Notes under the pieces: model-generated
Told to the model about the DNA's origin: nothing
Database searches by the model: none
Seen by the model: the letters and a program-made list of their open reading frames with translations, nothing else
Assembly: GCA_958009085.1 (NCBI GenBank)
Contig: OY253671.1
Location: 248,001-312,000, forward strand
Origin: Protoeuglena noctilucae
Taxonomy: Eukaryota
Reading direction: 5' to 3'
DNA: 64,000 nt
Shown: positions 1-64,000 of the stretch, one piece after another
How the letters are laid out: every line of letters begins with the position of its first letter
How positions within the stretch are numbered: position 1 is the stretch's first letter
Program-made: the position numbers and the translations under genes

Positions 1-70
1 CGCTGCGACCTGCCTTGGCACCATGCAGCCGCCCCGTCCACCGCCCCCGCTCCCGCCCCCTTACCTGCAG

Positions 71-3000
71 AACCTGCGCATCAAGAACGAGGAGGTGCAG
101 CGCGCGCTCAGCGACATCGTGGGCCTCCTCGACTCCTACCCCCGCGAGAACACCTCCACCTCGATCCCCCAGTCGGACGTCAACGAGCTCCGGCGCTTCT
201 ACTCGCGCCAGATGTACGAGTCGGTGCTGAAGGCGACCAAGATCGCCTTCTCCGCGATGAAGGAGCGCCTGGCGGGCACGGCCTCGGCCGGTTTCCTGTT
301 CGTGGACCGCCCGTTCTTTGACGTCGACGTCGAGCTCGCCGTGCCCAACATCACGCTCAGCCCGTCCCTGGAGGACATCCAGGTGGCCATCAACGTGACG
401 GCCAAGGAGGTCCTGGCTTGCTCCAAGGAGATCCAGGCCTGGGGGCCCGACTACCCCCCCAACAGCGCTTTCTTTGAGAAGCTGGCCGCAGACCGCGAGA
501 TCGTCGTCTCGGTGCTGCTGCTCACCGGCTCCGTCGAGAGCCTCAAGAAGGAGGTCAGGCGAGTGACGCGCGTGCCCTTGTGCAGTCAGCCACTGTTGTG
601 CGGTGCGGGGGGTGCGTGGCGGTGACCGGTGCTTCCCGAGACGCTCGCTTGGGCCATGCTGCGCCCGCTCTCTCTACGCCGCCGCTTTGGGAACGTGCCG
701 CGCTAAGGCCGCATGCTTCTGCCGGCACACGCCAGGGAGCTGCTTCACAAGCAGCTCGGTCATGCTGCCCTCGTGTTGCACCGACGCCTCGTGACGGCCC
801 TCTCCGCTCGGCCCGCAGGAGCTACCTGTCGATGTTTGACCGCTTCTCGTTCCTGTGGAAGACGGACATGCAGGCCGAGTACGACAAGTTCATGAAGACC
901 AACCCGTCCTTGGAGGCGGTGGAGGTGGAGCTGAAGAAGTACGACGACATTGAGCAGCAGATCACGGTCGTGGCCCCCGTCCACAACATCGGGTGCCTCT
1001 CCATCGAGACCACGCGCCTCAAGACGGCCCTCAGGTGCGGCGGCGGCAGTGTTGGCCGGCGTGCCTGCAAGTTGCGGTCCCGAGTCGGCCCGTACGCAGT
1101 GCCGGGCCGGTAGCGGCAGCCAGCGCGGTGCGTGCCTGGGTTCAAACTCAAACCCTTTCCGCTCCGCCGCTGCGTTTCGCAGGCAGGAGGCTGCGCAGTG
1201 GAAGGCCAAGTTCTCTCAGAACCTGCACGACCAGGCCCAGAAGCAGCTGGACGCGTTCATGGACTACGTGGGCCAGTCGATGAAGCAGCTGGAGAGCTAC
1301 CAGAAGAAGATCACGAAGCTCGACCTGGACGACGTGCGCAACGTCATGATGCTGCTCAACGAGGTCCGCGAGCGCGAGGCCGACATCGACAACACGATTC
1401 TGCCAATCGAGGACATGTACAACCTGCTCAACCGCTTCAACGTCCCGGTGGACAAGGAGGAGCAGGACCAGGTGGCGGACCTGAACTACTCGTGGGAGAA
1501 GCTCCGGAGGCTCGCGGGCGACGTGGCGGACCGGCTGACGGAGCTGCAGGGCGGCTACAAGCTCGACCTCATCACGCACGTGCGCGAGTTCGTAGCCGAC
1601 GTTGCCAAGTTCCGCGAGAGCTGGGAGCGCGACGGGCCCATGGTCGAGGGCCTGGACCCGATGGAGGCCAACAACAAGCTCAACCAGTTCCGCCCCATCT
1701 TCGAGGCGAAGCGGACCAAGTGGCTGCGGTACCAGCAGGGCGAGGAGGTGTTCGGGCTTCCGGTGACCAAGTACCCCGAGCTGGAGCAGACGGAGAAGGA
1801 GATCGAGAACCTGGCGAAGCTGCACGGGCTGTACGTGGAGGTGGTGGAGACGATGGAGCGGTACGGCAGCATGCTGTGGGTCGACGTGGTGGAGCGGCTG
1901 CAGGAGCTGAGCGAGACGGTGGTACTGTTCCAATCCAAGTCGAACAAGCTCCCGAAGGGGTCGCTGCGGACGTGGCCGGCGTACACGGACTGCCGGAAGC
2001 TGATCGACGACATGATGGGCGTCATGCCGCTCCTGGAGGCGCTGGCGAGCAAGGACATCCGCGACCGCCACTGGGAGGAGCTCCAGCGCATCTGCAACAA
2101 GAAGCTCAACCTGGCCGAGGACGTGCTCAAGCTGAAGGACCTGCTCGACTGCCGCCTCCTCGACCACCAGGAGGACATGGAGGACATGGTTTCTGGCGCC
2201 AGCAAGGAGGCGACGATCGAGAAGAAGCTCGCGGCGATCGACAGCGAGTGGTCGGCGCTCGAGCTCGTCTTCGCGACGTACCGCCAGCGCGGCGAGGTCG
2301 TGCTGAGTGTGTCCGACACGGCCGACCTCATTGAAAAGCTGGAGGAGGCCCAGATGAACCTGCAGGGCATGGCGACCAACCGCTACTCGCAGCCCTTCCG
2401 CGAGAGCGTGCACGAGTGGGTCGTCAAGCTCTCCACCGTGTCGGAGGTCATCGAGCAGTGGCTCACCGTGCAGAACCTCTGGACGTCGCTGGAGGTGGTG
2501 TTCGACGGCGGGGACATCGTCAAGTCGCTGCCGCAGGAGGCCAAGCGGTTCAAGACCATCGACGCGGCCTTCATGAAGGTGCGCGGGGGTCACGCGAGCC
2601 CCACCGCTGGCTGCGCTGCGCTGCAATGCAGGCGGCACGATGGACACACCTGGCCCCGCCCAGCGGGCTGCAGAGGTCGCGGATGCCTAACGTCGCTTCC
2701 CGCCCTCCTCCGCAGGTGGTGGCGACGGCGCAAGAGAACAAGAGCGTCATCGAGACGTGTTTCACGAACGAGACGCTCAAGAGCATGCTGCCCAACATCT
2801 CCGAGCAGCTGGAGTTGTGCCAGAAGGCCCTGAGCAGCTACTTGGAGGACAAGCGTGCCGAGTTCCCTCGCTTCTACTTCGTTTCGGACGCGACGCTGCT
2901 GCAGGTGCTGTCGGTCGGGTCGGACCCCGAGAAGGTGCAGCCCCACTTCGAGTCGGGCCTCTTCGACGCCGTCTCGGCCATCACGTTCGACAAGAAGGAC

Positions 3001-6000
3001 AAGACGAAGATCATCGAGATGCAGTCGCGGCAGAAGGAGGTGGTCCCGATGGAGTACCCCGTCGACGCCACGGGTACGATCGAGGTCTGGCTCCAGCGCC
3101 TGGTGGACGGGATGAAGGACACGGTCAAGGCGATCATCAAGCGATCGACGCGCGACGTGGAGTCGCAGCAGCGCGACGAGTTCATCTTCGGCTTCCCGGC
3201 CCAGGTGGCGCTCCTGGGCATGCAGCTGCAGTGGACCGGGCAGGTGCAGTCGGCCCTGGTCTCCGCCAAGACGAAGAAGGACGTCATGAACCAGGCGCAG
3301 AAGCGCGTGGGGCAGGTGCTGTCCGAGATGATCATCCTGACGACGCGCGAGCTGTCGGGCAACCAGCGCACCAACCTCGAGACGGTCATCACCGTCTACG
3401 TCCACCAGCGCGACGTCACGGACGAGCTGGTCAAGAAGCGCATCCGCGACCCGACCGACTTCGAGTGGCTCAAGCAGGCGCGCTTCTACTGGCGCCCCGA
3501 GCAGGACACGGCTGTCATCTCCATCACCGACGCCGAGTTCGAGTACTCCTACGAGTACCTCGGGATCAAGGAGCGCCTCGTCATCACGCCCCTCACCGAC
3601 ATCTGCTACATCACGCTCGCCCAGGCCCTCAACATGTGCCTCGGCGGCGCCCCCGCCGGCCCCGCCGGGACGGGCAAGACCGAGACGACCAAGGACCTCG
3701 GCAACACGCTCGGCAAGTATGTGGTGGTGTTCAACTGCGGCGACCAGTTCGACTACATCTACATGGGCAAGATCTTCCGGGGCCTCGCCCAGTCCGGCCT
3801 CTGGGGCTGCTTCGACGAGTTCAACCGCATCAACCTCGACGTGCTGTCCGTCTGCGCACAGCAGATCCTCTGCGTCCTCACCGCCATCCGGGAGGGCAAG
3901 AAGCGATTCGTGTTCACCGGTGAGCGCCGCCGCGCGACGGCCTGCTGCTTGGAAGCGCTTGGAACACTGCGCCCACGCTTGCACCTGCCGGCGGTGCCGT
4001 GTTTGCTCACCCACGGCGTGTTGACCTGCTGACCTTGCTACCCCTGCGAGCCTCTTCACTTGTTGGCCCTATGATGCGCTTGGCCCTGCCCACCCTGCTT
4101 CCTCCGCTGGCCTCCTGCCAGCTGACCCGCAGCGCGTTCACCTGCCCCCCCCTCCCCCGCCCGCGCCCGCAGATGGCAAGGAGGTGGACCTGGATCCTCG
4201 GGTCGGCTACTTCATCACGATGAACCCGGGCTACGCTGGGCGCCAGGAGCTGCCCGAGAACCTCAAGTCGCTGTTCCGTGGCGTGACGATGATGGTGCCA
4301 GACCGGTCGATCATCATGCAAGTCAAGCTGGCAGCCTGCGGGTACCAGGAGAACAAGATGCTGTCCAAGAAGTTCTTCGTGCTGTACGGCCTCTGCGAGC
4401 AGCAGCTCTCCAAGCAGCGCCACTACGACTTCGGCCTGCGCAACATCTTGTCAGTGCTGCGTACCGCCGGCGCCTCCAAGCGCGCCAACCCGGGCAAGAC
4501 CGAGGACTTCCTCATGATGCGCACGCTCCGCGACATGAACATGTCCAAGTTCGTCTCCGAGGACGTCCCGCTCTTCGAGTCCCTCATCTCCGACCTCTTT
4601 CCGACAGTCACCAACCCGGAGCGCGCGAGCTTCGACGACGTCGAGCGGGCGGTCAAGGAGGTGGCCACCGAGAACGGCCTGCAGCTGCACGGCAAGTGGC
4701 TCAAGAAGTGCACGCAGCTCTACGAGACGTACCTGGTGCGCCACGGCATCATGCTCGTCGGCCCCACCGGCGGCGGCAAGACGGCCATCGCCGAGACGCT
4801 CGCCGGCGCCCTATCCCGCGTCGACCGCAAGCACGTGATCCGCAAAATGAACCCGAAGGCCATCACGGCCCACGAGATGTTCGGGAAGCTGGACAACGCG
4901 ACGCAGGACTGGACTGACGGCGTCTTCTCCGTGCTGTGGCGGAGGGCCACGAAGGACTCCAAGTCCTTCAACACCTGGATCGTGCTCGACGGACCCGTGG
5001 ACGCCATCTGGATCGAGAACCTCAACACGGTGCTCGATGACAACAAGGTGACTTGCGAGCTTGGGAGATGCGCCCCGTCACTGGTGGCCTGCGATGTGTA
5101 ACCTGTGACATGGGACCTGTCACTCGTGGCCTGACTGTGTAGCTGCCTCACCGGCTCTCTCGCTCGCTGGCTTGTCGCTCGCTCGCTCGACCATTGGCGC
5201 TACCTGGCTCGAGTTTCCCCCTAGGCCTGCCAGCCCGCTCCGCCTTGCTGCGTCATGGCCCTTGCCTGGCCAGCCCAGCACGGCAGCTGCCACGCTGCCG
5301 CAGCCCTCTCACCACTAGTGCCCCCCGCGTCCCCCGCAGGTGCTGACGCTGTCCAACGGGGACCGCATCCTCATGACGCCGGAGATGAAGGCGATGTTTG
5401 AGCCTGAGAACCTCAACAACGCATCCCCGGCCACCGTGTCCCGTGCGGGCATCATCTACGTCTCCGACGACGAGCTGGGCTGGATGCCCATCGTGCAGTC
5501 GTGGCTGCGGGAGCGCGAGACCAAGTTCAACAGGCCCCAGGACCGGGAGAACCTCGAGCCGCTCTTCAAGCTCTACTTCGAGGACAAGGAGGTCAAGGAG
5601 CCGTCCAAGCCGGCCTACGTGATCCCGGGCCTGCCCAGCTTCGTGCGCACGGCCTGCAAGCCCGTCATCAGCAACCAGGACGTGTGCCTGGTGCAGTACG
5701 CTTTGGACTTGCTGGAGGCGATGCTGCGCAAGCCGGCCGAGGAGGGACGCCACCTCACGGCCGAGCAGTACGAGCGCCTCTTCCTCTACTGCGCCGCGTG
5801 GACGGTCGGCGCCAGCACGGGCGCCGCGGACCGCCCCCACGTGATGCACAAGCTGGCCGAGCTGGCGGAGCAGGGCAAGCGCCGCAAGCGCCACGCGCCC
5901 CTGCCTCGGCTGGAGGACCCCGAGGACACGCTGTTCGAGTACGTGGTGGACATGGAGAAGTTCGAGTGGGTCCACTGGGCCTCCAAGGTCCCCCAGTGGA

Positions 6001-9000
6001 AGTACCCCAAGGGCGTCGAGCGCCCCGAGTACGCGTCGCTGGTCATCCCGACGCTCGACTCGGTGCGCGTGCAGTACCTCATGCACGCGCTGTGCGGGGT
6101 CAAGGTCCGCGCGGGCGGGGAGGGCAGCAAGGGCCGCCCCGTGATGCTGGTGGGCGAGCCGGGGACCGCCAAGTCGACCGTCGTGACGTCGTTCATCCGG
6201 GAGCTCGACCCGGAGCGCCACACGTCCAAGATGATCACCTTCTCCTTCCTCACCAAACCCCGCATCTTCCAGACGGCGATCGAGTCGTCACTCGAGAAGA
6301 ATCCGGGCCGCATCTTCCGCCCGCCCGGCGGCAAGCAGATGGTGGTGTTCATCGATGACATCTCGATGCCCGAGGTGAACGAGTGGGGCGACCAGATCAC
6401 GAACGAGCTCGTGCGGCAGCTGTTGGAGGAGGACGGGTTCTACCAGCTGGAGAAGCCCATCGGCGACTTCAAGAAGGTCGAGCGCCTGTGGTACTTCGCG
6501 GCCATGAACACGCCCGGCGGGGGCAAAAACGACGTGCCCAACCGCCTCAAGCGGCAGTTCGCCATCATCAACGTCCCGCCGCCCTCGCGCGCCGCCATCA
6601 ACAACATCTTCGGCACCCTCGTGTCGGGCCGGTTTGACCCCAGCGCGTTCGACGCGTCGGTGGCCGAGGTGGCGGGCCGCCTGGTGCCCATGACCATCTC
6701 GCTGTGGAACGCCATCACGCGCAAGATGCTCCCCACGCCCGCCAAGTTCCACTACCTCTTCAACATCCGCGAGCTGTCCAAGGTCTTCCAGGGGGTCATC
6801 CTGGCCACCACCGAGCGGTTCCGGGCTAAGCCGGCGCAGGGCATCGTGCCCCTCGGCGGCGGCGCCGTCACCACGGCCGGCGGCTACCTCCTCGCGCTCT
6901 GGAAGCACGAGTGCGAGCGCGTGTTCGTGGACAAGCTCGTCAACGCCGACGACAAGGCCTGGGCCGAGAACAAGATCACCGAGCTGGCCGTGGAGGCCTT
7001 CGGGGCCGCGTCCGAGGAGGTGGCGCAGATCAAGGAGCCGGTCTACTTCGTCGACTGGCTCCGTGAGCCCGTGGAGGATCCCGAGACGGGAGAGATCCTC
7101 GACGCGCACCCCTCGTACTACGAGGCGGTGCGCGGGGGGCTGAAGGAGATCCGCGAGCGCGTGGAGAAGAAGCAGGGGGAGTTCAACGAGACGTCCCGGG
7201 GTCTCAAGATGGAGCTGGTGTACTTCGACGACGCGCTCATGCACCTGATGCGCATCACGCGGCTGCTGGCCATGGCGTGCGGCAACGGGCTGCTGGTGGG
7301 CGTGGGCGGGTCGGGCAAGCAGAGCCTGGCGCGCATGGCGGCGTACATCAGCGGGGCGTTCACGTTCCAGATCACCATCACCAAGACCTACAGCGAGAAC
7401 AACCTGTTCGACGACCTGAAGAACCTGTACAAGACGGCGGGCCTCAAGGGCAGCAAGGTGTGCTTCCTCTTCACGGACGCCGAGGTGAAGCGCGAGACGT
7501 TCCTCGAGTACATCAACCAGGTGCTGATGACGGGCGAGGTGGCCGGGCTCTTCCCGAAGGACGAGATGCAGGCCATCGTGGCCGACATACGCCCGGTGAT
7601 GAAGAAGATGTCGCCGCACACGGCCGACACGCCCGATAATCTGTGGAACTTCTTCATCAACCGCGTGCGCGAGAACCTCCACGTCATGCTGTGCTTCTCG
7701 CCGGTGGGCGTGAAGTTCAGCCGCCGCGCGCAGCAGTTCCCGGGGCTCATCAACGGCTGCACCATCGACTGGTTCATGCCGTGGCCCGAGGACGCGCTCG
7801 TGGCCGTGTCCGGCAAGTTCATCGGCGACTTCGCGATGGCCTGCGACGACAAGGTCAAGCGGTCGCTGCAGCGCATGATGGGCGGCGTGCACGTCCGCGT
7901 CACCAAGGCCTGCACCGAGTACTTCGAGCGGTTCCGGCGCCACGTCTACGTGTCGCCCAAGTCGTACCTGTCGTTCGTGAACGGGTACAAGGACCTGTAC
8001 GCCGCCAAGTGGAAGCACGTGATGAGCCTGGCCAGCGCCATCAACGCGGGGTTGCAGAAGATGAAGGAGGCGAAGCAGGACGTGGACAAGCTCAAGGAGG
8101 AGCTCAAGGTCATGAACAAGGAGGTGGAGGTCAAGTCGCGGCAGGTCAAGGAGCTGCTGCAGACCATCTCGGAAAAGACGACCATCGCGGAAAAAGAGAA
8201 GCAGAAGGCGAACGCGATCGCCGACGCGGCCAACAAGCAGGCGACGGAGATCGCGGCGCAGGAGGCCGAGGCGAACCGCGACCTGGCCGCGGCCGAGCCG
8301 GCGCTGCAGGAGGCCGAGCGCGCCGCGTCCTCGATCGACCCGGCCGACGTTAAGAAGGTCATGGGCATCCGCCCGGCGCCGCCGTCGCTCGTCAAGCGCG
8401 TGTTCGACTGCGTGCTCCTCCTCAAGCACAACCGCGTGGCCTCGCCGCTCCAGTACGAGATGAACGACAAGGTCAAGACGCTCGAAATGGATGGCACGGT
8501 CTCCAAGGCCACGGTCGCCACGGAGGTGCCGGTCGCGTCGTGGGACGAGTCGATGCGCCTGGACCCCGGCAAGGTGCCCGAGGACATCACCTCCTTCCTG
8601 GAGCGCGGGTACATCAACGACGAGGTCATCGAGCTCATGTACCCGTACGTGCGCACGGAGGACTTCTGGCCGCTCATCGCCAAGGGCTCCGCGAACGCCC
8701 TCGAGGGCATCTGCGGCTGGGCGCGCGCCATGGTCAAGTACTACAACGTGGCCAAGGTGGTGGAGCCCAAGCGCGAGGCGCTGCGTAAGGCGCAGAACCA
8801 GCTCAAGGCGGCGATGAAGGAGAAGGCGACCGCGGACGCGACGCTCGCGGAGGTGCAGGCGCAGGTGGACGCGCTGCAGCGGCAGTACGACCAGGCGATG
8901 AAGGAGAAGGGCGAGCTGGAGGACCAGGCCAACATGTGCGAGCGCAAGATGGACGCCGCCGCGAACCTAATCGGGGCGCTGTCCGGCGAGGAGGCGCGGT

Positions 9001-12000
9001 GGAACAAGCAGAGCGCCGAGTTCGACGACACGATCCAGCGCCTGGCCGGCGACTGCGCGCTGGCGTCGGCGTTCGTGTCGTACCTGGGCCCCTTCAACAA
9101 GGAGTTCCGCGACCTGCTGCTCAAGCGCGAGTTCTACAAGGACTGCCTCGAGAAGAACATCCCCGTGACCAAGAACATGAACGCCACGCAGTTCCTGGTG
9201 GACGACGCCGAGGTCGGCGAGTGGAACCTCGACGGCCTGCCCACGGACGAGCTGTCGGTGCAGAACGGCATCATGGTGACGCGGGCGTCGCGGTATCCGG
9301 TGCTGATCGACCCCCAGGGCCAGGGCAAGGCGTGGATCAAGAATCGCGAGGCGCGCAACCAGCTGGTGGTCACGACCATCACCGACAAGTACTTCCGCAA
9401 CCAGCTCGAGGAGTGCATGTCGGAGGGCAAGCCGCTGCTGATCGAGAACATCGAGGAGGAGCTGGACCCGGTTTTGGACCCCGTGTTGGAGCGCCGGATC
9501 ATCAAGAAGGGCCGTTCGATGATCATCCAGCTTGCCGACAAGGAGGTGGAGTTCGACCCGCTCTTCCGCCTTTTCTGCACCACGCGCCTCCCCTCGCCGC
9601 ACTTCAGCCCCGAGCTGAGCGCCAAGGTGACGGTGGTGGACTTCACGGTCACGCTCGAGGGCCTCGAGGACCAGCTGCTGGGCAAGCTCATCCTGAAGGA
9701 GCGGTCGGAGCTGGAGGAGCAGCGGAAGAACCTATTGGTCGAGGTGAACGACTACAAGAAGAACATTAAGCAGCTGGAGGAGTCGCTGTTGTACCGGCTG
9801 TCCAACTCCCAGGGCAACCTGCTGGACGACACGGAGCTCATCGACGTGCTTGCCAACACCAAGAAGACGTCGCAGGAGGTCAACACGAAGCTGCAGGTCG
9901 CGAGTGAGACGAACGAGAAGATCACGGAGGCCTGCGAGGAGTTCCGCCCCGTGGCGCACCGCGCCGCGCTCATCTACTTCCTCATCGCCGAGTTCTCGAC
10001 GGTCAACCGCATGTACCAGACGTCGCTGAGCCAGTTCGAGGAGCTCTACGACCACGGCATCGACCGGTCGGAGAAGGCCGTGATGCCGAGCAAGCGCATC
10101 AAGAACATCATAGACTACTTGACCTACTCGGTGTTCCTCTACATCCAGCGCGGGCTCTTCGAGCGGCACAAGATGATCTTCGCGCTCATGCTCACCAACA
10201 AGATCCTCGTGTCCGCGGGCGAGATCAAGCAGGCCGAGGTGAACATCTTCCTTAAAGGCGGCTCGGAGCTCGACATCAACTCGGTGCGCGTGCAGAAGCC
10301 GTCCGGGAAGGGGAAGGGCGGCGAGTCGTGGATCTCCGACACGGTCTGGCTCAACCTCGTGGCCCTGTCCGAGATGCGGGCCTTCTCGGACCAGTCGGGC
10401 ACAGGCACCAAGGGCATCCTGGACTCGGTGCGCCAGAACGAGCAGCTGTGGAACGCGTGGTACGACAAGGAGGCCCCGGAGGCCGAGCAGCTCCCCGAGT
10501 ACGCCAACCACATTTCGAGCTTCGAGCGCATGTGCCTGGTGAAGGCGTTCCGCGAGGACCGCACGCTCATCGCGGCCGAGGAGTACATCGCGGAGGCGCT
10601 GGGGCGGCAGTTCGTGGAGAGCGTGCCGCTGAACCTGGAGAAGGCCTGGGAGGAGTCGGCGGCCAGCGTCCCGCTCATCTGCATCCTCAGCCGCGGCGCC
10701 GACCCGACCAAGCTCATCTCGGACCTCGCGCGCAAGAAGAAGAAGGAGATCCTGGGCGTGTCGATGGGCCAGGGCCAGGAGATCATCGCGCGCGGGCACA
10801 TGAAGACGGCCACGGAGGAGGGCCACTGGGTGCTGTTACAGAACACGCACCTGGGCTTGAAGTACCTCAGCGAGGTCGAGGAGCTGCTGGTCAAGGAGTT
10901 GGACAAGTTCCACCCCGAGTTCCGCCTCTGGATCACCGCGGAGCCCACGGATGGGTTCCCGATCGGCCTGCTGCAGCTGTCGATCAAGATCACGTCGGAG
11001 GCGCCCATGGGCATCAAGGCCGGCATGCGGTCGAGCTACCAGTGGGTGTCCCAGGACATGCTGGAGGCCGTGCCGCGGCAGGAGTGGCGCCAGCTGCTGT
11101 ACATCATGTGCTACGTGCACTCGATCGTGCAGGAGCGCCGCAAGTTCGGCCCCATCGGCTGGAACATTCCCTACGAGTTCAACCAGTCGGACCTGTCCGC
11201 GTGCGTCCAGTTCCTCCAGAACCACCTGCTGGAGATGGAGGGCAAGAAGGCCTCGCAGCCCACCTGGGAGACGGTGCGGTACATGATCTCGGTCATCATG
11301 TACGGCGGGCGCATCACGGACGACTTCGACCAGCTCCTGATGAACACGTACGCCGACCGGTACTTCAACCAGGCCGCCATGGCCGTCGGCTACGAGCTGT
11401 TCAAGGACGTCAAGGCAGGGTTCAGCTACGTGGTCCCGGACTCCACGGAAATCGAGCCCTTCCGCGCCGCCATCGAGCTCTTCCCGTCCCAGGACAGCCC
11501 GGAGATCTTCGGCCTGCACTCGAACGCGGACCTGACCTTCCGCACGATCCAGGTCAACGACGTGATCAACACGATCATCGACACGATGCCCAAGGCGGGC
11601 GGCGGGTCGGGCGGGGAGTCGCGGGAGGACAAGGTGGACCGCCTCTGCCAGGACCGGCTCGAGAAGGTGCCGCCCGTGTTCGAGCGGGAGGACATGATCA
11701 AGAAGATCTCGAAGCTGGGCGAGCGCGAGCCGCTCACCGTGCACCTGCGCCAGGAGATCGACCGGCTCAACATCGTCATCAACCTGACGCGCAAGACGCT
11801 CCAGAACCTCCGCCTGGCCATCGCGGGCACCATCATCCTCTCCCCGGACCTCGTCGAGGCCCTCAACTCCCTCTACGACGGCCGCGTCCCTCCCATGTGG
11901 GTCGGGATGTCCTGGGAGTCTTCGGGCATGGGAACGTGGTTCTCGGGCCTCATCAACCGCTACGAGCAGCTCCGCCGGTGGCTCGACAACGGCCGGCCCA

Positions 12001-12452
12001 AGTCCTACTGGCTCACGGGCTTCTTCAACCCCCAGGGCTTCCTCACCGCCGCGCTGCAGGAGGTCACGCGCGCGCACGCGAAGACCAAGGACAAGTGGGC
12101 GCTGGACGACGTCGTCATGGAGTCGCAGTGCACGGGCAAGAAGGTCGAGTCCCTCGGCGCCGCGCCCCAGGAGGGCGTCTACGTGCACGGGCTCTTCCTG
12201 GACGGCTGCGCCTGGTCCGACCGCGACGGCCGGCTGGTCGACGCCGAGCAGAAGAAGATCGTCAACCCGCTCCCGGTGCTCCACGTCACCGGGACCGTGT
12301 CCAAGAAGCGCGAGGGGACCTACCAGTGCCCCACGTACCGCGTCAAGAAGCGGACCGGGCTCAACTACATCACCAAGTTCGACCTCCGCACGGACGACCC
12401 GGTGTCCAAGTGGATCCTCCGAGGCGTCGCTCTGCTCTGCTCCATCGATTAG
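71..12452 (+). CDS. ODA2: Axonemal outer-arm dynein heavy chain, gamma type (DNAH5/8 class); 5' partial. Exons 71-558, 819-1034, 1183-2578, 2716-3919, 4173-5047, 5340-12452
   Basis: AAA1 motif GGAPAGPAGTGKTETTKDLGNTLGKYVVVFNC..GLAQSGLWGCFDEFNRINLDVLSV; FITMNPGYAGRQELPENLK; P-loops GPTGGGKT, GEPGTAKS and GVGGSGKQS; coiled-coil stalk; C-terminus WILRGVALLCSID*. Exons join in frame at GT/GC-AG sites. Confidence 0.93.
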
Positions 12453-12842
12453 AAGAGCCGCGGGCGCTCGCCGGGATCAGCGGCGCGTGCCGCAGCGCGT
12501 GCCGCACGGCGCCGGCCGATGCGCTATGTTTTGCCAACTGTCCTTGCCATACCCTCCGCCCCTTTTAGGAAAGGATCAGTAGCAGCACTTCACAGTCTAC
12601 CGCCCGTTTCGCAGGCGCGGCCATTGAAACGACTAGCACATCACCGATTTTGTCTGCCACAGATGTGACGATGCCACCTCGGTGGCAACGCAACATGCAG
12701 CCCGGCCCGTAATCACATCCCATTCAACCTTCCTGGCAACCCACGTAGGTCCACACAGGTAAGTCCGCCTCAGCGCCACTCAACACTCCCACTTCATGCC
12801 AAGCGAGAGCGTCTCTCACTGCGCATTGTGACCCAGCATACC

Positions 12843-15800
12843 TCACAGTGCACTGTCATCCTCGTCGTCTAAGAAGCCGTCCAGGTCGTCCTCCGCCTCC
12901 AAATCGAACCCCGCGTCCGCAAACTCGCCCTGCAAGCGCAAAGGGCCGCGATGCATTGGCCACGTCTCAGTCCGTGCCGAACATCAACGCTCCGCCCGCC
13001 GGACAACGACAACGCCCGCTAGCTCATGGATATCCCAAAGCTCCTCTGCCAACACTTCATTGCAGTGCCGAAACTTGCACTGCACGCCTGCTCCCTGCCC
13101 CTCCAAGCCTCACCAGCGCCGCTCGGCCCTTCCCCGCCGCCATCGGCCGGCCACGCCTGGCCCCCCGCGCCGCCGTCTCCTCCTCCGCTCCCTCCCCGTC
13201 CCCTTCCACCAAGTCACCGTCCTCTTCTAAGTCCTCTCCCTCGCCCAGCGCCCGCTCGACGTCGTCCCCACCCTCGGCGTCATCGACATCCTCGTCTCCC
13301 TCGCCACCCAGCCCCATCTGCATCGCGTCGTCATCCAGCTCCTCGTCCCCGTCCTTGCCGGGCCAGCCACGAGGCCCAGTCAGGGCCGCCGTGGCCAGCA
13401 ACTCCCGGCTCTCAGCCACCAGCTGCGGCGGCGCCACCACCCTGGGGGGCAGGTGCGAGGCAGGGCGTTGAAGAGGGGCTGAGGTGACGATGGTTGGCAG
13501 GTGCAGGCAGGGGCATGCGACAAGGACAGAGCGGGCAAGGACACAGGCCAGGGGAACGTAGGGGCACGGAAAGGGCGAAAGCAGCGAAGAGAGGGGCAAT
13601 GGTCGGTGGACTGGGGCATGCATACTGTGGTCCCCTCCTTGCCGCTGGTACGGACCGACACATCGCAGAAACCAGTCACGACAGCATCTCATCGTGCGGA
13701 AGGTGTTTATGATCAAACCCCGTGGCCTCACCCGAGCGTGTCGTAGGCATCCATCCCAGCGCTGACCGCGTCCGCAGCCAGCTCTCCCCACTGCAAGGCC
13801 AGCTGCACGGCCCTCTCCAGCAACGCCTGCACGCCCTGGGCCTGCCCGCGTGCCTCGAGCATCCCACTCGACGTCAGCAGGGCGCGGATGAAGGGGGCCA
13901 GCACGGCGGGCAGCTGCTCGTCGTCAATCGCCACCAGGACGGTGCGGAAGTCGCCCAGAGGAGGGTGGTAGTCCATGTACTGCAAAGAAGGTGCGAGCAA
14001 GGTGAGGCGTGGCATGAGAGGTGTGCGAGAGCGGTGCGGGGGGCGGTGCAAGGGGCAGTGCACAGCCAGAACGTTCCCTTGCGATGATTGATAAGTAGCA
14101 CATATGCAATACATCTCCCGTCCCTCGCCTGCAGGTCCTCGATGATCCGCAGCGCCACCCGTGCCCCCGCGCTCGTCCCCTCCATCATCGCCTCGCGGTG
14201 CGCCGCCGTCCCCTTGGCCCGGTCCGCGGGCCCCGGCCCCGCCTGACTCAGCTCCAGCCGCCCCTGACGCAGGAGGTCAGCACCCTGGTCGTCGTCCTCC
14301 TCCTGCTCCTCCTCCATGACCCCATCCATGTCCCCCATCCCCATGCCTGCGTGGAGAGCACAACACATGGATGACGCAGCTATGCAGTCCCCTCTGCTGT
14401 CCTCTGTTTGCTTCCCTCGTATGCAATTCCCCGTCTGCACTTCACCCTTGGCTTGCTATCCTTGTCTGCATTGCCCCGTGTGCAGCTTGTATAGCCAACT
14501 GCCCCCCTCTCACCTGTCCTGCCGCTGGTGGATGCTTCGGTTGATGTCGTCAACGTCACCAGATCCGCTGCTGGCACCTTGGTTTCTTCCATCTCCTCGT
14601 TCACTTGAACCTGCAGCGGCGAAAGGACGTCCCCACGACCATCGCTTGGTCATCACCGTTAGTGCGTTGCGACGGTGGTTGCACCAGACACCGTCCCGTC
14701 TGCTCATCGCCTCATGGTTGACTCACGGCTAGCCCGACCATGCTCATACACGCACAAAGTGTCTGCCTAGCGCCGCTCGTGGCTGCCCCTGCCGTGCCCA
14801 CACGCACAAGCGTAAAGTGTCTGCCTAGCGCCGCTCACCGTGGCTCCCATCGCGATCACACGGAAAATCTGTGGTGTTTCACCCTTCTTCGCACCCTTCC
14901 GCCCGTCCTGACCCGCCGCGGCACCCGCGGCCTGAGCCTGCAGAGGAAAGCCAGAGCGCCGAGTTGCAAAGGAGCTGCATTACCTGCCAGGACTCGAGAC
15001 CATGAGCCACTGCAGCAACCAGGACCTTCTGATAACAACAAAGATGGAAACTTGACTGGACTCACAGACTCACTGCTCCCCACCGTACCACCCTCCCACC
15101 CACCGCCCTCCCGCTCACCCACCCACCCACCTCCCTCCCGCTCACCTGTGCCCCATCCGCCCCGCCCTCCTCTGCGGCCTTCTGAGCCTCCTCCTGGGCT
15201 TTGATGCGCTTACGCAGCTCCCCTAGACGCTTACGCTCCTCCTGCGCAGCCAAAGCGAGCCACACAGGTCGCCACTTAGAGAGACAAGACAACCACTGCG
15301 CTAACTGCACATGCAAAGCAGCACATGCCCTCGGAAATGCCGCAGTGTCGCAATAGCTCCACCCCATCAAGCCTGCAATGGCCATCGTGTGAAGCTGGGC
15401 CCACCACGCCGCCACCCACTTCGGCAATGCTGTGACAGCCCAGATTATTTCCCAACTGATAGTCCCCAACTACTTTACCCCCTTCTCGCCTTCTCTCTCT
15501 GCTCCTGGGCCAGCGGTGCTCGGACGGCCTTGCGTGCCACTTGGATGCGCTTGCGAAGGGCAGACAGGTTGCCGTCCATGCTCAGGCCGCGGATCTGCAG
15601 CTCCTTCTGCGGAAGGCGACGGCCAGGGCGCGACGCTGATATGGCGACCCCTGTGGTCCCAGGGTCCATGCCATGGCTGTAGCAGTGACACGGGTGAACA
15701 ACCGTCCGTGACCCTGCCATGCCAGTGACCCCGCTACCACCCACAACGACACCCATATGGAACAGAGTGCGTGCTCCGGTAGCCCAGAGGCTGCGACACG

Positions 15801-18379
15801 CCCATGCACCCCGCGGCATCCTCGCCTTGCACATGTCGAGGGACATCCGGCTGACGGGGATGGGCTTCATAACTGCGATGCCCTTCTTGTCGACCCTCTC
15901 CTCCAAAAGACAGAGGTCCTCTCGGACCTCGAACTCGCGCTCGTCGCCCTGAGGGTCCTCGGCCACCACGCTGCGCACCCGGTCCGCTTGCTCGTCACGC
16001 TGGGGTGAGGAGAGGCGAGAAGCAAAGTCAGGTCTATGCCATGTTACGCTGCGCGATGTAAGGCACCCTACCGTCGCAGCGTGCGGGGCTGTGAAGAGCC
16101 ATGCGAAAGAAAGGAGTGATAAGCGGCGAAGCGGAGTGCACCGACGAGGCGCATGCCCAGCGCCCAGCGCTCCTCTGTTCTCCTCCGCGCCCCTCGTCCC
16201 TCACCTCCGCGACGGTCTTGAAGTCGCTGAGGCGCCCCGCGAGCCACGAGGTGGCGAAGGAGGGGGCGTTCTCGTCGGCGTCCACCTTCTGCGCCACCGG
16301 CACCAGATCCGTGATGCGCCTCCCGTCCTCCCGCAGCGCCGCCACCAGCTGGCGCACGCTGTTGCCCTCCTTCCACCTCGTGGAGAAGAGGTCCAGGAGC
16401 TGCGAGACGGCCCGGTCGGAGAGCAGCTTGGTGCCCCCCGGGCCCAGGCGCCGGAGGCGGTCGAATTCGTCCAGAAGGGTCATGGACGACGCCTGCGTCT
16501 CCTCCGCCATGATCTCGAGCAGGATCACGTGCGTGCGCTGCGGCGCATGGGACCGGGGGCACGTCACAGGGCGCGTCAGCTGCATCAGGCATGGGCTGCA
16601 TCAGGCATGGGCCGTGTCATGCAGCGCAGCGCAAGGTCTGTGTCTCGAGGCAGCACGCAATGCCATCTCCTACGCCAGCGCGTCGAGGCGAAACTCGACC
16701 AGTGACGTCCCAGGCATGGACGCCCCGTCCACCAGCCCCTCACCTGGTTCTTCCTCACACCCATGCGGTCCATGTGCCCGCACAACGCCTGGGACTCCGC
16801 GCCGCTGTTTTCGTTGCCCTTGAACTTCTCCAGAGCACGATTGAAGCACTCCGTGTCCAGCTGGTCCGAGGGGATCTTCTCGCACACGATGGCGGCCTCC
16901 TGGGGCGTCGAAGCCCCCGAGATGACCGGGTACCAATGCTGGGGCGTCACGCGCATCCCCTTTTGGATCATATCTCTGATGACGTCCTGGCCCTTCATGT
17001 GCCCGTCCATGCGCACCTGCACGACAGCAGGACACCTTCGCGGTCGAACGACCCCACCCCTGCGCTTCCCGCCCGCCGCACGCCGTGCGCGCGTGCCACT
17101 CACGTGGGCCGCCACCACGTACTCCATCAGCTGGCTGTTGGGCTGCCACTGCTCCTCCTCCCCGAACTTGACGTACGTCATCCCGAGGTCCTCGTAGCCC
17201 ATGCGGAAGAGAGACGTCGTCAGCATCAGCCAACCGGGGCGGGCGTCGATCCCCGAGTTGTACATCGACTCCAGAACGTCGATGGCCTTCTCCGTGTCCC
17301 CGGCCTCCATGAACGCGTGGATGAGGGCGGTGTAGCTCTCTCCCAGGGGCTGGATGCCCGAGTGGTAGGCCCGGCGGGTCGCGTCCAAAGCCCCGTATGC
17401 GTCTTTGGCCTTGACATACGCGAAAATGACGCTGTGCCACGCGCGCGGGCCCGGCATCAGGCCCGCCGCGATCATCGCCGCCACCACTCGCTCCGCTTGT
17501 TCACTGCGGGGCGGCGGAGGGCCGGCAGGGGCCGTGGGCGCGCGCGCGGCAGGACCCACGTCGCGCGCAGCAAAGCCGGCACCGTGCGCGCCGCGCAGGC
17601 TGGCGGGCCGGCCGTCACCATGCCCCACTCTTGGCAGCTGCAAAGAGCTGTTGATGGTAGGGATACCGCGCGGGATCCTCCTCGTTCACGGTCATCGTCT
17701 CCCTGCCCGCCCGCGTGCTGAGCTCCTGCGGGTTTATCTTCTTCTGCTCCTGCGGCGAGACAAAACAAAAGGCCTTGACATCTTGTTCCTGTAACCAAAT
17801 ATACATCGGCGGGTCGATTGGGGCGCGAGGCGGGGCGGTCGGCGCAGGGGGCTGCGATAGGGGTGCGGCCGGCCCTGCCCCTCCCGGGAGCGGCGGCTGC
17901 GCACCTCCTTGCGTTGCTGCTCCATGATTTCAGCTTGCTTCTGGGTGACGTAACCCACGCCACCGAGCCGCTGGTCGTAAGCGTGCGGGGCGCCTGCGGG
18001 AGTCCACCGGGCAGGGAGTAGGTCAAAAGGCGTGGCATTGCTGGCGCTAGCGTTGTTTCCCGCGCGTGCCGCGCGCACTATGACAAATTGACAAACAGAG
18101 GGAGCGTTGCGAGTTTCCGGCTCGGCCGCCGCAGCGGCGCCCGCGCTGGAGGAAGGCTGCAGACGCCGGCCACAGTCGCCATGGGCCTGGCAAGGCTAGA
18201 GGGACCCGGGCAAGGCGCGGGCGCGTCAGCTCCTTCCCGCAGACTCAAGGAACGGTGCGCGGCCTTGTCCCGCGAATATCAAAATTCCTGGCCGCTCCTC
18301 GCCTGGGCCTCTCCGAGACTGTCGGCTGAGCGCGGCGAGGCGCCCGGTCCACTGCCGCTGCCGTGGCAAACATCGACAT
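12843..18379 (-). CDS. PTAC3: pTAC3-like plastid protein (PPR-like repeats, SAP domain, acidic tail); multi-exon, start tentative
   Basis: MIAAGLMPGPRAWHSVIFAY..GIQPLGESYTALIHAF..AIDVLESM resembles the land-plant pTAC3 N-terminal region (MIAAGLSPGPRSFH, recalled). The SAP-like segment PIPVSRMSLDMCK|KELQIRGLSMDGNLSALRKRIQVAR forms after removing intron 15607-15825. The last exon GEFADAGFDLEAEDDLDGFLDDEDDSAL* ends at 12843. Start 18379 needs a tentative GC-AG intron at 18146-18302. Confidence 0.72.
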
Positions 18380-18795
18380 GAGTGCATCGCAGGCCCAGGA
18401 GTCTGGGTGGCGCAATCGGGCGGCCCGCCTGTCGACATGGGAGGCGAAACAGGGGAACGGAGATTCCCCGACCACCCTGTCCTATAGACGTGATGCAAAC
18501 AAACAAGATGTTGCTGTATCAACATCTCTCGGCCCGATGCGCGGCCCTCTTCGTTTGCCCCACTAGTCAGAGTCCTCGTTCAAAGCCAGGCGGGCCCATC
18601 TAAGATCTGTATCGCTCGCAGTCGGTTCCAAAGCGCTTCCTCTCACCGCGGCAGGCATAGTTGGGCAGGGCACGAGGCTGTTTGGCGAGGAGGAATCAAC
18701 TTTGCCCGGCAGACCGCGCAAATGATGACTTGACACTTGTCGTGCTATAGCTATCCGACCCTCGCACGCTGGCAAGAAGGCCCAAGTGTATCACG

Positions 18796-21700
18796 ATGCT
18801 GGGGTCCTGGTTGCGGTCCCTGCTCGGGACGGCCTTGCTAGGGGCTCTTTCTTTGGCAGGTGGGCAAGGCTGTGAAGCTGCTGCTCCCCCCAGTGATGAT
18901 CAGCAGCTGGGACTGGTGACGTGAAGCTGCTGTTGCTGGGCCTCTGCTGCCCTCTTGGGTCGACGCAGAGCGCCTCCCTCCGCGATGGCCTCCGTAGCGA
19001 GGGCAGCGCGCTTCGCCAACCGCGCGACCGTTGCCACTTGCCTCAGGACTAGCCAGCGCTATCTATGAGGACCAGGCGGGCCAGTTCGACTGGTACTGGC
19101 GGGGTGTGGGCGCCATCAACTGGGTCGGGGACGCGCAGACGCCCGAGGCGTTCCTGATAACTACCACATCAGGTGAAGTGCAAGCACTCGATTTTTCTTT
19201 GTTGCACATACACGGGGGGCGGGGAGGAGGGCGGCAGGCGCCAAGATCTGCCGGCAACGCCAGGCGCTTTCATGAAGCCGATAGCGCGCATTTCGGCCAC
19301 GAACTGTGCATCCATGCCCCGCTGCCGCTTGTTTGCAACGCAGATGTCTTGGCGTTGTTGAGCGTCGCGTCGGGGGAGGTTGTCTGGCGCCGCGTGCTCA
19401 ATGATGCGGGAGGTCTGGGGGCAGCGGCCGTGTCCGCGGGACCTACGGGATCCTCCCCCGTCGCCATCACCGTGAGCCGGTCGGGAGAGGTGGTTCGCGC
19501 CTTCTCCGCGTCGGATGGGAAGCTGGCGTGGGAGACGCGCCTCGAGGCGAGGGAGGGCTGCGAGGCTTCGACGGTCGCCATACGCAAGGCGTTCAAGGAC
19601 ACACCTGCTGTCGCGCTCGTGGGCTCCTGCGGGGGACTCAGTGCCCTGGATGTCCGCGATGGCTCCGTGGTCGGCTCGGTCGGTGAGAACGCCTCAGGCT
19701 GTGACGCTGCAGTGACGAGTGAAGGCTGCGTGAAGCGCCGCATGTAACGCCTGTCCCTTCGCGTCCCAGATCTGGACGCCGGCGTGGACACAGCTTCCCG
19801 CGTGCTGAGCGTGGGCGTCGAGAGGGAAACGGACATCCGAGCGCTGGTGACAGTCAAGGCGCCAGGTTCGCCACCCGCCGTCCGAGTGGTGGGGTGGGAC
19901 GGACGGTCCGAGGCAGTCACGGGTAAGAGGCGCGTTGACCCATTTGCTGTCAACCACGCGGGTCCGCTGGGGAGCTTGCGGGTGGCCTCTGCGCCTGCGC
20001 TGGTGGAGCGATGGGGTGGGAATCAACGCTTGTTGGCCACAGGCATGCGAGGGGAAGAGGTCGGCGACGTGACGGGCGTGGCCGTGCACCTCCTCGGGGC
20101 TTTCTTGGTCGCGACAAACGAGGGGTCGAAGGTCTATCTCTTGCCTACGTCCATGTCTCTGCAAAGCATCAGTTATGACTTCGACATGCGGGTCAAGGCG
20201 AGGATGGCTGAGGCTGGCTTGGCGCAGATGCTGGGCGCCCACACGGGAGCTAAGCATGTTTCTGATGCATGAGGGCCGGTGTTACTAGCCCCTTTCTGTT
20301 GGCCTTTGCCCTCTCCGACACTGGCGTCAGTCTGCACAGGACCTGCGTGTCGTGTCGACCCAAATGGTGGAGGCGTCTGTGGATGGGGGCTCCATCCTCT
20401 TGTCGCTGTCTGCATCGACGCCCAGTCTCGGCTCTGCGTCATCGGCCAAGGCAGGCGCCTTCTCGATGGTAAGGGACGGCCGTCTTTGGCGGGCCTTCGT
20501 TGACGACGACCGGGCGAGCGTCGCGGAATTCGACTCGTCGGGTTCCGGTGAGCGCAGCACACACGACCGAGGTCAATGCATCAAAGGGTGGCCCATGTAC
20601 AAGCGAGGCCACGGCTGGGGCGGTGCGATGGGGGCGCACCGATTGCGCTAGGTGTGCCTTGGATCAGTCCGACCTTCTTAACTTCGGACTGTCCCCACGC
20701 AGAGATCGCCAGCTACGACCTTCCGCTGTCCACGCTGGACGTCTCGGGGGAGCTGGAGGATCCGAGCGAGGCGTCGAGGCGGCACGCAAAGGCGGTGCGG
20801 ATGGTGCTGAATGTGCCGGGGGGCCTCGTGCTCATTACCGACGACGAGCACATGGTGTGCCTGCGCTGGGGAGCGAAGGGGGCCCCTGTGAAGGCGTGGG
20901 TGCGTAGTGAATGGCAGGCACTTCTCCCGAAGGACGTGCCTCCCGTCTTTGCCGACCTGCCCGCCCCTGTGCCGCCCGTCAGCGGGGCTCAGGGCCTCCT
21001 CCCGGCGTGGCTGCACCCGTCTGAGTGGAAGCGCATGCAGGACTGGGTGGAGATGCAAGTCCTGGGTCTCAGGAAGTCCGTGCAGCCTCTAAAGTGAGTT
21101 GGGGCCGGGCGCACCAGTGCAGCTGGCACGCGACTAACAGCACGCTGCACCCTACCGCCCGCCCTGCCGCCTCACCCCTCGCTTGTGCCGGCCCGCAGCC
21201 CCGTGCAGCAGATGAGGAAGGACGAGCTGGCTCTCGCGCTATCGACCACCAATTTGCCGACCGCCGACCGCAACGGATACCGAATGGCCCTGGTGGTGGC
21301 CAGTGACACGGGCGTTCTGGCGGCTCTGCACAACGGCGACGGGCGGACGCTCTGGGCGGTCCGGCTCGGGGCCGACTGCCGCCCCCGCGCCCTGTTCCAT
21401 TCGGCGCCCGATGCAGCAGCCCAGCCGCCCCGGCCCTCGACCGTGGCTGCGCTGTGGTCGTGCGGCGACGAGGCGCTGGCTGTCGGCGTCGACGCGCACC
21501 GCGGCACCGTGCTGTGGGAGTGGCGCACGTCGGGGCTTGCGGTCAAGGCGGTGCCAGCGCCTGATGTGGGCGCCATGCTGGCCGTCGTTTCGGTAAATGG
21601 GGTGGCGCTGCGAGCGGAGGTCCTGCCCACGGCCGCCAGGGAGGCGTTCGTGCAGCGACACGGTGGCAAGGCGTTCGTGTGGGTTCGCCAGGAGCAGGCC

Positions 21701-23075
21701 ATCGAGGGTGAGCCGTGCATAGGTGGCCGTACTCGTGCATGACGACAACGCCCGCATGGACCAGGCCTCTGAGCCCCGATGCGCGAAAGCGAGAGCCGAT
21801 CGTTCGTCCCCCCTGCAGGCTTCCTGGTCAGCAAGGACCTGACCCTGAGCCCCGCGTGGGTCTTCCGCGCCCCGGGCGACATTGAGGCGATTGCCTCACG
21901 CAGCCGGGAGGAGCGACTGTACTCCAGAACGCGAGCGACCTCGACGGGTGAGCTGAATTGCAGTACACGCGCTGGCAAGCGCGCTGCGTGCCGCGCTGCG
22001 CTATGCAAACGCGCGCCCTCACCCATCGTGCGCTCGCAGGTGGTGTGGGGTTCAAGTACATTAACCCCAACGTCCTCCTGGTCTTGAGCGTCGTCCCGGC
22101 CGGGTCCGACACGCCCCGCTCCCTAGACGCGGTGTTCTTGGACGCGGTGACGGGGCGCGTGCTGTTCGCCCAGAGCCACGCCGGCGCCAGTGGCCCCGTG
22201 TCAGCGGTGGTGTCCGAGCACTGGGCCGTTTACAGCTACTGGTCCGGCGCCAACGCCAGGCCCGAGATCGCTTCCGTGGAGCTGGGCGACGGGGCAGCGC
22301 CCACCGTGTCGCTGTGGGACGCGTTTGCGGGGACGCTGGCCAAGCCCGAGCCTGTCAGCTCCTTCGCCACCGGGCCCGTGCTGCACATGGCGGCCACCTA
22401 CTTTGCGCCCCAGACGCTCATCGCGCTGGGTGCCACGCAGACCCGCCACGGCATCGCGTCCAAGGCGAGATTGCACGCCACGCTGACCCGAGACCTGGCG
22501 CGCCGGCCCTGACAGACTGCAAGCGATTCGCCTCTCTCTGCTCTCGCAGGCCGTGCTCATGGGAACTGACTCAGGGTCCCTTCTGGCGCTGGACCACGGT
22601 TTCTTGGACCCTCGGCTGCCGCGGCTGGACCCGAACAAGATGACCAAGATCGAGTACGACGCGCGGCGCAAGGAGCTGGCCAAGAAGGGGATTAATGTCG
22701 GAGTGGAGGTCATCTCGGACAGGATGGCGCAGAACCTCTCGCACAGGCACCAGGTGGTGGGCATGCGCGGGGTCGCGTCCGCCCCGACCCTTCTCGAGTC
22801 CACGTCGGCGGTCTTCGCTTGGGGCACCGACCTGTTCTACACGAGGACGTTCCCTTCTCGCCAGTTCGACGGACTCTCCGACGACTTTGCCTATCTGGGA
22901 GTCGGGCTGAGGTGGGTGGCTGCGACGCGTGGCGCGCGCGTGTGCAGGAAGAGCTCTCCGGCTGCCTTTACAACCGGTTTCCCACGTCCGTCGCAGCTTG
23001 GTTGCCATGGTCATCGCGCTGGTGTGGATGAGGAGCTCGGCACTCCGGAGCCAGATCAAGCAGAAGTGGGAATGA
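18796..23075 (+). CDS. EMC1: ER membrane protein complex subunit 1
   Basis: Signal peptide followed by AIYEDQAGQFDW; beta-propeller-like segments; FKYINPNVLLV, DAVTGRVLF, VVSEHWAVYSYW, TRHGIASK|AVLMGT, LESTSAVFAWGTDLFYTRTFPSRQFDGLSDDF; C-terminal TM helix, ends KQKWE*. Confidence 0.9.
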
Positions 23076-23276
23076 CCTGTGCCAGAGAAGCCTACACGTG
23101 CGACTTGTTCACTACTTGATTGTCTGAACGCTAGTCATCAGCGATGCCTGCGGGCCTGAGGATCCGCCATTTGGTAGGGCTGCGTCTGCAATTGGCATTG
23201 TCAGCCTTTTCCAGCTCCTGCGAGGCACTTGGTCGGCCGTTCCAAGCTTCTCCGAGGCCTTTGAAGGTCTGGAAAG

Positions 23277-25892
23277 ATGCATCGGTCCGCGGTGCCCGCC
23301 GCGGACCGCCAGGCGCGGTGTAGCGGGCTACTTGCGATTCGGAGGACGTCACGGTCTCCTGCAGCGCGTGCGACGCGGAAGCTGCAGTGCGATGTCGCGG
23401 TGGTTGGAGCAGGGCACAACGCACTCGTCGCCGCCGCGCTCCTGGCCAGAGAGGTGCGCGATCCTTCATGCCGAGGTCATGCGAACGGGTCTCCGTTGTT
23501 GTGGCTTTGTTACTCGAAGCGTGCGCTTTCCCGTCCTTCCAGGGCTTGAAGGTCCACGTGGTTGAGCAGAAGGACATGGTTGGGGGCGCGTGCAAGACCG
23601 AGAGGCCCTTCGCCAACGCGCCGGACCTGCAACAGTCGACAGGCGCCTACCTGCTCGGCCTGATGCCCCCCGAGCTGCTTTGCCTTCTAGACATCGAGCT
23701 CCCCTGCATCCGCCGCGACCCCCACAACTTCCTGCCCACCACCGGAGACGCGTATCTGTTGTTCGGTACGGACGTCGAGGCAACCAAGGCGCAGTTCCTA
23801 CGTTTCTTCAGCCAAAAGGACTGGGAGGCCAACTGCCGTCTCCAGGCCGAGCTGGCAGCGATCCGGGACGACGTCGCGCCCACGTGGGTGAGGCATACCA
23901 GCGGCACGGCCACAGCACAGCGCAGCACAGCACAGCACAGCACAGCACAGTCGACGTCCACGCTGCTTTCAACCACATTCCAGTCTGCCCGCGACAGATG
24001 ATGGAGCCGCTGTCCGTCGAGGACACCGCCGAGCGCTTCGTGAGGCCCTCCCTGCGCCAGGTGTTCGTGGACCTCTGCCGGAAGCCGCTGTCGGAGTACT
24101 TGGCGAGATTCGAGTTCGAATCGGAGCTCCTTCAGGGGATGTACGCGGTCACGGACGGCTTCTCGGGGCTCAACGGGGGCTGGGACACGCCAGGGACCGG
24201 CATGAACTTCCTTATCCACAACATGTGTCGATTGCCGGGCGCCGATGGCACCTGGATGATCGTCAAGGTGGGTGGGTGCGGGAAGCATCAAAAGATGCTT
24301 CTCTTGGTCAGTGCTGGCAATGGGCATCTGCAACTGCCGTGTCGCCATCGCTCTCCCTGCGTGGGGCCCAGGGGCCTGCAAGCTGCTTGCAGTCGCCGAC
24401 GCCGATTGTGGCACCGCGGCATGACGTGAAGGGTTCCCCCGTTGGCGCAGGGCGGCATGGGGACGGTCACGCGGAGTCTAGAGGCCAAGTGCCGCGCCAG
24501 TGGGGTGAAGTTCACTCTGGGGAATCGGGTGGAGGACGTCTTGGAGAAAAACGGCCGCATTTTCGGAGTGGGACTGGCAGACGGGACCGAGCTGCGCACG
24601 GAGATGGGGGTCATGTTTGGGTGCGACCCCTACACGCTGCGAGACCTGGTGGGGCGGAGCAACGTGGATGAGGAGGTCGACCGCAAGCTGGACGGGGTGT
24701 GGCTGAGGAAGGTGCGTGTGTTTGTATGAGCTTGTGTTGGCGATGTGTGCGGGTGGCGGTGCAGGCGTGCATGGCAGGAGGGACGTGGCGGGGCCATGGG
24801 CCGGAGATCGTGCTGCGGAGTTGCGGTGACCGAAGCACGCACCCTGGTGAAACTGTGGCGCAGGGGACGACCATGAAGATCAATCTGGCTCTGTCGGACT
24901 ACCCTCGCTTCACGTGCCTGCCGGAGAGGATCGGGCAGCACCGCACCACCATCCACCTTCTGCCACAGGCGAGGCGCTCGCTTTCCTGCACTGACACGCA
25001 GCGGCCGAGGCACCGGCACCGTCTCGCAGCCTCGCACCCTCCGCCCTCACGCTGCGTCAACATCGCAGGAGAACATCATTGCGAACCTGAGGAGCGCGTA
25101 CGCTGACGCAACGGAAGGGCGCCTCGCGGGCTTCCCAACCATGGAGTGGTACTGCCAGACTGCGGTGGACCCCACGCTCACGGACAGCCAGGGGCGCATA
25201 TTGAGCGCGCTGTTCGTGCAGTGGGTGCCTCACGACATCAAAGGCAGCAGCTGGGAGAAGGAGGAATCGCGCTACGTCCAGCACCTGTTGTCCATCTGGT
25301 GAGCCCTACGACGATGCCGAAGCGCGACATGTGCTTTGATTGTCACCGATGACGCCAAGCACGACATGTGCTGCACATGCTGGCCACCACCGGGCATGTC
25401 TCGACTGTGACTGCGACTTTGACTGTCTGACCCATGCATCGGCACCCCTGAACTTCCCGTCTGCAGTGACCGCTTCGCCCCTGGCACTTCGGATTTGGTA
25501 GTGGACACGTTCACGCTGACGCCGCCTAAGATCGAGGAGCACTTTGGAATCCGCCACGGCCATATCCACCACATCGACAACACGTTTGGATGGAACCAGC
25601 GGTTCCCCTATCGCCCCGGTGCCACGGGTCTCTACAGGTGACACCACGCCATGGCAATGACACCGATCGAGGTCTTGTCCAGCCACTCCTTGCAAGCATT
25701 AAGTGACCTCGATGGCCGGCAGTCTTAAAGTAGCGACGGCACCCGCGTGCGCCCTGCCTGACTGCCTCTCTTTGCGCCCGCAGCTGCTCGGCGGGGACGC
25801 ACCCGGCGGGGAGCGTCATCGGCTGCGCAGGGCACAACGCAGCAGCCACTATGCTCCGAGACTTCGGCCTCAAGCCCAGCTGGCTTCAATGA
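23277..25892 (+). CDS. FAD-dependent oxidoreductase, phytoene desaturase/PYROXD2-like family
   Basis: DVAVVGAGHNALVAAALLARE|GLKVHVVEQKDMVGGAC (FAD Rossmann motif); STGAYLLGLMPPEL; GGMGTVT; C-terminal GLYSCSAGTHPAGSVIGCAGHNAA. Start codon uncertain. Confidence 0.85.
23908..23950 (+). repeat. (CACAG)n pentanucleotide microsatellite in an intron
   Basis: cacagcacagcgcagcacagcacagcacagcacagcacag. Confidence 0.9.
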
Positions 25893-26498
25893 GTCCATCA
25901 ACTCTCAGCTCGGACTGCTGCGGCGCTGCCTAGCACGCGGGCAAAGCGAGCTTGGCGGTCGCGGAATGCAGCATCCAAGTGCGCCTCTCCCTGCTTTGAC
26001 CTCCCCCAAGAAACGCCAGAACGCGTTGCCCGATTCTGTCTCCATATCTGCTTGCTGACCTGCGTCGCTACCTGTGGCATGGGTGCTGTCCTTGCGAAGC
26101 GTGGGCGGCGACCTGCGGTGGTGGTTGATGGAGCGAAGGTAGAAATGGCCACGGGCTGCGCGCAGCTGGCAAAGCGCTGCGCAGTGCGCGGACAACAGAC
26201 AGCGGATCGCAGGCAGGGTGAACGCTTGGGTTGTAAGGGCGCGGCAGTCCCCCACGCTGCCACCAGACGCCACCCTTGGCTGTCCCACCCCCGCCCCACC
26301 GCATGCCTGATGGCACCTTTTGCAGCCAGCCAGCCCCGGCCCCACATTCACGCCCGACACGCCGAGCCCGCGGAAGCGACGTCGATGCCTTGGTCTGGCT
26401 CCTTGACGCGTTGCGTCCATCGATGCAGCACCGCCTCTGCCACCAACGCAGACAAAGGTCACCAGCCCAGCCACACTGCCCCCGCGCGTGTCACCCCC

Positions 26499-29113
26499 TC
26501 AGCGGCCCCGGCTCCGTCCCTCTCTATCCCTTTCCCGCTCCCTGCCCCCGTCGCGGTCCCGAAAGTCGACCCTCTCCCAACGCTCGCGACTGCCCCCACG
26601 CCCCTCGATGCTCCAGTCCCGGCGAGGCCTCTCGTACCCTCCGCCGCGCGAGCCGCCCGTATCGGGGCCCTCTCGACCGCCGCGATCGTATCTGCTTCCC
26701 CGATGGGGCGATGGAGACCGGGGCCGGGTGCGACTGGGGGAACGCGATCGCGACCTTGATCGAGACCGCGGTCGCCGCTGAGTAGGACCTCCCGGCTGGG
26801 CGTGGCGACCCGAGCCGGCGCCCCTGTCTGCGCCAAAGACGTGCCCATGCGCATCGACAAAGGTGCTGTCGGGCCCGGACCCTGACGGCGGGCCCCGCCT
26901 GACCGGCACGGCGCCGCCCCGTGACTCCTGTGCCCGCTCCTGGGGCCTCTCCGCGCCCATGGACCGCGACAGCCGGTTGCGGGCGTCCATCTCCTGCGTA
27001 AGAGGAACACAGAGACGCGGCGTCCGTGGCAGGTCGCATGTGCACCATGCGACAGCACCTGCACCTGTCTGCACCCGCATAGTACGTCCATGGCCCTGAG
27101 AACAGTACAGCCAGACACCTGAGCCGCCAAGGACTCCTTCTGCATCTTCTTCGCAGCGTCCTCCGCCTCCTGCTTGCTCAGCTGGGCCTTCATCAGCCTG
27201 CGAGCGACGGACCTTGCGCTCACACCCTCGCTCCTCACGCCCAGGCCGAGCGCAGCCAAGTCGCCGCGGCGCATACTCACCTCTGTAGTCGCTCGCGGGC
27301 GGACTCTGGCTTTTCCGCCGGCTTGGCCATGTCCCGGCGGAGCTGCTCGGCGCGTTTCAGACGGTCCACTGCTCGCTCGCGGCGGCGACGCTCTTCATCG
27401 GGATCCGCGGCCTCCGCGATGATGCCCGCCCGACGGCGCATCTCGGGATCCATCAGCTGCGCGGCGTCGGGGGCCGGGGCCGAGCGGGGCTGCGGGGGCG
27501 GCAACGTGGTTCGCAGTCCATGCACCCGACCGCGCAGGCCAGGCTTGCTGGCCATCGCAAGCGCCGCCGTATGCGCCCTGCGATGTCGTACACTCCATCT
27601 GCGCCATCTGTCTCGCGCCGCCCCGCCGCACCTCCTCTGCCCGGACGGGGATATCGTCGATGCCGCCGCGGCCATGCGTGGGACTGCCGCGCCTCGGCGG
27701 CTGCCGCGCCCCGCCTCTCGCATCCGGCGCGGACGCGCGCGTGGGCGGTTGCAGCCCTCCCTGCCCCTGCACAGAGCCGCAAGGAACGCTCCTCGTGAAC
27801 ACGGCGGCTTGCAACGCAAAGCGCACCGTGCCGCGCTGGCATGACACCCGCCACAACGCGCACCTTCATGCGTGCGTTGCGGTTCTTCCACTGCTTGTTG
27901 GACCACCGCGTCCGCCGCACGACAAACATGCTCCCGAGCTCCTTCTCTTCTGCCTCTTCCGCCTGTTGCAGCCTGTCCACGAAATTGTCGACACCAAACA
28001 TGTCGAGCGCTACGTGCTCCATGCCCTCCTCCTCCAGCGCCGCCGTGGCCTCGTCTGCGGACACCAGCGAGCGGTGCGTGGCCAGGCTGGACAGAGGGCG
28101 ATCCAAAGAGCTGCTAAATAATCTCCCAGCCCAAGTCACCTTCTGCCCCGACCTGCACTGGGGCGGCGTCCGCGTCGTCCACGTCGTCCCCGCCCCTGCC
28201 GTAGTCCATGGGCACGGCCGAGAACTGGCCCTGACTAGCGCTGCCCGGGCCCATCCCCGGCAACGTCAGGCCGTGGGCCTTGGCAGCCAGGCTCTGCACT
28301 CGGAAGCGCATGTCCACGTTGACTTTCTCCGCCTGCTCAATGCCCTCCTCGTCGGAGACCTTCTGCTGCAGGAGTCTGCGGCGAAAGGGGAGGCGCGGGG
28401 CGTTCAGACGGCCGGCCCCAGGGGTGCTCGCCACGCACCCTGCCCCTGCGCACCGGACGAGGTCCCGGTAAGACTCAAACGCCAGCTCCTCCTCCGCATC
28501 CGCATCAACGTTGGCCTTGGCCGCCTGGATGACGCGGCTGTCCGGCTCGCGGTAAAAATCGAGCAGGTTTCTGCAGGCACGATCGCGATCCCAGGGCCGT
28601 CGCGCGCGGCGCCCGTCGGGCCCCCGCCGCTGCCTGCGCTTCGCAGACATATCGTAGAGACGCTCACCGGCAATCATACTTGTCCAGCGTAACCTGGGAG
28701 TCGGCCAGCCACGGGATCAGCGACTCGCCCTGCTCGGTCCTCCGGTGCATCTCGTCGCTCTTGATCAGCTGCTCGGACACCAAGGAAGCTGGTCTTGCGA
28801 CGCACAACCCTGCAGATGCCGATCGGGCGCCGAGGCATGGCCCTGCGGCACGGGCAGGTTCCACGCACCTTGCAGCTCATGCCGTCCACGCGAATGGCGA
28901 AGATGTTCAGGTCAGAGGTCGCTTCGACGGCTCTCAACTCAAACCTGCGACGGGGGCCCTGGGAACCCCTTCCATGTTTCCGGCCGGCGGCGGCGCAAAG
29001 TGGCGAGGCTTGGCACCGCCGGCATCGCACTTGCGCTCGCGTTTGGATTGATTTTCCTTCGCGCGCTGCTTCATCGCGGCCATGATGGCCCGATGCTCCT
29101 GGTAATAGCTCAT
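26499..29113 (-). CDS. CLASRP: CLASRP/SFRS16-like SR-rich splicing regulator with N-terminal DRY_EERY domain
   Basis: IRVDGMSCK|LI..LIPWLADSQVTLDKYDCR|NLLDF..EEELAFESYRDLV matches the DRY_EERY pattern; the C-terminal exon carries RS/RE repeats (RSRSRSRSRSPSR). Confidence 0.72.
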
Positions 29114-29358
29114 GGCGGCCTGCAAAGATCGCGACGGGGCCAGCGAGAGCGTCTGCGCGGTTGGCGCTCTGATGCCTCGCAGCCTGGCAGCCAGATGACG
29201 TTCCTCTTGCCACTGACGATTCAAAGAATGGATACGCACCAACCCAGTGAATAACTGATGGAACACCTGCCCGCCTGAAACAGATCAGGTCTGACGGCGT
29301 CGGCGGACTGGCGCCGCACATCCCACTGCTACAGCAGACACCCAGTGCACGGGTGCTG

Positions 29359-30320
29359 TCAGCGGTTGACGAAGTTGATGAGGAGCAAGAAGACCACGCA
29401 AAGCACGATCGCGTTCCACAAGAAGGACTGCACAGCACCCATCATCAGCCCCCGGACAGCCTCGCCCATCATGACCTTCTCCTTGTCGGAGAGGTTGGTG
29501 CCATCAAACAGCGCCGACTGGATCTGCATCGTGTGGACAGAGCATGGAGGTGCTGGACAAAGGAGAGCATATCCTGCGTTTGATGGCTACCAACACTCCA
29601 GCAGGTGCACAGCCGGTCTCGCCTTCTCAGGCTCCTCCTCGGCCGCTTTCACGGCGCCCGTCGCCACGTCCAGGCCGCAGATGTCCCTCAGCGCCGCCTC
29701 GTGGACCCGGACGTCGTCGAACTCACGCAGACCGCCACCACGGCGCCGCCACTTCCACAGCTGGGCGCAGGCGGCGCAGGACAGGTCGGTGACACGCCCG
29801 TGGGGACCTGCACCCTGGGCTCGCCCCGTCAGCTCACCTGCAGCAAGGCGCTCTTGGCCGCCTCCGTCGCGCTCCCCGACACGTCGGCCGTTTCGGCGTT
29901 CCTCATGGCCGCCTGCAGCGCTGCCACCATCTGCTCCCTCTCCTCTCTCTCATGCCCCTCCGCCAGGGGCATCTTTTCCAAAAACAGGAGAGCCTCCTGC
30001 CCCGGAACCTCCACGCCGCTGAGCTCTGGGTGCGTAGTGCGCATCGGGGACATATGTGCAGGGCTGGCGCAGAGACGCATCTGGAGAGCGCACGCAACTT
30101 TCGCAACATGCACTCGGATAACGCAGGCACCTCGAAGGAGATCACGGAGCTCCACCACGCTCGATTGGCTCCCTGATGCAGCGCGCCGGGAAGTCAACTG
30201 GCTCCGACCTGGCACCGATGACACGCGTGCCGAGAAAGGAAGCGGCGACCGCAGTGGGTGGGCACATCGCCTCGCTGCCCGCGCGATGGGGGCCCCTAAT
30301 GGGGCACACGCAAACCCCAT
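29359..30320 (-). CDS. Hypothetical protein with transit-peptide-like N-terminus and C-terminal TM helix
   Basis: Spliced reading MGFACAPLGAPIARAARR..|ELSGVEVPGQEALLFLEK..SALLQ|LWKWRRRGGGLREFDDV..EEEPEK|IQSALFDG..SFLWNAIVLCVVFLLLINFVNR*; splice phases are consistent. No family recognised. Confidence 0.6.
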
Positions 30321-30649
30321 CCTCTCACGGCCCTGTTGCGATCCCTGGCATCGGCGACGGGGCACAATCGGCAGCTGTGGTCTCACTTGCCAACTCGCAG
30401 TGATGGCCAGCGAATCCACGCGCACAGCCCCCCTCTGACGTTGGCAAGTGAGCCAGTCTGAGTTTCGCAGCGTATAAGCAAAACCCCAGCGACCGCCGCC
30501 TCGCGAGCCAAGGACCGAGGACTGAGCGCTCTGTAGGAACCATCGATCACAGACCATACGCGGGAGGCGTGGATGTACGCACATCTCTCGCTCTCAAGTT
30601 GAGCCGGACTTCTCCATCGTACTCCCGACACTGTCCTTTCCGTTCTAGT

Positions 30650-31888
30650 ATGGCGGCGTCGTCCGTGTCGATGCGAGCCTGCGCGGGCGCAGCAGCGCGG
30701 CATCACTGCAGTCCCCGTACGGCCACGATGAGGGGGCGTCCCGCCGCCCCGCGCTGCACCGTGGCCTTCGCTGCGAAGAAGGGCAAGAAGGCAAGTGTCT
30801 GTGCTTGACAGCTCACCTGTCGCGGCCACCCAGTGAGAGATCTCGGCCTCACCGAGGCGCTCGCCCCGTTCCCCAGAGGGGAGGCACGGTGGCGATCCCG
30901 AAGTCGGGAGCCTCGGCGAGGCCACCCTACGAGAACGCTGCTGCCATCATGGCGACGCTGCTTCTGGTGGAATCCTTCAAGGTACGCAGCGCCCTTGCTG
31001 AGTGCGTGGGAGTGAACTAGACACCCCGGGCAGTATGTCACCGATGCCCGACGCAGAGGGTAGTGGGCCGCATCATTCACCCGTCGGTGGAGGATGTGGA
31101 GATCACGGACGCGGCCAAGGCCCTGTACACGGCGCCCTTTGCGCTGGTCAGCCTGGACGAAGTGGGGCGGGTGGCGTACGCGAACGAGCCGGCGCAGGCG
31201 AGGTCGAATGGGAGCGGGCGGCGTTGCGGGCCGCAAGGCGCACGGCGCGCGAGGAGATGGCGTGCCCGGCTCTCGCTCGCAGCGCGCATTGGGCAAGGAC
31301 TGGGGAGGGCTGGCGGGGGCCCCCGTGGCTGGCTTGAGCGCGGAGGCCCTGGGGCTGCCGGAGGGCAGTCACGTAGAGGGAAAGGATGTGCCGTGCGGGG
31401 CAACGAAGCTCCTTGGCGCGACGGCGTGGGACGTGCAGTCGCCCGCGGGCGGCAGCGTGGGTCTGGGCGTTGTGTTCGAGGCGTGGGAGGTGGACGGGGT
31501 GACGGTGCGGGCAGTCGCCGAGGAGGAGCCGGCAAACGAGAAGGTTTCGGCTGCGGACCCGGTGACTGGCGGGGAGCATTTCCTAATTGGCCTGATTTGG
31601 GTGGGCAGGCTTGACGACCACGGTCATGTTGCGGTCCTGGCCGCAGGGGGAGCTCGAGGAGGCGAGGGCGGCGGTCGAGAGGCTTGCCAGCGCAGTGAGG
31701 GAGCTGAAGGAGGGCCAGGGCATGTCGAACAGCAGTCCTGAGGTGAGCAGCGTGGGCTGGCAGCGGTCTTGGCAGCGGTCCAAGGTTCCGTTATCGAGCC
31801 GATGGTTCGCCTCTGCGTGCAGGTTCGTGAGGCTGTGCAGGAGCTGCTCGCCGCCAAGGAGAGGCTGGCGGCCTTGGAAGGGCAGTGA
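30650..31888 (+). CDS. MEKHLA (PAS-like) domain protein with putative plastid transit peptide and C-terminal WHEP-like helix-turn-helix
   Basis: LLLVESFK|RVVGRII..AKALYTAPFALVS..YANEPAQ|RALGKDW..ATAWDVQSPAGGSVGLGVVFEAW follows the MEKHLA pattern; tail EARAAVERLASAVRELKEGQGMSNSSPE|VREAVQELLAAKERL. The first three introns are 30791-30876 (GC), 30982-31056 and 31198-31282 (GC). Confidence 0.7.
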
Positions 31889-32032
31889 CACAGCCAGCGA
31901 CACTGGCGTTTTGGCGTCACCGCGGCCCCGCGGGTCCAAAGGGGCCGCGTGGACCGCCGTTGCCCGCAATCGTGGCGTTTGAAAGTCGCTTCGCCGTTGG
32001 GCCTCGCCTCCAACGCGTTTACCATCCAAGCG

Positions 32033-34308
32033 ATGCGGCTCGTCTTCGCCGCGCTCGCTGCGACCGCGGCGCTCGTCGGCGTCGGTGAGGGCACGCTCAA
32101 ACCGGTATTCGTCGCGATCGGCAGCCCATATTGGCTCCCAGCTAGCCACTCGCTGCCCCGCGGCTCGGCGGCAGGCCCGGCACCCGATCGCGGGCTAGCG
32201 GGCTCGCTGCGCCGCGTCCGGCAACTCATGGGGCGTCGCTCGTCGTTGATACCGCAGGCGTGTGCGCGGCGGAGCAGGGGACCGTTCTCTCGCTCGTGCA
32301 AGACCGCCTCCGCGGCCTGAGTCAGATCGAGCAGGCGTCCCAGGAGGGCTGTTCGAACCAGGCCAACCAGGCCGTCATCATCAACGGCTGCGAGTGCCCG
32401 GCCATCATCCAACAGCTCAATCAGGGCAACTGCACGCCGCCCCAGCTCGGAGGCCTCACGGTCGCGCAGATCAGCAACCAGCTCAACCAGGCCTCCGCCC
32501 TCGGCCCCTGCGCCCAAGCCATCCAGCAAGCCAACCAGGCCGGCGGGTGCTCGAACCGCTGTGCGGGTGCAGGCAATCAAGCCAACCAGGCCGTCCTCGT
32601 GCGCCCTTGCGTCAACGGCGTCCCGGGGGCCCCCACGGCAGTGGGCGGCGGCAGCGTGCTTCAGGCCAATCAGGGCGGAGGCGGTGGTAACAACTAACTG
32701 AACCAGGTGAGGCTTGCATCGACATGCACTTGCATCGCAGAGGGTCGCTCTGTTCTCACCAGCCCCTTCTCTGCCTCACCCGCAGGCGGCCAACGGCGGC
32801 GGGTCCATTTTGCAGGCCAACCAGGGAGGCGGCGGGGGCAACCAGCTGAACCAGGTGAGACATGGCATGACGCGAGACGGGAGCGCGGTGGGCGCGGCTG
32901 GTCTGTGACGCGAGTTGAGTGCTGCAATGCAGGCGGCCGGCGGAGGCTTTGGCGGGATTTTGCAGGCCAATCAGGGAGGCGGTGGTGGCAACCAGCTAAA
33001 CCAGGCAAGGCTCGTTTGGAGTAGCATGCGGTGGCAGCAGCAGCGGTGGTGGCCTTTTGCGCTGAACAGCTGGTGCTTGCTCGCAGGCGGCCGGCGGTGG
33101 CAACGGCAGCATCTTGCAAGCCAACCAGGGCTCCAACGGAGGCCGCGGCAACCAGGCCAATCAGGTGAGCGTCGGGAGGTTTCCATTCGACACACGCAGC
33201 GGCACTTGCAGCACCGGCCATCTCACCCGCCAATTCTTTGGCTTGCCCGCAGGCGGCCAACGGCGGTGGGTCGATTCTTCAGGCGAATCAGGGAGGCGGC
33301 GGGGGCAACCAGCTGAACCAGGCAAGGCTCGTTTGGAGTAGCATGCGGTGGCAGCAGCAGCGGTGGTGGCCTTTTGCGCTGAACAGCTGGTGCTTGCTCG
33401 CAGGCGGCCAGCGGTGGCAACGGCAGCATCTTGCAAGCCAACCAGGGCTCCAACGGAGGTCGTGGCAACCAGGCCAACCAGGTGAGCGTCGACAGGGTCC
33501 ACATTCCTCCCCAAAATTCCTTTTGAGAGGCGCAGCAGCACTTGCAGCACCGGCCATCTCACCCGCCAGTTCTTTGGCTTGCCCGCAGGCGGCCGGCGGT
33601 GGCAACGGCAGCATTCTGCAGGCTAACCAGGGAGGCGGCGCTGGAAACCAGGCCAACCAGGCAAGGCTTGCCCCGACATGCACTCGCACTGCAGGCGGGC
33701 GCTCCCTTCTCACCGGCACCTTCTCTGGCTTACCCGCAGGCGGCCAACGGTGGTGGCTCAGTACTCCAAGCAAATCAATCTGCCGGCCTCTCGTGCCCCA
33801 GTCAGGTGCGTGTGGGACGCGCAACAGCCCGACTTGGCAACAATTTGACTTGGCACCTCTGGGCTTCACCTGATCCCTCGCACCACGGTCACGCCCCCGC
33901 AGAGGGACATCGTGGACAAGTGCAACTCGTGGTGCGGGTACGCCCCCTTCTGCCCCCAACCGTGCTGCGACCTCCTCGGCAAGGGCGGCAACTGCGGCAG
34001 GCAGTTCAACCCGGCCCAGCTGTCGGGCTTCTGCTACGACGTGTACTACTCTGGCGTGAACGAGGCCGACTTCCCCAGGGAGTGCTGCACGCAGCCCGGC
34101 ATCTCCCTCAGAGGCAGCGTGAGTGCCACCGGCCGCCCCTGCCGCATGCGCCCGGACCCAGCAGGGGCCCCGCTGCACAGATCAAGCCGCTCCACGCCTG
34201 CAGGTCCAGGACTGCGGGCGCTGCCTGCAAGGCGGTGGTGGCGCAGTGCAGCAGGCCAACCAAGCTGTCGGTGACAACGGTCGCGGTCGTGGGAGGAAGC
34301 ATGACTAG
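32033..34308 (+). CDS. Secreted Gly/Gln/Asn-repeat, Cys-rich protein (11 exons); in-frame TAA at 32695-32697
   Basis: Signal peptide MRLVFAALAATAALVGVG|VCA. Exons 32033-32084, 32258-32706, 32786-32854, 32933-33004, 33087-33164, 33253-33321, 33404-33481, 33589-33660, 33740-33805, 33903-34118, 34204-34308; every junction after the first is phase 0. Confidence 0.7.
32641..33805 (+). repeat. Tandem exon-intron repeat array: about 8 units of ~150-185 bp, with intron homology in three classes
   Basis: Repeated exon core ..(C/T)T(G/T/C)CA(G/A)GCNAA(C/T)CAGGG..AACCAG. Introns 33005-33086 and 33322-33403 are identical 82-mers; 33165-33252 is similar to 33482-33588, and 32707-32785 is similar to 33661-33739. 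Confidence 0.9.
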
Positions 34309-34324
34309 GCCTTCTGGAGCCTAG

Positions 34325-34994
34325 CTAGGGCTTCAGCCTGCGGATAAACTCCCGCACGCTCTCGCTCGCCTCCAACTTGTCTGGCATGTGAGGCACTAGT
34401 GCGCCCTCCGGCACGGCGCCGTCCAGCCTGCGCGGGCCACCGGGCTCCGAGGGCAATGAGCTGCTGCGTCTTCATTTGCGTGCGTTTGAGTTGCAAGCAA
34501 TGCGCAGCTTGAGTTGAAAGCGGTGTGCAGTTGCAGTCACCAGTGCGGCGCGGGCTCTCCGGCGTGAAGCAGTGGCCTGCCCAGCCTCTGGCAGTTGGAC
34601 ACGATGCGCCTGCGCAGGCGAGGTGGGGTCGCTGATTGCCGTTGGGCGTGCCAGGCTAACCGCCGCGCGCAGCAGAGTGCGCCCCTCACCTCAGCGTCAG
34701 GGGCTCGGCGAGTCCCACGTCCTGGGGCGGAAACAACGCCAACCCCGCGTACGAGACCCCACGGAGCAGGACTGCTCGGTCGAGCGCGATGTGGCGGCTG
34801 AAGGCGCCCTCGCCCGCTCGCAGGGCGCCCGTCGGGGACGCCACATTCACCGTGATGCCGCGGTCGTCCAGACAGGCGGCCAGGGCGTTTGCGGAGGGCA
34901 CGCTGCCATCGTCGGCTAACACGATAAGAACGGAGGGCCGGGGGCTCTCTCCCAGGATGTCTCGCGCCTCCAGACGGCGGTAGGAAAGCCCCAT
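34325..34994 (-). CDS. Small protein with possible DJ-1/PfpI (class I GATase-like) or catalase C-terminal-like fold
   Basis: MGLSYRRLEARDILGESPRPSVLIVLADDG..ACLDDRGITVNVASPTG..YAGLALFPP..LR|RIVSNCQRLGRPLLHAG..HW|LDGAVPEG..VREFIRRLKP*, with two phase-compatible GT-AG introns. The fold call is by pattern only. Confidence 0.45.
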
Positions 34995-35340
34995 CACTCC
35001 GGTCCCAGCCGCACTCGGTCGCGTGAGTGCGTAACCGCGACGCTTCCGTTCCCGTTGAAAGTGAATAATGAAATTGATTTCAAGTGCACGATGAACGGCA
35101 GCGAAAGACTCTCGGGGGCGCGCACGGGCTGGCTGCAGTGTGCTCGCTGCGCTGCGAAGCGCGCGTCCGAAACGAGCGCAGGATCGCCGGCAAATGACGA
35201 CTTGCAGTGCTCTCTGCGCTGCGGAGACGCGCGCGAATCGCGGCAAGCGAGGAGAGCGTCTAAGAGAGATGCGGGCAGCTGCCACGCACGTGGCGAGACA
35301 GCATCGCAGGGCCACATCCGCGGCTCGAAATGTGGTGCCC

Positions 35341-37440
35341 CTACGTGAAGCTTACTCGCACGCGCACGGGCCCAGGCAGGCCCTTGTCATTCACCAGGAC
35401 AATGCCTCCGTCCTCGCCCACAAACTCCGCCAGGGGCTTGCCGAGGTTCTCCTCATACATCGGCTGCAGCGCCCCCCTGTGTGTGGAACAGAGCAGGCTC
35501 CCTCGCCTCCAGCTTCTCGCCAGGGCCCAGGCCACCCGAGCCGCGCGATGCTCATCGTGCTGAGACCCGTCCCACGCCACATGCAATTATCATCCCTGCT
35601 TGCCTGAGGAAAATGTTCCGCGAGCCACACGACACGGAGGGCTCCGTGACTCCAATCGTGCGCAGACCCGGGAGCTGCACCAAGGCCTCCAGCGCCTCCC
35701 CCACCGTGGCGCCCCTGCAGAAGCAACATGAGATGCTCGCATCATCAGAGATGCGAGACATGAACGCGAAGGCAATCGCAGCATTCGCACACGCACCGAG
35801 CCAGACGGAGGGGCACGCCCGGGCTGCAGACGGGGCACATGGAGTCGCGCTCGTACTTGACGGTGTGCGTGTACACCCCGTCGTTGCCCGTGTACATCAT
35901 GTAGTTGTCCATACCCGTGCTGCGAAGCACGAAGTGCTGGACCCGATCGCGCACTTCCAGCAAAAGGTACACCTCTCAAGCCCCCGAGCCCCAACCCCTC
36001 TCTCTCGCCCCAAAGGCCCCACGCTTGCTCGCCTGAACATGGTAGCGGCCTTGAGGACCTCGAGGGCGCACTGGGCCGCGATGATGGCGTTCGTCGACGC
36101 AATGGCCGGGATGATGTTCTTCACCACGCCCTGCGTCAGCTGCAGGGTGACGCCCGAGATGCCGAAGAGCTCGGCCCGCGACCGTGCCTTCTCGTACACC
36201 CACATCATGTGCTCCGGGTTGTCGGAATCGAAATCCCCGTCCGCCTTCTGCCGTTCTTGCTCCCACAGCACCAGCTTGGCATACTCAATGCAGTGCGCCG
36301 GGGACCGAGGGGTCTCGGCAATGGTGCAGAGCGGGAAGCGGAGCTGCGGGAGTGGGAGAGGCCCGTCGAGGGCGTCAGGCGCGGGTACGAGCGCACGAGA
36401 TCAAATGCCTGCACGTCACCCCTTCCTGAGCGGCGCAGGGCAGGTCACCTGGGGCGGGAAGAGCCAGAGGGTGCACTCAAAGCATGGCGTGACCCCTGGG
36501 AGGAGCACGCGAGCGTGGCCCTTGAGCCCCTCGCTCCCTCCGTCGATGATGGGCTTGATGGACGTCGGCACAGCCTGGCCCTGCTCGTCGTACTGCACGC
36601 CACCGTACACGGGGGATACGTGAGGGCGATGCGAAGTTGGAAAGGTGCTGGGGCGCTGCGTGCCCCGCCGGATCCCTCAAATGTTCCCAAGGGTACCTCG
36701 AGGAAGCTGCAGATGACGGCGTTCATGTATCTCCGCGCCTCCAGCGAGTCGAGCCCCAAGGCGATGATGTGGAAGTCCTGGTACCACTCGTTCGGCTTGT
36801 CCTCAATTCTCCCCACGTGAGCATTGACCACGACGCCCTGAAAGGAGGCCGGCAAGCCCCGCATCAGCGGTCGCGGCGGCAGGCGCTGGCCAAGCTTTAC
36901 GCAGCGCAGTGCTCGCCTGGACCCTCTCCATGATCCGCTTGGCCGCCACGGTGGCTTTATGCTTGCCCACGTCCTCCTTGCGGAATAGGAACTGTCGATT
37001 GAGGTTGCTGATGTCGATCGTGTCCATGTCGATGATGTCGATGTTGCGAAAGCCGCTCAGGGCCAGGTCCTTCAGCAGCTCGCATCCCAGACCCCCCGCG
37101 CCCACGACCAGCAGCCGTATGTTCTCCTGTATGAACGGCAGGATCTCATCCGACGCCTCAAAGTCGGGACCTGCGGCGGCGGAGGAGCACGCATTGGAAC
37201 GCGCTCGGACGGACCCCGCGCCCCGCCGCGCGGGTCGAACGCAAGCGAGACGTTCCTGATGACATGACACGCAAACATGGAACCCATAGAGTCCTAGTTC
37301 AGCCCGCGCAGGTGCGCCGGCGCGACTCTGCGACACGTCGCAGCGTGGCCTCGGTGACGCTGCTCGCGCATGGCACCTGTGACGTTACCCGGACGCGAGA
37401 GCAAGACGTTCACATCGTACCACCGCTCGGAGCTGGCCAT
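35341..37440 (-). CDS. UBA3: NEDD8/RUB-activating enzyme E1 catalytic subunit (UBA3/ECR1)
   Basis: [71 protein letters not shown]; catalytic [38 protein letters not shown]. Confidence 0.95.
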
Positions 37441-37898
37441 GGTCGCACCAGCGGGGTCCGAGGGCTAGGGTCTCAGCTCTTCTGAGAATCAAGCACGCCT
37501 TGGGAATGGAATGGATTGGAAGCGAGTGAATTGGATGCAAGACACTGCAAGGTTGCCCGCCGATTCCCGCAGCTCCTGCGCATTGCGCGGCGAAATAGCG
37601 GCGCGCCAAGGCACTTGCGTCTGACCATGCAGCAATTGCTTCATTGCACGCACCCGCTACCTATCACCTTGTCTTGAGAATGTCTTCCAGCAGTGCTCAG
37701 ACCTTTGACCACTGCGCGTGGCGGCGTGACGCGGGGTCGGCGCTGTCATGGGACTGCAGAGGACCTCGGGACTGACGCACTCACTTGGCCCCTCGCCGGG
37801 CCGCGGACATAGTGAGAGAGTGTTTGTGAGCCTGCTGCTTTCAGAAGTGCGTTTGGACGTCGAGCATCCTTTCGCGCGAGCCCCAGCACCCGACCCGC

Positions 37899-40582
37899 AT
37901 GCGGTCCCCCGCCTGCGCGCCCGGGTCGCAGTCGCCGCGGCTGGTCCTGTACGTTGGCGCATTGCTTTGTTTGCTGGGTCATGTGGTCGCTGCCGCGCAG
38001 GCCGACCCGGGCGGGGTGACCTTGCGGACCGTGAAACTGCCGCACCTTGCCGCATCGCTCTTGCACAGAGGTTTCCTCAACCCCGCGTCGAGCTCCGATG
38101 CGGATGGGACTCGGGGTCGGGGACTCGCGGCGAACGCAGGCCCGGGGCCCCGGACTGTGGGCTCGGCGGCGGCGCTGGACGGGGTGGCGACGTCATCGCT
38201 CGATGACCAGAGCGTCTTGCGAAACACCCCCAAGGGCCACGCTGATGTGGTCGGAGTCGCCGTCTCCGCCTCCGACTTCCCAGGGCTTGACCTGGTCAAG
38301 GTGACCGTCGACGTGGCTGCAGCCCCACACGCGCCCCGCACGTGGCCGCTGTGAAGCCATCAGGCTGATCCTAGCTCCCTAGCTCCGACCGCGGCGGTCG
38401 CAGGACGGGGGAAGGAGCCTCGCCGAGGACGGGTCCTTGCACATCCAGGCCTTGTTCGTCTCGCCCGGCTCCGCGTGGGTGACCCTGCTGATTGGCGACA
38501 TCAGCCTCCCAGACGGCGTCCAGCTGTACATCACGGCACCCGACGAGCAGGGAGGGGTCCCGAGTCCCTGCACCCCGGCCGCCAGCTGCCAAAGCGTGAC
38601 CTCCTCCACCCTGCGGGGCGCCTCGACCCTCTCCTCCATCCCCATCGCAGGAGGTGTGAGCCTCTTGAAGGTTGCCTTCGAGTCTTAACGCCGCCCGTCA
38701 CTGCGGAGACAGCATTCCGTCAGTCCATGCTCGCAGAGGAGGTCTTTGTGCAGCTGGTTATCCCTGGCAACGACCCCGCGCTCCTCGCCAAAACGCGCGT
38801 TTGGGTCGAGTCCGTCATCCAGGGCTTCAAGGGACTGGAGAAAGACGACCCGGTGCGTGTTGCAGCGATGCATGTTCGCAACTGTGTCCTCGTGCACCGG
38901 CCGTTGGCTCACACCTGAGTCGCCTGAGGCTCCTCATGTAACCCGAACCTTTGACGCAGGTGGCCACACCGCCAGGGCTGGAGCCGCCGCCGACCCCACC
39001 TCTGCCAGTGATCAAGAACTTCCAGAAGCCATGGTTCGCCGGCAAGTCTGGGCCCTGCAACGTCGACGTGCGGTGCACGCTCGGCATGCCCGAGGACGAC
39101 CTTCGCCACGGCATCGTCGAGATTCTGGCAGCCACGCCCTCGGCTGGCGCCGTCAAGTGCTCCGGGTCGCTTCTGGACAACGTCGGGCAGCGGCAGCTGG
39201 TGAGTGCGCGTGTGTGGCAGGGGCCGGCGGATGGCAGTGGTCGGGTGGCAAGTGCTGGGGTGGGCGGTGCTGCGGCGGGCGGTGCTGCGGCGAGGCTGCC
39301 ACCTGCGGGGTTGCAGGTACTGACGGCCTCGCATTGCCGCCAGGGGGCGAACGACGACGGCAGGTACTACTCTTTCCTGTTTAACTACGAGTACCCCTGC
39401 CTCGCCTCCGACTACCACGGCTACTCTGACTACGTCGACGGTGGCAACATCGTCTACTGGGACGAAGTCGTGGACATGATGGTGGTCGAGATCACCAAAC
39501 CCATCCCGATGAACTACCGGGCCTTCTTCCTGGTGCGCATCGTGCTGCCACGCTCGCGGCTCGCCCACTGCAGTGCAGGCGCTAGCAGCCAGGGCTCTTG
39601 CGCTGCTGAGCCAGGCGTCGGTTGTATGCCACCGCAGGGATGGGACGTGAGCGGCCAGGTCCCTGGACCAGTGCTCACTATGCACCACCCTCGCGGGGAT
39701 GTGAAGAAGATCAGGTGCTAGCCACTGGGATATCTGTCCCTGGCACGGCGGCATGGGGTTGCCTGGGTGCGTGGCACGCGACGCTGACATCGCTGCCCTC
39801 CCTGACCCTGCCGCAGTCACGACTACAACGCCCCGGGACATTCCTGTCCCTCCTGCGAGAGCGGGCTGTCTCCGGCCGACGCCACGTCCGTCAACGTGCG
39901 GTGGATCGTGGAGGCATGGAGCACCGGGACCACGGAGCCCGGCAGCAGTGGTGCCCCGCTATTCGACCAAAACACGGGTCTCGTCGTGGTGAGAACACGA
40001 GGTTTTCAAGTCTCTCAGGCGCACTCGCACGCAGCACGCTTTCATGCAACAAAGCTGCACCCACGCCACTGCCTCCTGAAAGCCCCCTGCAGCCCCTAGC
40101 ACCCCATGGCTCCATGGGAAAGCATTCAAATCGCCCACCCATGCCCCGCACATCCTCGTCGCTCTCAGGGAGCACTGAGTGGAGGGACAGCGGAGTGTCC
40201 CGCCGGGGATGGCTATGACGCTTTTGGCAAGCTCAGCAAAGCGTGGGAGAGGGGACTGTCCCAAGTGCTCATGGGCCCCACGCCGCAGCCCATTATCAAC
40301 GCCCAGGCGGCGTCCGTGACGGCTCAGGTGGCCTCTGCCAGCAACTTCACAGGCGAGGGCCCCAGCATGAGCAGACACGCACCCGCATGCCGCGATGGGG
40401 CACATATCGACGCGGGCCCTTTCCCTCGCCTCGCAGATGCAAGCGGCCAGCCGATACTCAAGATGGGCGGCACATGGGCGCCCGACAACGGCGTGTGGAC
40501 CTCCAGTACCTCGCCCCGTCGCGTGTCCGCTGCCGCCCTCGCCGTAGCCCTCGCGCTTTTCGCGACCGTGACCGTGATGTGA
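37899..40582 (+). CDS. Secreted chymotrypsin-clan serine protease of the bacterial lysyl-endopeptidase (Lys-C/protease IV) type, with C-terminal hydrophobic anchor
   Basis: Signal peptide; prodomain-like SPGSAWVTL..LPDGVQLY; SGPCNVDVRC, CSGSLLDN, VLTASHC (His), FNYEYPC, VDMMVVEI (Asp), GWD, MHHPRGDVKKI, GTTEPGSSGAPLFDQN (Ser), GALSGG, DAFGKL; tail AAALAVALALFATVTVM*. Confidence 0.8.
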
Positions 40583-40600
40583 ATGTGACCGGCTTGAGTG

Positions 40601-41485
40601 CTATGCGACCCGCATTTGCTCCACCCCGGCGACCACGGCAGCGGAGCCGTCCAACTCTGGGATGTCTGCTGGGGGCGGCAGGAGGAGCTTGAGGCGAAAC
40701 GCGTCCTGGTTGCTCATGTAGTAGCGATGGAGGCGCTTGTCCCGGATAAAACCCATCCGCTCGTACAGAGAGAGCGCCGCTCCGTTCGTCGTCTGCGCGC
40801 CGGGAGGTCAGAAAGGGTCGGTGCAGGTGTTCGGCGCTCCCAGGCCCGCGGTCGCGTCCCGGGCCGCGTACCTCCGCCTCAAGCACGACTTCATCCGCCC
40901 CGCGTCTCTGCATTTCCTCGATGGACATCCGGACGAGCTTGCTGCCCACGCCGAGCCCTCGGTAGGCATCCTCCACCACCAGCATCGCAATGTACCCGCG
41001 ATTGGAGCCGCTTTTGTGCTCCTCCTGCTTGCACACGACCGTCCCTGCACAACAACGACGCAGGTGGGATCTAACGAGGAGCGGCGCGGGAAACGGCGCA
41101 GGGCGGGGCCCGAAACACGTCGGCCTGCTCACCGAAGCAGTGCTCGCCGTCCATGGCCAGGAAGCACAGGTGGGGCCACTGATGGAGAAAGTAGCGGTAC
41201 GTGAATATGGAATACGGCTCGCTGAGCTCGTTGTCAATGAGGTGCATGACGATGGGCAAGTCACGCTCGTCCACGTAGCGCCTGGAGGGGCGGCAGCGGG
41301 CGATGGAGCTCGCGGCGCCCAAGAACAGCTCGTGTGGACAGCAATACACACGAGCGATGGGATGCTGCCCTGGCTAGAGCTCGCCTGTAGACGACATCAT
41401 CCGCAGCGATTGGCGGGCGCCTTGGCGCTGCTCCGTCCGCGCCCGGGCCAGATGTACTCGCTAAGCCCGAGTCGCGCCCGTCCAT
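40601..41485 (-). CDS. NAA30: N-terminal acetyltransferase NatC catalytic subunit (NAA30/MAK3)
   Basis: [97 protein letters not shown]. Confidence 0.93.
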
Positions 41486-42009
41486 CCTGCAGTCCACGGA
41501 TTTGGCTACTGGAGCTGCTATCCCTGCGCGTCCCCCTGCCCTGTGCACAGGCCGAAAATCCACTTCCGCGATGCAACGTACGATCGATGTCCTAAGTCGC
41601 GTTGTCGTGCGCAGCACTTCGGGACCTCTAAGTAAGACCAGGCACTTCAAGGCCCCGGCGCAGCGTAGGAAACGCACTCGAGCGCAGCGCACGAGGCTGA
41701 AGGAACAGAGGGCAACGAGATCACTGCACAAACAGTCGCAGAGCAGCGGTTAGCACCGCGCATGCTACGAATGGCAAATCCACATGCATCACATCACATG
41801 TCACCGAGGCCCCACCCCGCTGGTGGGAGCGCTTGACTATGCTACGACAATCGCAGGCTTGCTAGGTCGCTACGCAGCGGGCTCTTGTCCCAAATGAAGG
41901 CGCCCTCTGTGACGATCACAGAGCATATCATGCTGTGAGCATTGGTGTCCATGGCGCCGTCCTATGCCAGGTGACAATTCGCCCCTGCTGCCCGCCCTCG
42001 TTTACATGC

Positions 42010-45000
42010 TCAAGGCTTGACACCCAGCAGGGACGCCACGCCCTGCCCGACCAAGCGGGCCGACTGAGTCGCCCACGACACCCATCCACCGCCCCCAGCC
42101 GCTCCCTCAGTGCTCGACTTCCTGGTTGACTCACGCGGGCTGCGCGGGCTGACCATCGCGCGCGTGCGGATGCCGCCTGCGTGGAGGGCGGACGGAACAG
42201 CGCGGCGTTCGCATGGCCGAGCACATGGGCCAGCCAGCCACGCCGCGTCGCCTCAGCCCCTCACTCGACAATCGCGAGGGTCCGCGGGTCCCCGTCTGGC
42301 GGCTCGTGACCGGCAGCCGCGTGATGGTGGGCCCGCCGGCTCCACCAGCGCTCGATTCCGACGCGGCCGTGGAACCCGTGGGCTCGAGGAGCAGCCCGCC
42401 GTCGTCAGCGTCAATCACGACATCTGCAGGGTCGCTGCCGCCCCGTGCCACCGCCTCCTCCCACCGCGCACCGAGCACGGTCCGGCCCGCCGCGGGCGAC
42501 GTGGGCTCGCCTCCGGCCCCGGGCGTCCCCGGCCTCGAGCCGATGAGGGTCGCCAGGCGCTCCTGGGGGGTCGGCACGTGGGTCACACGCCGGTGCGTCA
42601 CCCAGTCGAATTGGTACCGTGCTCCCGACTGCTCGTCCCGCAGCCACATGAGCGCCTGCGGGCGGAGGGACCGAGAGGCTCAACTATCTCAACTAGCTGC
42701 GCCGAGTGCGACGTCCACACCCACCCGTTCGCCCCCGACAGTCCCCCTTCAGGTCACCTTGCTTTCGTCTGCGGACATGAGCCCGCCGCAGCGAACGAGC
42801 GAGAACTCCCCTCGCTGCAAGCGGTCCCTCTCCACGTGGAGGAGCATCCGGAAGACGGAGTCGAGCGGGTGAGCACGCTGCGTGGCGCCTGCAGACACAC
42901 GGTGTCACAAGAGCCGGGTCACGGTCACACCTCACACCCGACGGCGCCCCACTTGCTACCGCACGTGTTCTACCCCGCCGCCACCCTCGCCTGACACCCT
43001 GTCCCGGTAGTAGGCGCCGTGGCCGTCCTGCAGCTCCTCCCACCCCTCGGGCAGCGGCGCCAGGACGGCCTGCCGGGCGATCCACATGAGCAGGGGCTCG
43101 TTGGACGGCTCCATGCCCAGATACGTCGCCATCATCGTGACTTCGTTGAACGTGACGTCTTCCTTAATCGCCTCCCTCATCATCCGCACCAGCGCACGGT
43201 AGTCTCGGTCCAAGGGGTGCGTGTAGCTCGCCTTCCCCGTGTCCGGGGCCACGTACACCACCTCCCCCCGGTGGTCCTGCACGAGCAAGCGGAAGGCCAC
43301 CCATCGCAGGTGCACGCCACACCCCAGCCCCCGCACCTTCCAAACCACCACCCCTCGCAGCCGCAACCCCGCACCTCAAAGACCTTCCAGCCATCGGGCA
43401 CGGGCGCACACAAAGCCTGCTCGGCGATCCACAGCAGCTCGGAGTCGTCTCCGGGGCGCATCCCCAGGAACTTAGCGTGCTCGGCAATCTCCTCCTCGGT
43501 CGGTGGCTCGATCTGCTCCAGGAGCTCCACGTCCGCGTCGGGGAGGCCCGTGCTGTCGCGGGTGCGCGAGCCCACGCTGCGTGCCTGGGACGAGGGCGGC
43601 CGCGCACCCAAGGCGCAGAGTCCGGGGGCGGGGGGCGCCGCGCGGGGCGGGCGGGCCCGGGGCTCCGGGGACGCCGCGGGCGGCGCGTCCGCCTCGGCAA
43701 GGTCGGACAGCGACGGCTCCCGCGACCCCTCGGCGCGGCTGCGCTCGATGTCCTCGCGCGTGACCACCAGCTGCGGCGCCGGGCCCCTGCCGTCAGGCGC
43801 CTGTGCCGGGTCCAGATCGGCAGCCAGGTCGGCGAACGCCAGCGTCCGGGGCGCGGCGTCCATCGTTCGCTGCACCGTGTCTGCAGGGGCAGGGCCACCG
43901 TGGGTGCGGTTCGGGATGAGGCACTGAGTGTGTCGAGACGGTTCGCGCGTCCCGTCAAGCGCGCTGCGGGCGAGCGAGGTGCGGCGGAGGACTCACCGGG
44001 TGCCACGGGCGTGAGGCCGGGGATGGTGCTGGAGGGGGTGGCTGAGGGCGTCGTTGGGGGAGGGGTGGGGACGTCCTCGGCACGCTTGCGGCGGGGCGGC
44101 GGCGGGGGTGGCGGGGGGCTGTGGGCCGCCGGGGGGTCCGCGCCGGGGTGTGCGCTCTGCCGTGGCCCCAGCACGGCGGCCTTGGACAGCGAGGCAGTCG
44201 CCGATGACTTGCGGGGCGGGGGCGGCGGTGGCGGCGGTGGGGGCGGGGGTGGTGCGCCCGCCCTCCGAGGCGCGGGTGCCTGGTAGATCTCGTCTCGTGA
44301 CACCGACACCACCTTGGGCAGCGCGCCCGCCCCTGGCCCTGCGGCCCTCCCGCCGGGCCCCTCCGGCCCACCCAGCTCCTCCTCCAACATCTCCGCCCAC
44401 GACTTGTCCGTCTCATTCATGCTCTTGAGCGCGAGCCACGTCGGGGACTCGTCCCCCGGGCCGCCCGCCCGCGCGTGCCCGCCGATGTCCAGGCTCGACA
44501 TGCTGGGCTCGCGCGCGCGGCCTCCCTCCGGCGCCGCGTCCTCCTCCGGGGCCGCGTGATCTCCTGATCCGGGCCCACCGGTATTTTCCGCGTGGTCCGG
44601 GGCCGGCGCTGCGCTCTCCGCGTCGTGCGGTGCGTCTTCGCCATCCTCGTCGGGCCCCGACGTCTCCTGGGTGCTCTCCCCGTCCTCCTGGCCCGGCGCA
44701 GTGCCCCCGACTTCCATCAGGTCGGAGCTCTGGAAGACCGGGTTCTTCACCATTGCCGGGGCCGCCCCGGCGAAAGATGCTCCGTCGTCCCCGGAGGGGC
44801 TGGCCCGGCCGCTGGCGTCCGGGCTGCTCGCGTCCTGCACGCCCGCCGGAGCCCTCCTCGCACTTTCGGAAGCTATCGATCCCGTGCTCTCATTCCCACT
44901 CGCCGCCGGGTCCTGCGCGCACGCGAGAGAGGGCACCCGGATGCTCAAACAAGTCCTGCGGCCCGGGACGCACAGGCGTGGTCTCGGCGAACACGGCAGG

Positions 45001-45360
45001 TGACGCGGGAGTAACGAGAGTCACACACGCGTGTTCAGGGGCCGCCGAGGGGGCGGCAACGTCGCGCACGGACGAACCTCTGCCAGCGGCCCACGAACTT
45101 GCTTCTTCTTGGCCTTCCTCCTCAGAGACTTCCTCTGCGATTTGGACATCCTCTCCCCTCCCTCCCCCGACGCCGTGAGTCGCACCTGCGCGCACCATCG
45201 CCGGCGGATCAGGCCCTACGGTCCAGTCCAGCATGCCAAGCGCCGACCCGGGCCCCGCCGGTGCGCATCGCACCTGCAAGATGTCTTCATGCGACCCTTT
45301 CGCGTCCAGGGTCACCCTAGACACCGCGGCGTCGGTCGGCGGGGGCGCGATGGGCTCCAT
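42010..45360 (-). CDS. Pro-rich, largely disordered protein with two CEP164-type WW modules
   Basis: PTEEEIAEHAKFLGMRPGDDSELLWIAEQALCAPVPDGWK..YTHPLDRDYRALV and EVTMMATYLGMEPSNEPLLMWIARQAVLAPLPEGWEEL..HPLDSVFRML; last exon ..VASLLGVKP* followed by TGTAA. Confidence 0.7.
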
Positions 45361-45825
45361 GGGCGTTCACGTCGGCGTGCCCTCACCGGCCCACCCCGCC
45401 TTCTGGTCCGCCGGCAGACGAGGACCACGGATATGTCAAGCTAGCACAATCGAGGTCACGGCGACGCGGCTCTCGGGCTCGCGGGAGCCGGTCAACTGAA
45501 GTTATATTTCTCTCAACTGCCGCGATCTGCCAGAGCTCTGGCGTGCGTTGCGCATGGCACGTGCATCGCACCGTGCGCCGCGATAGATCAGGAGGAAAGC
45601 AAATGGCCGGCTGCGCCAGTTCCTTTCGCTGCACGCACTGCTGGATGCTGGGCCCTTTATTGGGTCATACAGCACACGACGTGTTCGAGTAAAGCCCATC
45701 CGCGTCAATTATCGAGAGTAGGGTCCTTTCAGTCACCACGGCTGTGGACTCGTGCCGCAGCTTGGCCGTCTGCATGTGTTGCATGCTGCTGCCGCACACT
45801 AGGCAGCGATCATCCGGGTCAGTTC

Positions 45826-47681
45826 TCAATTCTTCGCCGCCGCCTCCTTGTGGGACTTGACGGGCGCCTGCCCGTGCCGGAGGCCCAGGCTGCCCAGGCC
45901 CTCCGGGTCTCGGTTGTACGCGTCGTCGCCCCCCGCATCCATGAACGACGCAAAGGAGGCGTACTTGGGCGCCCATCCGAGCTGCTCGCGCGTGGCACCT
46001 GCCAGGGCACGAAGCGCGTCAGGGAGCGTCGGGCGCTGGCCTCTCACAGGCGGCCACGTGCCAGCGAGCCACGCGCCACGTGTTAGGGCGGGCGACTCAC
46101 GGTTGCTCACACGCTTGCCCCTCTGCGGCTCGTCGGCCTCCGTGAACGTGACCTGGCCCTGGAACTTGCCGGAACGCAGCGTCGCATCCATCATGTCACG
46201 GAACGTCACCGGCACCCCGTCCGCACCCAAGAAGAGCTTCCCACGGTAGCCCTGCAGTCGAGGGGTGAGGGGTGACCAGCTGCACTCGAGCGGCACCCCA
46301 CGCGCTTAGTCTGGACGCCGCGACGAAAGCATGCAGGCGGCGGGCGCACCTTGCCGCCGGACCCGTCCCCAGCCAGGGCCGCGACGGCCATGGACGCCGC
46401 GTCCTCGTAATGCAAGAGGTTGACCAGGTACGATCCCGGGCGGGCGACCGTCCCCTGCCTCAGGAAGAACGTGTGCGCGCCCCGGTTGCAGTGGTAGAGC
46501 CCCACGTACCGAACCACGTTGCCGCTGGCACTGCGCAGCACGTAGCATGCCTTGCGTGAGGCGACCTTAGCTTGGAAACACGACGGAGGTCAACACGGAG
46601 ACATATAAGCAGCCATGCACGCATATATACATGCATATCTACGGTCCTTGCCTGAACACGGCGTCCTCCAGGTCGAGGAGACGGTCGCTCCGCTCGCCTG
46701 CACCCCTGGCGACCACGGGGGAGGTCTCGTCGACGTCCCCGCCGTTGTCCTCCACGTAGACCCCTCCAGACGCCGTGTACACTGCGGGACGCGTGGAGTG
46801 ATGGGATGACACAGGATGACGGCCTGTATGGGCGGCGTGGGACGGGGCGTACTGCAGCAGCACTTGCCGAAAGAGCCCCTCCCATCCCACAGCTGCAGCG
46901 CCGCCTTGATATCCTCCAGCGGATTCTCTGCAGGCGCAAGAGAGGGCCATATGCACGATACGTTCGTGGGTGCTGTCACTGTGTGAACAGCTCTGAAGCT
47001 TGCAAAGCAAAGATCGAACGGCGCGTTTCCAAGCAACTCATGGGCTCACCGGCTCCCGACGCGGGCGCCGAGTACAGGACGAAGGGATAGCGCTCACTGC
47101 CTGCCTGGGATCGGGTGCGGGGCTCCAGCCCCAGAGACCTGCATACCAAGTGCCCGACTTGCATATTATGCTATGGTACGTAGGAAACAACTCATACAAG
47201 TTACAGTTGCGCACTTGGCTTGCCTCAGCACCGGGTGGTTGTTCTCTGTGACGGTCTGGCCCACCACGGTCGCCCCGGGGTGGCGCTGCTTCCTGCGAGT
47301 GCACTGGGGGCACACAGGTCGGCGCGGATCCCCCTCAGATGCGGGCGTATGACAATGTTCGAATCTGCTGCGAGGACCCATGAAAAGCGCAGCTGATGAT
47401 GGGATTCAGTCCCCTCACCACAGCTGCCCCGCGAGGGCCCCGAGGACGCCGGGGCCCACGATGAGCAGGTCCGAGTCACCGATCGCGCTCTTCATTGTCG
47501 TCAGATGGCGGAGGGACGAGGGCAGCGGGGATCGCGCTCCGCGGAGAGGCCGGAATTGCCCGATCGCCCTGCTCCTGCTCAGCTCGACGCTGCGGCACCC
47601 GGTGCGAGCAGCGGCCCTGCCTAGCCGGCACTGGCGCTGGGAAAGGCTAGTCTGGATCGCGCACCCAGCAGACACCGCCAT
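45826..47681 (-). CDS. Atypical SDR / NAD(P)-binding Rossmann-fold protein (YeeZ-like), putatively plastid-targeted
   Basis: Transit-peptide-like N-terminus; DLLIVGPGVLG; F|VYTASGGVY..VDETSP; VVRYVGLY; VNLLHYEDAA; LGWAPKYASF. Confidence 0.8.
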
Positions 47682-47967
47682 CCTGCGCCCAACTCCCCAG
47701 ATATCCTGGGATGTCCTTGTCCGTCCGCTCCTGATCGTCGCGAGGAGAAGCTGATGTGCTTGCCAGGACGTCACAACGAAGTTGAATGCCAATCGGACCC
47801 GCGCGCCCTCAAATTTCGCCGTCCTGCTGCCCGGTAAACACGCTTCTGATGTGCTGCACCAGCCCAATGCGCGGCTGATTCCCCGGCAAGGGCGCTGCGA
47901 GGTGACCAGTAGCTGTCTGAATTGCGCATGGTTGCCTGGAGTCGCACGACAGCACGCGACGCATGGC

Positions 47968-50633
47968 ATGGGGGCATCGAAAAGGCGTCGGAATCGTGGC
48001 GAGGAGAGGGCGCCTGAGGACCACTTTGACGATCCCGCTGAGGTACTGACGAGTGCTTTCCGTTTGTCAAAATTGATATCGCGGAGGCCTGTTCATTTGG
48101 ACGCGCCGCAGCGACGCAACAGTCCCTCCGTCCTCGCAGGCCTTGGGTGATCGCGGGAGGGCTCATTGGCGACATGAGGGCGACGGCGACCTCGTAGGGA
48201 AAAGTTCCGATGTGAATGGAGCCACGGCTGGCGGGCACGACCCTCGCTGCGAGGGCGAGGGAGCATGCGGCGGTCAGGAGGCCGGCACGGGGCCGGACGG
48301 CGACGACGCGCAGCCGCGGCGCGGAGCAAGCGCAGAAGCAGAAGAGCCCTCCACATCAGAACCCGCAGAAACTGCGCGGCCGTCCCGCAAGCTCCAGCGC
48401 CAGTGCTTCCCCTACGGCAACTACCACCGGTGACGACCTGCGCGCAGTGGATGGCCAGCAGTCGACTTTGGAGCATTGACAGGCATCGAAGCCTGCGCTG
48501 GTATCGCAGATCTGTGACATGCAGCGGGCGCCTCGTCGCAGGTACTATGGCTATCGCCCGTCTGGGGCGTTTGACCTGGACCCGCGGTTGGGGTCCCTCC
48601 GGGCAGAGTGGGTCCGAGGGAAGCGCTGCATTGACATCGGGTGCCACCAGGGCGTGGTGGGCCTTGCCATCTGCCTGCACTTCCTGCCCCAGTCATATGT
48701 TGGCTACGACATTGACCCAGTCTTGGTCGACCGCGCTGTCAAGTCCCTCACCTGGGAGAGGCGAGGGCGGCTGTGGCTGGAGAATGCAGTGCGCGTGAGG
48801 AGTGACGTGCTGTGGTCGATTTGCGCTGGGACATTGCGAGAGTGCCACCCACAGGGCATGTGTTGGCATTGTCGGGATACCCCTTGATGCTCTTGCGCCT
48901 CGTGTGCTGCACAGGAAACGTTTGAAGGCTGCGCTGAGGGCGGGGGAGGAGCAGCCGCCTCGGAAGGCACGGCGGGTGACGACACCAGAGCCGACAGACG
49001 GGGCCGCAGGTGGCGGTGCTTGTGGGGACGGTGCTTGTGATGACGAAGTGGGTGTTAGGCCAGGCGAAGGAGATGCAGGGAACGGCGCTGGAGGTTGCCA
49101 TGGGAACGGCCACTCTTTGGGGCAGGATGGGTTGGGGCCAGTGCCGGGGGGCGTGGGAGAGGATGGGATGGCGTTGCAGGGCGGGGCACGCACAGAGGTG
49201 GATGCGGAGGGTGCGGCAGCGGGCGAGGGTGGTAACGGTGGCGGGGAAGGGTGCAGTGGGATGGGGGGTCATGCACCTGGAAATGGAAAAGGACAGGGTG
49301 TCATGTGGGCTCACGGGATGGCAGATGGGGAATGGCAGGGTGGGATGGGTGGGATGGCTCACGTGACGGCAGATGAGGCGCAGGGGGGTCCGAGCCCAAC
49401 GGCTCCGACTGCAGAGGAGCAGATTGAGGCTCTACGGCGTGTGCGGTTCGTGTGGTGAGCGTCGATGTCGATGCGGTCCTTTCGGGATTGTGGCGATATC
49501 GGGGGCAGGTGCAGCGACACATGACACGTTTGCTGTGGTATATCTCTGAGCTGACAGCTGACAGCTGAGAGTACCACGAGCGTGATGTTTTGTCACCATG
49601 GCGATGTCATCGATGGTCGCTGCGATGCAGGACCTCCAGCCCACTCGTGGCCCCACGTCACGTTTCTCTCCCGGTCCCCGCAGCACGAATTTTGTGGAGG
49701 CGGACGTGAGGCCCGGCTCAGCGGACCTCGTGCTGTGCCTGAGCGTCGCGAAGTGGATCCACATCAACTTTGGGGACGCAGGCCTGACGGCGGCCTTCCA
49801 GAAAATGGTCGACGCTCTCGTGCCGGTGAGGTGTCGTGCATGAAACCATTGCTTGACTGCAGCCCTGGGTTGCGAGCGTCGTTGCGTGTCGTATGGCCAG
49901 GCGGCGCGTAGCGAGCAGTGACTGCCGATGCTGGCTGCACGTGGCTTCGTTGCCCCACGCCTGCCTCTTGCAACTACCACACTTGCCCTCCCCCCACACC
50001 TCGACCGCCCCTCCCCGCCGTCGCCGTCGCCCCCAGGGTGGTGTCCTCATCCTGGAGCCCCAGCCTTGGAAGTCCTATCGCCAGGCATTCCACAAACAGA
50101 ATATGGCCGTGGTCCCGCACTACCGCCTGCACGAGCTGCACCTGCGGCCCGAGGGTTTCCCCCAGCTGCTGTCAGGGATGGGCATGGCGCTGATGGCTAC
50201 CATGACCCCACCGGGGGCGGAGGGGGGCTTTGCGAGGGAGATGCAGGTATACGTGAAGGGAGCGTCGGTGGGGGTGGAGATGGGGCGGGTCGAGGAGGCG
50301 AGTGGAGCGGGTGGGGTGGCGCAAGAGGGAGAGGGTGCAGGGGCAGGGGCGGGGGGGGGAGGGGGAGGTGACTGGAGGGGGTGCGGGGGTGACGTGAGTG
50401 GAGGTGCAGAGAGGGATACTAAAGCGCGTGAGGCTGGTCGTATCGTCATCGCGTTTGCGGTCACTCTTGATGTTGAAAGGGGGCTATCGAGCGGTAACAC
50501 ACACACGGTGGGTGAGGGGCCACCTCCACAACGACTCCTGCCACTAACAATGCAGCGAACGTCGACAGCTGACAACTCCCATCGCGCCCTTGATGGCCGC
50601 ACATCTCGCTGTCTTACATCCTCCCCTGCGTGA
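47968..50633 (+). CDS. MEPCE: Bin3/MEPCE-family RNA methylphosphate capping methyltransferase; 3' end uncertain
   Basis: FPYGNYHR|YYGYR..DPRL..IDIGCHQG..GYDIDPVLV; DLVLCLSVAKWIHINFGDAGL..|GGVLILEPQPWKSY..LRPEGF. Confidence 0.85.
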
Positions 50634-50769
50634 GAGCAAACGACACCCCACGGTCATCACAAGGCAACACGCTACGCCTGCCACCACGCGCTGTGTCAAG
50701 GAGCCAAACGAGTACTAGACATCGCAAGCCATTCCTTCAGGACGCAAACCCCGCAACCCTCGCCTTGTC

Positions 50770-50969
50770 NNNNNNNNNNNNNNNNNNNNNNNNNNNNNNN
50801 NNNNNNNNNNNNNNNNNNNNNNNNNNNNNNNNNNNNNNNNNNNNNNNNNNNNNNNNNNNNNNNNNNNNNNNNNNNNNNNNNNNNNNNNNNNNNNNNNNNN
50901 NNNNNNNNNNNNNNNNNNNNNNNNNNNNNNNNNNNNNNNNNNNNNNNNNNNNNNNNNNNNNNNNNNNNN
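50770..50969. other. Assembly gap (200 N)
   Basis: Run of n; a THO2 exon (KGSPVRGAGDEGG..REE) runs into it. Confidence 1.
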
Positions 50970-53900
50970 TTTCTCCTCGCGTGCGCCTCTGTCCTCACGA
51001 ACCCCCTTCCCTTCCGCAGGCAGCTTGCGACCACCCTCATCCCCCGCCCCGCGCACAGGCGACCCTTTCTGCGGCGAACAAATAGCCAATGTACAGTTGC
51101 AAAACCCTCTAAGTCTCCCCTGACACACTCCCGTCGCACGCAAAGAAAGCATTACTAGCGCTATGACAGTACCTAATTGCTCGCACATCGTGGCTGTCCC
51201 ACTCCTCGATGCCCCTCACCTGCCCCTGCGCCCCGTCGCCGTTCTCCCTCCGCCCATCGCCCCTCCCATCCTCCCCCTTGCCACCCGCCCCGTCACCCTC
51301 AGCCCCCTTCTTAGCAGCACCCGCGTCCTTCGCATTTCTCCCCGGCTCCTCCATAGTAGAACCCACCGCACTGTCGCCATCTCCCTCTCGCGCCCGCTTC
51401 GCCGGTCGCTTTGTCGGTGCACCCTCCGCCGACCCCGCCTCTCCGCCCTCGCCCTCTGTCCGCTTCGTCCCCGCACCCGCTGCGCCCCCCGTGCCCTGCG
51501 CCGCTGCTTTGCTGGCCGCCTGGGCAGCCCTCTGGGCGTTCTGCTGAGCGGCGGCCTGCGCGGCCATCTGCGCGTTAAAGAAATGGGGCAGAGAGTTGCA
51601 TAGTCACACAAGCTAGGTAATTAGACTGTGCTGCTTTGATCTGTGTGCCCATGCACTTGCGCCGCCCATCCCGCAAGCCCCCATGCTGCCATGCCCCCAC
51701 CTAACAAGCCCCCATGCTGCCATGCTCTTATATCCCCACCCCGCCCTCACCGCCTCCAGCTTGGGGAATCGCTTCACCAGGTTGCGCATGCACGTCTCCG
51801 CCGCCACACGGATCCTGCGGTCAAAGAGACGCGATAACATCGATTACATGCGACGTTACAGGGGCGGCCATTGAAGCAGTTAAGAAAACCCAGTTCGATA
51901 ACCAACGGGCATCTGCACCAACAGCTGTCCCTACCACTGTCCCCCATTCCCAGCGGCCCCCGCCCCTCACCCCTGCGCCCCTCGTTTCCGTGCGTCCGTC
52001 TCGAGCCCGATGCAGGTGGCCAGGAGGAGCCGCGCCTGCTGCTCGGCCTGGGGGAAGACCGAGAGCTTGTTGAGCAGCGCGAGGGTGCTGTTCTGCAGCA
52101 CGGGCTCGGGGGACTTGAGGCACGCCACGAACGATCGCATGGCGTCGCGCTCCCATCGGGACGTGGCTTGGATGAACCAGACGTGCGGGGTGCGCTCGCC
52201 CTCGACGGGCGCGAAGCACTTGCTGAAGCCCACGAGGGCCTTGCACTCCCGGTCGTACACCTGCGGCGGGAAGGGGGTTACAGTTGCGGTCGCGAGGGGG
52301 TCAGTGACACAGTCACAAGCGTCAACACTTGTGTCAAAAGGGTCATCACTGCCACTCGTGGCATGACTGGCACGACATCCCCCCGAACCATGGACCATGC
52401 AACCCACAGCGTGACATCCAGATCGATATCGAGTCATTAAGACCGTCCCAGCCACCACTGGTCGCGCCCCCCCAGCCACTCGCCTCTTCCGACGCGGCCC
52501 ACCGCGCCTGCTCCCTCAGCAGCAGGTCGATGAAGAAGGTCACGTGCATGACCTCGAGGTCCGTGGAGCCGAACAGCATCTGCGGGACCTGCCCCAGGCA
52601 CTTGCCGAAGAACGACAGCGTCGAGAAGTGCGGGGTGCCGATGGCGTTCATGGTCAGCACGAAGTGGGCGCAGAAGAGCGCATCCTCCGCGGACAGCAGC
52701 GCCCGGGGCCATATGCAGTGCTGGAGCAGGGCCGTGGGCACCGCCCGCACGCTCTCCTTGCTGTCGCCTCGGAACCACCCCCCGCACCGCGCCTGCAGCA
52801 TGCTGCGCACGGCCGCGACCACCTTCTCCTGCCGCGCGCTCTCCCGCGTCAGGTGGTCCACCCGGTCCTGTGCCGCACGCAGGGCAGCCGCGCCCTCACG
52901 CCGTTGCGCGCTCCCGGAGGACTGGTGCTCGGCATGGGCCTGGCTCAGGGCCTCCTTGGCTGCGGAGGGGGAGGAGATAGTCGCAACTGGGTCGAAGTGC
53001 CAAGCCAGGGGCGTCTTATCAACACAGGCTGTCTTCTGTCGTGTTGTGCGGGTGCGTGCAGGTGCGTGCAGGGTGCATGCAGGTGCGTGAGGATGCAACG
53101 CAGCCGCCGCGTCGCCCCCACGTCGTCTCACCGGCGGCGATGGCGCGAGAGTAGGACTCCCTGGGGTAGTGGATGTCGCACAGACTGAGCGACCAAAAGA
53201 TGGCGACAAAGTCCGGCGTCAGTGCCTCCCATGCGTTGGCGTGGTCGCCGTCGCTCAGGGCCTCTCTCACGCGGTCCCTCATGCGCTCGTATCGCTCCTC
53301 GATCTCCGCTTGCTGCGGCGGGGAGCAGGACGGGCAATAACGACGGGGTCCATGCACCATGGACACTGTCGATAGAATGTGTTGTTAGTGAAGCATAGCT
53401 AGAGGACAGACATTGGTAATACTACCGATCCTGTCATGCACATCCCGATACACTGCTGCCAGTGTGCGCCTCTTGTCTGTGTGCGTGCGGGTCGGAGACA
53501 CGCGCTGTGCATATTTACGGCTTCCAGGAACCCTCAAAAGCCCCCACTGTTAACAAATGTCACCTTGTCGGGCTCGATCGGCGGATTGGCGGTTCCCGGC
53601 GGGGGTGGCGGCGCGCACTTGCGCAGGAGAGGCCGGTGGACCATGAACGCGACCTCGGGCTCAATGCCGTAGGTGTGGATGAGGTCTTTAAGGGAAGGGA
53701 TGGCCTGCAAGGGGAAGCTTGGGATCGGGAGTGACGCACACAGCTGAGGAGGGGCGGTGGCATGTGGCACGGGGGAACAACAGTGCCTACAAGCAAAGCA
53801 CCGTGCGCATTTGCCATGAGAGCGGCAATGCCACCACCACCACCACCACTACCCATACCAGGTAGTCACAACACCGCTTCGGGCTTGCATGCCCGCACTC

Positions 53901-56900
53901 AGCGCCACCAACCCCCCGTAGACAGTCGCACCACCGCCTCACGCTCCCACGCCCGCACTCACCGCCTCGAGTCGCTCTCCCTGCAGCCCCATGTGCAGGA
54001 CCTTCACGTACTGCACCAGCGCCAGCAACGCCTCGTCCATCTGCGCCATGCGGACCCGCAGGCCGGAGATCTCGGAGTCTGCGAGCAGAGGTGCTTGGTG
54101 TTAAATGACTGTGTCGGCAAGTAGAGGCGATGCATGGTGGCATGACAATGCAAGCCCGGCCCATTGCTGGATGACACAAACTACGATTCATGTCCGAGCC
54201 TCGCTGTGCTCGCGTGCCCAACCTTGGACATGACTGCCCCCCAGGTCCGCTCACCGTCGCAAATGATGTCGCGCAGCTGCCCCAGCAGCACCAGGATGGG
54301 CGTCAGCAGTCGCTCCCTTGGCCCTCCCGCCTGCAGCGCGTCAATCAGCAGCCGCGGGAGCTGGGCGGGCGGTCGCGCGAGGGTCGTGGACACGGCTTGG
54401 ATTAGGATGGGACCACCGCCCAGCGCGGCCAGGAGATCCTCGCCGTTGGATTCACAGAAAGGGATGCCCGTCATCTCACTGCGAAGAAGCGAGCGGGCGG
54501 GGCGGCTGATGGGTGCTGGTGGGGTGGCAATGGGTTTGGGCGAGGTGCACGGCGCGGCGTGGCTGGGGCGGCGGCGAGTCTTGGCATCTCGCCCGCGCCA
54601 TGCATCGTGTTTCTGACATCTTCCCCATCCTCGAGTCTCGCCTGAGGACGTTGCTCAGGACCCAGACGCCCTCGTTGATGGCGGTGGGCTCTGCCTTGGA
54701 CGTGCCGGGGTTGAGGACGAAGCTGTCCGACGATCCCTTCTTGAGCCTGCGGGAAGTCGAGAGAAGGGCAAGGGTCGCCTAATTGGCAAAGGACGGTGCC
54801 CCTGTAACGCGCTGGACAAGGAACGAGCGGCGCTTGTTCGTAGTAACTAACAATCGCATAGGATCATGCGTTGTTGTCGCCGCCAAATGACACAGCGCGA
54901 TTAAAAAAACCAAAGCGCTCACCTGTTCGCCACATACTGCAGGATGGCGGGCAGGTGCACGGTGAACTCGGTGCCCCGCTTGCAAATCTTCCCAACCATC
55001 GTCGCCAACGCCTCCACCCAGTCCTTGCCCCCCAGCTCTACCGTCTTTTTGGCTTTGCTGGCCGACAGCCGCGTCAGCAGGCCGTGCACCACCACGTCCT
55101 GGCCCAGGGGCGTTAGCAGGCTCAGGCATTTGACCACCGTGTCCATCAGGGCAGGGAAACCCTCCACCTGCGTGGGTGCGGGTGCGGGTGCGGGTGGGTC
55201 GGGTGTATGTTTCGAGGAAGCGCCTACCTTCGCGGAGCTCACATCCACAATGAACAACGGTGCGTGTGCGATGCCAGCATCGTAGTGTCTTGGGTCTCAA
55301 CTCATCCCTCTCATCCCTGTAACCCCCGCCACCCCTCAAGCGCCCACTGCGCCCCTTTCCCTCGCCTGGCTGAGGATGAGCTCGGCGGCCTGGAGGGGCA
55401 CGGCGGCCGCCGCCCTCGCCACAGCACGGTTCTTGACCTCGGCCTCCTCCTCAGCACGTTTCCGCTCCTCACGGTCCGCCTCGGCGACTCGGATGGCGCT
55501 GAAGCGCTTCAGCACGCGGCGGAGCTCCTTGTGCGCGCGGCCGATGGCGCCCTCGACCAGAGGGTCCACCAGGGGCATGCGGGACTGCACCTCGCTGTAC
55601 AGCCTGCGGGGAGGGAGAAGGACGGGGGCTGTAGAGGGTGCAAGAGGACCAGTGATATGTGGCGAGTAATGTTGATGGACCACCCGTGACTACATGGCAC
55701 ACAAGGCGCGATAGACGGACGGCACCACTGCGCGCAGGCATGCGCATCGCGAGCGAACGGGTCGCTGGGGGTCCCTTTGCAACCCGCGCTGTGCCCCTCT
55801 CCCCTCCTCAGTCGTCACAGCTGGCCCCTCGCCTGAAGCGCTGGGTGTAGGGCATGAGGCTCACGACGTCCCAGACCTCCCAGGCCAGGGCGGCCATGGC
55901 GGGGCGAAGGGCGATGGCAGGGAAGACGCATGAAACCAGGATGCCCTCCACCTCCTCCTGTTGGGCCTTGGCGGCGGCGACGGCGGGGTTCTCGACGTCC
56001 GTGAGGCCCGGGAACACCCCGGTGCGGAGCCAGGGCTGGCAGCGGGTGAGGAGGAGGTGGCGTAGGATGCGGCAGACGCGGGGCACCAGGCGGACGCTGC
56101 GTGCGATGTGGAGGCCGCAGGCGCGGATGTCGTCGAGGATCGAGTCGGGGAGATCGGGAAGGCCCGCGGCGGCCTCTGCGGGGGCGGGGAAGGGCCGGGG
56201 TGGTGGACGGCGGGCGGCTCATGCGATGGGAGGGTCACAAGGCAGCAGTGACGGGCTGGGACGATGACTGGGGTGCCAAAGAGCAGGGGCTGTGACTAGC
56301 ATCGCCCGGCTGCGGCTAGCTACCAGTTGCACCGCCGCAGGGAGGGCGATAGTGGTGACTAGTGGCTTACTTGGGTACTGAGCCCACTTGTTTGGGGATC
56401 GGTAGTCGTCGAGCAGACACCGTCCGTGCCTCAGGGACCCTCCGTGGAGTGCCAAATGGAACTCCTCCGTCTGCAAATGAGAGACAGCAGCCACGATGGG
56501 GTGAGCAACACGCTAGAAGGGCGACGCTGTGTAACAGTCCAGGCATCGATGCGACACGGCAGCCTCCCAGCACCCTTCCAAAAACATTCCCGCCGCTTCC
56601 TGTCCAGCCATGTCCCATCGACGAAACGGCGCGCATGCTGAACACCTCAAGCGGGTCAAGCGCTGCAAGCGTCAACCCTGCTCCCAGCCTCGCCTTGCGC
56701 TCCAAGCACGCACACATGCCCGTGGCCACCTCTGGCCACAGCAGGAGCTGCACTTTCTGCGCGTGGAGCTTGCGCAGGATGCCGGCGGCTTCGTCCCACG
56801 CCCCCAACTCCAGCAGGGCCGCCACGAGGGCTGCCTTCTGATCCACGGGCGGGAGCTCCTGGAGGGCAGCCGTCGTGACCTGCGAGCGATGGTTGGTGAA

Positions 56901-58688
56901 AGCAGTGGTTGATGTATTCCACACGAACCATTGGACAAAATGGCTCTACTTATCCGTGAGGGAGGGCTCACCTCCTCCACGCCCAGGGGGGGGCTGTCGG
57001 CCGCCACGCGCTCCCGGTCTGACAAAGTCATCGCGCCCAGGCGCCCCGCCTCCGCCCGCGCCGCTTCCCGGGCCTTGGCGTGGCTCGAGACCAGCGTCTC
57101 GTCCGCGGGTGACAGATAGACGTACAGCGACTTGACCTGCGGGCAGAGGGAACAACATGGGGGCGCTGATGTGCGCGACATGCGTGGCGGGCTAGCCCTA
57201 ACCCTAACCACTCCGGCTCGTCCGCGTCTCCCCGCCATGAGTAGCTTTCTTAGCAAGCCCGCGTCCAGCCACTCTTGCAAGCAGCGACCCCTCACCTCGC
57301 ACAGCCCCCCAGCGACGAGGTGCGCCGCCACCCGTACTGCGGCGTTGCCCTCCTCGCTGGGCACGGCCCTACGCGTCTGCGCCGGCTGCGCGTCGCTCTG
57401 CTGCTTGGCCTGCGCCGCGTCGGCCTCGTCCTGCTGCGCCAGGTGCTGGAGCCGGAAGCCCATGATCTGAGGGACGGCGCTGCGCGGGAGGTGCAGCTGG
57501 CGGAGGAGCGCGACGAAGGCCGGGTTGTCCGGCTGGCGCTCGAACGCCGCGAGCACAATGTCGACGACGCGGATGGGGTCCACGTGGAAGTGGCCCATCA
57601 GCACCTTCAGCTCCAGCACCACCTCTTCCAACGACGTCGCAGTCAGGCGCCCGCGGCCGAAGCCGTTCAGGAGCGTCACGAGCTTCGAGTAGCCCTCGTT
57701 CTCCTCGCGCAGGAGGTTGAACTTGCTCGTGATGTACACCAGCTTGGTGTTGATCTGGACAATGCGCTTGTTGAAGCCGGGCGCGTCCTGGATCAGCCCG
57801 CAGTCCACCAGCATCTGCGATGCCAAATTGCAATTTGTATCAGCATATCGTCTGCGATGAACGCAAGCGATCGGGGCGGCAGGATCGCGGCGAGCGCACC
57901 TCAGGCTCTTGCGTCTCCATCACGAGTCGACGTTTCAGGACCTGGGCTTTCAGCAGCTCCTTCGCCAAGTCCGCCATACGCTCCTTGTACGGCGCGATCT
58001 GCGCCTGCGAGCACGGCACCGGCGGAGGGGTTTGCAGGGGAGAGGGGCCGCAGCGAGGACCGGCGTCGCTACCGCCGCCGCATGCTGCACCTTGGTCAGC
58101 TGGCCGGAGGTCTCCGCGAAGTCCACTTCGCACCACACCATCCACAGCATGTCTACCAGCGGCACGCGCGATGCGTCCCGGGCCCCGTCCTCAGCATCCA
58201 CCTCCATCGATGCATTGGAAGGCGCGGTGTCCTCATGGTCTCGCTCCCCGATCTCAGCGAGGGGGATGCCCGCGCACTGCACCCCGGCTAGGAACTGCGA
58301 GCGCAAAGGCAGCCTTGCTGTTGCATCAACAAGTAGGCTTGGTCGCCCGCCCCAGCGCGCGGCGGGAAGCCGCACCTTGTCCGCGGGGAGCTTGCCGTTA
58401 GCAACTGCCCAACAAAGTTCCATGACGTAATCCTTGCGATTGTCCGGCTTGATTCCCGGGACCGTCGGCGCGGCATCGCTGGGGACCCTGCGGAGCGCAG
58501 ACGGTGAAAGTCAGCCGCTGACTCTCACGCCCGCCTCCGGATGGCGCATGCGGGGGCAAAGACAGATAGCAAATAGACTTAAGACCAGCATGCCGCAGCC
58601 CGCTCCACCTGCGTCCCGTCGCGATGTCTGCAACAGTGCTCTCCCTCAGGAGGCGTGGTGCAGGGCCCAGGCAAGGGGCGTCCCCCAT
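50970..58688 (-). CDS. THOC2: THO complex subunit 2; 3' end runs into the gap
   Basis: INTKLVYITSKFNLLREENEGYSKLVTLL; LMGHFHVDPIRVVDIVLAAFE; LMPYTQRF; KELRRVLKRFS; WVEALATMVG; LTPDFVAIFWSLSLCDIHYP; LLQHCIWPRALLSAEDALFCAHFV..TPHFSTL; L.KLSVFP. Start tentative. Confidence 0.88.
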
Positions 58689-59155
58689 CTTTTCCGCAGC
58701 TATCAATAGAAACACCTGCCCAAGCCCAGCATCGACAGTCTCTGGGACGAGACGGGCACGATCGCGTCCGGGGCCTGAATGCGGCTGGAAGCGTGGCGTT
58801 CAGGGCCTGGCAGCGCCTGGGGGCCTCTCCTGCCGCGCACTTCGATGCCGCCGGGATGCAACAGAGTCGATGTGCGAGGGAGCGCGAAGGCAGGTGCTGA
58901 GAACGCTTGCGTGAAGCGAAACTCGCACTTCCTTTTGGAGTCGCAAGAGTCACCAGACAACAGGCGCACGGATGCTGGCTCACAGCGATGGTAAGATGGG
59001 CCAGCAACTCGGCGAGTGCTGGCGCGCTCTCCTCTGAGCTAGGGGCTGGAACGCGCCAGGACTGGCGCCGCACCGTGGTCTGACCTGTTGTGCACCACGT
59101 TTGCGGCAAGCTCGGCAGTCCTCGTCCATCCGAGGAGGCGGAGACACCGTCGGCC

Positions 59156-60533
59156 ATGACCGAGGAGGGCCAGCTCAAGGAAGAGGAGGTGGACGTGGCG
59201 CACGCAGGAGTAAAGAGGGCAGCCGAGGGGTCGGAGGAGGAGGAGGGCGCGAAAAGAGCGAAGACAGAAGCTGAGGACCAGGTGCGGCTGAGGACGCCAC
59301 AGGATGAGAGCATGGCGGATGCGTGGATGCAAACGAGCGTGTGCTTCGCGTTCCCTGTGGCGCAGATATCTTTGGCGCTGAAGAAGATTGCCGCCCACAT
59401 CGGGAACGAGAAGAAGTTCTCCAAAGCGTGCGGGCTGCTCACGCAGCTGCTCCACCAGCCCGGGGCCTTGCAGAAGGGTGCGTAGCGCTCCCGGCCGCGG
59501 CTGGTGGCCAGCAGGCCCGCGCTCGCGCTTGCTGATGGCCAAACCACCGGCGTTCTCTTGCAGGCCACGCGAATGCGCTGTTCGACTGCGCCGTAGCCGC
59601 GTTCAAGGACCCCGAGCTGCCCATTCGCGATGCCACGCTGCGCAAGGAGTTCCGCAAGCTCGTCGAGGACGTAGCGGCGCGGGCGGAGGTCCTGGAGCCG
59701 TGGCAGATCAGCGCCGTCGCGCAGGTGTACCGTCTGGTGTATTCACTGCGGCTGCAGCTCTTCACGGACGACAGCTTCGCCTTCTCGAAGATTGTCAAGG
59801 ACGTGCAGGCCGCCGTGGAGGTCCTGCCGTCCGTCTCCGACGACGATAAGGCGCAGCAGGTGCGTCGCGCGTACTGCTTTGCATGCGACCACACGTGGGC
59901 GCCAGGCGCTGAGATGAGTGCGCTTCGTTTCGGCTCCTCGCAGGAGGCACACAGGGTCGGGTGCAAGCGCCTCTTCCCCGCACTCGCCGAGCGCGTGCGG
60001 CAGGAGGCAGACCCGTTTGATGTGGAGGGCGCGATGGCGGGGGGGCGCGACGGGGACGTGTTTGGGATCGGGGAGCTGGCGGGCGCAGACACCGGTCTGT
60101 CGCTGAAGGAGATCGTTGGGGCGCGGCAGGAGGCCGTGCTGTTGTGCTTTGAGGCGATGCGGGAGATGTACCAGAAGCAGTGGGCGAAGGCGACCGTGGA
60201 CCTGGCGTTTCAGTTCTTGCTCGACCACCGCTCCAGGTTCTGTGCCGTGCAGCAGGACCGCATCACCAAGCTGGGGGCCTTCAGGCGAGCCATCGCAGCC
60301 CGCTGCAGCCCTGGGTTACAGCGTGCACCTTCCCAGCTTGCGAGCATGTGCAGCGTCTCGATGCTTGCAGCAAGGAGCAGAAGGCACGGCGGCGCATGAG
60401 CGGGGGCGGGCCGTCTGACATCGGGAGCGTGGAGCGTGCGGCGAAGGAGTGGTCCAAGCAGGAGTGGATCTCGAAGCGAGGGGCCGTGGGCGGGAGCAAG
60501 TCGGGTGGCTCCAACTACAACTGGCTCGGATGA
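59156..60533 (+). CDS. Uncharacterised protein, apparently conserved in the green lineage
   Basis: ISLALKKIAAHIGNEKKFSKA..LFTDDSFAFSK..DPFDVE..WAKATVDL..SRFCAVQQDRI..ISKRGAVGG..WLG*. Resembles a plant protein of unknown function as I recall it; not verified. Confidence 0.7.
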
Positions 60534-60726
60534 CGGGTGGTATTCACAAGCGGTTAGGTCTATCCTGAGAGTTTAGAAGATGGAAGGGGGTCGTGCCGAA
60601 ACGCGTGTCTCGCGACACGTGCCGGCATGCTGCGCGAAGGATGGGGAGCGCGCCGCCTCGAAACGCGGACCCCATATGTGCCAGATCCAATATGGAGCCA
60701 GTCAGGCCAATCGGGGCACGCCCTCC

Positions 60727-62753
60727 CTATTGGTTCAGCCATTGGAGGAAACTCTCGGCCCCACGAGCCACCGCCTGCTTCGCAGCTGACTTGAGTGAGC
60801 TCAGGTCCCCCGTCTGACCAGCGATCTTGATCTGCGCAATCAGGTTCGCCGCGCCCGCCCCCAGCTTGCCCATCCGGGGGCCCGGAGACCCCTCAGGGTC
60901 CACATCCCCGTCCCTGCAAACACGTGCACGGTGGGGGGGATGAGTCAGCCGTGCTGTGGGCAGCTGACATAGCCGAGACGCCCAGTTGCCCCAACCACAC
61001 CACACAGCGCACATGCCTGCGACTGCGGCGACGCACCCGTACAGGTCCGAGGAAGAGACCATGTCGGAGTCCCCAAACGCCGCCAGCTTGGCCTTGCTGG
61101 CGATCTTCTCCGGATCGTCCCCGTCGTCCCACATCATGTCGCTCGAGATGCTCTTGGCCCCCGCGAACCGGTCCACGGCCGTGGGCGCCTGCGCCTGGCT
61201 CGTGCTTGGGCCCGCGGCCATCACGAGCCCCGCGGCGGCGGCCGCCCCCGCGCCCGCGCCTCCCAGCACCATCGCCCCGGAAGACGCCGCCGCCGGTGCC
61301 TCCGCCTTCTCTGCCGGTGCTTGGTCGTACAAGCTGTCGTCCGTACGCTGGATCTTGGTCACCCCCAACCCCTTGCCGCTCGCCCCGACCTTCTGCGCAG
61401 AGGCGCAACGGCGGCGTGAGTGTCCGCGACAGCAGCCGGAGCAGAGCACAGCGCGGGGACCGATGGGTCCCGGGGCGACGCACCTTGGCACCCAGCACCA
61501 GGCGCTTGGTCTTGTTCTCCTGCGTTAAGGGCTGCCCCGAGGGCTTGATGACCTGCACCGCCGGCTTGGCCTGCGCCGCGGCCGAGGACGCCGCGGGTGC
61601 CTGGGGAACGCCGGCCGGCACGTCCGAGACGTCGATGTTCTTCTCTGCGGGCGCGGGCAGGGCCGTGGTGGTGGGTCCTTGTCACAGATCTGGCGAGGCG
61701 CGCCGAGGTCCACACCATGCATGCGACGCTCACGGGTGGTCTGCGGAGAGAGGGAGCCATTGGTCGGGGACAGGCCCGCGTCCTTGGCCAAGACCTCGCG
61801 GTACAGCTGCGCCGCCCGGGACGTGTACTTGGGCTCGATCTTGTCCGCGCCCGTCTCGTCCTGAAGGCACATGGGAGCGCGGGGCTTCAGGTGCGGCCCA
61901 GAGCTCGGGAGCAAGCAGCAACGCAGTCGCGCGCCCGTCACCCATCCGTGCTGCTTGAAGAACTCCCGGGCTCGCAGGTTGCCGCCCACGGACATGATCT
62001 TGAGCTGGTCCTGGTTCCAAGTGTCGAGCGTCGTGGATCGAACGAAGGACACGTGCGTGCCCAGAGACCGGTGCACGCCCGCGCACCCGAGGCAGATGAA
62101 GACGCCGTAAGGGATGGACGCCCACGTCGGGTTCTTCGCGGGACAGTCGAAACAAACCTGCGCTCGCGACAGGTGGCGCGGAAACGCTGAGAGCTCGCCG
62201 AGCCGCGCGCGCATTCGCGTCCCGCTGCGCGTCGCAGGCACCGCGGAATCCTCGCGTCGACAGGCGCGGGCTGGGCAGCCTATAAGCCCCAAGCGCTTGC
62301 TTATGAGATGGATCATTGGCAACCGGCCCTGCAGCGCGCCGGGCCTCCCCGAGGAGCGCTCGCGAGCATGGGCCCCTTGCCCGCGCTCTCCGAGAGACAG
62401 CAGGAGCAAAGACAGCTCCCGCTGTGTACACGTCACATAATTGACAAAGGGAGCGGCCTGGGCGCGATAATGGCTGCCCCGGCGCCCAGTCCCAGGGGAA
62501 TGGGGTCAAAGCGGAGCGAACGGCCGGGCGTTGCGGAACCTGGCAGTGAACATTGGCATCGTAACGCATGCTGAAACAGTCAAGGCGCCCGCCTTGTGCG
62601 CCTCGACGCGGGGGGCCCGACTGACGTTCCCGTGGGCCTGCCTGGTCGGGATGCCCACCGAAGACCCACCTTATTCTCCGGCTTGGAGCGCATCTTGCGG
62701 AACAGGACATCCCTGTCCAGCTCCCCCGAGTTTCCGAACTCCGCGGCGCTCAT
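60727..62753 (-). CDS. ARF GTPase-activating protein, ArfGAP2/3 (Glo3, AGD8-10) type
   Basis: [53 protein letters not shown] (zinc finger and Arg finger); [10 protein letters not shown]; Glo3-like [10 protein letters not shown] and VSSSDLYG. Confidence 0.92.
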
Positions 62754-63001
62754 CTTGGTCACCGAGGGTCCCCGCCCGCAGGTCACTGCGCTAGGGGCCG
62801 GGCGGGCGACTTGCGCGACGAGTGCGAGCGCGGAATCGTGAAGAGGTTGCACTGGCATTACCCTTCTGGCATGTTTTGCCAGAAATATCTGCCGACTTTC
62901 CCCCAGCGTTGCTGCGTTCCAGCTTGCTGCGACTTTGGGCAGCTGGCAGGGGGCAGGGTCGGATGTCGCTGCACTGCGCTGGATCAACTTTTTCTGCTCG
63001 A

Positions 63002-64000
63002 ATGAAGGAGGACGCGGACACGCCTGGAGTAGGCCCATCAAGCAGCGGCCAGCAAGATAGCTCGGGAGAGACTCCGCAAGCCAAGCGGCGCAGGGTGGCG
63101 AGCTCACCCAGCCAAACAGTAACGGTGCGGAGCTGCCGGTTTTTTGCAAACGTTTAGGATGCCCGTCTCGCCCGCGTCCTCAATGAGCTTGCACTTGGTC
63201 CCAGGTGACCTTTGATGACCTCCCGACTGAGATATTGGAGACGATCTTCCAACAGGTCGGCTTCCCGGGCCGAAATGCCGTCGCGTGTGTCTGCCAGCGA
63301 TGGAGGGCCGTGGCTGCGATCAAGACGCACGTCGTGCGGCCCGGTCAGAGCCTGGAGACAGCTTTTGCGCATGTCGGTGAGCCTGCGCGACACTCAGGGG
63401 CCGAAACGCGAGGGGTCTGCCCGTTTTGTGACGAGGCCCTTTGGTGGCGCCCTGCAGAGGACGGGGACTCGATCGCGGTGCTGCCTGGTTTCTACGAGGA
63501 GGTCGTGGAGGTTCCCAAATGCGTCCGCATCTATTCCGCCGAGCCCGGGCCCACGTTCCTTTCCCCCTTCGAGCCGAGGGAGTCGCCGATCGGTGCGGTG
63601 ATCAGCGGAGTCGCCAGCGGCGTCCCCGGTCCCGACAGCGACTTCGGCTCGGACACTGAGAAAGCCGAGGAGTGGATCGAAGCAGCTGTGTCGCGTCTCA
63701 CACGCGCGCGCTCAGGGTTCATGTCCAACGTGCAGGTGGGCGCTGCGTCGTCATGGCGGGGCCATCGACGCAGGCGGCGGGGCAGACGATCAGAGCGCCA
63801 ACGCCGGCCCTCTCCTGCAGGAGGCGGAGCCACGGGTGGAGTCGAGCATGGCAAGCGCGGTGGCGGGAGTGGAGAACGCGCGGCAATGCATCGAGGAGCT
63901 GGCAGACCGGCTGCGGAAGGCCAAGGGTCAAGAGCACGGCCAGGGCTGGGCCGCACGCGGGTACCACATGGCGGCCGAGCTGGGCAAGACCCTCATGGAC
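63002..64000 (+). CDS. F-box protein with probable parallel beta-helix domain; 3' partial
   Basis: NLS-like KRRR; F-box FDDLPTEILETIFQQV..VACVCQRWRAVA; then SLETAF..DGDSIAVLPGFYEEVVEVPKCVRIY, typical of the start of a beta-helix domain. Confidence 0.7.

Follow-up and report, generated by a model that had tools for sequence, protein, structure and literature searches.

Genes and GC-AG introns of the window

The window, i.e., the whole 64-kb stretch of Protoeuglena noctilucae DNA analyzed, contains about 126 introns in 19 genes after curation. Of these, 28 have GC-AG ends and 98 have GT-AG ends (22%; 28/126), a share that describes the window and not a genome-wide rate. Genes with at least one GC-AG intron number 14 out of 19, in agreement with the preliminary description, which had placed an excess of such introns across unrelated genes. 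That description had listed 19 introns with a GC donor and an AG acceptor, and all 19 indeed have GC..AG ends on the gene strand; none was refuted, and nine further GC-AG introns were found. Below, introns are called listed or new accordingly, and values in nats are the cost to the gene model when the donor is forbidden.

A dynein heavy chain gene contains a listed intron at 559..818 (+ strand; 8.3 nats), and its translation aligns without gaps over ±20 residues with the intronless orthologues L001 and L002. On the minus strand, a gene for a PPR protein contains a new intron at 13980..14128 with the donor CAG/GCGAGG (13.6 nats) and listed introns at 15242..15489 (11.3 nats) and 15607..15825 (11.8 nats). 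They are supported by the gene model only, and they are retained when GC donors are given a 10^4-fold prior penalty (-9.2 nats). In EMC1 (+ strand), the new intron at 20198..20339 (9.2 nats) lies in a collinear, gap-free alignment with the EMC1 homologue P0242, with only 5/25 residues identical at the junction. At the listed intron of the same gene, 22465..22549, the upstream exon closes with positions 1-80 of the Pfam profile EMC1_C and the following exon opens with positions 82-185, and P0242 aligns gap-free with 15/25 residues identical. A gene for a phytoene-dehydrogenase-like FAD enzyme (+ strand) carries a listed intron at 24969..25068 (13.3 nats). Alignments with four homologues span its junction, and all of them contain an indel nearby (one gap within ±12 in three of them and four in the other).

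The listed intron at 29524..29622 (- strand) is skipped as an exact interval by the RNA contigs of X1, X2, and X4, with a single possible GY-AG placement. These contigs are metatranscriptomic and were compared with window positions 29000-48000; in one RNA run, they are just 95-99% identical to the window. Two listed introns on the plus strand, at 30791..30876 (8.6 nats) and 31198..31282 (7.6 nats), are supported by the gene model only. A tandem-repeat gene, also on the plus strand, contains listed introns at 33005..33086 (9.9 nats), 33322..33403 (7.5 nats), and 33661..33739 (8.2 nats), all called by the gene model. The first two are 100% identical and, therefore, count as one event. The third is about 82% identical to a GT-AG paralogue at 32707..32785 (+ strand), the full 79 nt of which align with it; an RNA contig match stops at the exon end at 32707.

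UBA3 (- strand) has three listed introns. Those at 35477..35603 and 35920..36032 are flanked by gap-free alignment (±12 at the junction) in 3/3 orthologues. At 36838..36916, the ThiF profile continues from position 85 to position 90 between the exons, and the alignment is gap-free in 3/3 orthologues. A new intron in a trypsin-like protease gene (40353..40436, + strand; 12.0 nats) is supported by the gene model only. The weakest of the listed introns, and the only one of the 19 graded as no more than plausible, is located in a gene for an NAA30-like acetyltransferase (41282..41384, - strand). Once its exons are joined, the frame stays open between an ATG and the GNAT exon and encodes an NAA30-like N-terminus; the intron is absent from the gene-model parse, which wrongly fuses two genes at this position.

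In a WW-domain gene (- strand), a new intron at 42889..42990 is defined by an RNA joint in X1, X2, and X4, where one of seven possible cuts gives a GY-AG placement. RNA joints also define three listed introns in an NAD-binding (SDR-like) gene on the minus strand, i.e., at 46531..46651, at 46782..46867 with the donor TCG/GCAAG, and at 47139..47223, where the cut was moved by 1 within 3 ambiguous letters; the spliced mRNA is a single open frame of 309 aa. THO2 (- strand) contains five new introns. At 52261..52483, the Pfam profile Tho2 is matched at positions 40-191 up to where one exon ends and resumes with positions 194-281 where the next one begins. Those at 54479..54641 (8.9 nats), 55168..55365 (10.5 nats; gap-free, low identity), 55604..55832 (9.5 nats), and 56471..56693 (8.5 nats) lie within a collinear HSP with the fungal THO2 P0121, which supports the frame rather than the exact borders, since this distant protein, the sole match in the homologue search, is too divergent for fixing them. 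A metagenome search with a THO2 exon as the query gave no relative. The last intron, at 60285..60370 (+ strand), is a listed one supported by the gene model only (12.4 nats). As to gene names, single exons gave no Pfam match to the earlier labels MEKHLA, SDR, and pTAC3, and in the last one PPR repeats only were found.

Reality and frequency of the GC-AG introns

The excess of GC-AG introns in this window is real, and it is above the earlier estimate of about 15% of 120-130 introns: the excess itself stood, and the figure was low if anything, given 28 GC against 98 GT donors. Ten of the 19 listed introns have support beyond the gene model, i.e., four from spliced RNA contigs and six from gap-free homology or continuity of a Pfam profile, the six including 24969-25068 with its indels near the junction. 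Another eight (those starting at 15242, 15607, 30791, 31198, 33005, 33322, 33661, and 60285) are called by the gene model only, and forbidding their donors costs 7.5-12.4 nats. Among independently validated introns, 12/38 are GC-AG (32%). Depending on its settings, the gene model gives a GC-AG share of 16-29% (21/135 to 42/147); the 21/135 stay GC-AG despite the 10^4-fold prior against GC donors, and forbidding all GC donors costs 370 nats. The motif AGGCRAG occurs 47 times in the window vs. 27.0 ± 5.3 times in shuffled sequences, and 0/100 shuffles attain 47.

Could the true donors be nearby GT dinucleotides, with GC merely an artefact of the gene models? A model that treated both donors neutrally did overcall GC donors, and seven of its calls were refuted. 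However, all seven lacked the full AG/GCRAG (five the GCRAG core and two the A at -2), and 12 GC-AG introns are pinned by RNA joints or residue-level homology. Among the 15 of 46 RNA joints listed, 14 are GY-AG and five of these GC-AG, and each of the five permits one GY-AG placement only. At 29524, 46531, 46782, and 47139, where GT donors in use would have spoken against the preliminary description, the joints fit only GC-AG among the GY-AG placements. Thus, an artefact is scarcely conceivable as the explanation. Exact removal from RNA was seen for five of the 28 GC-AG introns; for the remaining 23, the support comes from homology or the gene model.

The refuted calls of the neutral model are 23313-23542, 32665-32785, 41045-41147, 41282-42163, 44029-44166, 44181-44279 (44042-44257 in the two-class parse), and 44835-44903. 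Nine dubious predicted GT introns, with non-YAG acceptors or odd donors or resulting from gene merges or an N-run, were dropped from the curated count. Also left uncounted were predicted GC donors at 18190-18242, 26437-26545, 26692-26898, 62134-62363, and 63408-63457, and five in a Bin3 methyltransferase gene (48255-49414).

GC-AG introns could also be copies of an introner-like mobile element with a GC donor. Some pelagophyte introners are of this kind, and according to the excerpted text of a preprint, Pelagomonas has putative introner elements with either a GT or a GC donor at their end (bioRxiv 10.1101/2021.10.25.465678). Two relatives that lack five of the dynein introns would be in line with such an origin. 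However, when 138 predicted introns were compared all against all by blastn, similarities of 58-82 nt were found solely between tandem copies within one gene. Near-identical introns shared by unrelated genes were not found in this comparison, which gave two between-gene matches of just 17 and 23 nt. Hence, unlike in some pelagophytes, there is no introner family among the introns of this window; an introner origin is largely refuted here and is very improbable as the source of the GC-AG introns.

Donor context and base composition

The preliminary description gave AG/GCRAG for almost all listed donors, and it is present in 18/19, the exception being that of 46782-46867. Across the curated GC donors, GCRAG is found in 28/28 and the upstream AG in 27/28. 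The sites, thus, follow the U1-pairing consensus AG/GYRAGT and not the U12 box RTATCCTT. Donors in the context AG/GYRAG comprise 27 GC and 15 GT sites, vs. 1 GC and 83 GT sites in all other contexts (Fisher p=1e-15). Since the curated GC set was partly picked by the GCRAG consensus, circularity is avoided only by tests in the validated set (12 GC and 26 GT donors). There, the corresponding GC:GT counts are 11:2 vs. 1:24 (p=7e-7). G at -1, R at +3, and AG at +4/+5 are combined in 12/12 GC donors vs. 10/26 GT donors (p=0.0003), AG at +4/+5 is present in 12/12 vs. 12/26 (p=0.0011), and the mean number of U1 matches outside +1/+2 is 5.42 vs. 4.13 (p=4.5e-5). C at +2 is, therefore, almost confined to donors in which every other U1-pairing position is consensus.

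Such compensation, in which the remaining positions of GC-AG donors adhere more closely to the consensus, was reportedly described by Thanaraj and Clark in 2001. In their AG/GCRAG donors and enhanced complementarity to U1, the GC-AG introns of the window resemble animal and plant GC-AG introns of the ordinary U2 type. Compared with these, which make up about 1% of introns, they are 20-30 times more frequent, and in fully consensus donors C equals or outnumbers T.

The G+C content of the 64-kb window is 65.5%, GC3 is 97.7% in a 7.1-kb dynein exon, and G occupies +3 in 92/98 GT donors. In consensus donors, C accounts for 64% at +2, compared with a C/(C+T) of 61% in 12 kb from within introns (binomial p=0.75); the C:T ratio at this position is near-neutral. 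In validated donors of consensus context, 11 C vs. 2 T were counted, which is above the neutral 61% but not significantly so (p=0.09). Homologous intron copies in the tandem-repeat gene differ by T or C at +2: in the end-to-end alignment of the 79-nt paralogues, 32707-32785 has GTGAGG and 33661-33739 has GCAAGG.

This in situ switch between homologous introns is similar to the GT-to-GC donor conversions of mammals described by Churbanov et al. (2008; PMC2490688). In mammals, the excerpted text of that paper ascribes the switch to selection for alternative splicing and ties to it the accumulation of GC donors; in the window, the share of C agrees with mutation bias. By analogy with the mammalian proposal, GC donors might be retained by selection because their weakness would serve alternative or otherwise regulated splicing. 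However, the GC donors of the window are found in varied housekeeping genes (14/19 genes), their C share equals the neutral expectation, and among the 15 of 46 RNA joints listed, none is an alternative joint at a GC donor. Such selection is, consequently, an improbable cause.

Origin of the excess and comparison with other algae

The GC-AG excess probably results from GC-biased mutation or fixation pressure on ordinary U2-type introns, where +2 would be near-neutral as long as the rest of the donor pairs with ordinary U1. Under strong pressure of this kind, +2 would drift from T to C. The C would be tolerated, and then be close to neutral, only when -2A, -1G, +3R, +4A, and +5G are intact, while GT donors have lost pairing at -2, +4, or +5 instead. 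As GC donors lose pairing at +2 and GT donors at -2/+4/+5, total complementarity to U1 is about constant in both types. From this pattern, we infer that canonical U1 and U6 act as the recognizer, with mutation bias (or else biased gene conversion), not selection, as the driver. GC pressure turning T into C at +2 had been suggested already, and it agrees with the G+C content of 65.5%, the GC3 of 97.7%, the C:T ratio of 27:15, and the paralogous copies differing in T and C.

That GC-rich algae can abound in GC-AG introns, for reasons that are puzzling, has been in the literature since 2011; thus, the phenomenon is of a known kind. In the excerpted text of Iwata & Gotoh (2011; PMC3033335), GC-AG shares of 22.2% are given for Micromonas pusilla, 39.6% for Aureococcus anophagefferens, and 7.7% for Chlorella sp. 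M. pusilla and Chlorella sp. are green algae; elevated GC-AG usage, which the preliminary description gave for some non-green protist lineages, is not limited to those. For A. anophagefferens, newer annotations give 14-17%. The share is about 14% in Pelagomonas (bioRxiv 10.1101/2024.10.30.620910), and 56% of 241 curated junctions are GC-AG in Emiliania huxleyi (PMC4028052). With these algae, the window shares the high G+C content, tens of percent of GC-AG introns in unrelated genes, the canonical AG acceptor, and a similar length of GC and GT introns (medians of 102.5 and 108.5 nt, respectively). Unlike Micromonas or the pelagophytes, this marine green alga is intron-rich, with about 126 introns in 19 genes of the window; Pseudoscourfieldia and Chloropicon were rejected as candidate lineages for their low number of introns. 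The literature search, which left the supplements of survey papers aside, gave no account of such an excess in any marine green alga that is rich in introns.

Micromonas RCC299 has 64% GC yet only 2.7% GC-AG introns, according to the same excerpts (PMC3033335). GC content alone is, thus, a poor predictor, and a lineage-specific factor is possible. Such a factor might be a changed spliceosome (a variant or modified U1 5' end, U1-C, U6, or Prp8) that reads GC like GT, with this change, and not mutation pressure, having enabled the spread. C being as common as or commoner than T in consensus donors (27:15 overall, 11:2 in validated ones) would agree with it, as would the differences between Micromonas strains, which GC content alone does not explain; the excerpted text of PMC3033335 itself suggests base modification or U1 snRNP proteins. 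However, relaxed recognition predicts otherwise than what is seen, as the GC donors demand full pairing elsewhere, like canonical U1 would, and the same text reports canonical U1 5' ends in Aureococcus and both Micromonas strains. The 64-kb window itself gave no Rfam match of any kind, snRNAs included. A changed spliceosome is unlikely to have enabled the spread. Equally doubtful is the specific version in which C and T at +2 are fully equivalent if the other six positions pair, because of a lineage-specific change in U1 snRNP, U6, or Prp8 and not of GC pressure alone. If a changed spliceosome were nevertheless responsible, thousands of GC-AG introns would be expected genome-wide, more than is known from any other intron-rich species of the green lineage.

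The finding opens no new question, but it is relevant for annotation. Since 14/19 genes contain a GC-AG intron, a gene finder that accepts GT-AG introns only would disrupt the reading frame in most multi-exon genes of P. noctilucae. In addition, the window offers a clean view of donor-site evolution under GC pressure, in which each donor retains about the same total pairing to U1 and loses either the T at +2 or some of the pairing at -2, +4, or +5, not both.

Source of the sequence

G+C content is 65.5% over the 64-kb window, which contains a single 200-N gap (50770-50969), and third-codon-position G+C reaches 97.7% in the open 7.1-kb exon of a dynein heavy-chain gene; thus, coding frames are readily traced. 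Between 18 and 46% of the words sampled from 30000-38000 were present in X1-X4, four runs from a single study of marine metatranscriptomes, and 98-99% were present in four runs of "organism A." As the spliced UBA3 model matches green-algal orthologues end-to-end (Coccomyxa 64%, Parachlorella 64%, Symbiochloris 62%, and Chlorokybus 62%), the source is a GC-rich, intron-rich marine green alga. Of the 113 X3 contigs aligned to 29000-48000, 86 matched the window at no more than 95-99% identity. The sample appears to contain a close relative or a divergent strain, which would lend itself to a comparison of donor sites.

Introns fixed by RNA and homology

All 19 intervals listed as GC-AG introns in the preliminary description have GC..AG ends on the correct strand. 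Contigs of X1-X4 were aligned to 29000-48000 only, a stretch that includes 13 of these 19 introns, and RNA joint results cover 15 of 46 joints. Within these 15, exactly one GY-AG placement (Y, C or T) is possible at each of 14 joints, i.e., nine GT-AG and five GC-AG. The GC-AG introns located in this way are 29524-29622, 46531-46651, 46782-46867, and 47139-47223, all listed before, and 42889-42990, which is an addition. Removal of the seven RNA-defined introns from the gene at 45829-47495 yields a single open frame of 309 residues. An odd joint at 44474-45882 was found in contigs of all four runs, with 1407 bases skipped, 8 extra letters between the sides, ends GT..GA, and a shorter side of just 20 letters; it could stem from contig chimerism, from a junction in a UTR, or from read-through between adjoining genes.

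Homology checks were restricted to single-exon references. Pfam profile coordinates run on across the GC-AG introns 22465-22549 (EMC1_C, 80 to 82), 36838-36916 (ThiF, 85 to 90), and 52261-52483 (Tho2, 191 to 194), and likewise across four GT introns. In UBA3, all seven junctions (three GC, four GT) are without gaps within 12 residues on either side in all three orthologues. The EMC1 model is collinear with a homologue of 932 residues, without a gap at 22465-22549 or at 20198-20339, where conservation is weak. For the FAD enzyme, four homologues back six junctions, and all four show an indel near junction 24969-25068. Dynein orthologues on two metagenomic contigs are intronless and 77 and 69% identical to the spliced model; in alignments of model residues 3-1800 with both, five junctions, including 559-818, are gap-free within 20 residues. 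The dynein gene (1-12449, forward strand) has five introns within its first 1400 residues, followed by the intronless 7.1-kb exon. Since the orthologues (L001, 3293-8617; L002, 3296-8650; ~62.5% G+C) lack introns over residues 3-1800, the five introns were either gained in the window's own lineage or lost in the relatives.

Three further genes deserve mention. The gene at 26351-29113 (reverse strand) encodes a DRY_EERY domain, typical of a family of alternative-splicing regulators (E=1e-4 on one exon), and its curated introns are GT-AG in nine of nine cases. The 3' end of the THO2 model is unreliable because the 200-N gap falls within the predicted last intron region. In a Bin3/MePCE-like methyltransferase gene (48216-50569, forward strand), as many as five GC donors are predicted between the SAM-binding exon and the Bin3 exons; these donors were left out of the curated count.

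Gene models and the share of GC-AG introns

A generalised-HMM gene finder with 3-periodic coding and semi-Markov introns on both strands was purpose-written. When T and C at +2 were scored neutrally, it predicted 146 introns in the window, 49 of them GC, and recovered 18 of the 19 listed and 9 of 10 RNA-confirmed introns. When GC donors carried a prior penalty of 2.3, 4.6, or 9.2 nats, 39 of 138, 32 of 138, and 21 of 135 introns, respectively, stayed GC, and a total ban cost the model 370 nats. A self-consistent two-class donor model predicted 147 introns (42 GC) and recovered 12 of 12 GC and 24 of 26 GT introns of the validated set, i.e., those fixed by RNA joints or residue-level homology. 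Forbidding the donor cost 7.5-13.6 nats for each of 15 model-only GC introns and 2.1-13.3 nats for validated ones. The predicted GC introns 23313-23542, 32665-32785, 41045-41147, 41282-42163, 44029-44166, 44181-44279 (44042-44257 in the two-class parse), and 44835-44903 are false, being refuted by RNA contiguity, homology, or paralogue alignment. All refuted calls lack the full AG/GCRAG consensus (R, A or G), and five lack any GCRAG core.

The curated GC set comprises 28 introns (42 final-parse predictions, minus 15 refuted or unresolved, plus the previously listed 41282-41384) and the GT set 98 (105 predictions, minus 9 dubious, plus 2 validated introns absent from the parse). The GC-AG share in the window is therefore 22%, and 32% among validated introns alone (12 GC, 26 GT); 14 of 19 genes contain such introns. 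Hence, the reported excess of GC-AG introns holds, and the rate of ~15% proposed for it is if anything an underestimate. AGGCRAG occurs 47 times in the window vs. 27.0 ± 5.3 in shuffles, and 27 of these 47 occurrences are credible donors when compared with the curated set; AGGTRAG occurs 21 times vs. 10.9 ± 3.3.

Donor anatomy, origin, and precedent

Validated donors were picked without regard to consensus. AG at +4/+5 is present in 12 of 12 GC vs. 12 of 26 GT donors (p=0.0011) and, combined with -1G and +3R, in 12 of 12 vs. 10 of 26 (p=0.0003); A at +3 is found in 4 of 12 vs. 1 of 26 (p=0.027). Outside +1/+2, GC donors average 5.42 matches to the U1-pairing consensus vs. 4.13 in GT donors (p=4.5e-5), and total U1 pairing is about the same in both classes once the +2 T of GT donors is counted. 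A putative alteration of U1, U6, or Prp8 is disfavoured as the explanation, and GC-biased pressure, converting T at +2 into C, is supported. In the curated set, AG/GYRAG contexts hold 27 GC and 15 GT donors, and other contexts 1 and 83; the GC:GT ratio in validated donors is 11:2 in AG/GYRAG vs. 1:24 elsewhere (p=7e-7). C occupies +2 in 64% of consensus donors and makes up 61% of C+T over 12 kb of interior intron sequence (p=0.75), an equality that is only suggestive, since ab initio GC introns were selected for consensus. GT donors are GC-shifted too, with G at +3 in 92 of 98 and GTGAG, GTGCG, and GTGAC as chief forms.

An all-against-all blastn comparison of 138 predicted introns of the window revealed no introner family across genes: similarity of real length was confined to the tandem-repeat gene at 32033-34305, and just two matches, of 17 and 23 nt, were found between genes. 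This gene (forward strand) encodes a Gly/Asn/Gln-rich repeat protein with a signal-peptide-like start and has short introns of its own in every repeat unit. Its 82-nt introns 33005-33086 and 33322-33403 are 100% identical, which points to recent duplication or gene conversion. The 79-nt intron 32707-32785 (GTGAGG) aligns full-length with 33661-33739 (GCAAGG); these two homologous introns have switched between T and C at +2, together with a G/A change at +3. GT-to-GC donor conversions are documented in mammals (PMC2490688).

The GC-AG share was reported for Aureococcus (39.6%), Micromonas pusilla (22.2%), Chlorella sp. (7.7%), and Micromonas RCC299 (2.7%) in a study that linked it loosely to G+C content, described canonical U1 5' ends, and termed the cause an enigma (Iwata and Gotoh, 2011; PMC3033335). 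Further figures are 56% of 241 curated junctions in E. huxleyi (PMC4028052) and ~14-17% in pelagophytes (bioRxiv 10.1101/2024.10.30.620910), and putative Pelagomonas introners have GT or GC donor ends (bioRxiv 10.1101/2021.10.25.465678). Thus, abundance of GC-AG introns is already in print, green algae included. No report of such an excess in an intron-rich marine green alga was found in the literature searched, an absence that is weak evidence. The main practical value of the finding is a caution for gene annotation.

Follow-up and report, generated by a model that had tools for sequence, protein, structure and literature searches.

In a marine green alga, a gene that is expressed and correctly spliced carries an in-frame UAA codon ahead of an array of short repeat units, each encoded on an exon of its own. 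The gene consists of 11 exons on the + strand at positions 32033-34308 of the window, which is the whole 64-kb stretch of DNA that was analyzed. Our preferred reading, to which we assign a probability of about 0.55, is that the locus is an expressed orphan gene for a secreted repeat protein, that its array is solenoid-like, and that its product is mostly truncated at the UAA.

Exon organization

The gene was judged to be real, and its exons are collected in Table 1. All 10 introns had GT-AG or GC-AG ends, the latter in three cases, and the spliced frame comprised 442 codons, the sole Met codon of which lay in exon 1. Moreover, a six-frame translation of the 64 kb contained 20 QANQ, QLNQ, and NQxNQ motifs, and 20 of 20 fell within the sense frames of the gene, a clustering that exceeds chance. 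The N terminus encoded by exon 1 was hydrophobic (11-residue Kyte-Doolittle means of 1.7 to 2.3 in the first 13 segments scored), and 20 Cys residues were left past the presumed signal peptide cleavage site. Judged from N-terminal hydrophobicity and Cys content, the protein is predicted to enter the secretory pathway.

This layout bore out most of the original prediction, which had called a signal peptide and a Cys-containing domain with NQANQ motifs, then seven phase-0 mini-exons of 66 to 78 nt with one unit each (the last partial), and then a Cys-rich domain followed by a basic tail. An ATG at 32033 opened the hydrophobic segment, exon 2 supplied the Cys residues and the motifs, the seven mini-exons had the number, phase, and lengths predicted, and exons 10 and 11 matched the C-terminal part. 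The prediction went wrong in reading an unbroken frame. The 3′ end of exon 2 encodes the first repeat unit, and that unit bears the in-frame TAA (GGGGGNN-stop-LNQ). The TAA had been missed, and its presence makes translation of the array itself uncertain.

Table 1. Exons of the repeat gene and position of the in-frame stop codon within the window
Feature	Position	Strand	Description
Exon 1	32033..32084	+	ATG + 17 codons + 1 nt; hydrophobic, signal-peptide-like N terminus; donor TCG/GTGAGG
Exon 2	32258..32706	+	449 nt; 9 Cys; six QANQ/QLNQ-type (QxNQ) motifs
In-frame TAA	32695..32697	+	Codon 164 of 442; next base C
Mini-exon 1	32786..32854	+	69 nt, 23 aa, phase 0; flanking joints on both sides in RNA contigs
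Mini-exon 2	32933..33004	+	72 nt, 24 aa, phase 0; followed by GC-AG intron; in P0001
Mini-exon 3	33087..33164	+	78 nt, 26 aa, phase 0; in RNA contigs and P0001
Mini-exon 4	33253..33321	+	69 nt, 23 aa, phase 0; followed by GC-AG intron
Mini-exon 5	33404..33481	+	78 nt, 26 aa, phase 0; in P0001
Mini-exon 6	33589..33660	+	72 nt, 24 aa, phase 0; followed by GC-AG intron
Mini-exon 7	33740..33805	+	66 nt, 22 aa, phase 0; partial unit ending in Cys-containing linker
Exon 10	33903..34118	+	72 aa; Cys-rich domain with 9 Cys; short helices in the model (pLDDT up to 73)
Exon 11	34204..34308	+	2 further Cys; one further QQANQ motif; basic tail; TAG stop

RNA support for the gene model

Splicing was examined in contigs from marine metatranscriptome samples X9 and X11, and a culture DNA run (X2) provided genomic sequence. 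RNA contigs from X9 and X11 carried the splice joints of introns 2, 3, 4, 5, 8, 9, and 10 (7 of 10). Introns 6 and 7 were added by P0001, a 283-aa database open reading frame (ORF) on a 1251-nt contig, which joins part of mini-exon 1, mini-exons 2 to 7, and exon 10 in order and is the sole source of the junction between mini-exons 4 and 5. The X9 joint after mini-exon 2 (33001>33084) could be shifted to GC..AG ends, the joints after mini-exon 6 (33657>33737) and mini-exon 7 (33802>33900) appeared in both X9 and X11, and the intron 10 joint (34118>34204) appeared in X11, whereas the X9 contig and P0001 both retained intron 10. The RNA contig of X9 record 23 spanned 32257-32707, corresponding to exon 2, with 0 differences. 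Unspliced contigs were also present, as X9 record 24 crossed intron 2 and X10 record 1 began within intron 1. Exon 1 had no RNA contig cover and intron 1 no direct RNA support, which is not evidence of absence, and we therefore infer the joint between exons 1 and 2.

Spliced transcripts across the array, on the existence of which the original prediction had staked itself, were found both in the RNA contigs and in P0001. Its suggestion of exon skipping found no support, as no skipping joint was present in the RNA contigs, though contigs drop rare forms. An apparent 149-nt skip (33486>33636) in X2, with X10 record 4 falling on the same two places, looked more like sequence from another locus than like a splice. 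Loose ends of contigs suggest that related units are present at other sites.

Origin of the repeat exons

The introns of the array resemble one another. Introns 4 and 6 were identical throughout (82 of 82 nt). Identity was 96.6% between introns 5 and 7, over 58 nt, and about 80% between introns 2 and 8. The k-mer depth in X2 of the sequence shared by introns 4 and 6 was 128.5, versus 63 to 68 in single-copy neighbors, which fits two copies. When the array introns were compared with the remainder of the 64-kb window, no match was found anywhere, and on this ground a mobile "introner" origin was rejected within the window. With one repeat per symmetric exon and introns copied from one another, the gene has an exon-per-repeat organization. 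The array would have grown by tandem duplication of exon-plus-intron modules, such that each unit came to lie on its own phase-0 exon between introns that are copies of each other.

The duplicated exons also retain a record of how they diverged. Mini-exons 1 and 4 encode the same 23-aa peptide though 6 nt differ in 5 codons, and a path-averaged count gave 5 synonymous changes and 1 nonsynonymous change (pS 0.29, pN 0.02). Mini-exons 3 and 5 are separated by 3 synonymous changes and 1 nonsynonymous change. That duplicate exons differ almost only at synonymous sites indicates that the array evolved as coding sequence. We conclude from these substitution patterns that the units were under purifying selection in the past.

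Predicted fold of the array

The units are 22 to 26 aa long and rich in G, N, Q, and A, and each contains two strand motifs, (S/G)-I-L-Q-A-N-Q and N-Q-(L/A)-N-Q-A-A, with Gly-rich turns between them. The residues L, Q, A, N, and Q were invariant in all seven units, and Ser was present in six. The unit pattern originally proposed, S-x5-Q-G5-N-x3-Q, proved right for two of the seven units, and the others departed from it through Gly instead of Ser at the first position, a turn of 7 residues, or Ala within the turn.

A beta-solenoid had also been proposed, and here modeling supplied strands and solenoid-type matches at low confidence (array pLDDT 50 to 60). AlphaFold2 placed 13 regular strands in residues 1-150 of P0001, two per unit, in a single-sequence prediction with a mean pLDDT of 51.6 and array block means of 51 to 61. 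When the array model was compared with known structures by VIA-align, the best matches were the beta-helix/solenoid chains 9h78_B (Z 11.9, rmsd 2.6 Å, 154 aligned residues) and 1vh4_A (Z 11.0), and all 50 structural matches listed were repeat beta-helix, solenoid, or related repeat folds, with the proviso that Z values below about 13 for repeats may reflect merely a common arrangement. A Foldseek search of the PDB with the array model returned nothing at an E value of ≤0.001 (best E value, 8.2). The model of the N-terminal domain (pLDDT 43) was uninformative.

On the basis of the model, each unit is most likely one coil of a two-stranded beta-solenoid, which is the fold that we prefer. The interior of such a solenoid would be a stack of Leu, Ala, Gln, and Asn residues, the disulfide-rich end domains would serve as its caps, and the product would be a rod-like extracellular structural or adhesive protein. 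A serious minority possibility is that the array is instead an intrinsically disordered Gly/Asn/Gln-rich, low-complexity linker or a gel-forming segment, as in glycine-rich wall proteins and adhesives. Its composition would suit such a segment (Gly makes up 31.5% and Asn and Gln together 32%, whereas 2 of the 168 residues are charged and 1 is aromatic), as would the modest model confidence, which no part of the array exceeded, and the empty Foldseek result. However, the alternation of hydrophobic and amide residues is strictly conserved in both strand motifs, down to the five residues invariant throughout, and the structural matches listed belong without exception to repeat folds. Moreover, the peptide was held constant despite synonymous change, and an ordered fold fits that constancy better than does selection on composition alone.

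The in-frame stop codon

The TAA occupies the position of the first Gln in the N-Q-(L/A)-N-Q motif of the later complete units. Past the TAA, frame 0 remained open for 277 codons, whereas the other two frames contained 5 and 3 stops. The TAA was found without variant in the DNA of X2, on an 8.9-kb contig, and again in an RNA contig of X9 and in the spliced contig of X11, a loose end of which runs from the stop into mini-exon 1. Moreover, ORFs called on 15 (2 + 13) environmental contigs terminated at the TAA. The codon appears to be fixed in the present genome, but all sequences at the locus were about 99 to 100% identical, so "fixed" may merely mean one young population. Since the TAA precedes the array, either translation of the array requires readthrough or the array is a recently silenced remnant.

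With the UAA at codon 164 and apparently fixed, the main product should be a short secreted, Cys-rich protein of 163 codons before signal peptide cleavage. Near-cognate (Gln) readthrough would be the only route to the array-bearing long form, the level of which is probably low. Nonsense-mediated decay would be expected for a transcript with nine introns after a stop. Assembled transcript was nevertheless obtained from three RNA runs, which runs against that expectation.

Readthrough with insertion of Gln has a precedent in yeast. In that work, transcripts for proteins containing 7 to 20% Gln yielded 2 to 8% full-length product despite premature stops (UAG or UAA with Gln-codon flanks), Gln had been incorporated at the stop position, and Q-stop-Q was the most permissive context (PMC13192750). 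The predicted mature protein here contains 14% Gln. The codons flanking the TAA specify Asn and Leu rather than forming a Q-stop-Q context, and no stable RNA structure was found 3′ of the stop, where the following 60 to 120 nt folded no better than shuffled sequences (z scores of +0.8 to +1.3). By analogy with yeast, a leaky stop is plausible, given the C after the stop and the Gln-rich transcript.

Leakiness might itself have been selected, such that a regulated UAA yields two secreted products per mRNA, the short Cys-rich protein and a long form with the array and the C-terminal domain. We consider this programmed readthrough unlikely on balance. In its favor, the culture DNA, the two RNA samples, and the 15 environmental contigs all show the same stop, which falls exactly where the later complete units have a Gln codon and where insertion of Gln would restore N-Q-L-N-Q. 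The 277 codons and nine working introns beyond the stop are intact, the mRNA could be assembled in spite of the early stop, and the following C and the Gln-rich transcript are both features that raised Gln-inserting readthrough in the yeast work (PMC13192750). A single C>T change in a CAA codon would explain the same picture, however, and CAA accounts for 12 of the 59 Gln codons in the gene. Selected readthrough also lacks both the Q-stop-Q context and a downstream RNA structure. Moreover, no orthologue that would show the stop to be shared across species was found in the collections searched, and the sequences at the locus are nearly identical to one another. We judge a selected arrangement with two products to be somewhat less likely than a nonsense allele that is young, fixed, and leaky at most.

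Alternatively, the stop could be bypassed at the level of RNA by a minor isoform in which a different phase-0 donor in exon 2, for example AGC/GTGCTT at 32656, 51 nt upstream, drops the TAA unit in frame. A phase-0 GT site of this kind is present and resembles the donor of intron 9 (GTGCGT), but the X9 and X11 RNA contigs used the 32706 donor only, which is weak evidence because contigs drop rare forms. We regard such an isoform as very unlikely and retain truncation at the UAA with low-level readthrough as the preferred account.

Relationship to curlins and other proteins

The original prediction had likened the units to the repeats of bacterial curli. If that likeness reflected homology or horizontal transfer, the protein would belong to the curlin (CsgA/CsgB) family and form a curli-type functional amyloid. 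Units of 22 to 26 aa with an S..Q..N..Q skeleton and Gly-rich turns do recall CsgA repeats, as do the two strands per unit in the model. CsgA chains were also among the VIA-align matches listed, where they had the highest sequence identities (28% and 22%). Their superpositions were poor, however, with Z scores of 9.1 and 8.0 and an rmsd of >9 Å; the CsgA fibril chain 8enq_A, which had the 28% identity, gave the Z score of 9.1 at an rmsd of 9.2 Å.

Every sequence comparison aimed at the curlin relationship failed. Pfam-A hmmscan, which includes the curlin profile, returned 0 families at an E value of ≤10 for the 10 exon translations, P0001 (6.5 consecutive units), and P0002. BLASTP of P0001 against Escherichia coli CsgA gave an E value of 3.4, hhalign of the unit profile against a CsgA-repeat profile gave a probability of 1% over 1 aligned column, and phmmer against all PDB sequences found no curlin. 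In the five repeats of E. coli CsgA, S1, Q7, G9, G11, N12, A14, and Q18 are invariant. The units here read S-x5-Q-x5(or x7)-N-x3-Q and do not fit the CsgA consensus, S-x5-Q-x-G-x-G-N-x-A-x3-Q; the spacing from Q to N is 5 residues rather than 4, and that from N to Q is 3 rather than 5. Moreover, a scan of 185,579 prokaryote genomes yielded no relative, and curlins lack the Cys-rich end domains and the 10 spliceosomal introns of this gene. We conclude that curlin membership is highly improbable and, as far as sequence comparison goes, largely refuted, and that the protein would be curlin-like at most by convergence and not by descent.

Searches for other relatives returned little beyond the gene itself. 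Exon 2 was compared with 1.84 billion representatives and matched only its own ORF, P0002, together with P0003 and P0004, which on inspection were unrelated repeat proteins and were set aside as spurious. Exon 10 matched P0001 alone among longer proteins and had no match in Pfam. A search with residues 1-232 of P0001, in which 8000 candidates were scored, recovered only itself and P0127. Scans of metagenome contigs, prokaryote genomes, and viral contigs produced no confirmed locus, the ESM Atlas gave no usable match, and Rfam and tRNA scans of the 64-kb window found nothing. P0002 and P0125 both correspond to exon 2, whereas P0127 reads through exons and introns in genomic DNA from the same locus and implies a 5-unit form, which may reflect variation in copy number. 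Prokaryote-style gene callers thus see exon 2 alone or exon/intron read-through fragments, and the missing database relatives are therefore weak evidence for a small family. Judged by the searches run, this nuclear gene of a marine green alga appears to be an orphan and restricted to its lineage.

Among the 90 ORFs of at least 220 aa in the window, a Pfam scan identified eukaryotic housekeeping domains and no others. The adjacent dynein was best matched by those of Tetraselmis (68%), Chlamydomonas (66%), and Micromonas (63%). The dynein gene also bears on the genetic code. A variant nuclear code in which TAA specifies Gln would leave no stop in the repeat gene and would supply the Gln that the motif demands at codon 164, but this is scarcely credible, as TAA, TAG, and TGA are all missing from a dynein exon of 2377 codons, 95 of which specify Gln (a weak test of TAA as Gln, since CAG is used every time and CAA never), and as a TAG directly after the Dynein_C domain ends the dynein gene, which rules out the known paired TAA/TAG reassignments, with the repeat gene too ending in TAG.

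Discussion

If the array is translated, a curlin-style Ser/Gln/Asn repeat would have been invented, apparently independently, in an intron-rich gene of a eukaryote. If the stop is merely a young nonsense mutation, the locus would be an ordinary orphan repeat gene early in decay. The locus illustrates how intron-split repeat genes escape gene callers, and a UAA that is present in every sequence examined, within a transcript encoding 14% Gln, offers a natural test of the yeast finding on Gln-rich readthrough. A bolder account, which we hold to be improbable, combines these elements: the population-fixed UAA would be a natural Gln-decoded leaky stop that rations a convergently curlin-like extracellular beta-solenoid. 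The gene would then provide the short Cys-rich protein and, at a set fraction, a long coat or adhesive protein that is rod-like or forms fibrils. Recombination between identical introns could also alter the number of repeats. To our knowledge, no gene has been assigned to the amyloid-like material of algae. The occurrence of such material in algae is described in a review (PMC12472103, citing Mostaert et al. 2006).

Among known structures, the model most resembles, along the full length of the array, capped right-handed beta-helix and solenoid domains (SufB/SufD-type, CAP C-terminal, the A-domains of fungal Awp adhesins, and the antifreeze protein 3p4g), with Z scores of 8.7 to 11.9 and rmsd values of 2.4 to 3.5 Å over 109 to 154 residues in a comparison that rests on a low-confidence model. 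Several of these are extracellular adhesins or surface-binding proteins, and 3p4g is a Ca-dependent beta-helical antifreeze protein; a common fold class says nothing on function, and sequence identities of 4 to 15% provide no evidence of homology. With CsgA, the protein would share secretion, tandem units of about 22 to 26 aa, Ser, Gln, Asn, and Gln at strand ends with small hydrophobic residues between them, Gly-rich turns, and, in the model, two strands per unit. Unlike CsgA, it is encoded by a eukaryotic gene with 10 introns and has Cys-rich domains at both ends, and domains of Csg export or nucleation partners were absent from the 90 window ORFs of at least 220 aa.

The stop codon resembles the sites of Gln-inserting readthrough in yeast in being a UAA followed by C in a message for a 14% Gln product and in having sister repeats with Gln at the same codon. 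The yeast sites were engineered or mutant alleles (PMC13192750), whereas the stop here is flanked by Asn and Leu codons. Finally, the organization of the array recalls spider silk genes. Nephila Flag and Argiope MaSp2 are described as iterated exon-plus-intron modules with near-identical introns within a gene (PMC3563967). The exons here are far smaller (66 to 78 nt), the array is shorter (7 units), the organism is an alga, and the repeat chemistry is different, but the same iteration of exon-plus-intron modules is seen, with intron 4 being identical to intron 6.

RESULTS

Eleven exons were read from the sequence on the plus strand, separated by introns of 78 to 173 nt (n = 10), and the spliced frame comprises 1326 nt, or 442 codons. 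The original prediction of a one-repeat-per-exon array was confirmed in that seven mini-exons of 66 to 78 nt, all seven in phase 0, each encode one repeat unit. Seven of the 10 introns have GT-AG ends, and introns 4, 6, and 8 have GCAAGG donors (at 33005, 33322, and 33661). Six-frame translation of the 64 kb yielded 20 occurrences of the motifs QANQ, QLNQ, and NQxNQ; all 20 lay within sense frames of the gene, and the pattern cannot therefore be put down to composition. Exon 1, encoding a putative signal peptide, and its joint at intron 1 are predicted from the sole Met codon of the frame, the strongly hydrophobic N terminus, and canonical in-frame splice sites. Neither TGTAA nor AATAAA was found in the ~1.2 kb scanned downstream of the stop codon of exon 11 (34309 to 35500); RNA contigs reach at least 34450, and a poly(A) signal is not obvious 3′ of the gene.

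Exons of the repeat gene (window coordinates)
Feature	Position	Strand	Length	Remark
Exon 1	32033-32084	+	52 nt	
Exon 2	32258-32706	+	449 nt	
Exon 3 (mini-exon 1)	32786-32854	+	69 nt	
Exon 4 (mini-exon 2)	32933-33004	+	72 nt	
Exon 5 (mini-exon 3)	33087-33164	+	78 nt	
Exon 6 (mini-exon 4)	33253-33321	+	69 nt	
Exon 7 (mini-exon 5)	33404-33481	+	78 nt	
Exon 8 (mini-exon 6)	33589-33660	+	72 nt	
Exon 9 (mini-exon 7)	33740-33805	+	66 nt	
Exon 10	33903-34118	+	216 nt	
Exon 11	34204-34308	+	105 nt	TAG at end

Contigs assembled from one DNA run (X2) and three marine metatranscriptome runs (X9, X10, and X11) were aligned to positions 31900 to 34450. Exact joints for introns 2, 3, 4, 5, 8, 9, and 10 were present in X9 and X11 contigs, and X10 contigs contained no splice joint in this interval. 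Introns 6 and 7, though without a joint in the run contigs, are covered by P0001, a 283-aa database open reading frame (ORF) called on a 1251-nt contig, which takes in the end of mini-exon 1, continues through the other six mini-exons and exon 10, and extends into a retained intron 10. The transcripts are thus spliced across the array, with the mini-exons joined in order, as had been expected. Across the run contigs in this interval and P0001, intron 1 is the only intron without RNA support, and so is the signal-peptide exon. Unspliced contigs (X9 record 24, which spans intron 2, and X10 record 1, which begins within intron 1) are pre-mRNA or DNA carry-over. RNA joints that can be shifted to GC..AG confirm two of the three GC-donor introns, and splicing in this alga therefore extends to GC-AG introns; their high share here (3/10) is attributable to duplication of one module. 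Intron 10 (34119 to 34203) was kept in P0001 and an X9 contig and removed in X11; when it is retained, the 34 C-terminal residues, with the basic tail and a QQANQ motif among them, give way to an unrelated tail of 51 residues.

The continuous frame implied by the original prediction did not hold, as an in-frame TAA at 32695 to 32697 (codon 164) had been missed, and the end of exon 2 reads ..GGGGGNN-TAA-LNQ. Two contigs, one from X2 DNA (8.9 kb) and one from X9 RNA (455 nt), span the TAA without difference, and the loose end of an X11 contig begins at the stop, takes in the rest of exon 2, and passes directly into mini-exon 1. Moreover, two ORFs from other assemblies, P0002 (2 contigs) and P0125 (13 contigs), terminate precisely at the TAA. 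Together, the DNA, RNA, and ORF ends rule out assembly error as its source. Where the TAA lies, later complete units have the first Gln of N-Q-(L/A)-N-Q, and a single C-to-T change from CAA would explain the stop, as CAA is among the Gln codons of the gene (12/59).

The window is eukaryotic nuclear DNA of ~65% G+C, and it was found in marine metagenomes, marine metatranscriptomes, and one cultured organism. A 200-N assembly gap (50770 to 50969) adjoins a dip in G+C to 0.58 (bin 50001 to 52000). Neighboring ORFs encode axonemal dynein heavy chain, PPR, EMC1, GNAT, Bin3, THO2, and ArfGAP domains, and the dynein matches green algae best (Tetraselmis, 68%; Chlamydomonas, 66%; Micromonas, 63%). The source is accordingly taken to be a marine green alga. 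The dynein gene is of outer-arm type (935 to 12452, plus strand), and its last exon is one 7.1-kb open frame (2377 codons, 5319 to 12449, TAG at end). None of the three stops occurs inside this exon, and its TAG immediately follows the C-terminal domain. The nuclear code looks standard by this comparison, but because the exon encodes Gln by CAG alone (95 codons), it is only a weak test of TAA-only reassignment. Gln codon bias was much weaker in the repeat gene than in the dynein exon (CAA in 0/95).

Codon comparison shows that the array was once coding. The 23-residue peptides of mini-exons 1 and 4 are identical despite 6 nucleotide differences in 5 codons (path-averaged count, 5 synonymous and 1 nonsynonymous; pS 0.29, pN 0.02), and between mini-exons 3 and 5 there are 3 synonymous changes and 1 nonsynonymous change. 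After the TAA, frame 0 is open for 277 codons, and the other two frames contain 5 and 3 stops. The array arose by duplication of exon-plus-intron modules: introns 4 and 6 are identical (82/82 nt), introns 5 and 7 are 96.6% identical over 58 nt, introns 2 and 8 are ~80% identical, and the array introns had no match elsewhere in the 64-kb window. X2 DNA depth over the intron 4/6 sequence (128.5, versus 63 to 68 in single-copy neighbors) fits its two copies in the window. An ORF from two environmental contigs (P0127; longest, 6554 nt) runs from mini-exon 2 through the intron 4/6 sequence into mini-exon 5, without the 317-nt block (33005 to 33321) carrying mini-exons 3 and 4. Either the identical introns were collapsed in assembly, or the short form is a genuine copy-number variant produced by recombination between those introns.

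Read through, the product would have 441 residues and, after presumed signal-peptide cleavage, 22% Gly, 14% Gln, 12% Ala, 12% Asn, and 20 Cys. The 168-residue array is 31.5% Gly, 16% Asn, and 16% Gln, with two charged residues and one aromatic. Within the first motif, (S/G)-I-L-Q-A-N-Q, the residues L, Q, A, N, and Q do not vary among the seven units. In this motif and the second, N-Q-(L/A)-N-Q-A-A, small hydrophobic residues alternate with amide residues, and we read the alternation as the in/out pattern of two β-strands. AlphaFold2, run on P0001 without an alignment, gave 13 regular strands, two per unit (pLDDT 50 to 60), and a C-terminal Cys-rich domain of short helices (pLDDT up to 73); the N-terminal domain model was uninformative (pLDDT 43). 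Foldseek returned no match to the P0001 model. An exhaustive VIA-align search placed model residues 1 to 154 onto β-helix or solenoid chains, led by 9h78_B (Z 11.9, rmsd 2.6 Å, 154 aligned) and 1vh4_A (Z 11.0), although for repeats a Z below ~13 may mean a common arrangement only. Further matches were adhesin A-domains, RTX blocks, and a β-helical antifreeze protein, and the CsgA (E. coli curlin subunit) fibril 8enq_A reached Z 9.1 at 28% identity but with an rmsd of 9.2 Å. The predicted β-solenoid is therefore reasonable but unproven: the paired strands and solenoid matches favor it, whereas the low pLDDT, the Z range, and the empty Foldseek search do not.

DISCUSSION

The early, seemingly fixed stop is the unusual, testable feature of this locus. 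We put at roughly 0.55 the probability that the product is mostly truncated, with leakiness at most. On one possibility, a young, fixed nonsense allele would yield a short secreted Cys-rich protein and leave the array as a spliced 3′ remnant; on another, leaky decoding of TAA by tRNA-Gln would restore the motif. Yeast offers a comparison for leakiness: Gln-rich mRNAs (proteins of 7 to 20% Gln) carrying premature stops give 2 to 8% full-length protein, Gln was found inserted at the stop, and weaker termination was linked to several features, a C after the stop among them (PMC13192750). The read-through product here would be similarly Gln-rich (14%), and C follows its stop, but Asn and Leu codons flank that stop in place of the Gln codons of the yeast context, and the 60 to 120 nt of RNA 3′ of the stop gave folds that did not improve on those of shuffled sequences (z +0.8 to +1.3). 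Selected readthrough is an unlikely alternative, and splicing that omits the stop by way of an alternative phase-0 donor at 32656 is less probable still; none of the contigs uses this donor. Were the long form proven to be made, interest in the locus would rise from moderate to high.

Nothing other than fragments of this locus was recovered from 1.84 billion representatives, a 5.8-billion-cluster collection, metagenome contigs, prokaryote genomes, viral contigs, or the ESM Atlas. The gene may be an orphan, but such negatives are weak evidence because mini-exon arrays are invisible to gene callers. X2 DNA and X10 RNA contigs depart from the locus at loose ends (33464 and 33636), and the sequence beyond, when read as protein by eye, contains similar-looking units whose turn differs (..QLNQGGST..), which hints at expressed paralogues elsewhere in the genome.

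Membership in the curlin family failed four sequence-based tests: no Pfam match of any kind at E ≤ 10 for any exon, P0001, or P0002; BLASTP against E. coli CsgA at E = 3.4; an hhalign probability of 1% between the aligned units and the five repeats of CsgA; and no curlin among phmmer matches in all PDB sequences. CsgA is alike in unit length, in Ser/Gln/Asn/Gln at strand ends, and in Gly turns, but its Gln-to-Asn spacing is 4 residues rather than 5 or 7, and its Asn-to-Gln spacing is 5 rather than 3. What remains of the likeness is analogy only, and, with Cys-rich domains at both ends, the protein may look more capped, like a soluble solenoid, than open-ended, like a fibril subunit. No gene is known to be tied to algal amyloid-like material. 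Such material has been reported from algae (PMC12472103).

The locus can be described as an orphan gene for a solenoid-like secreted protein with one repeat per exon, a variation on known kinds, and its architecture has precedents. Multiple, nearly identical introns within one gene are described for Nephila Flag and Argiope MaSp2 (PMC3563967), and in its near-identical introns this gene resembles them.
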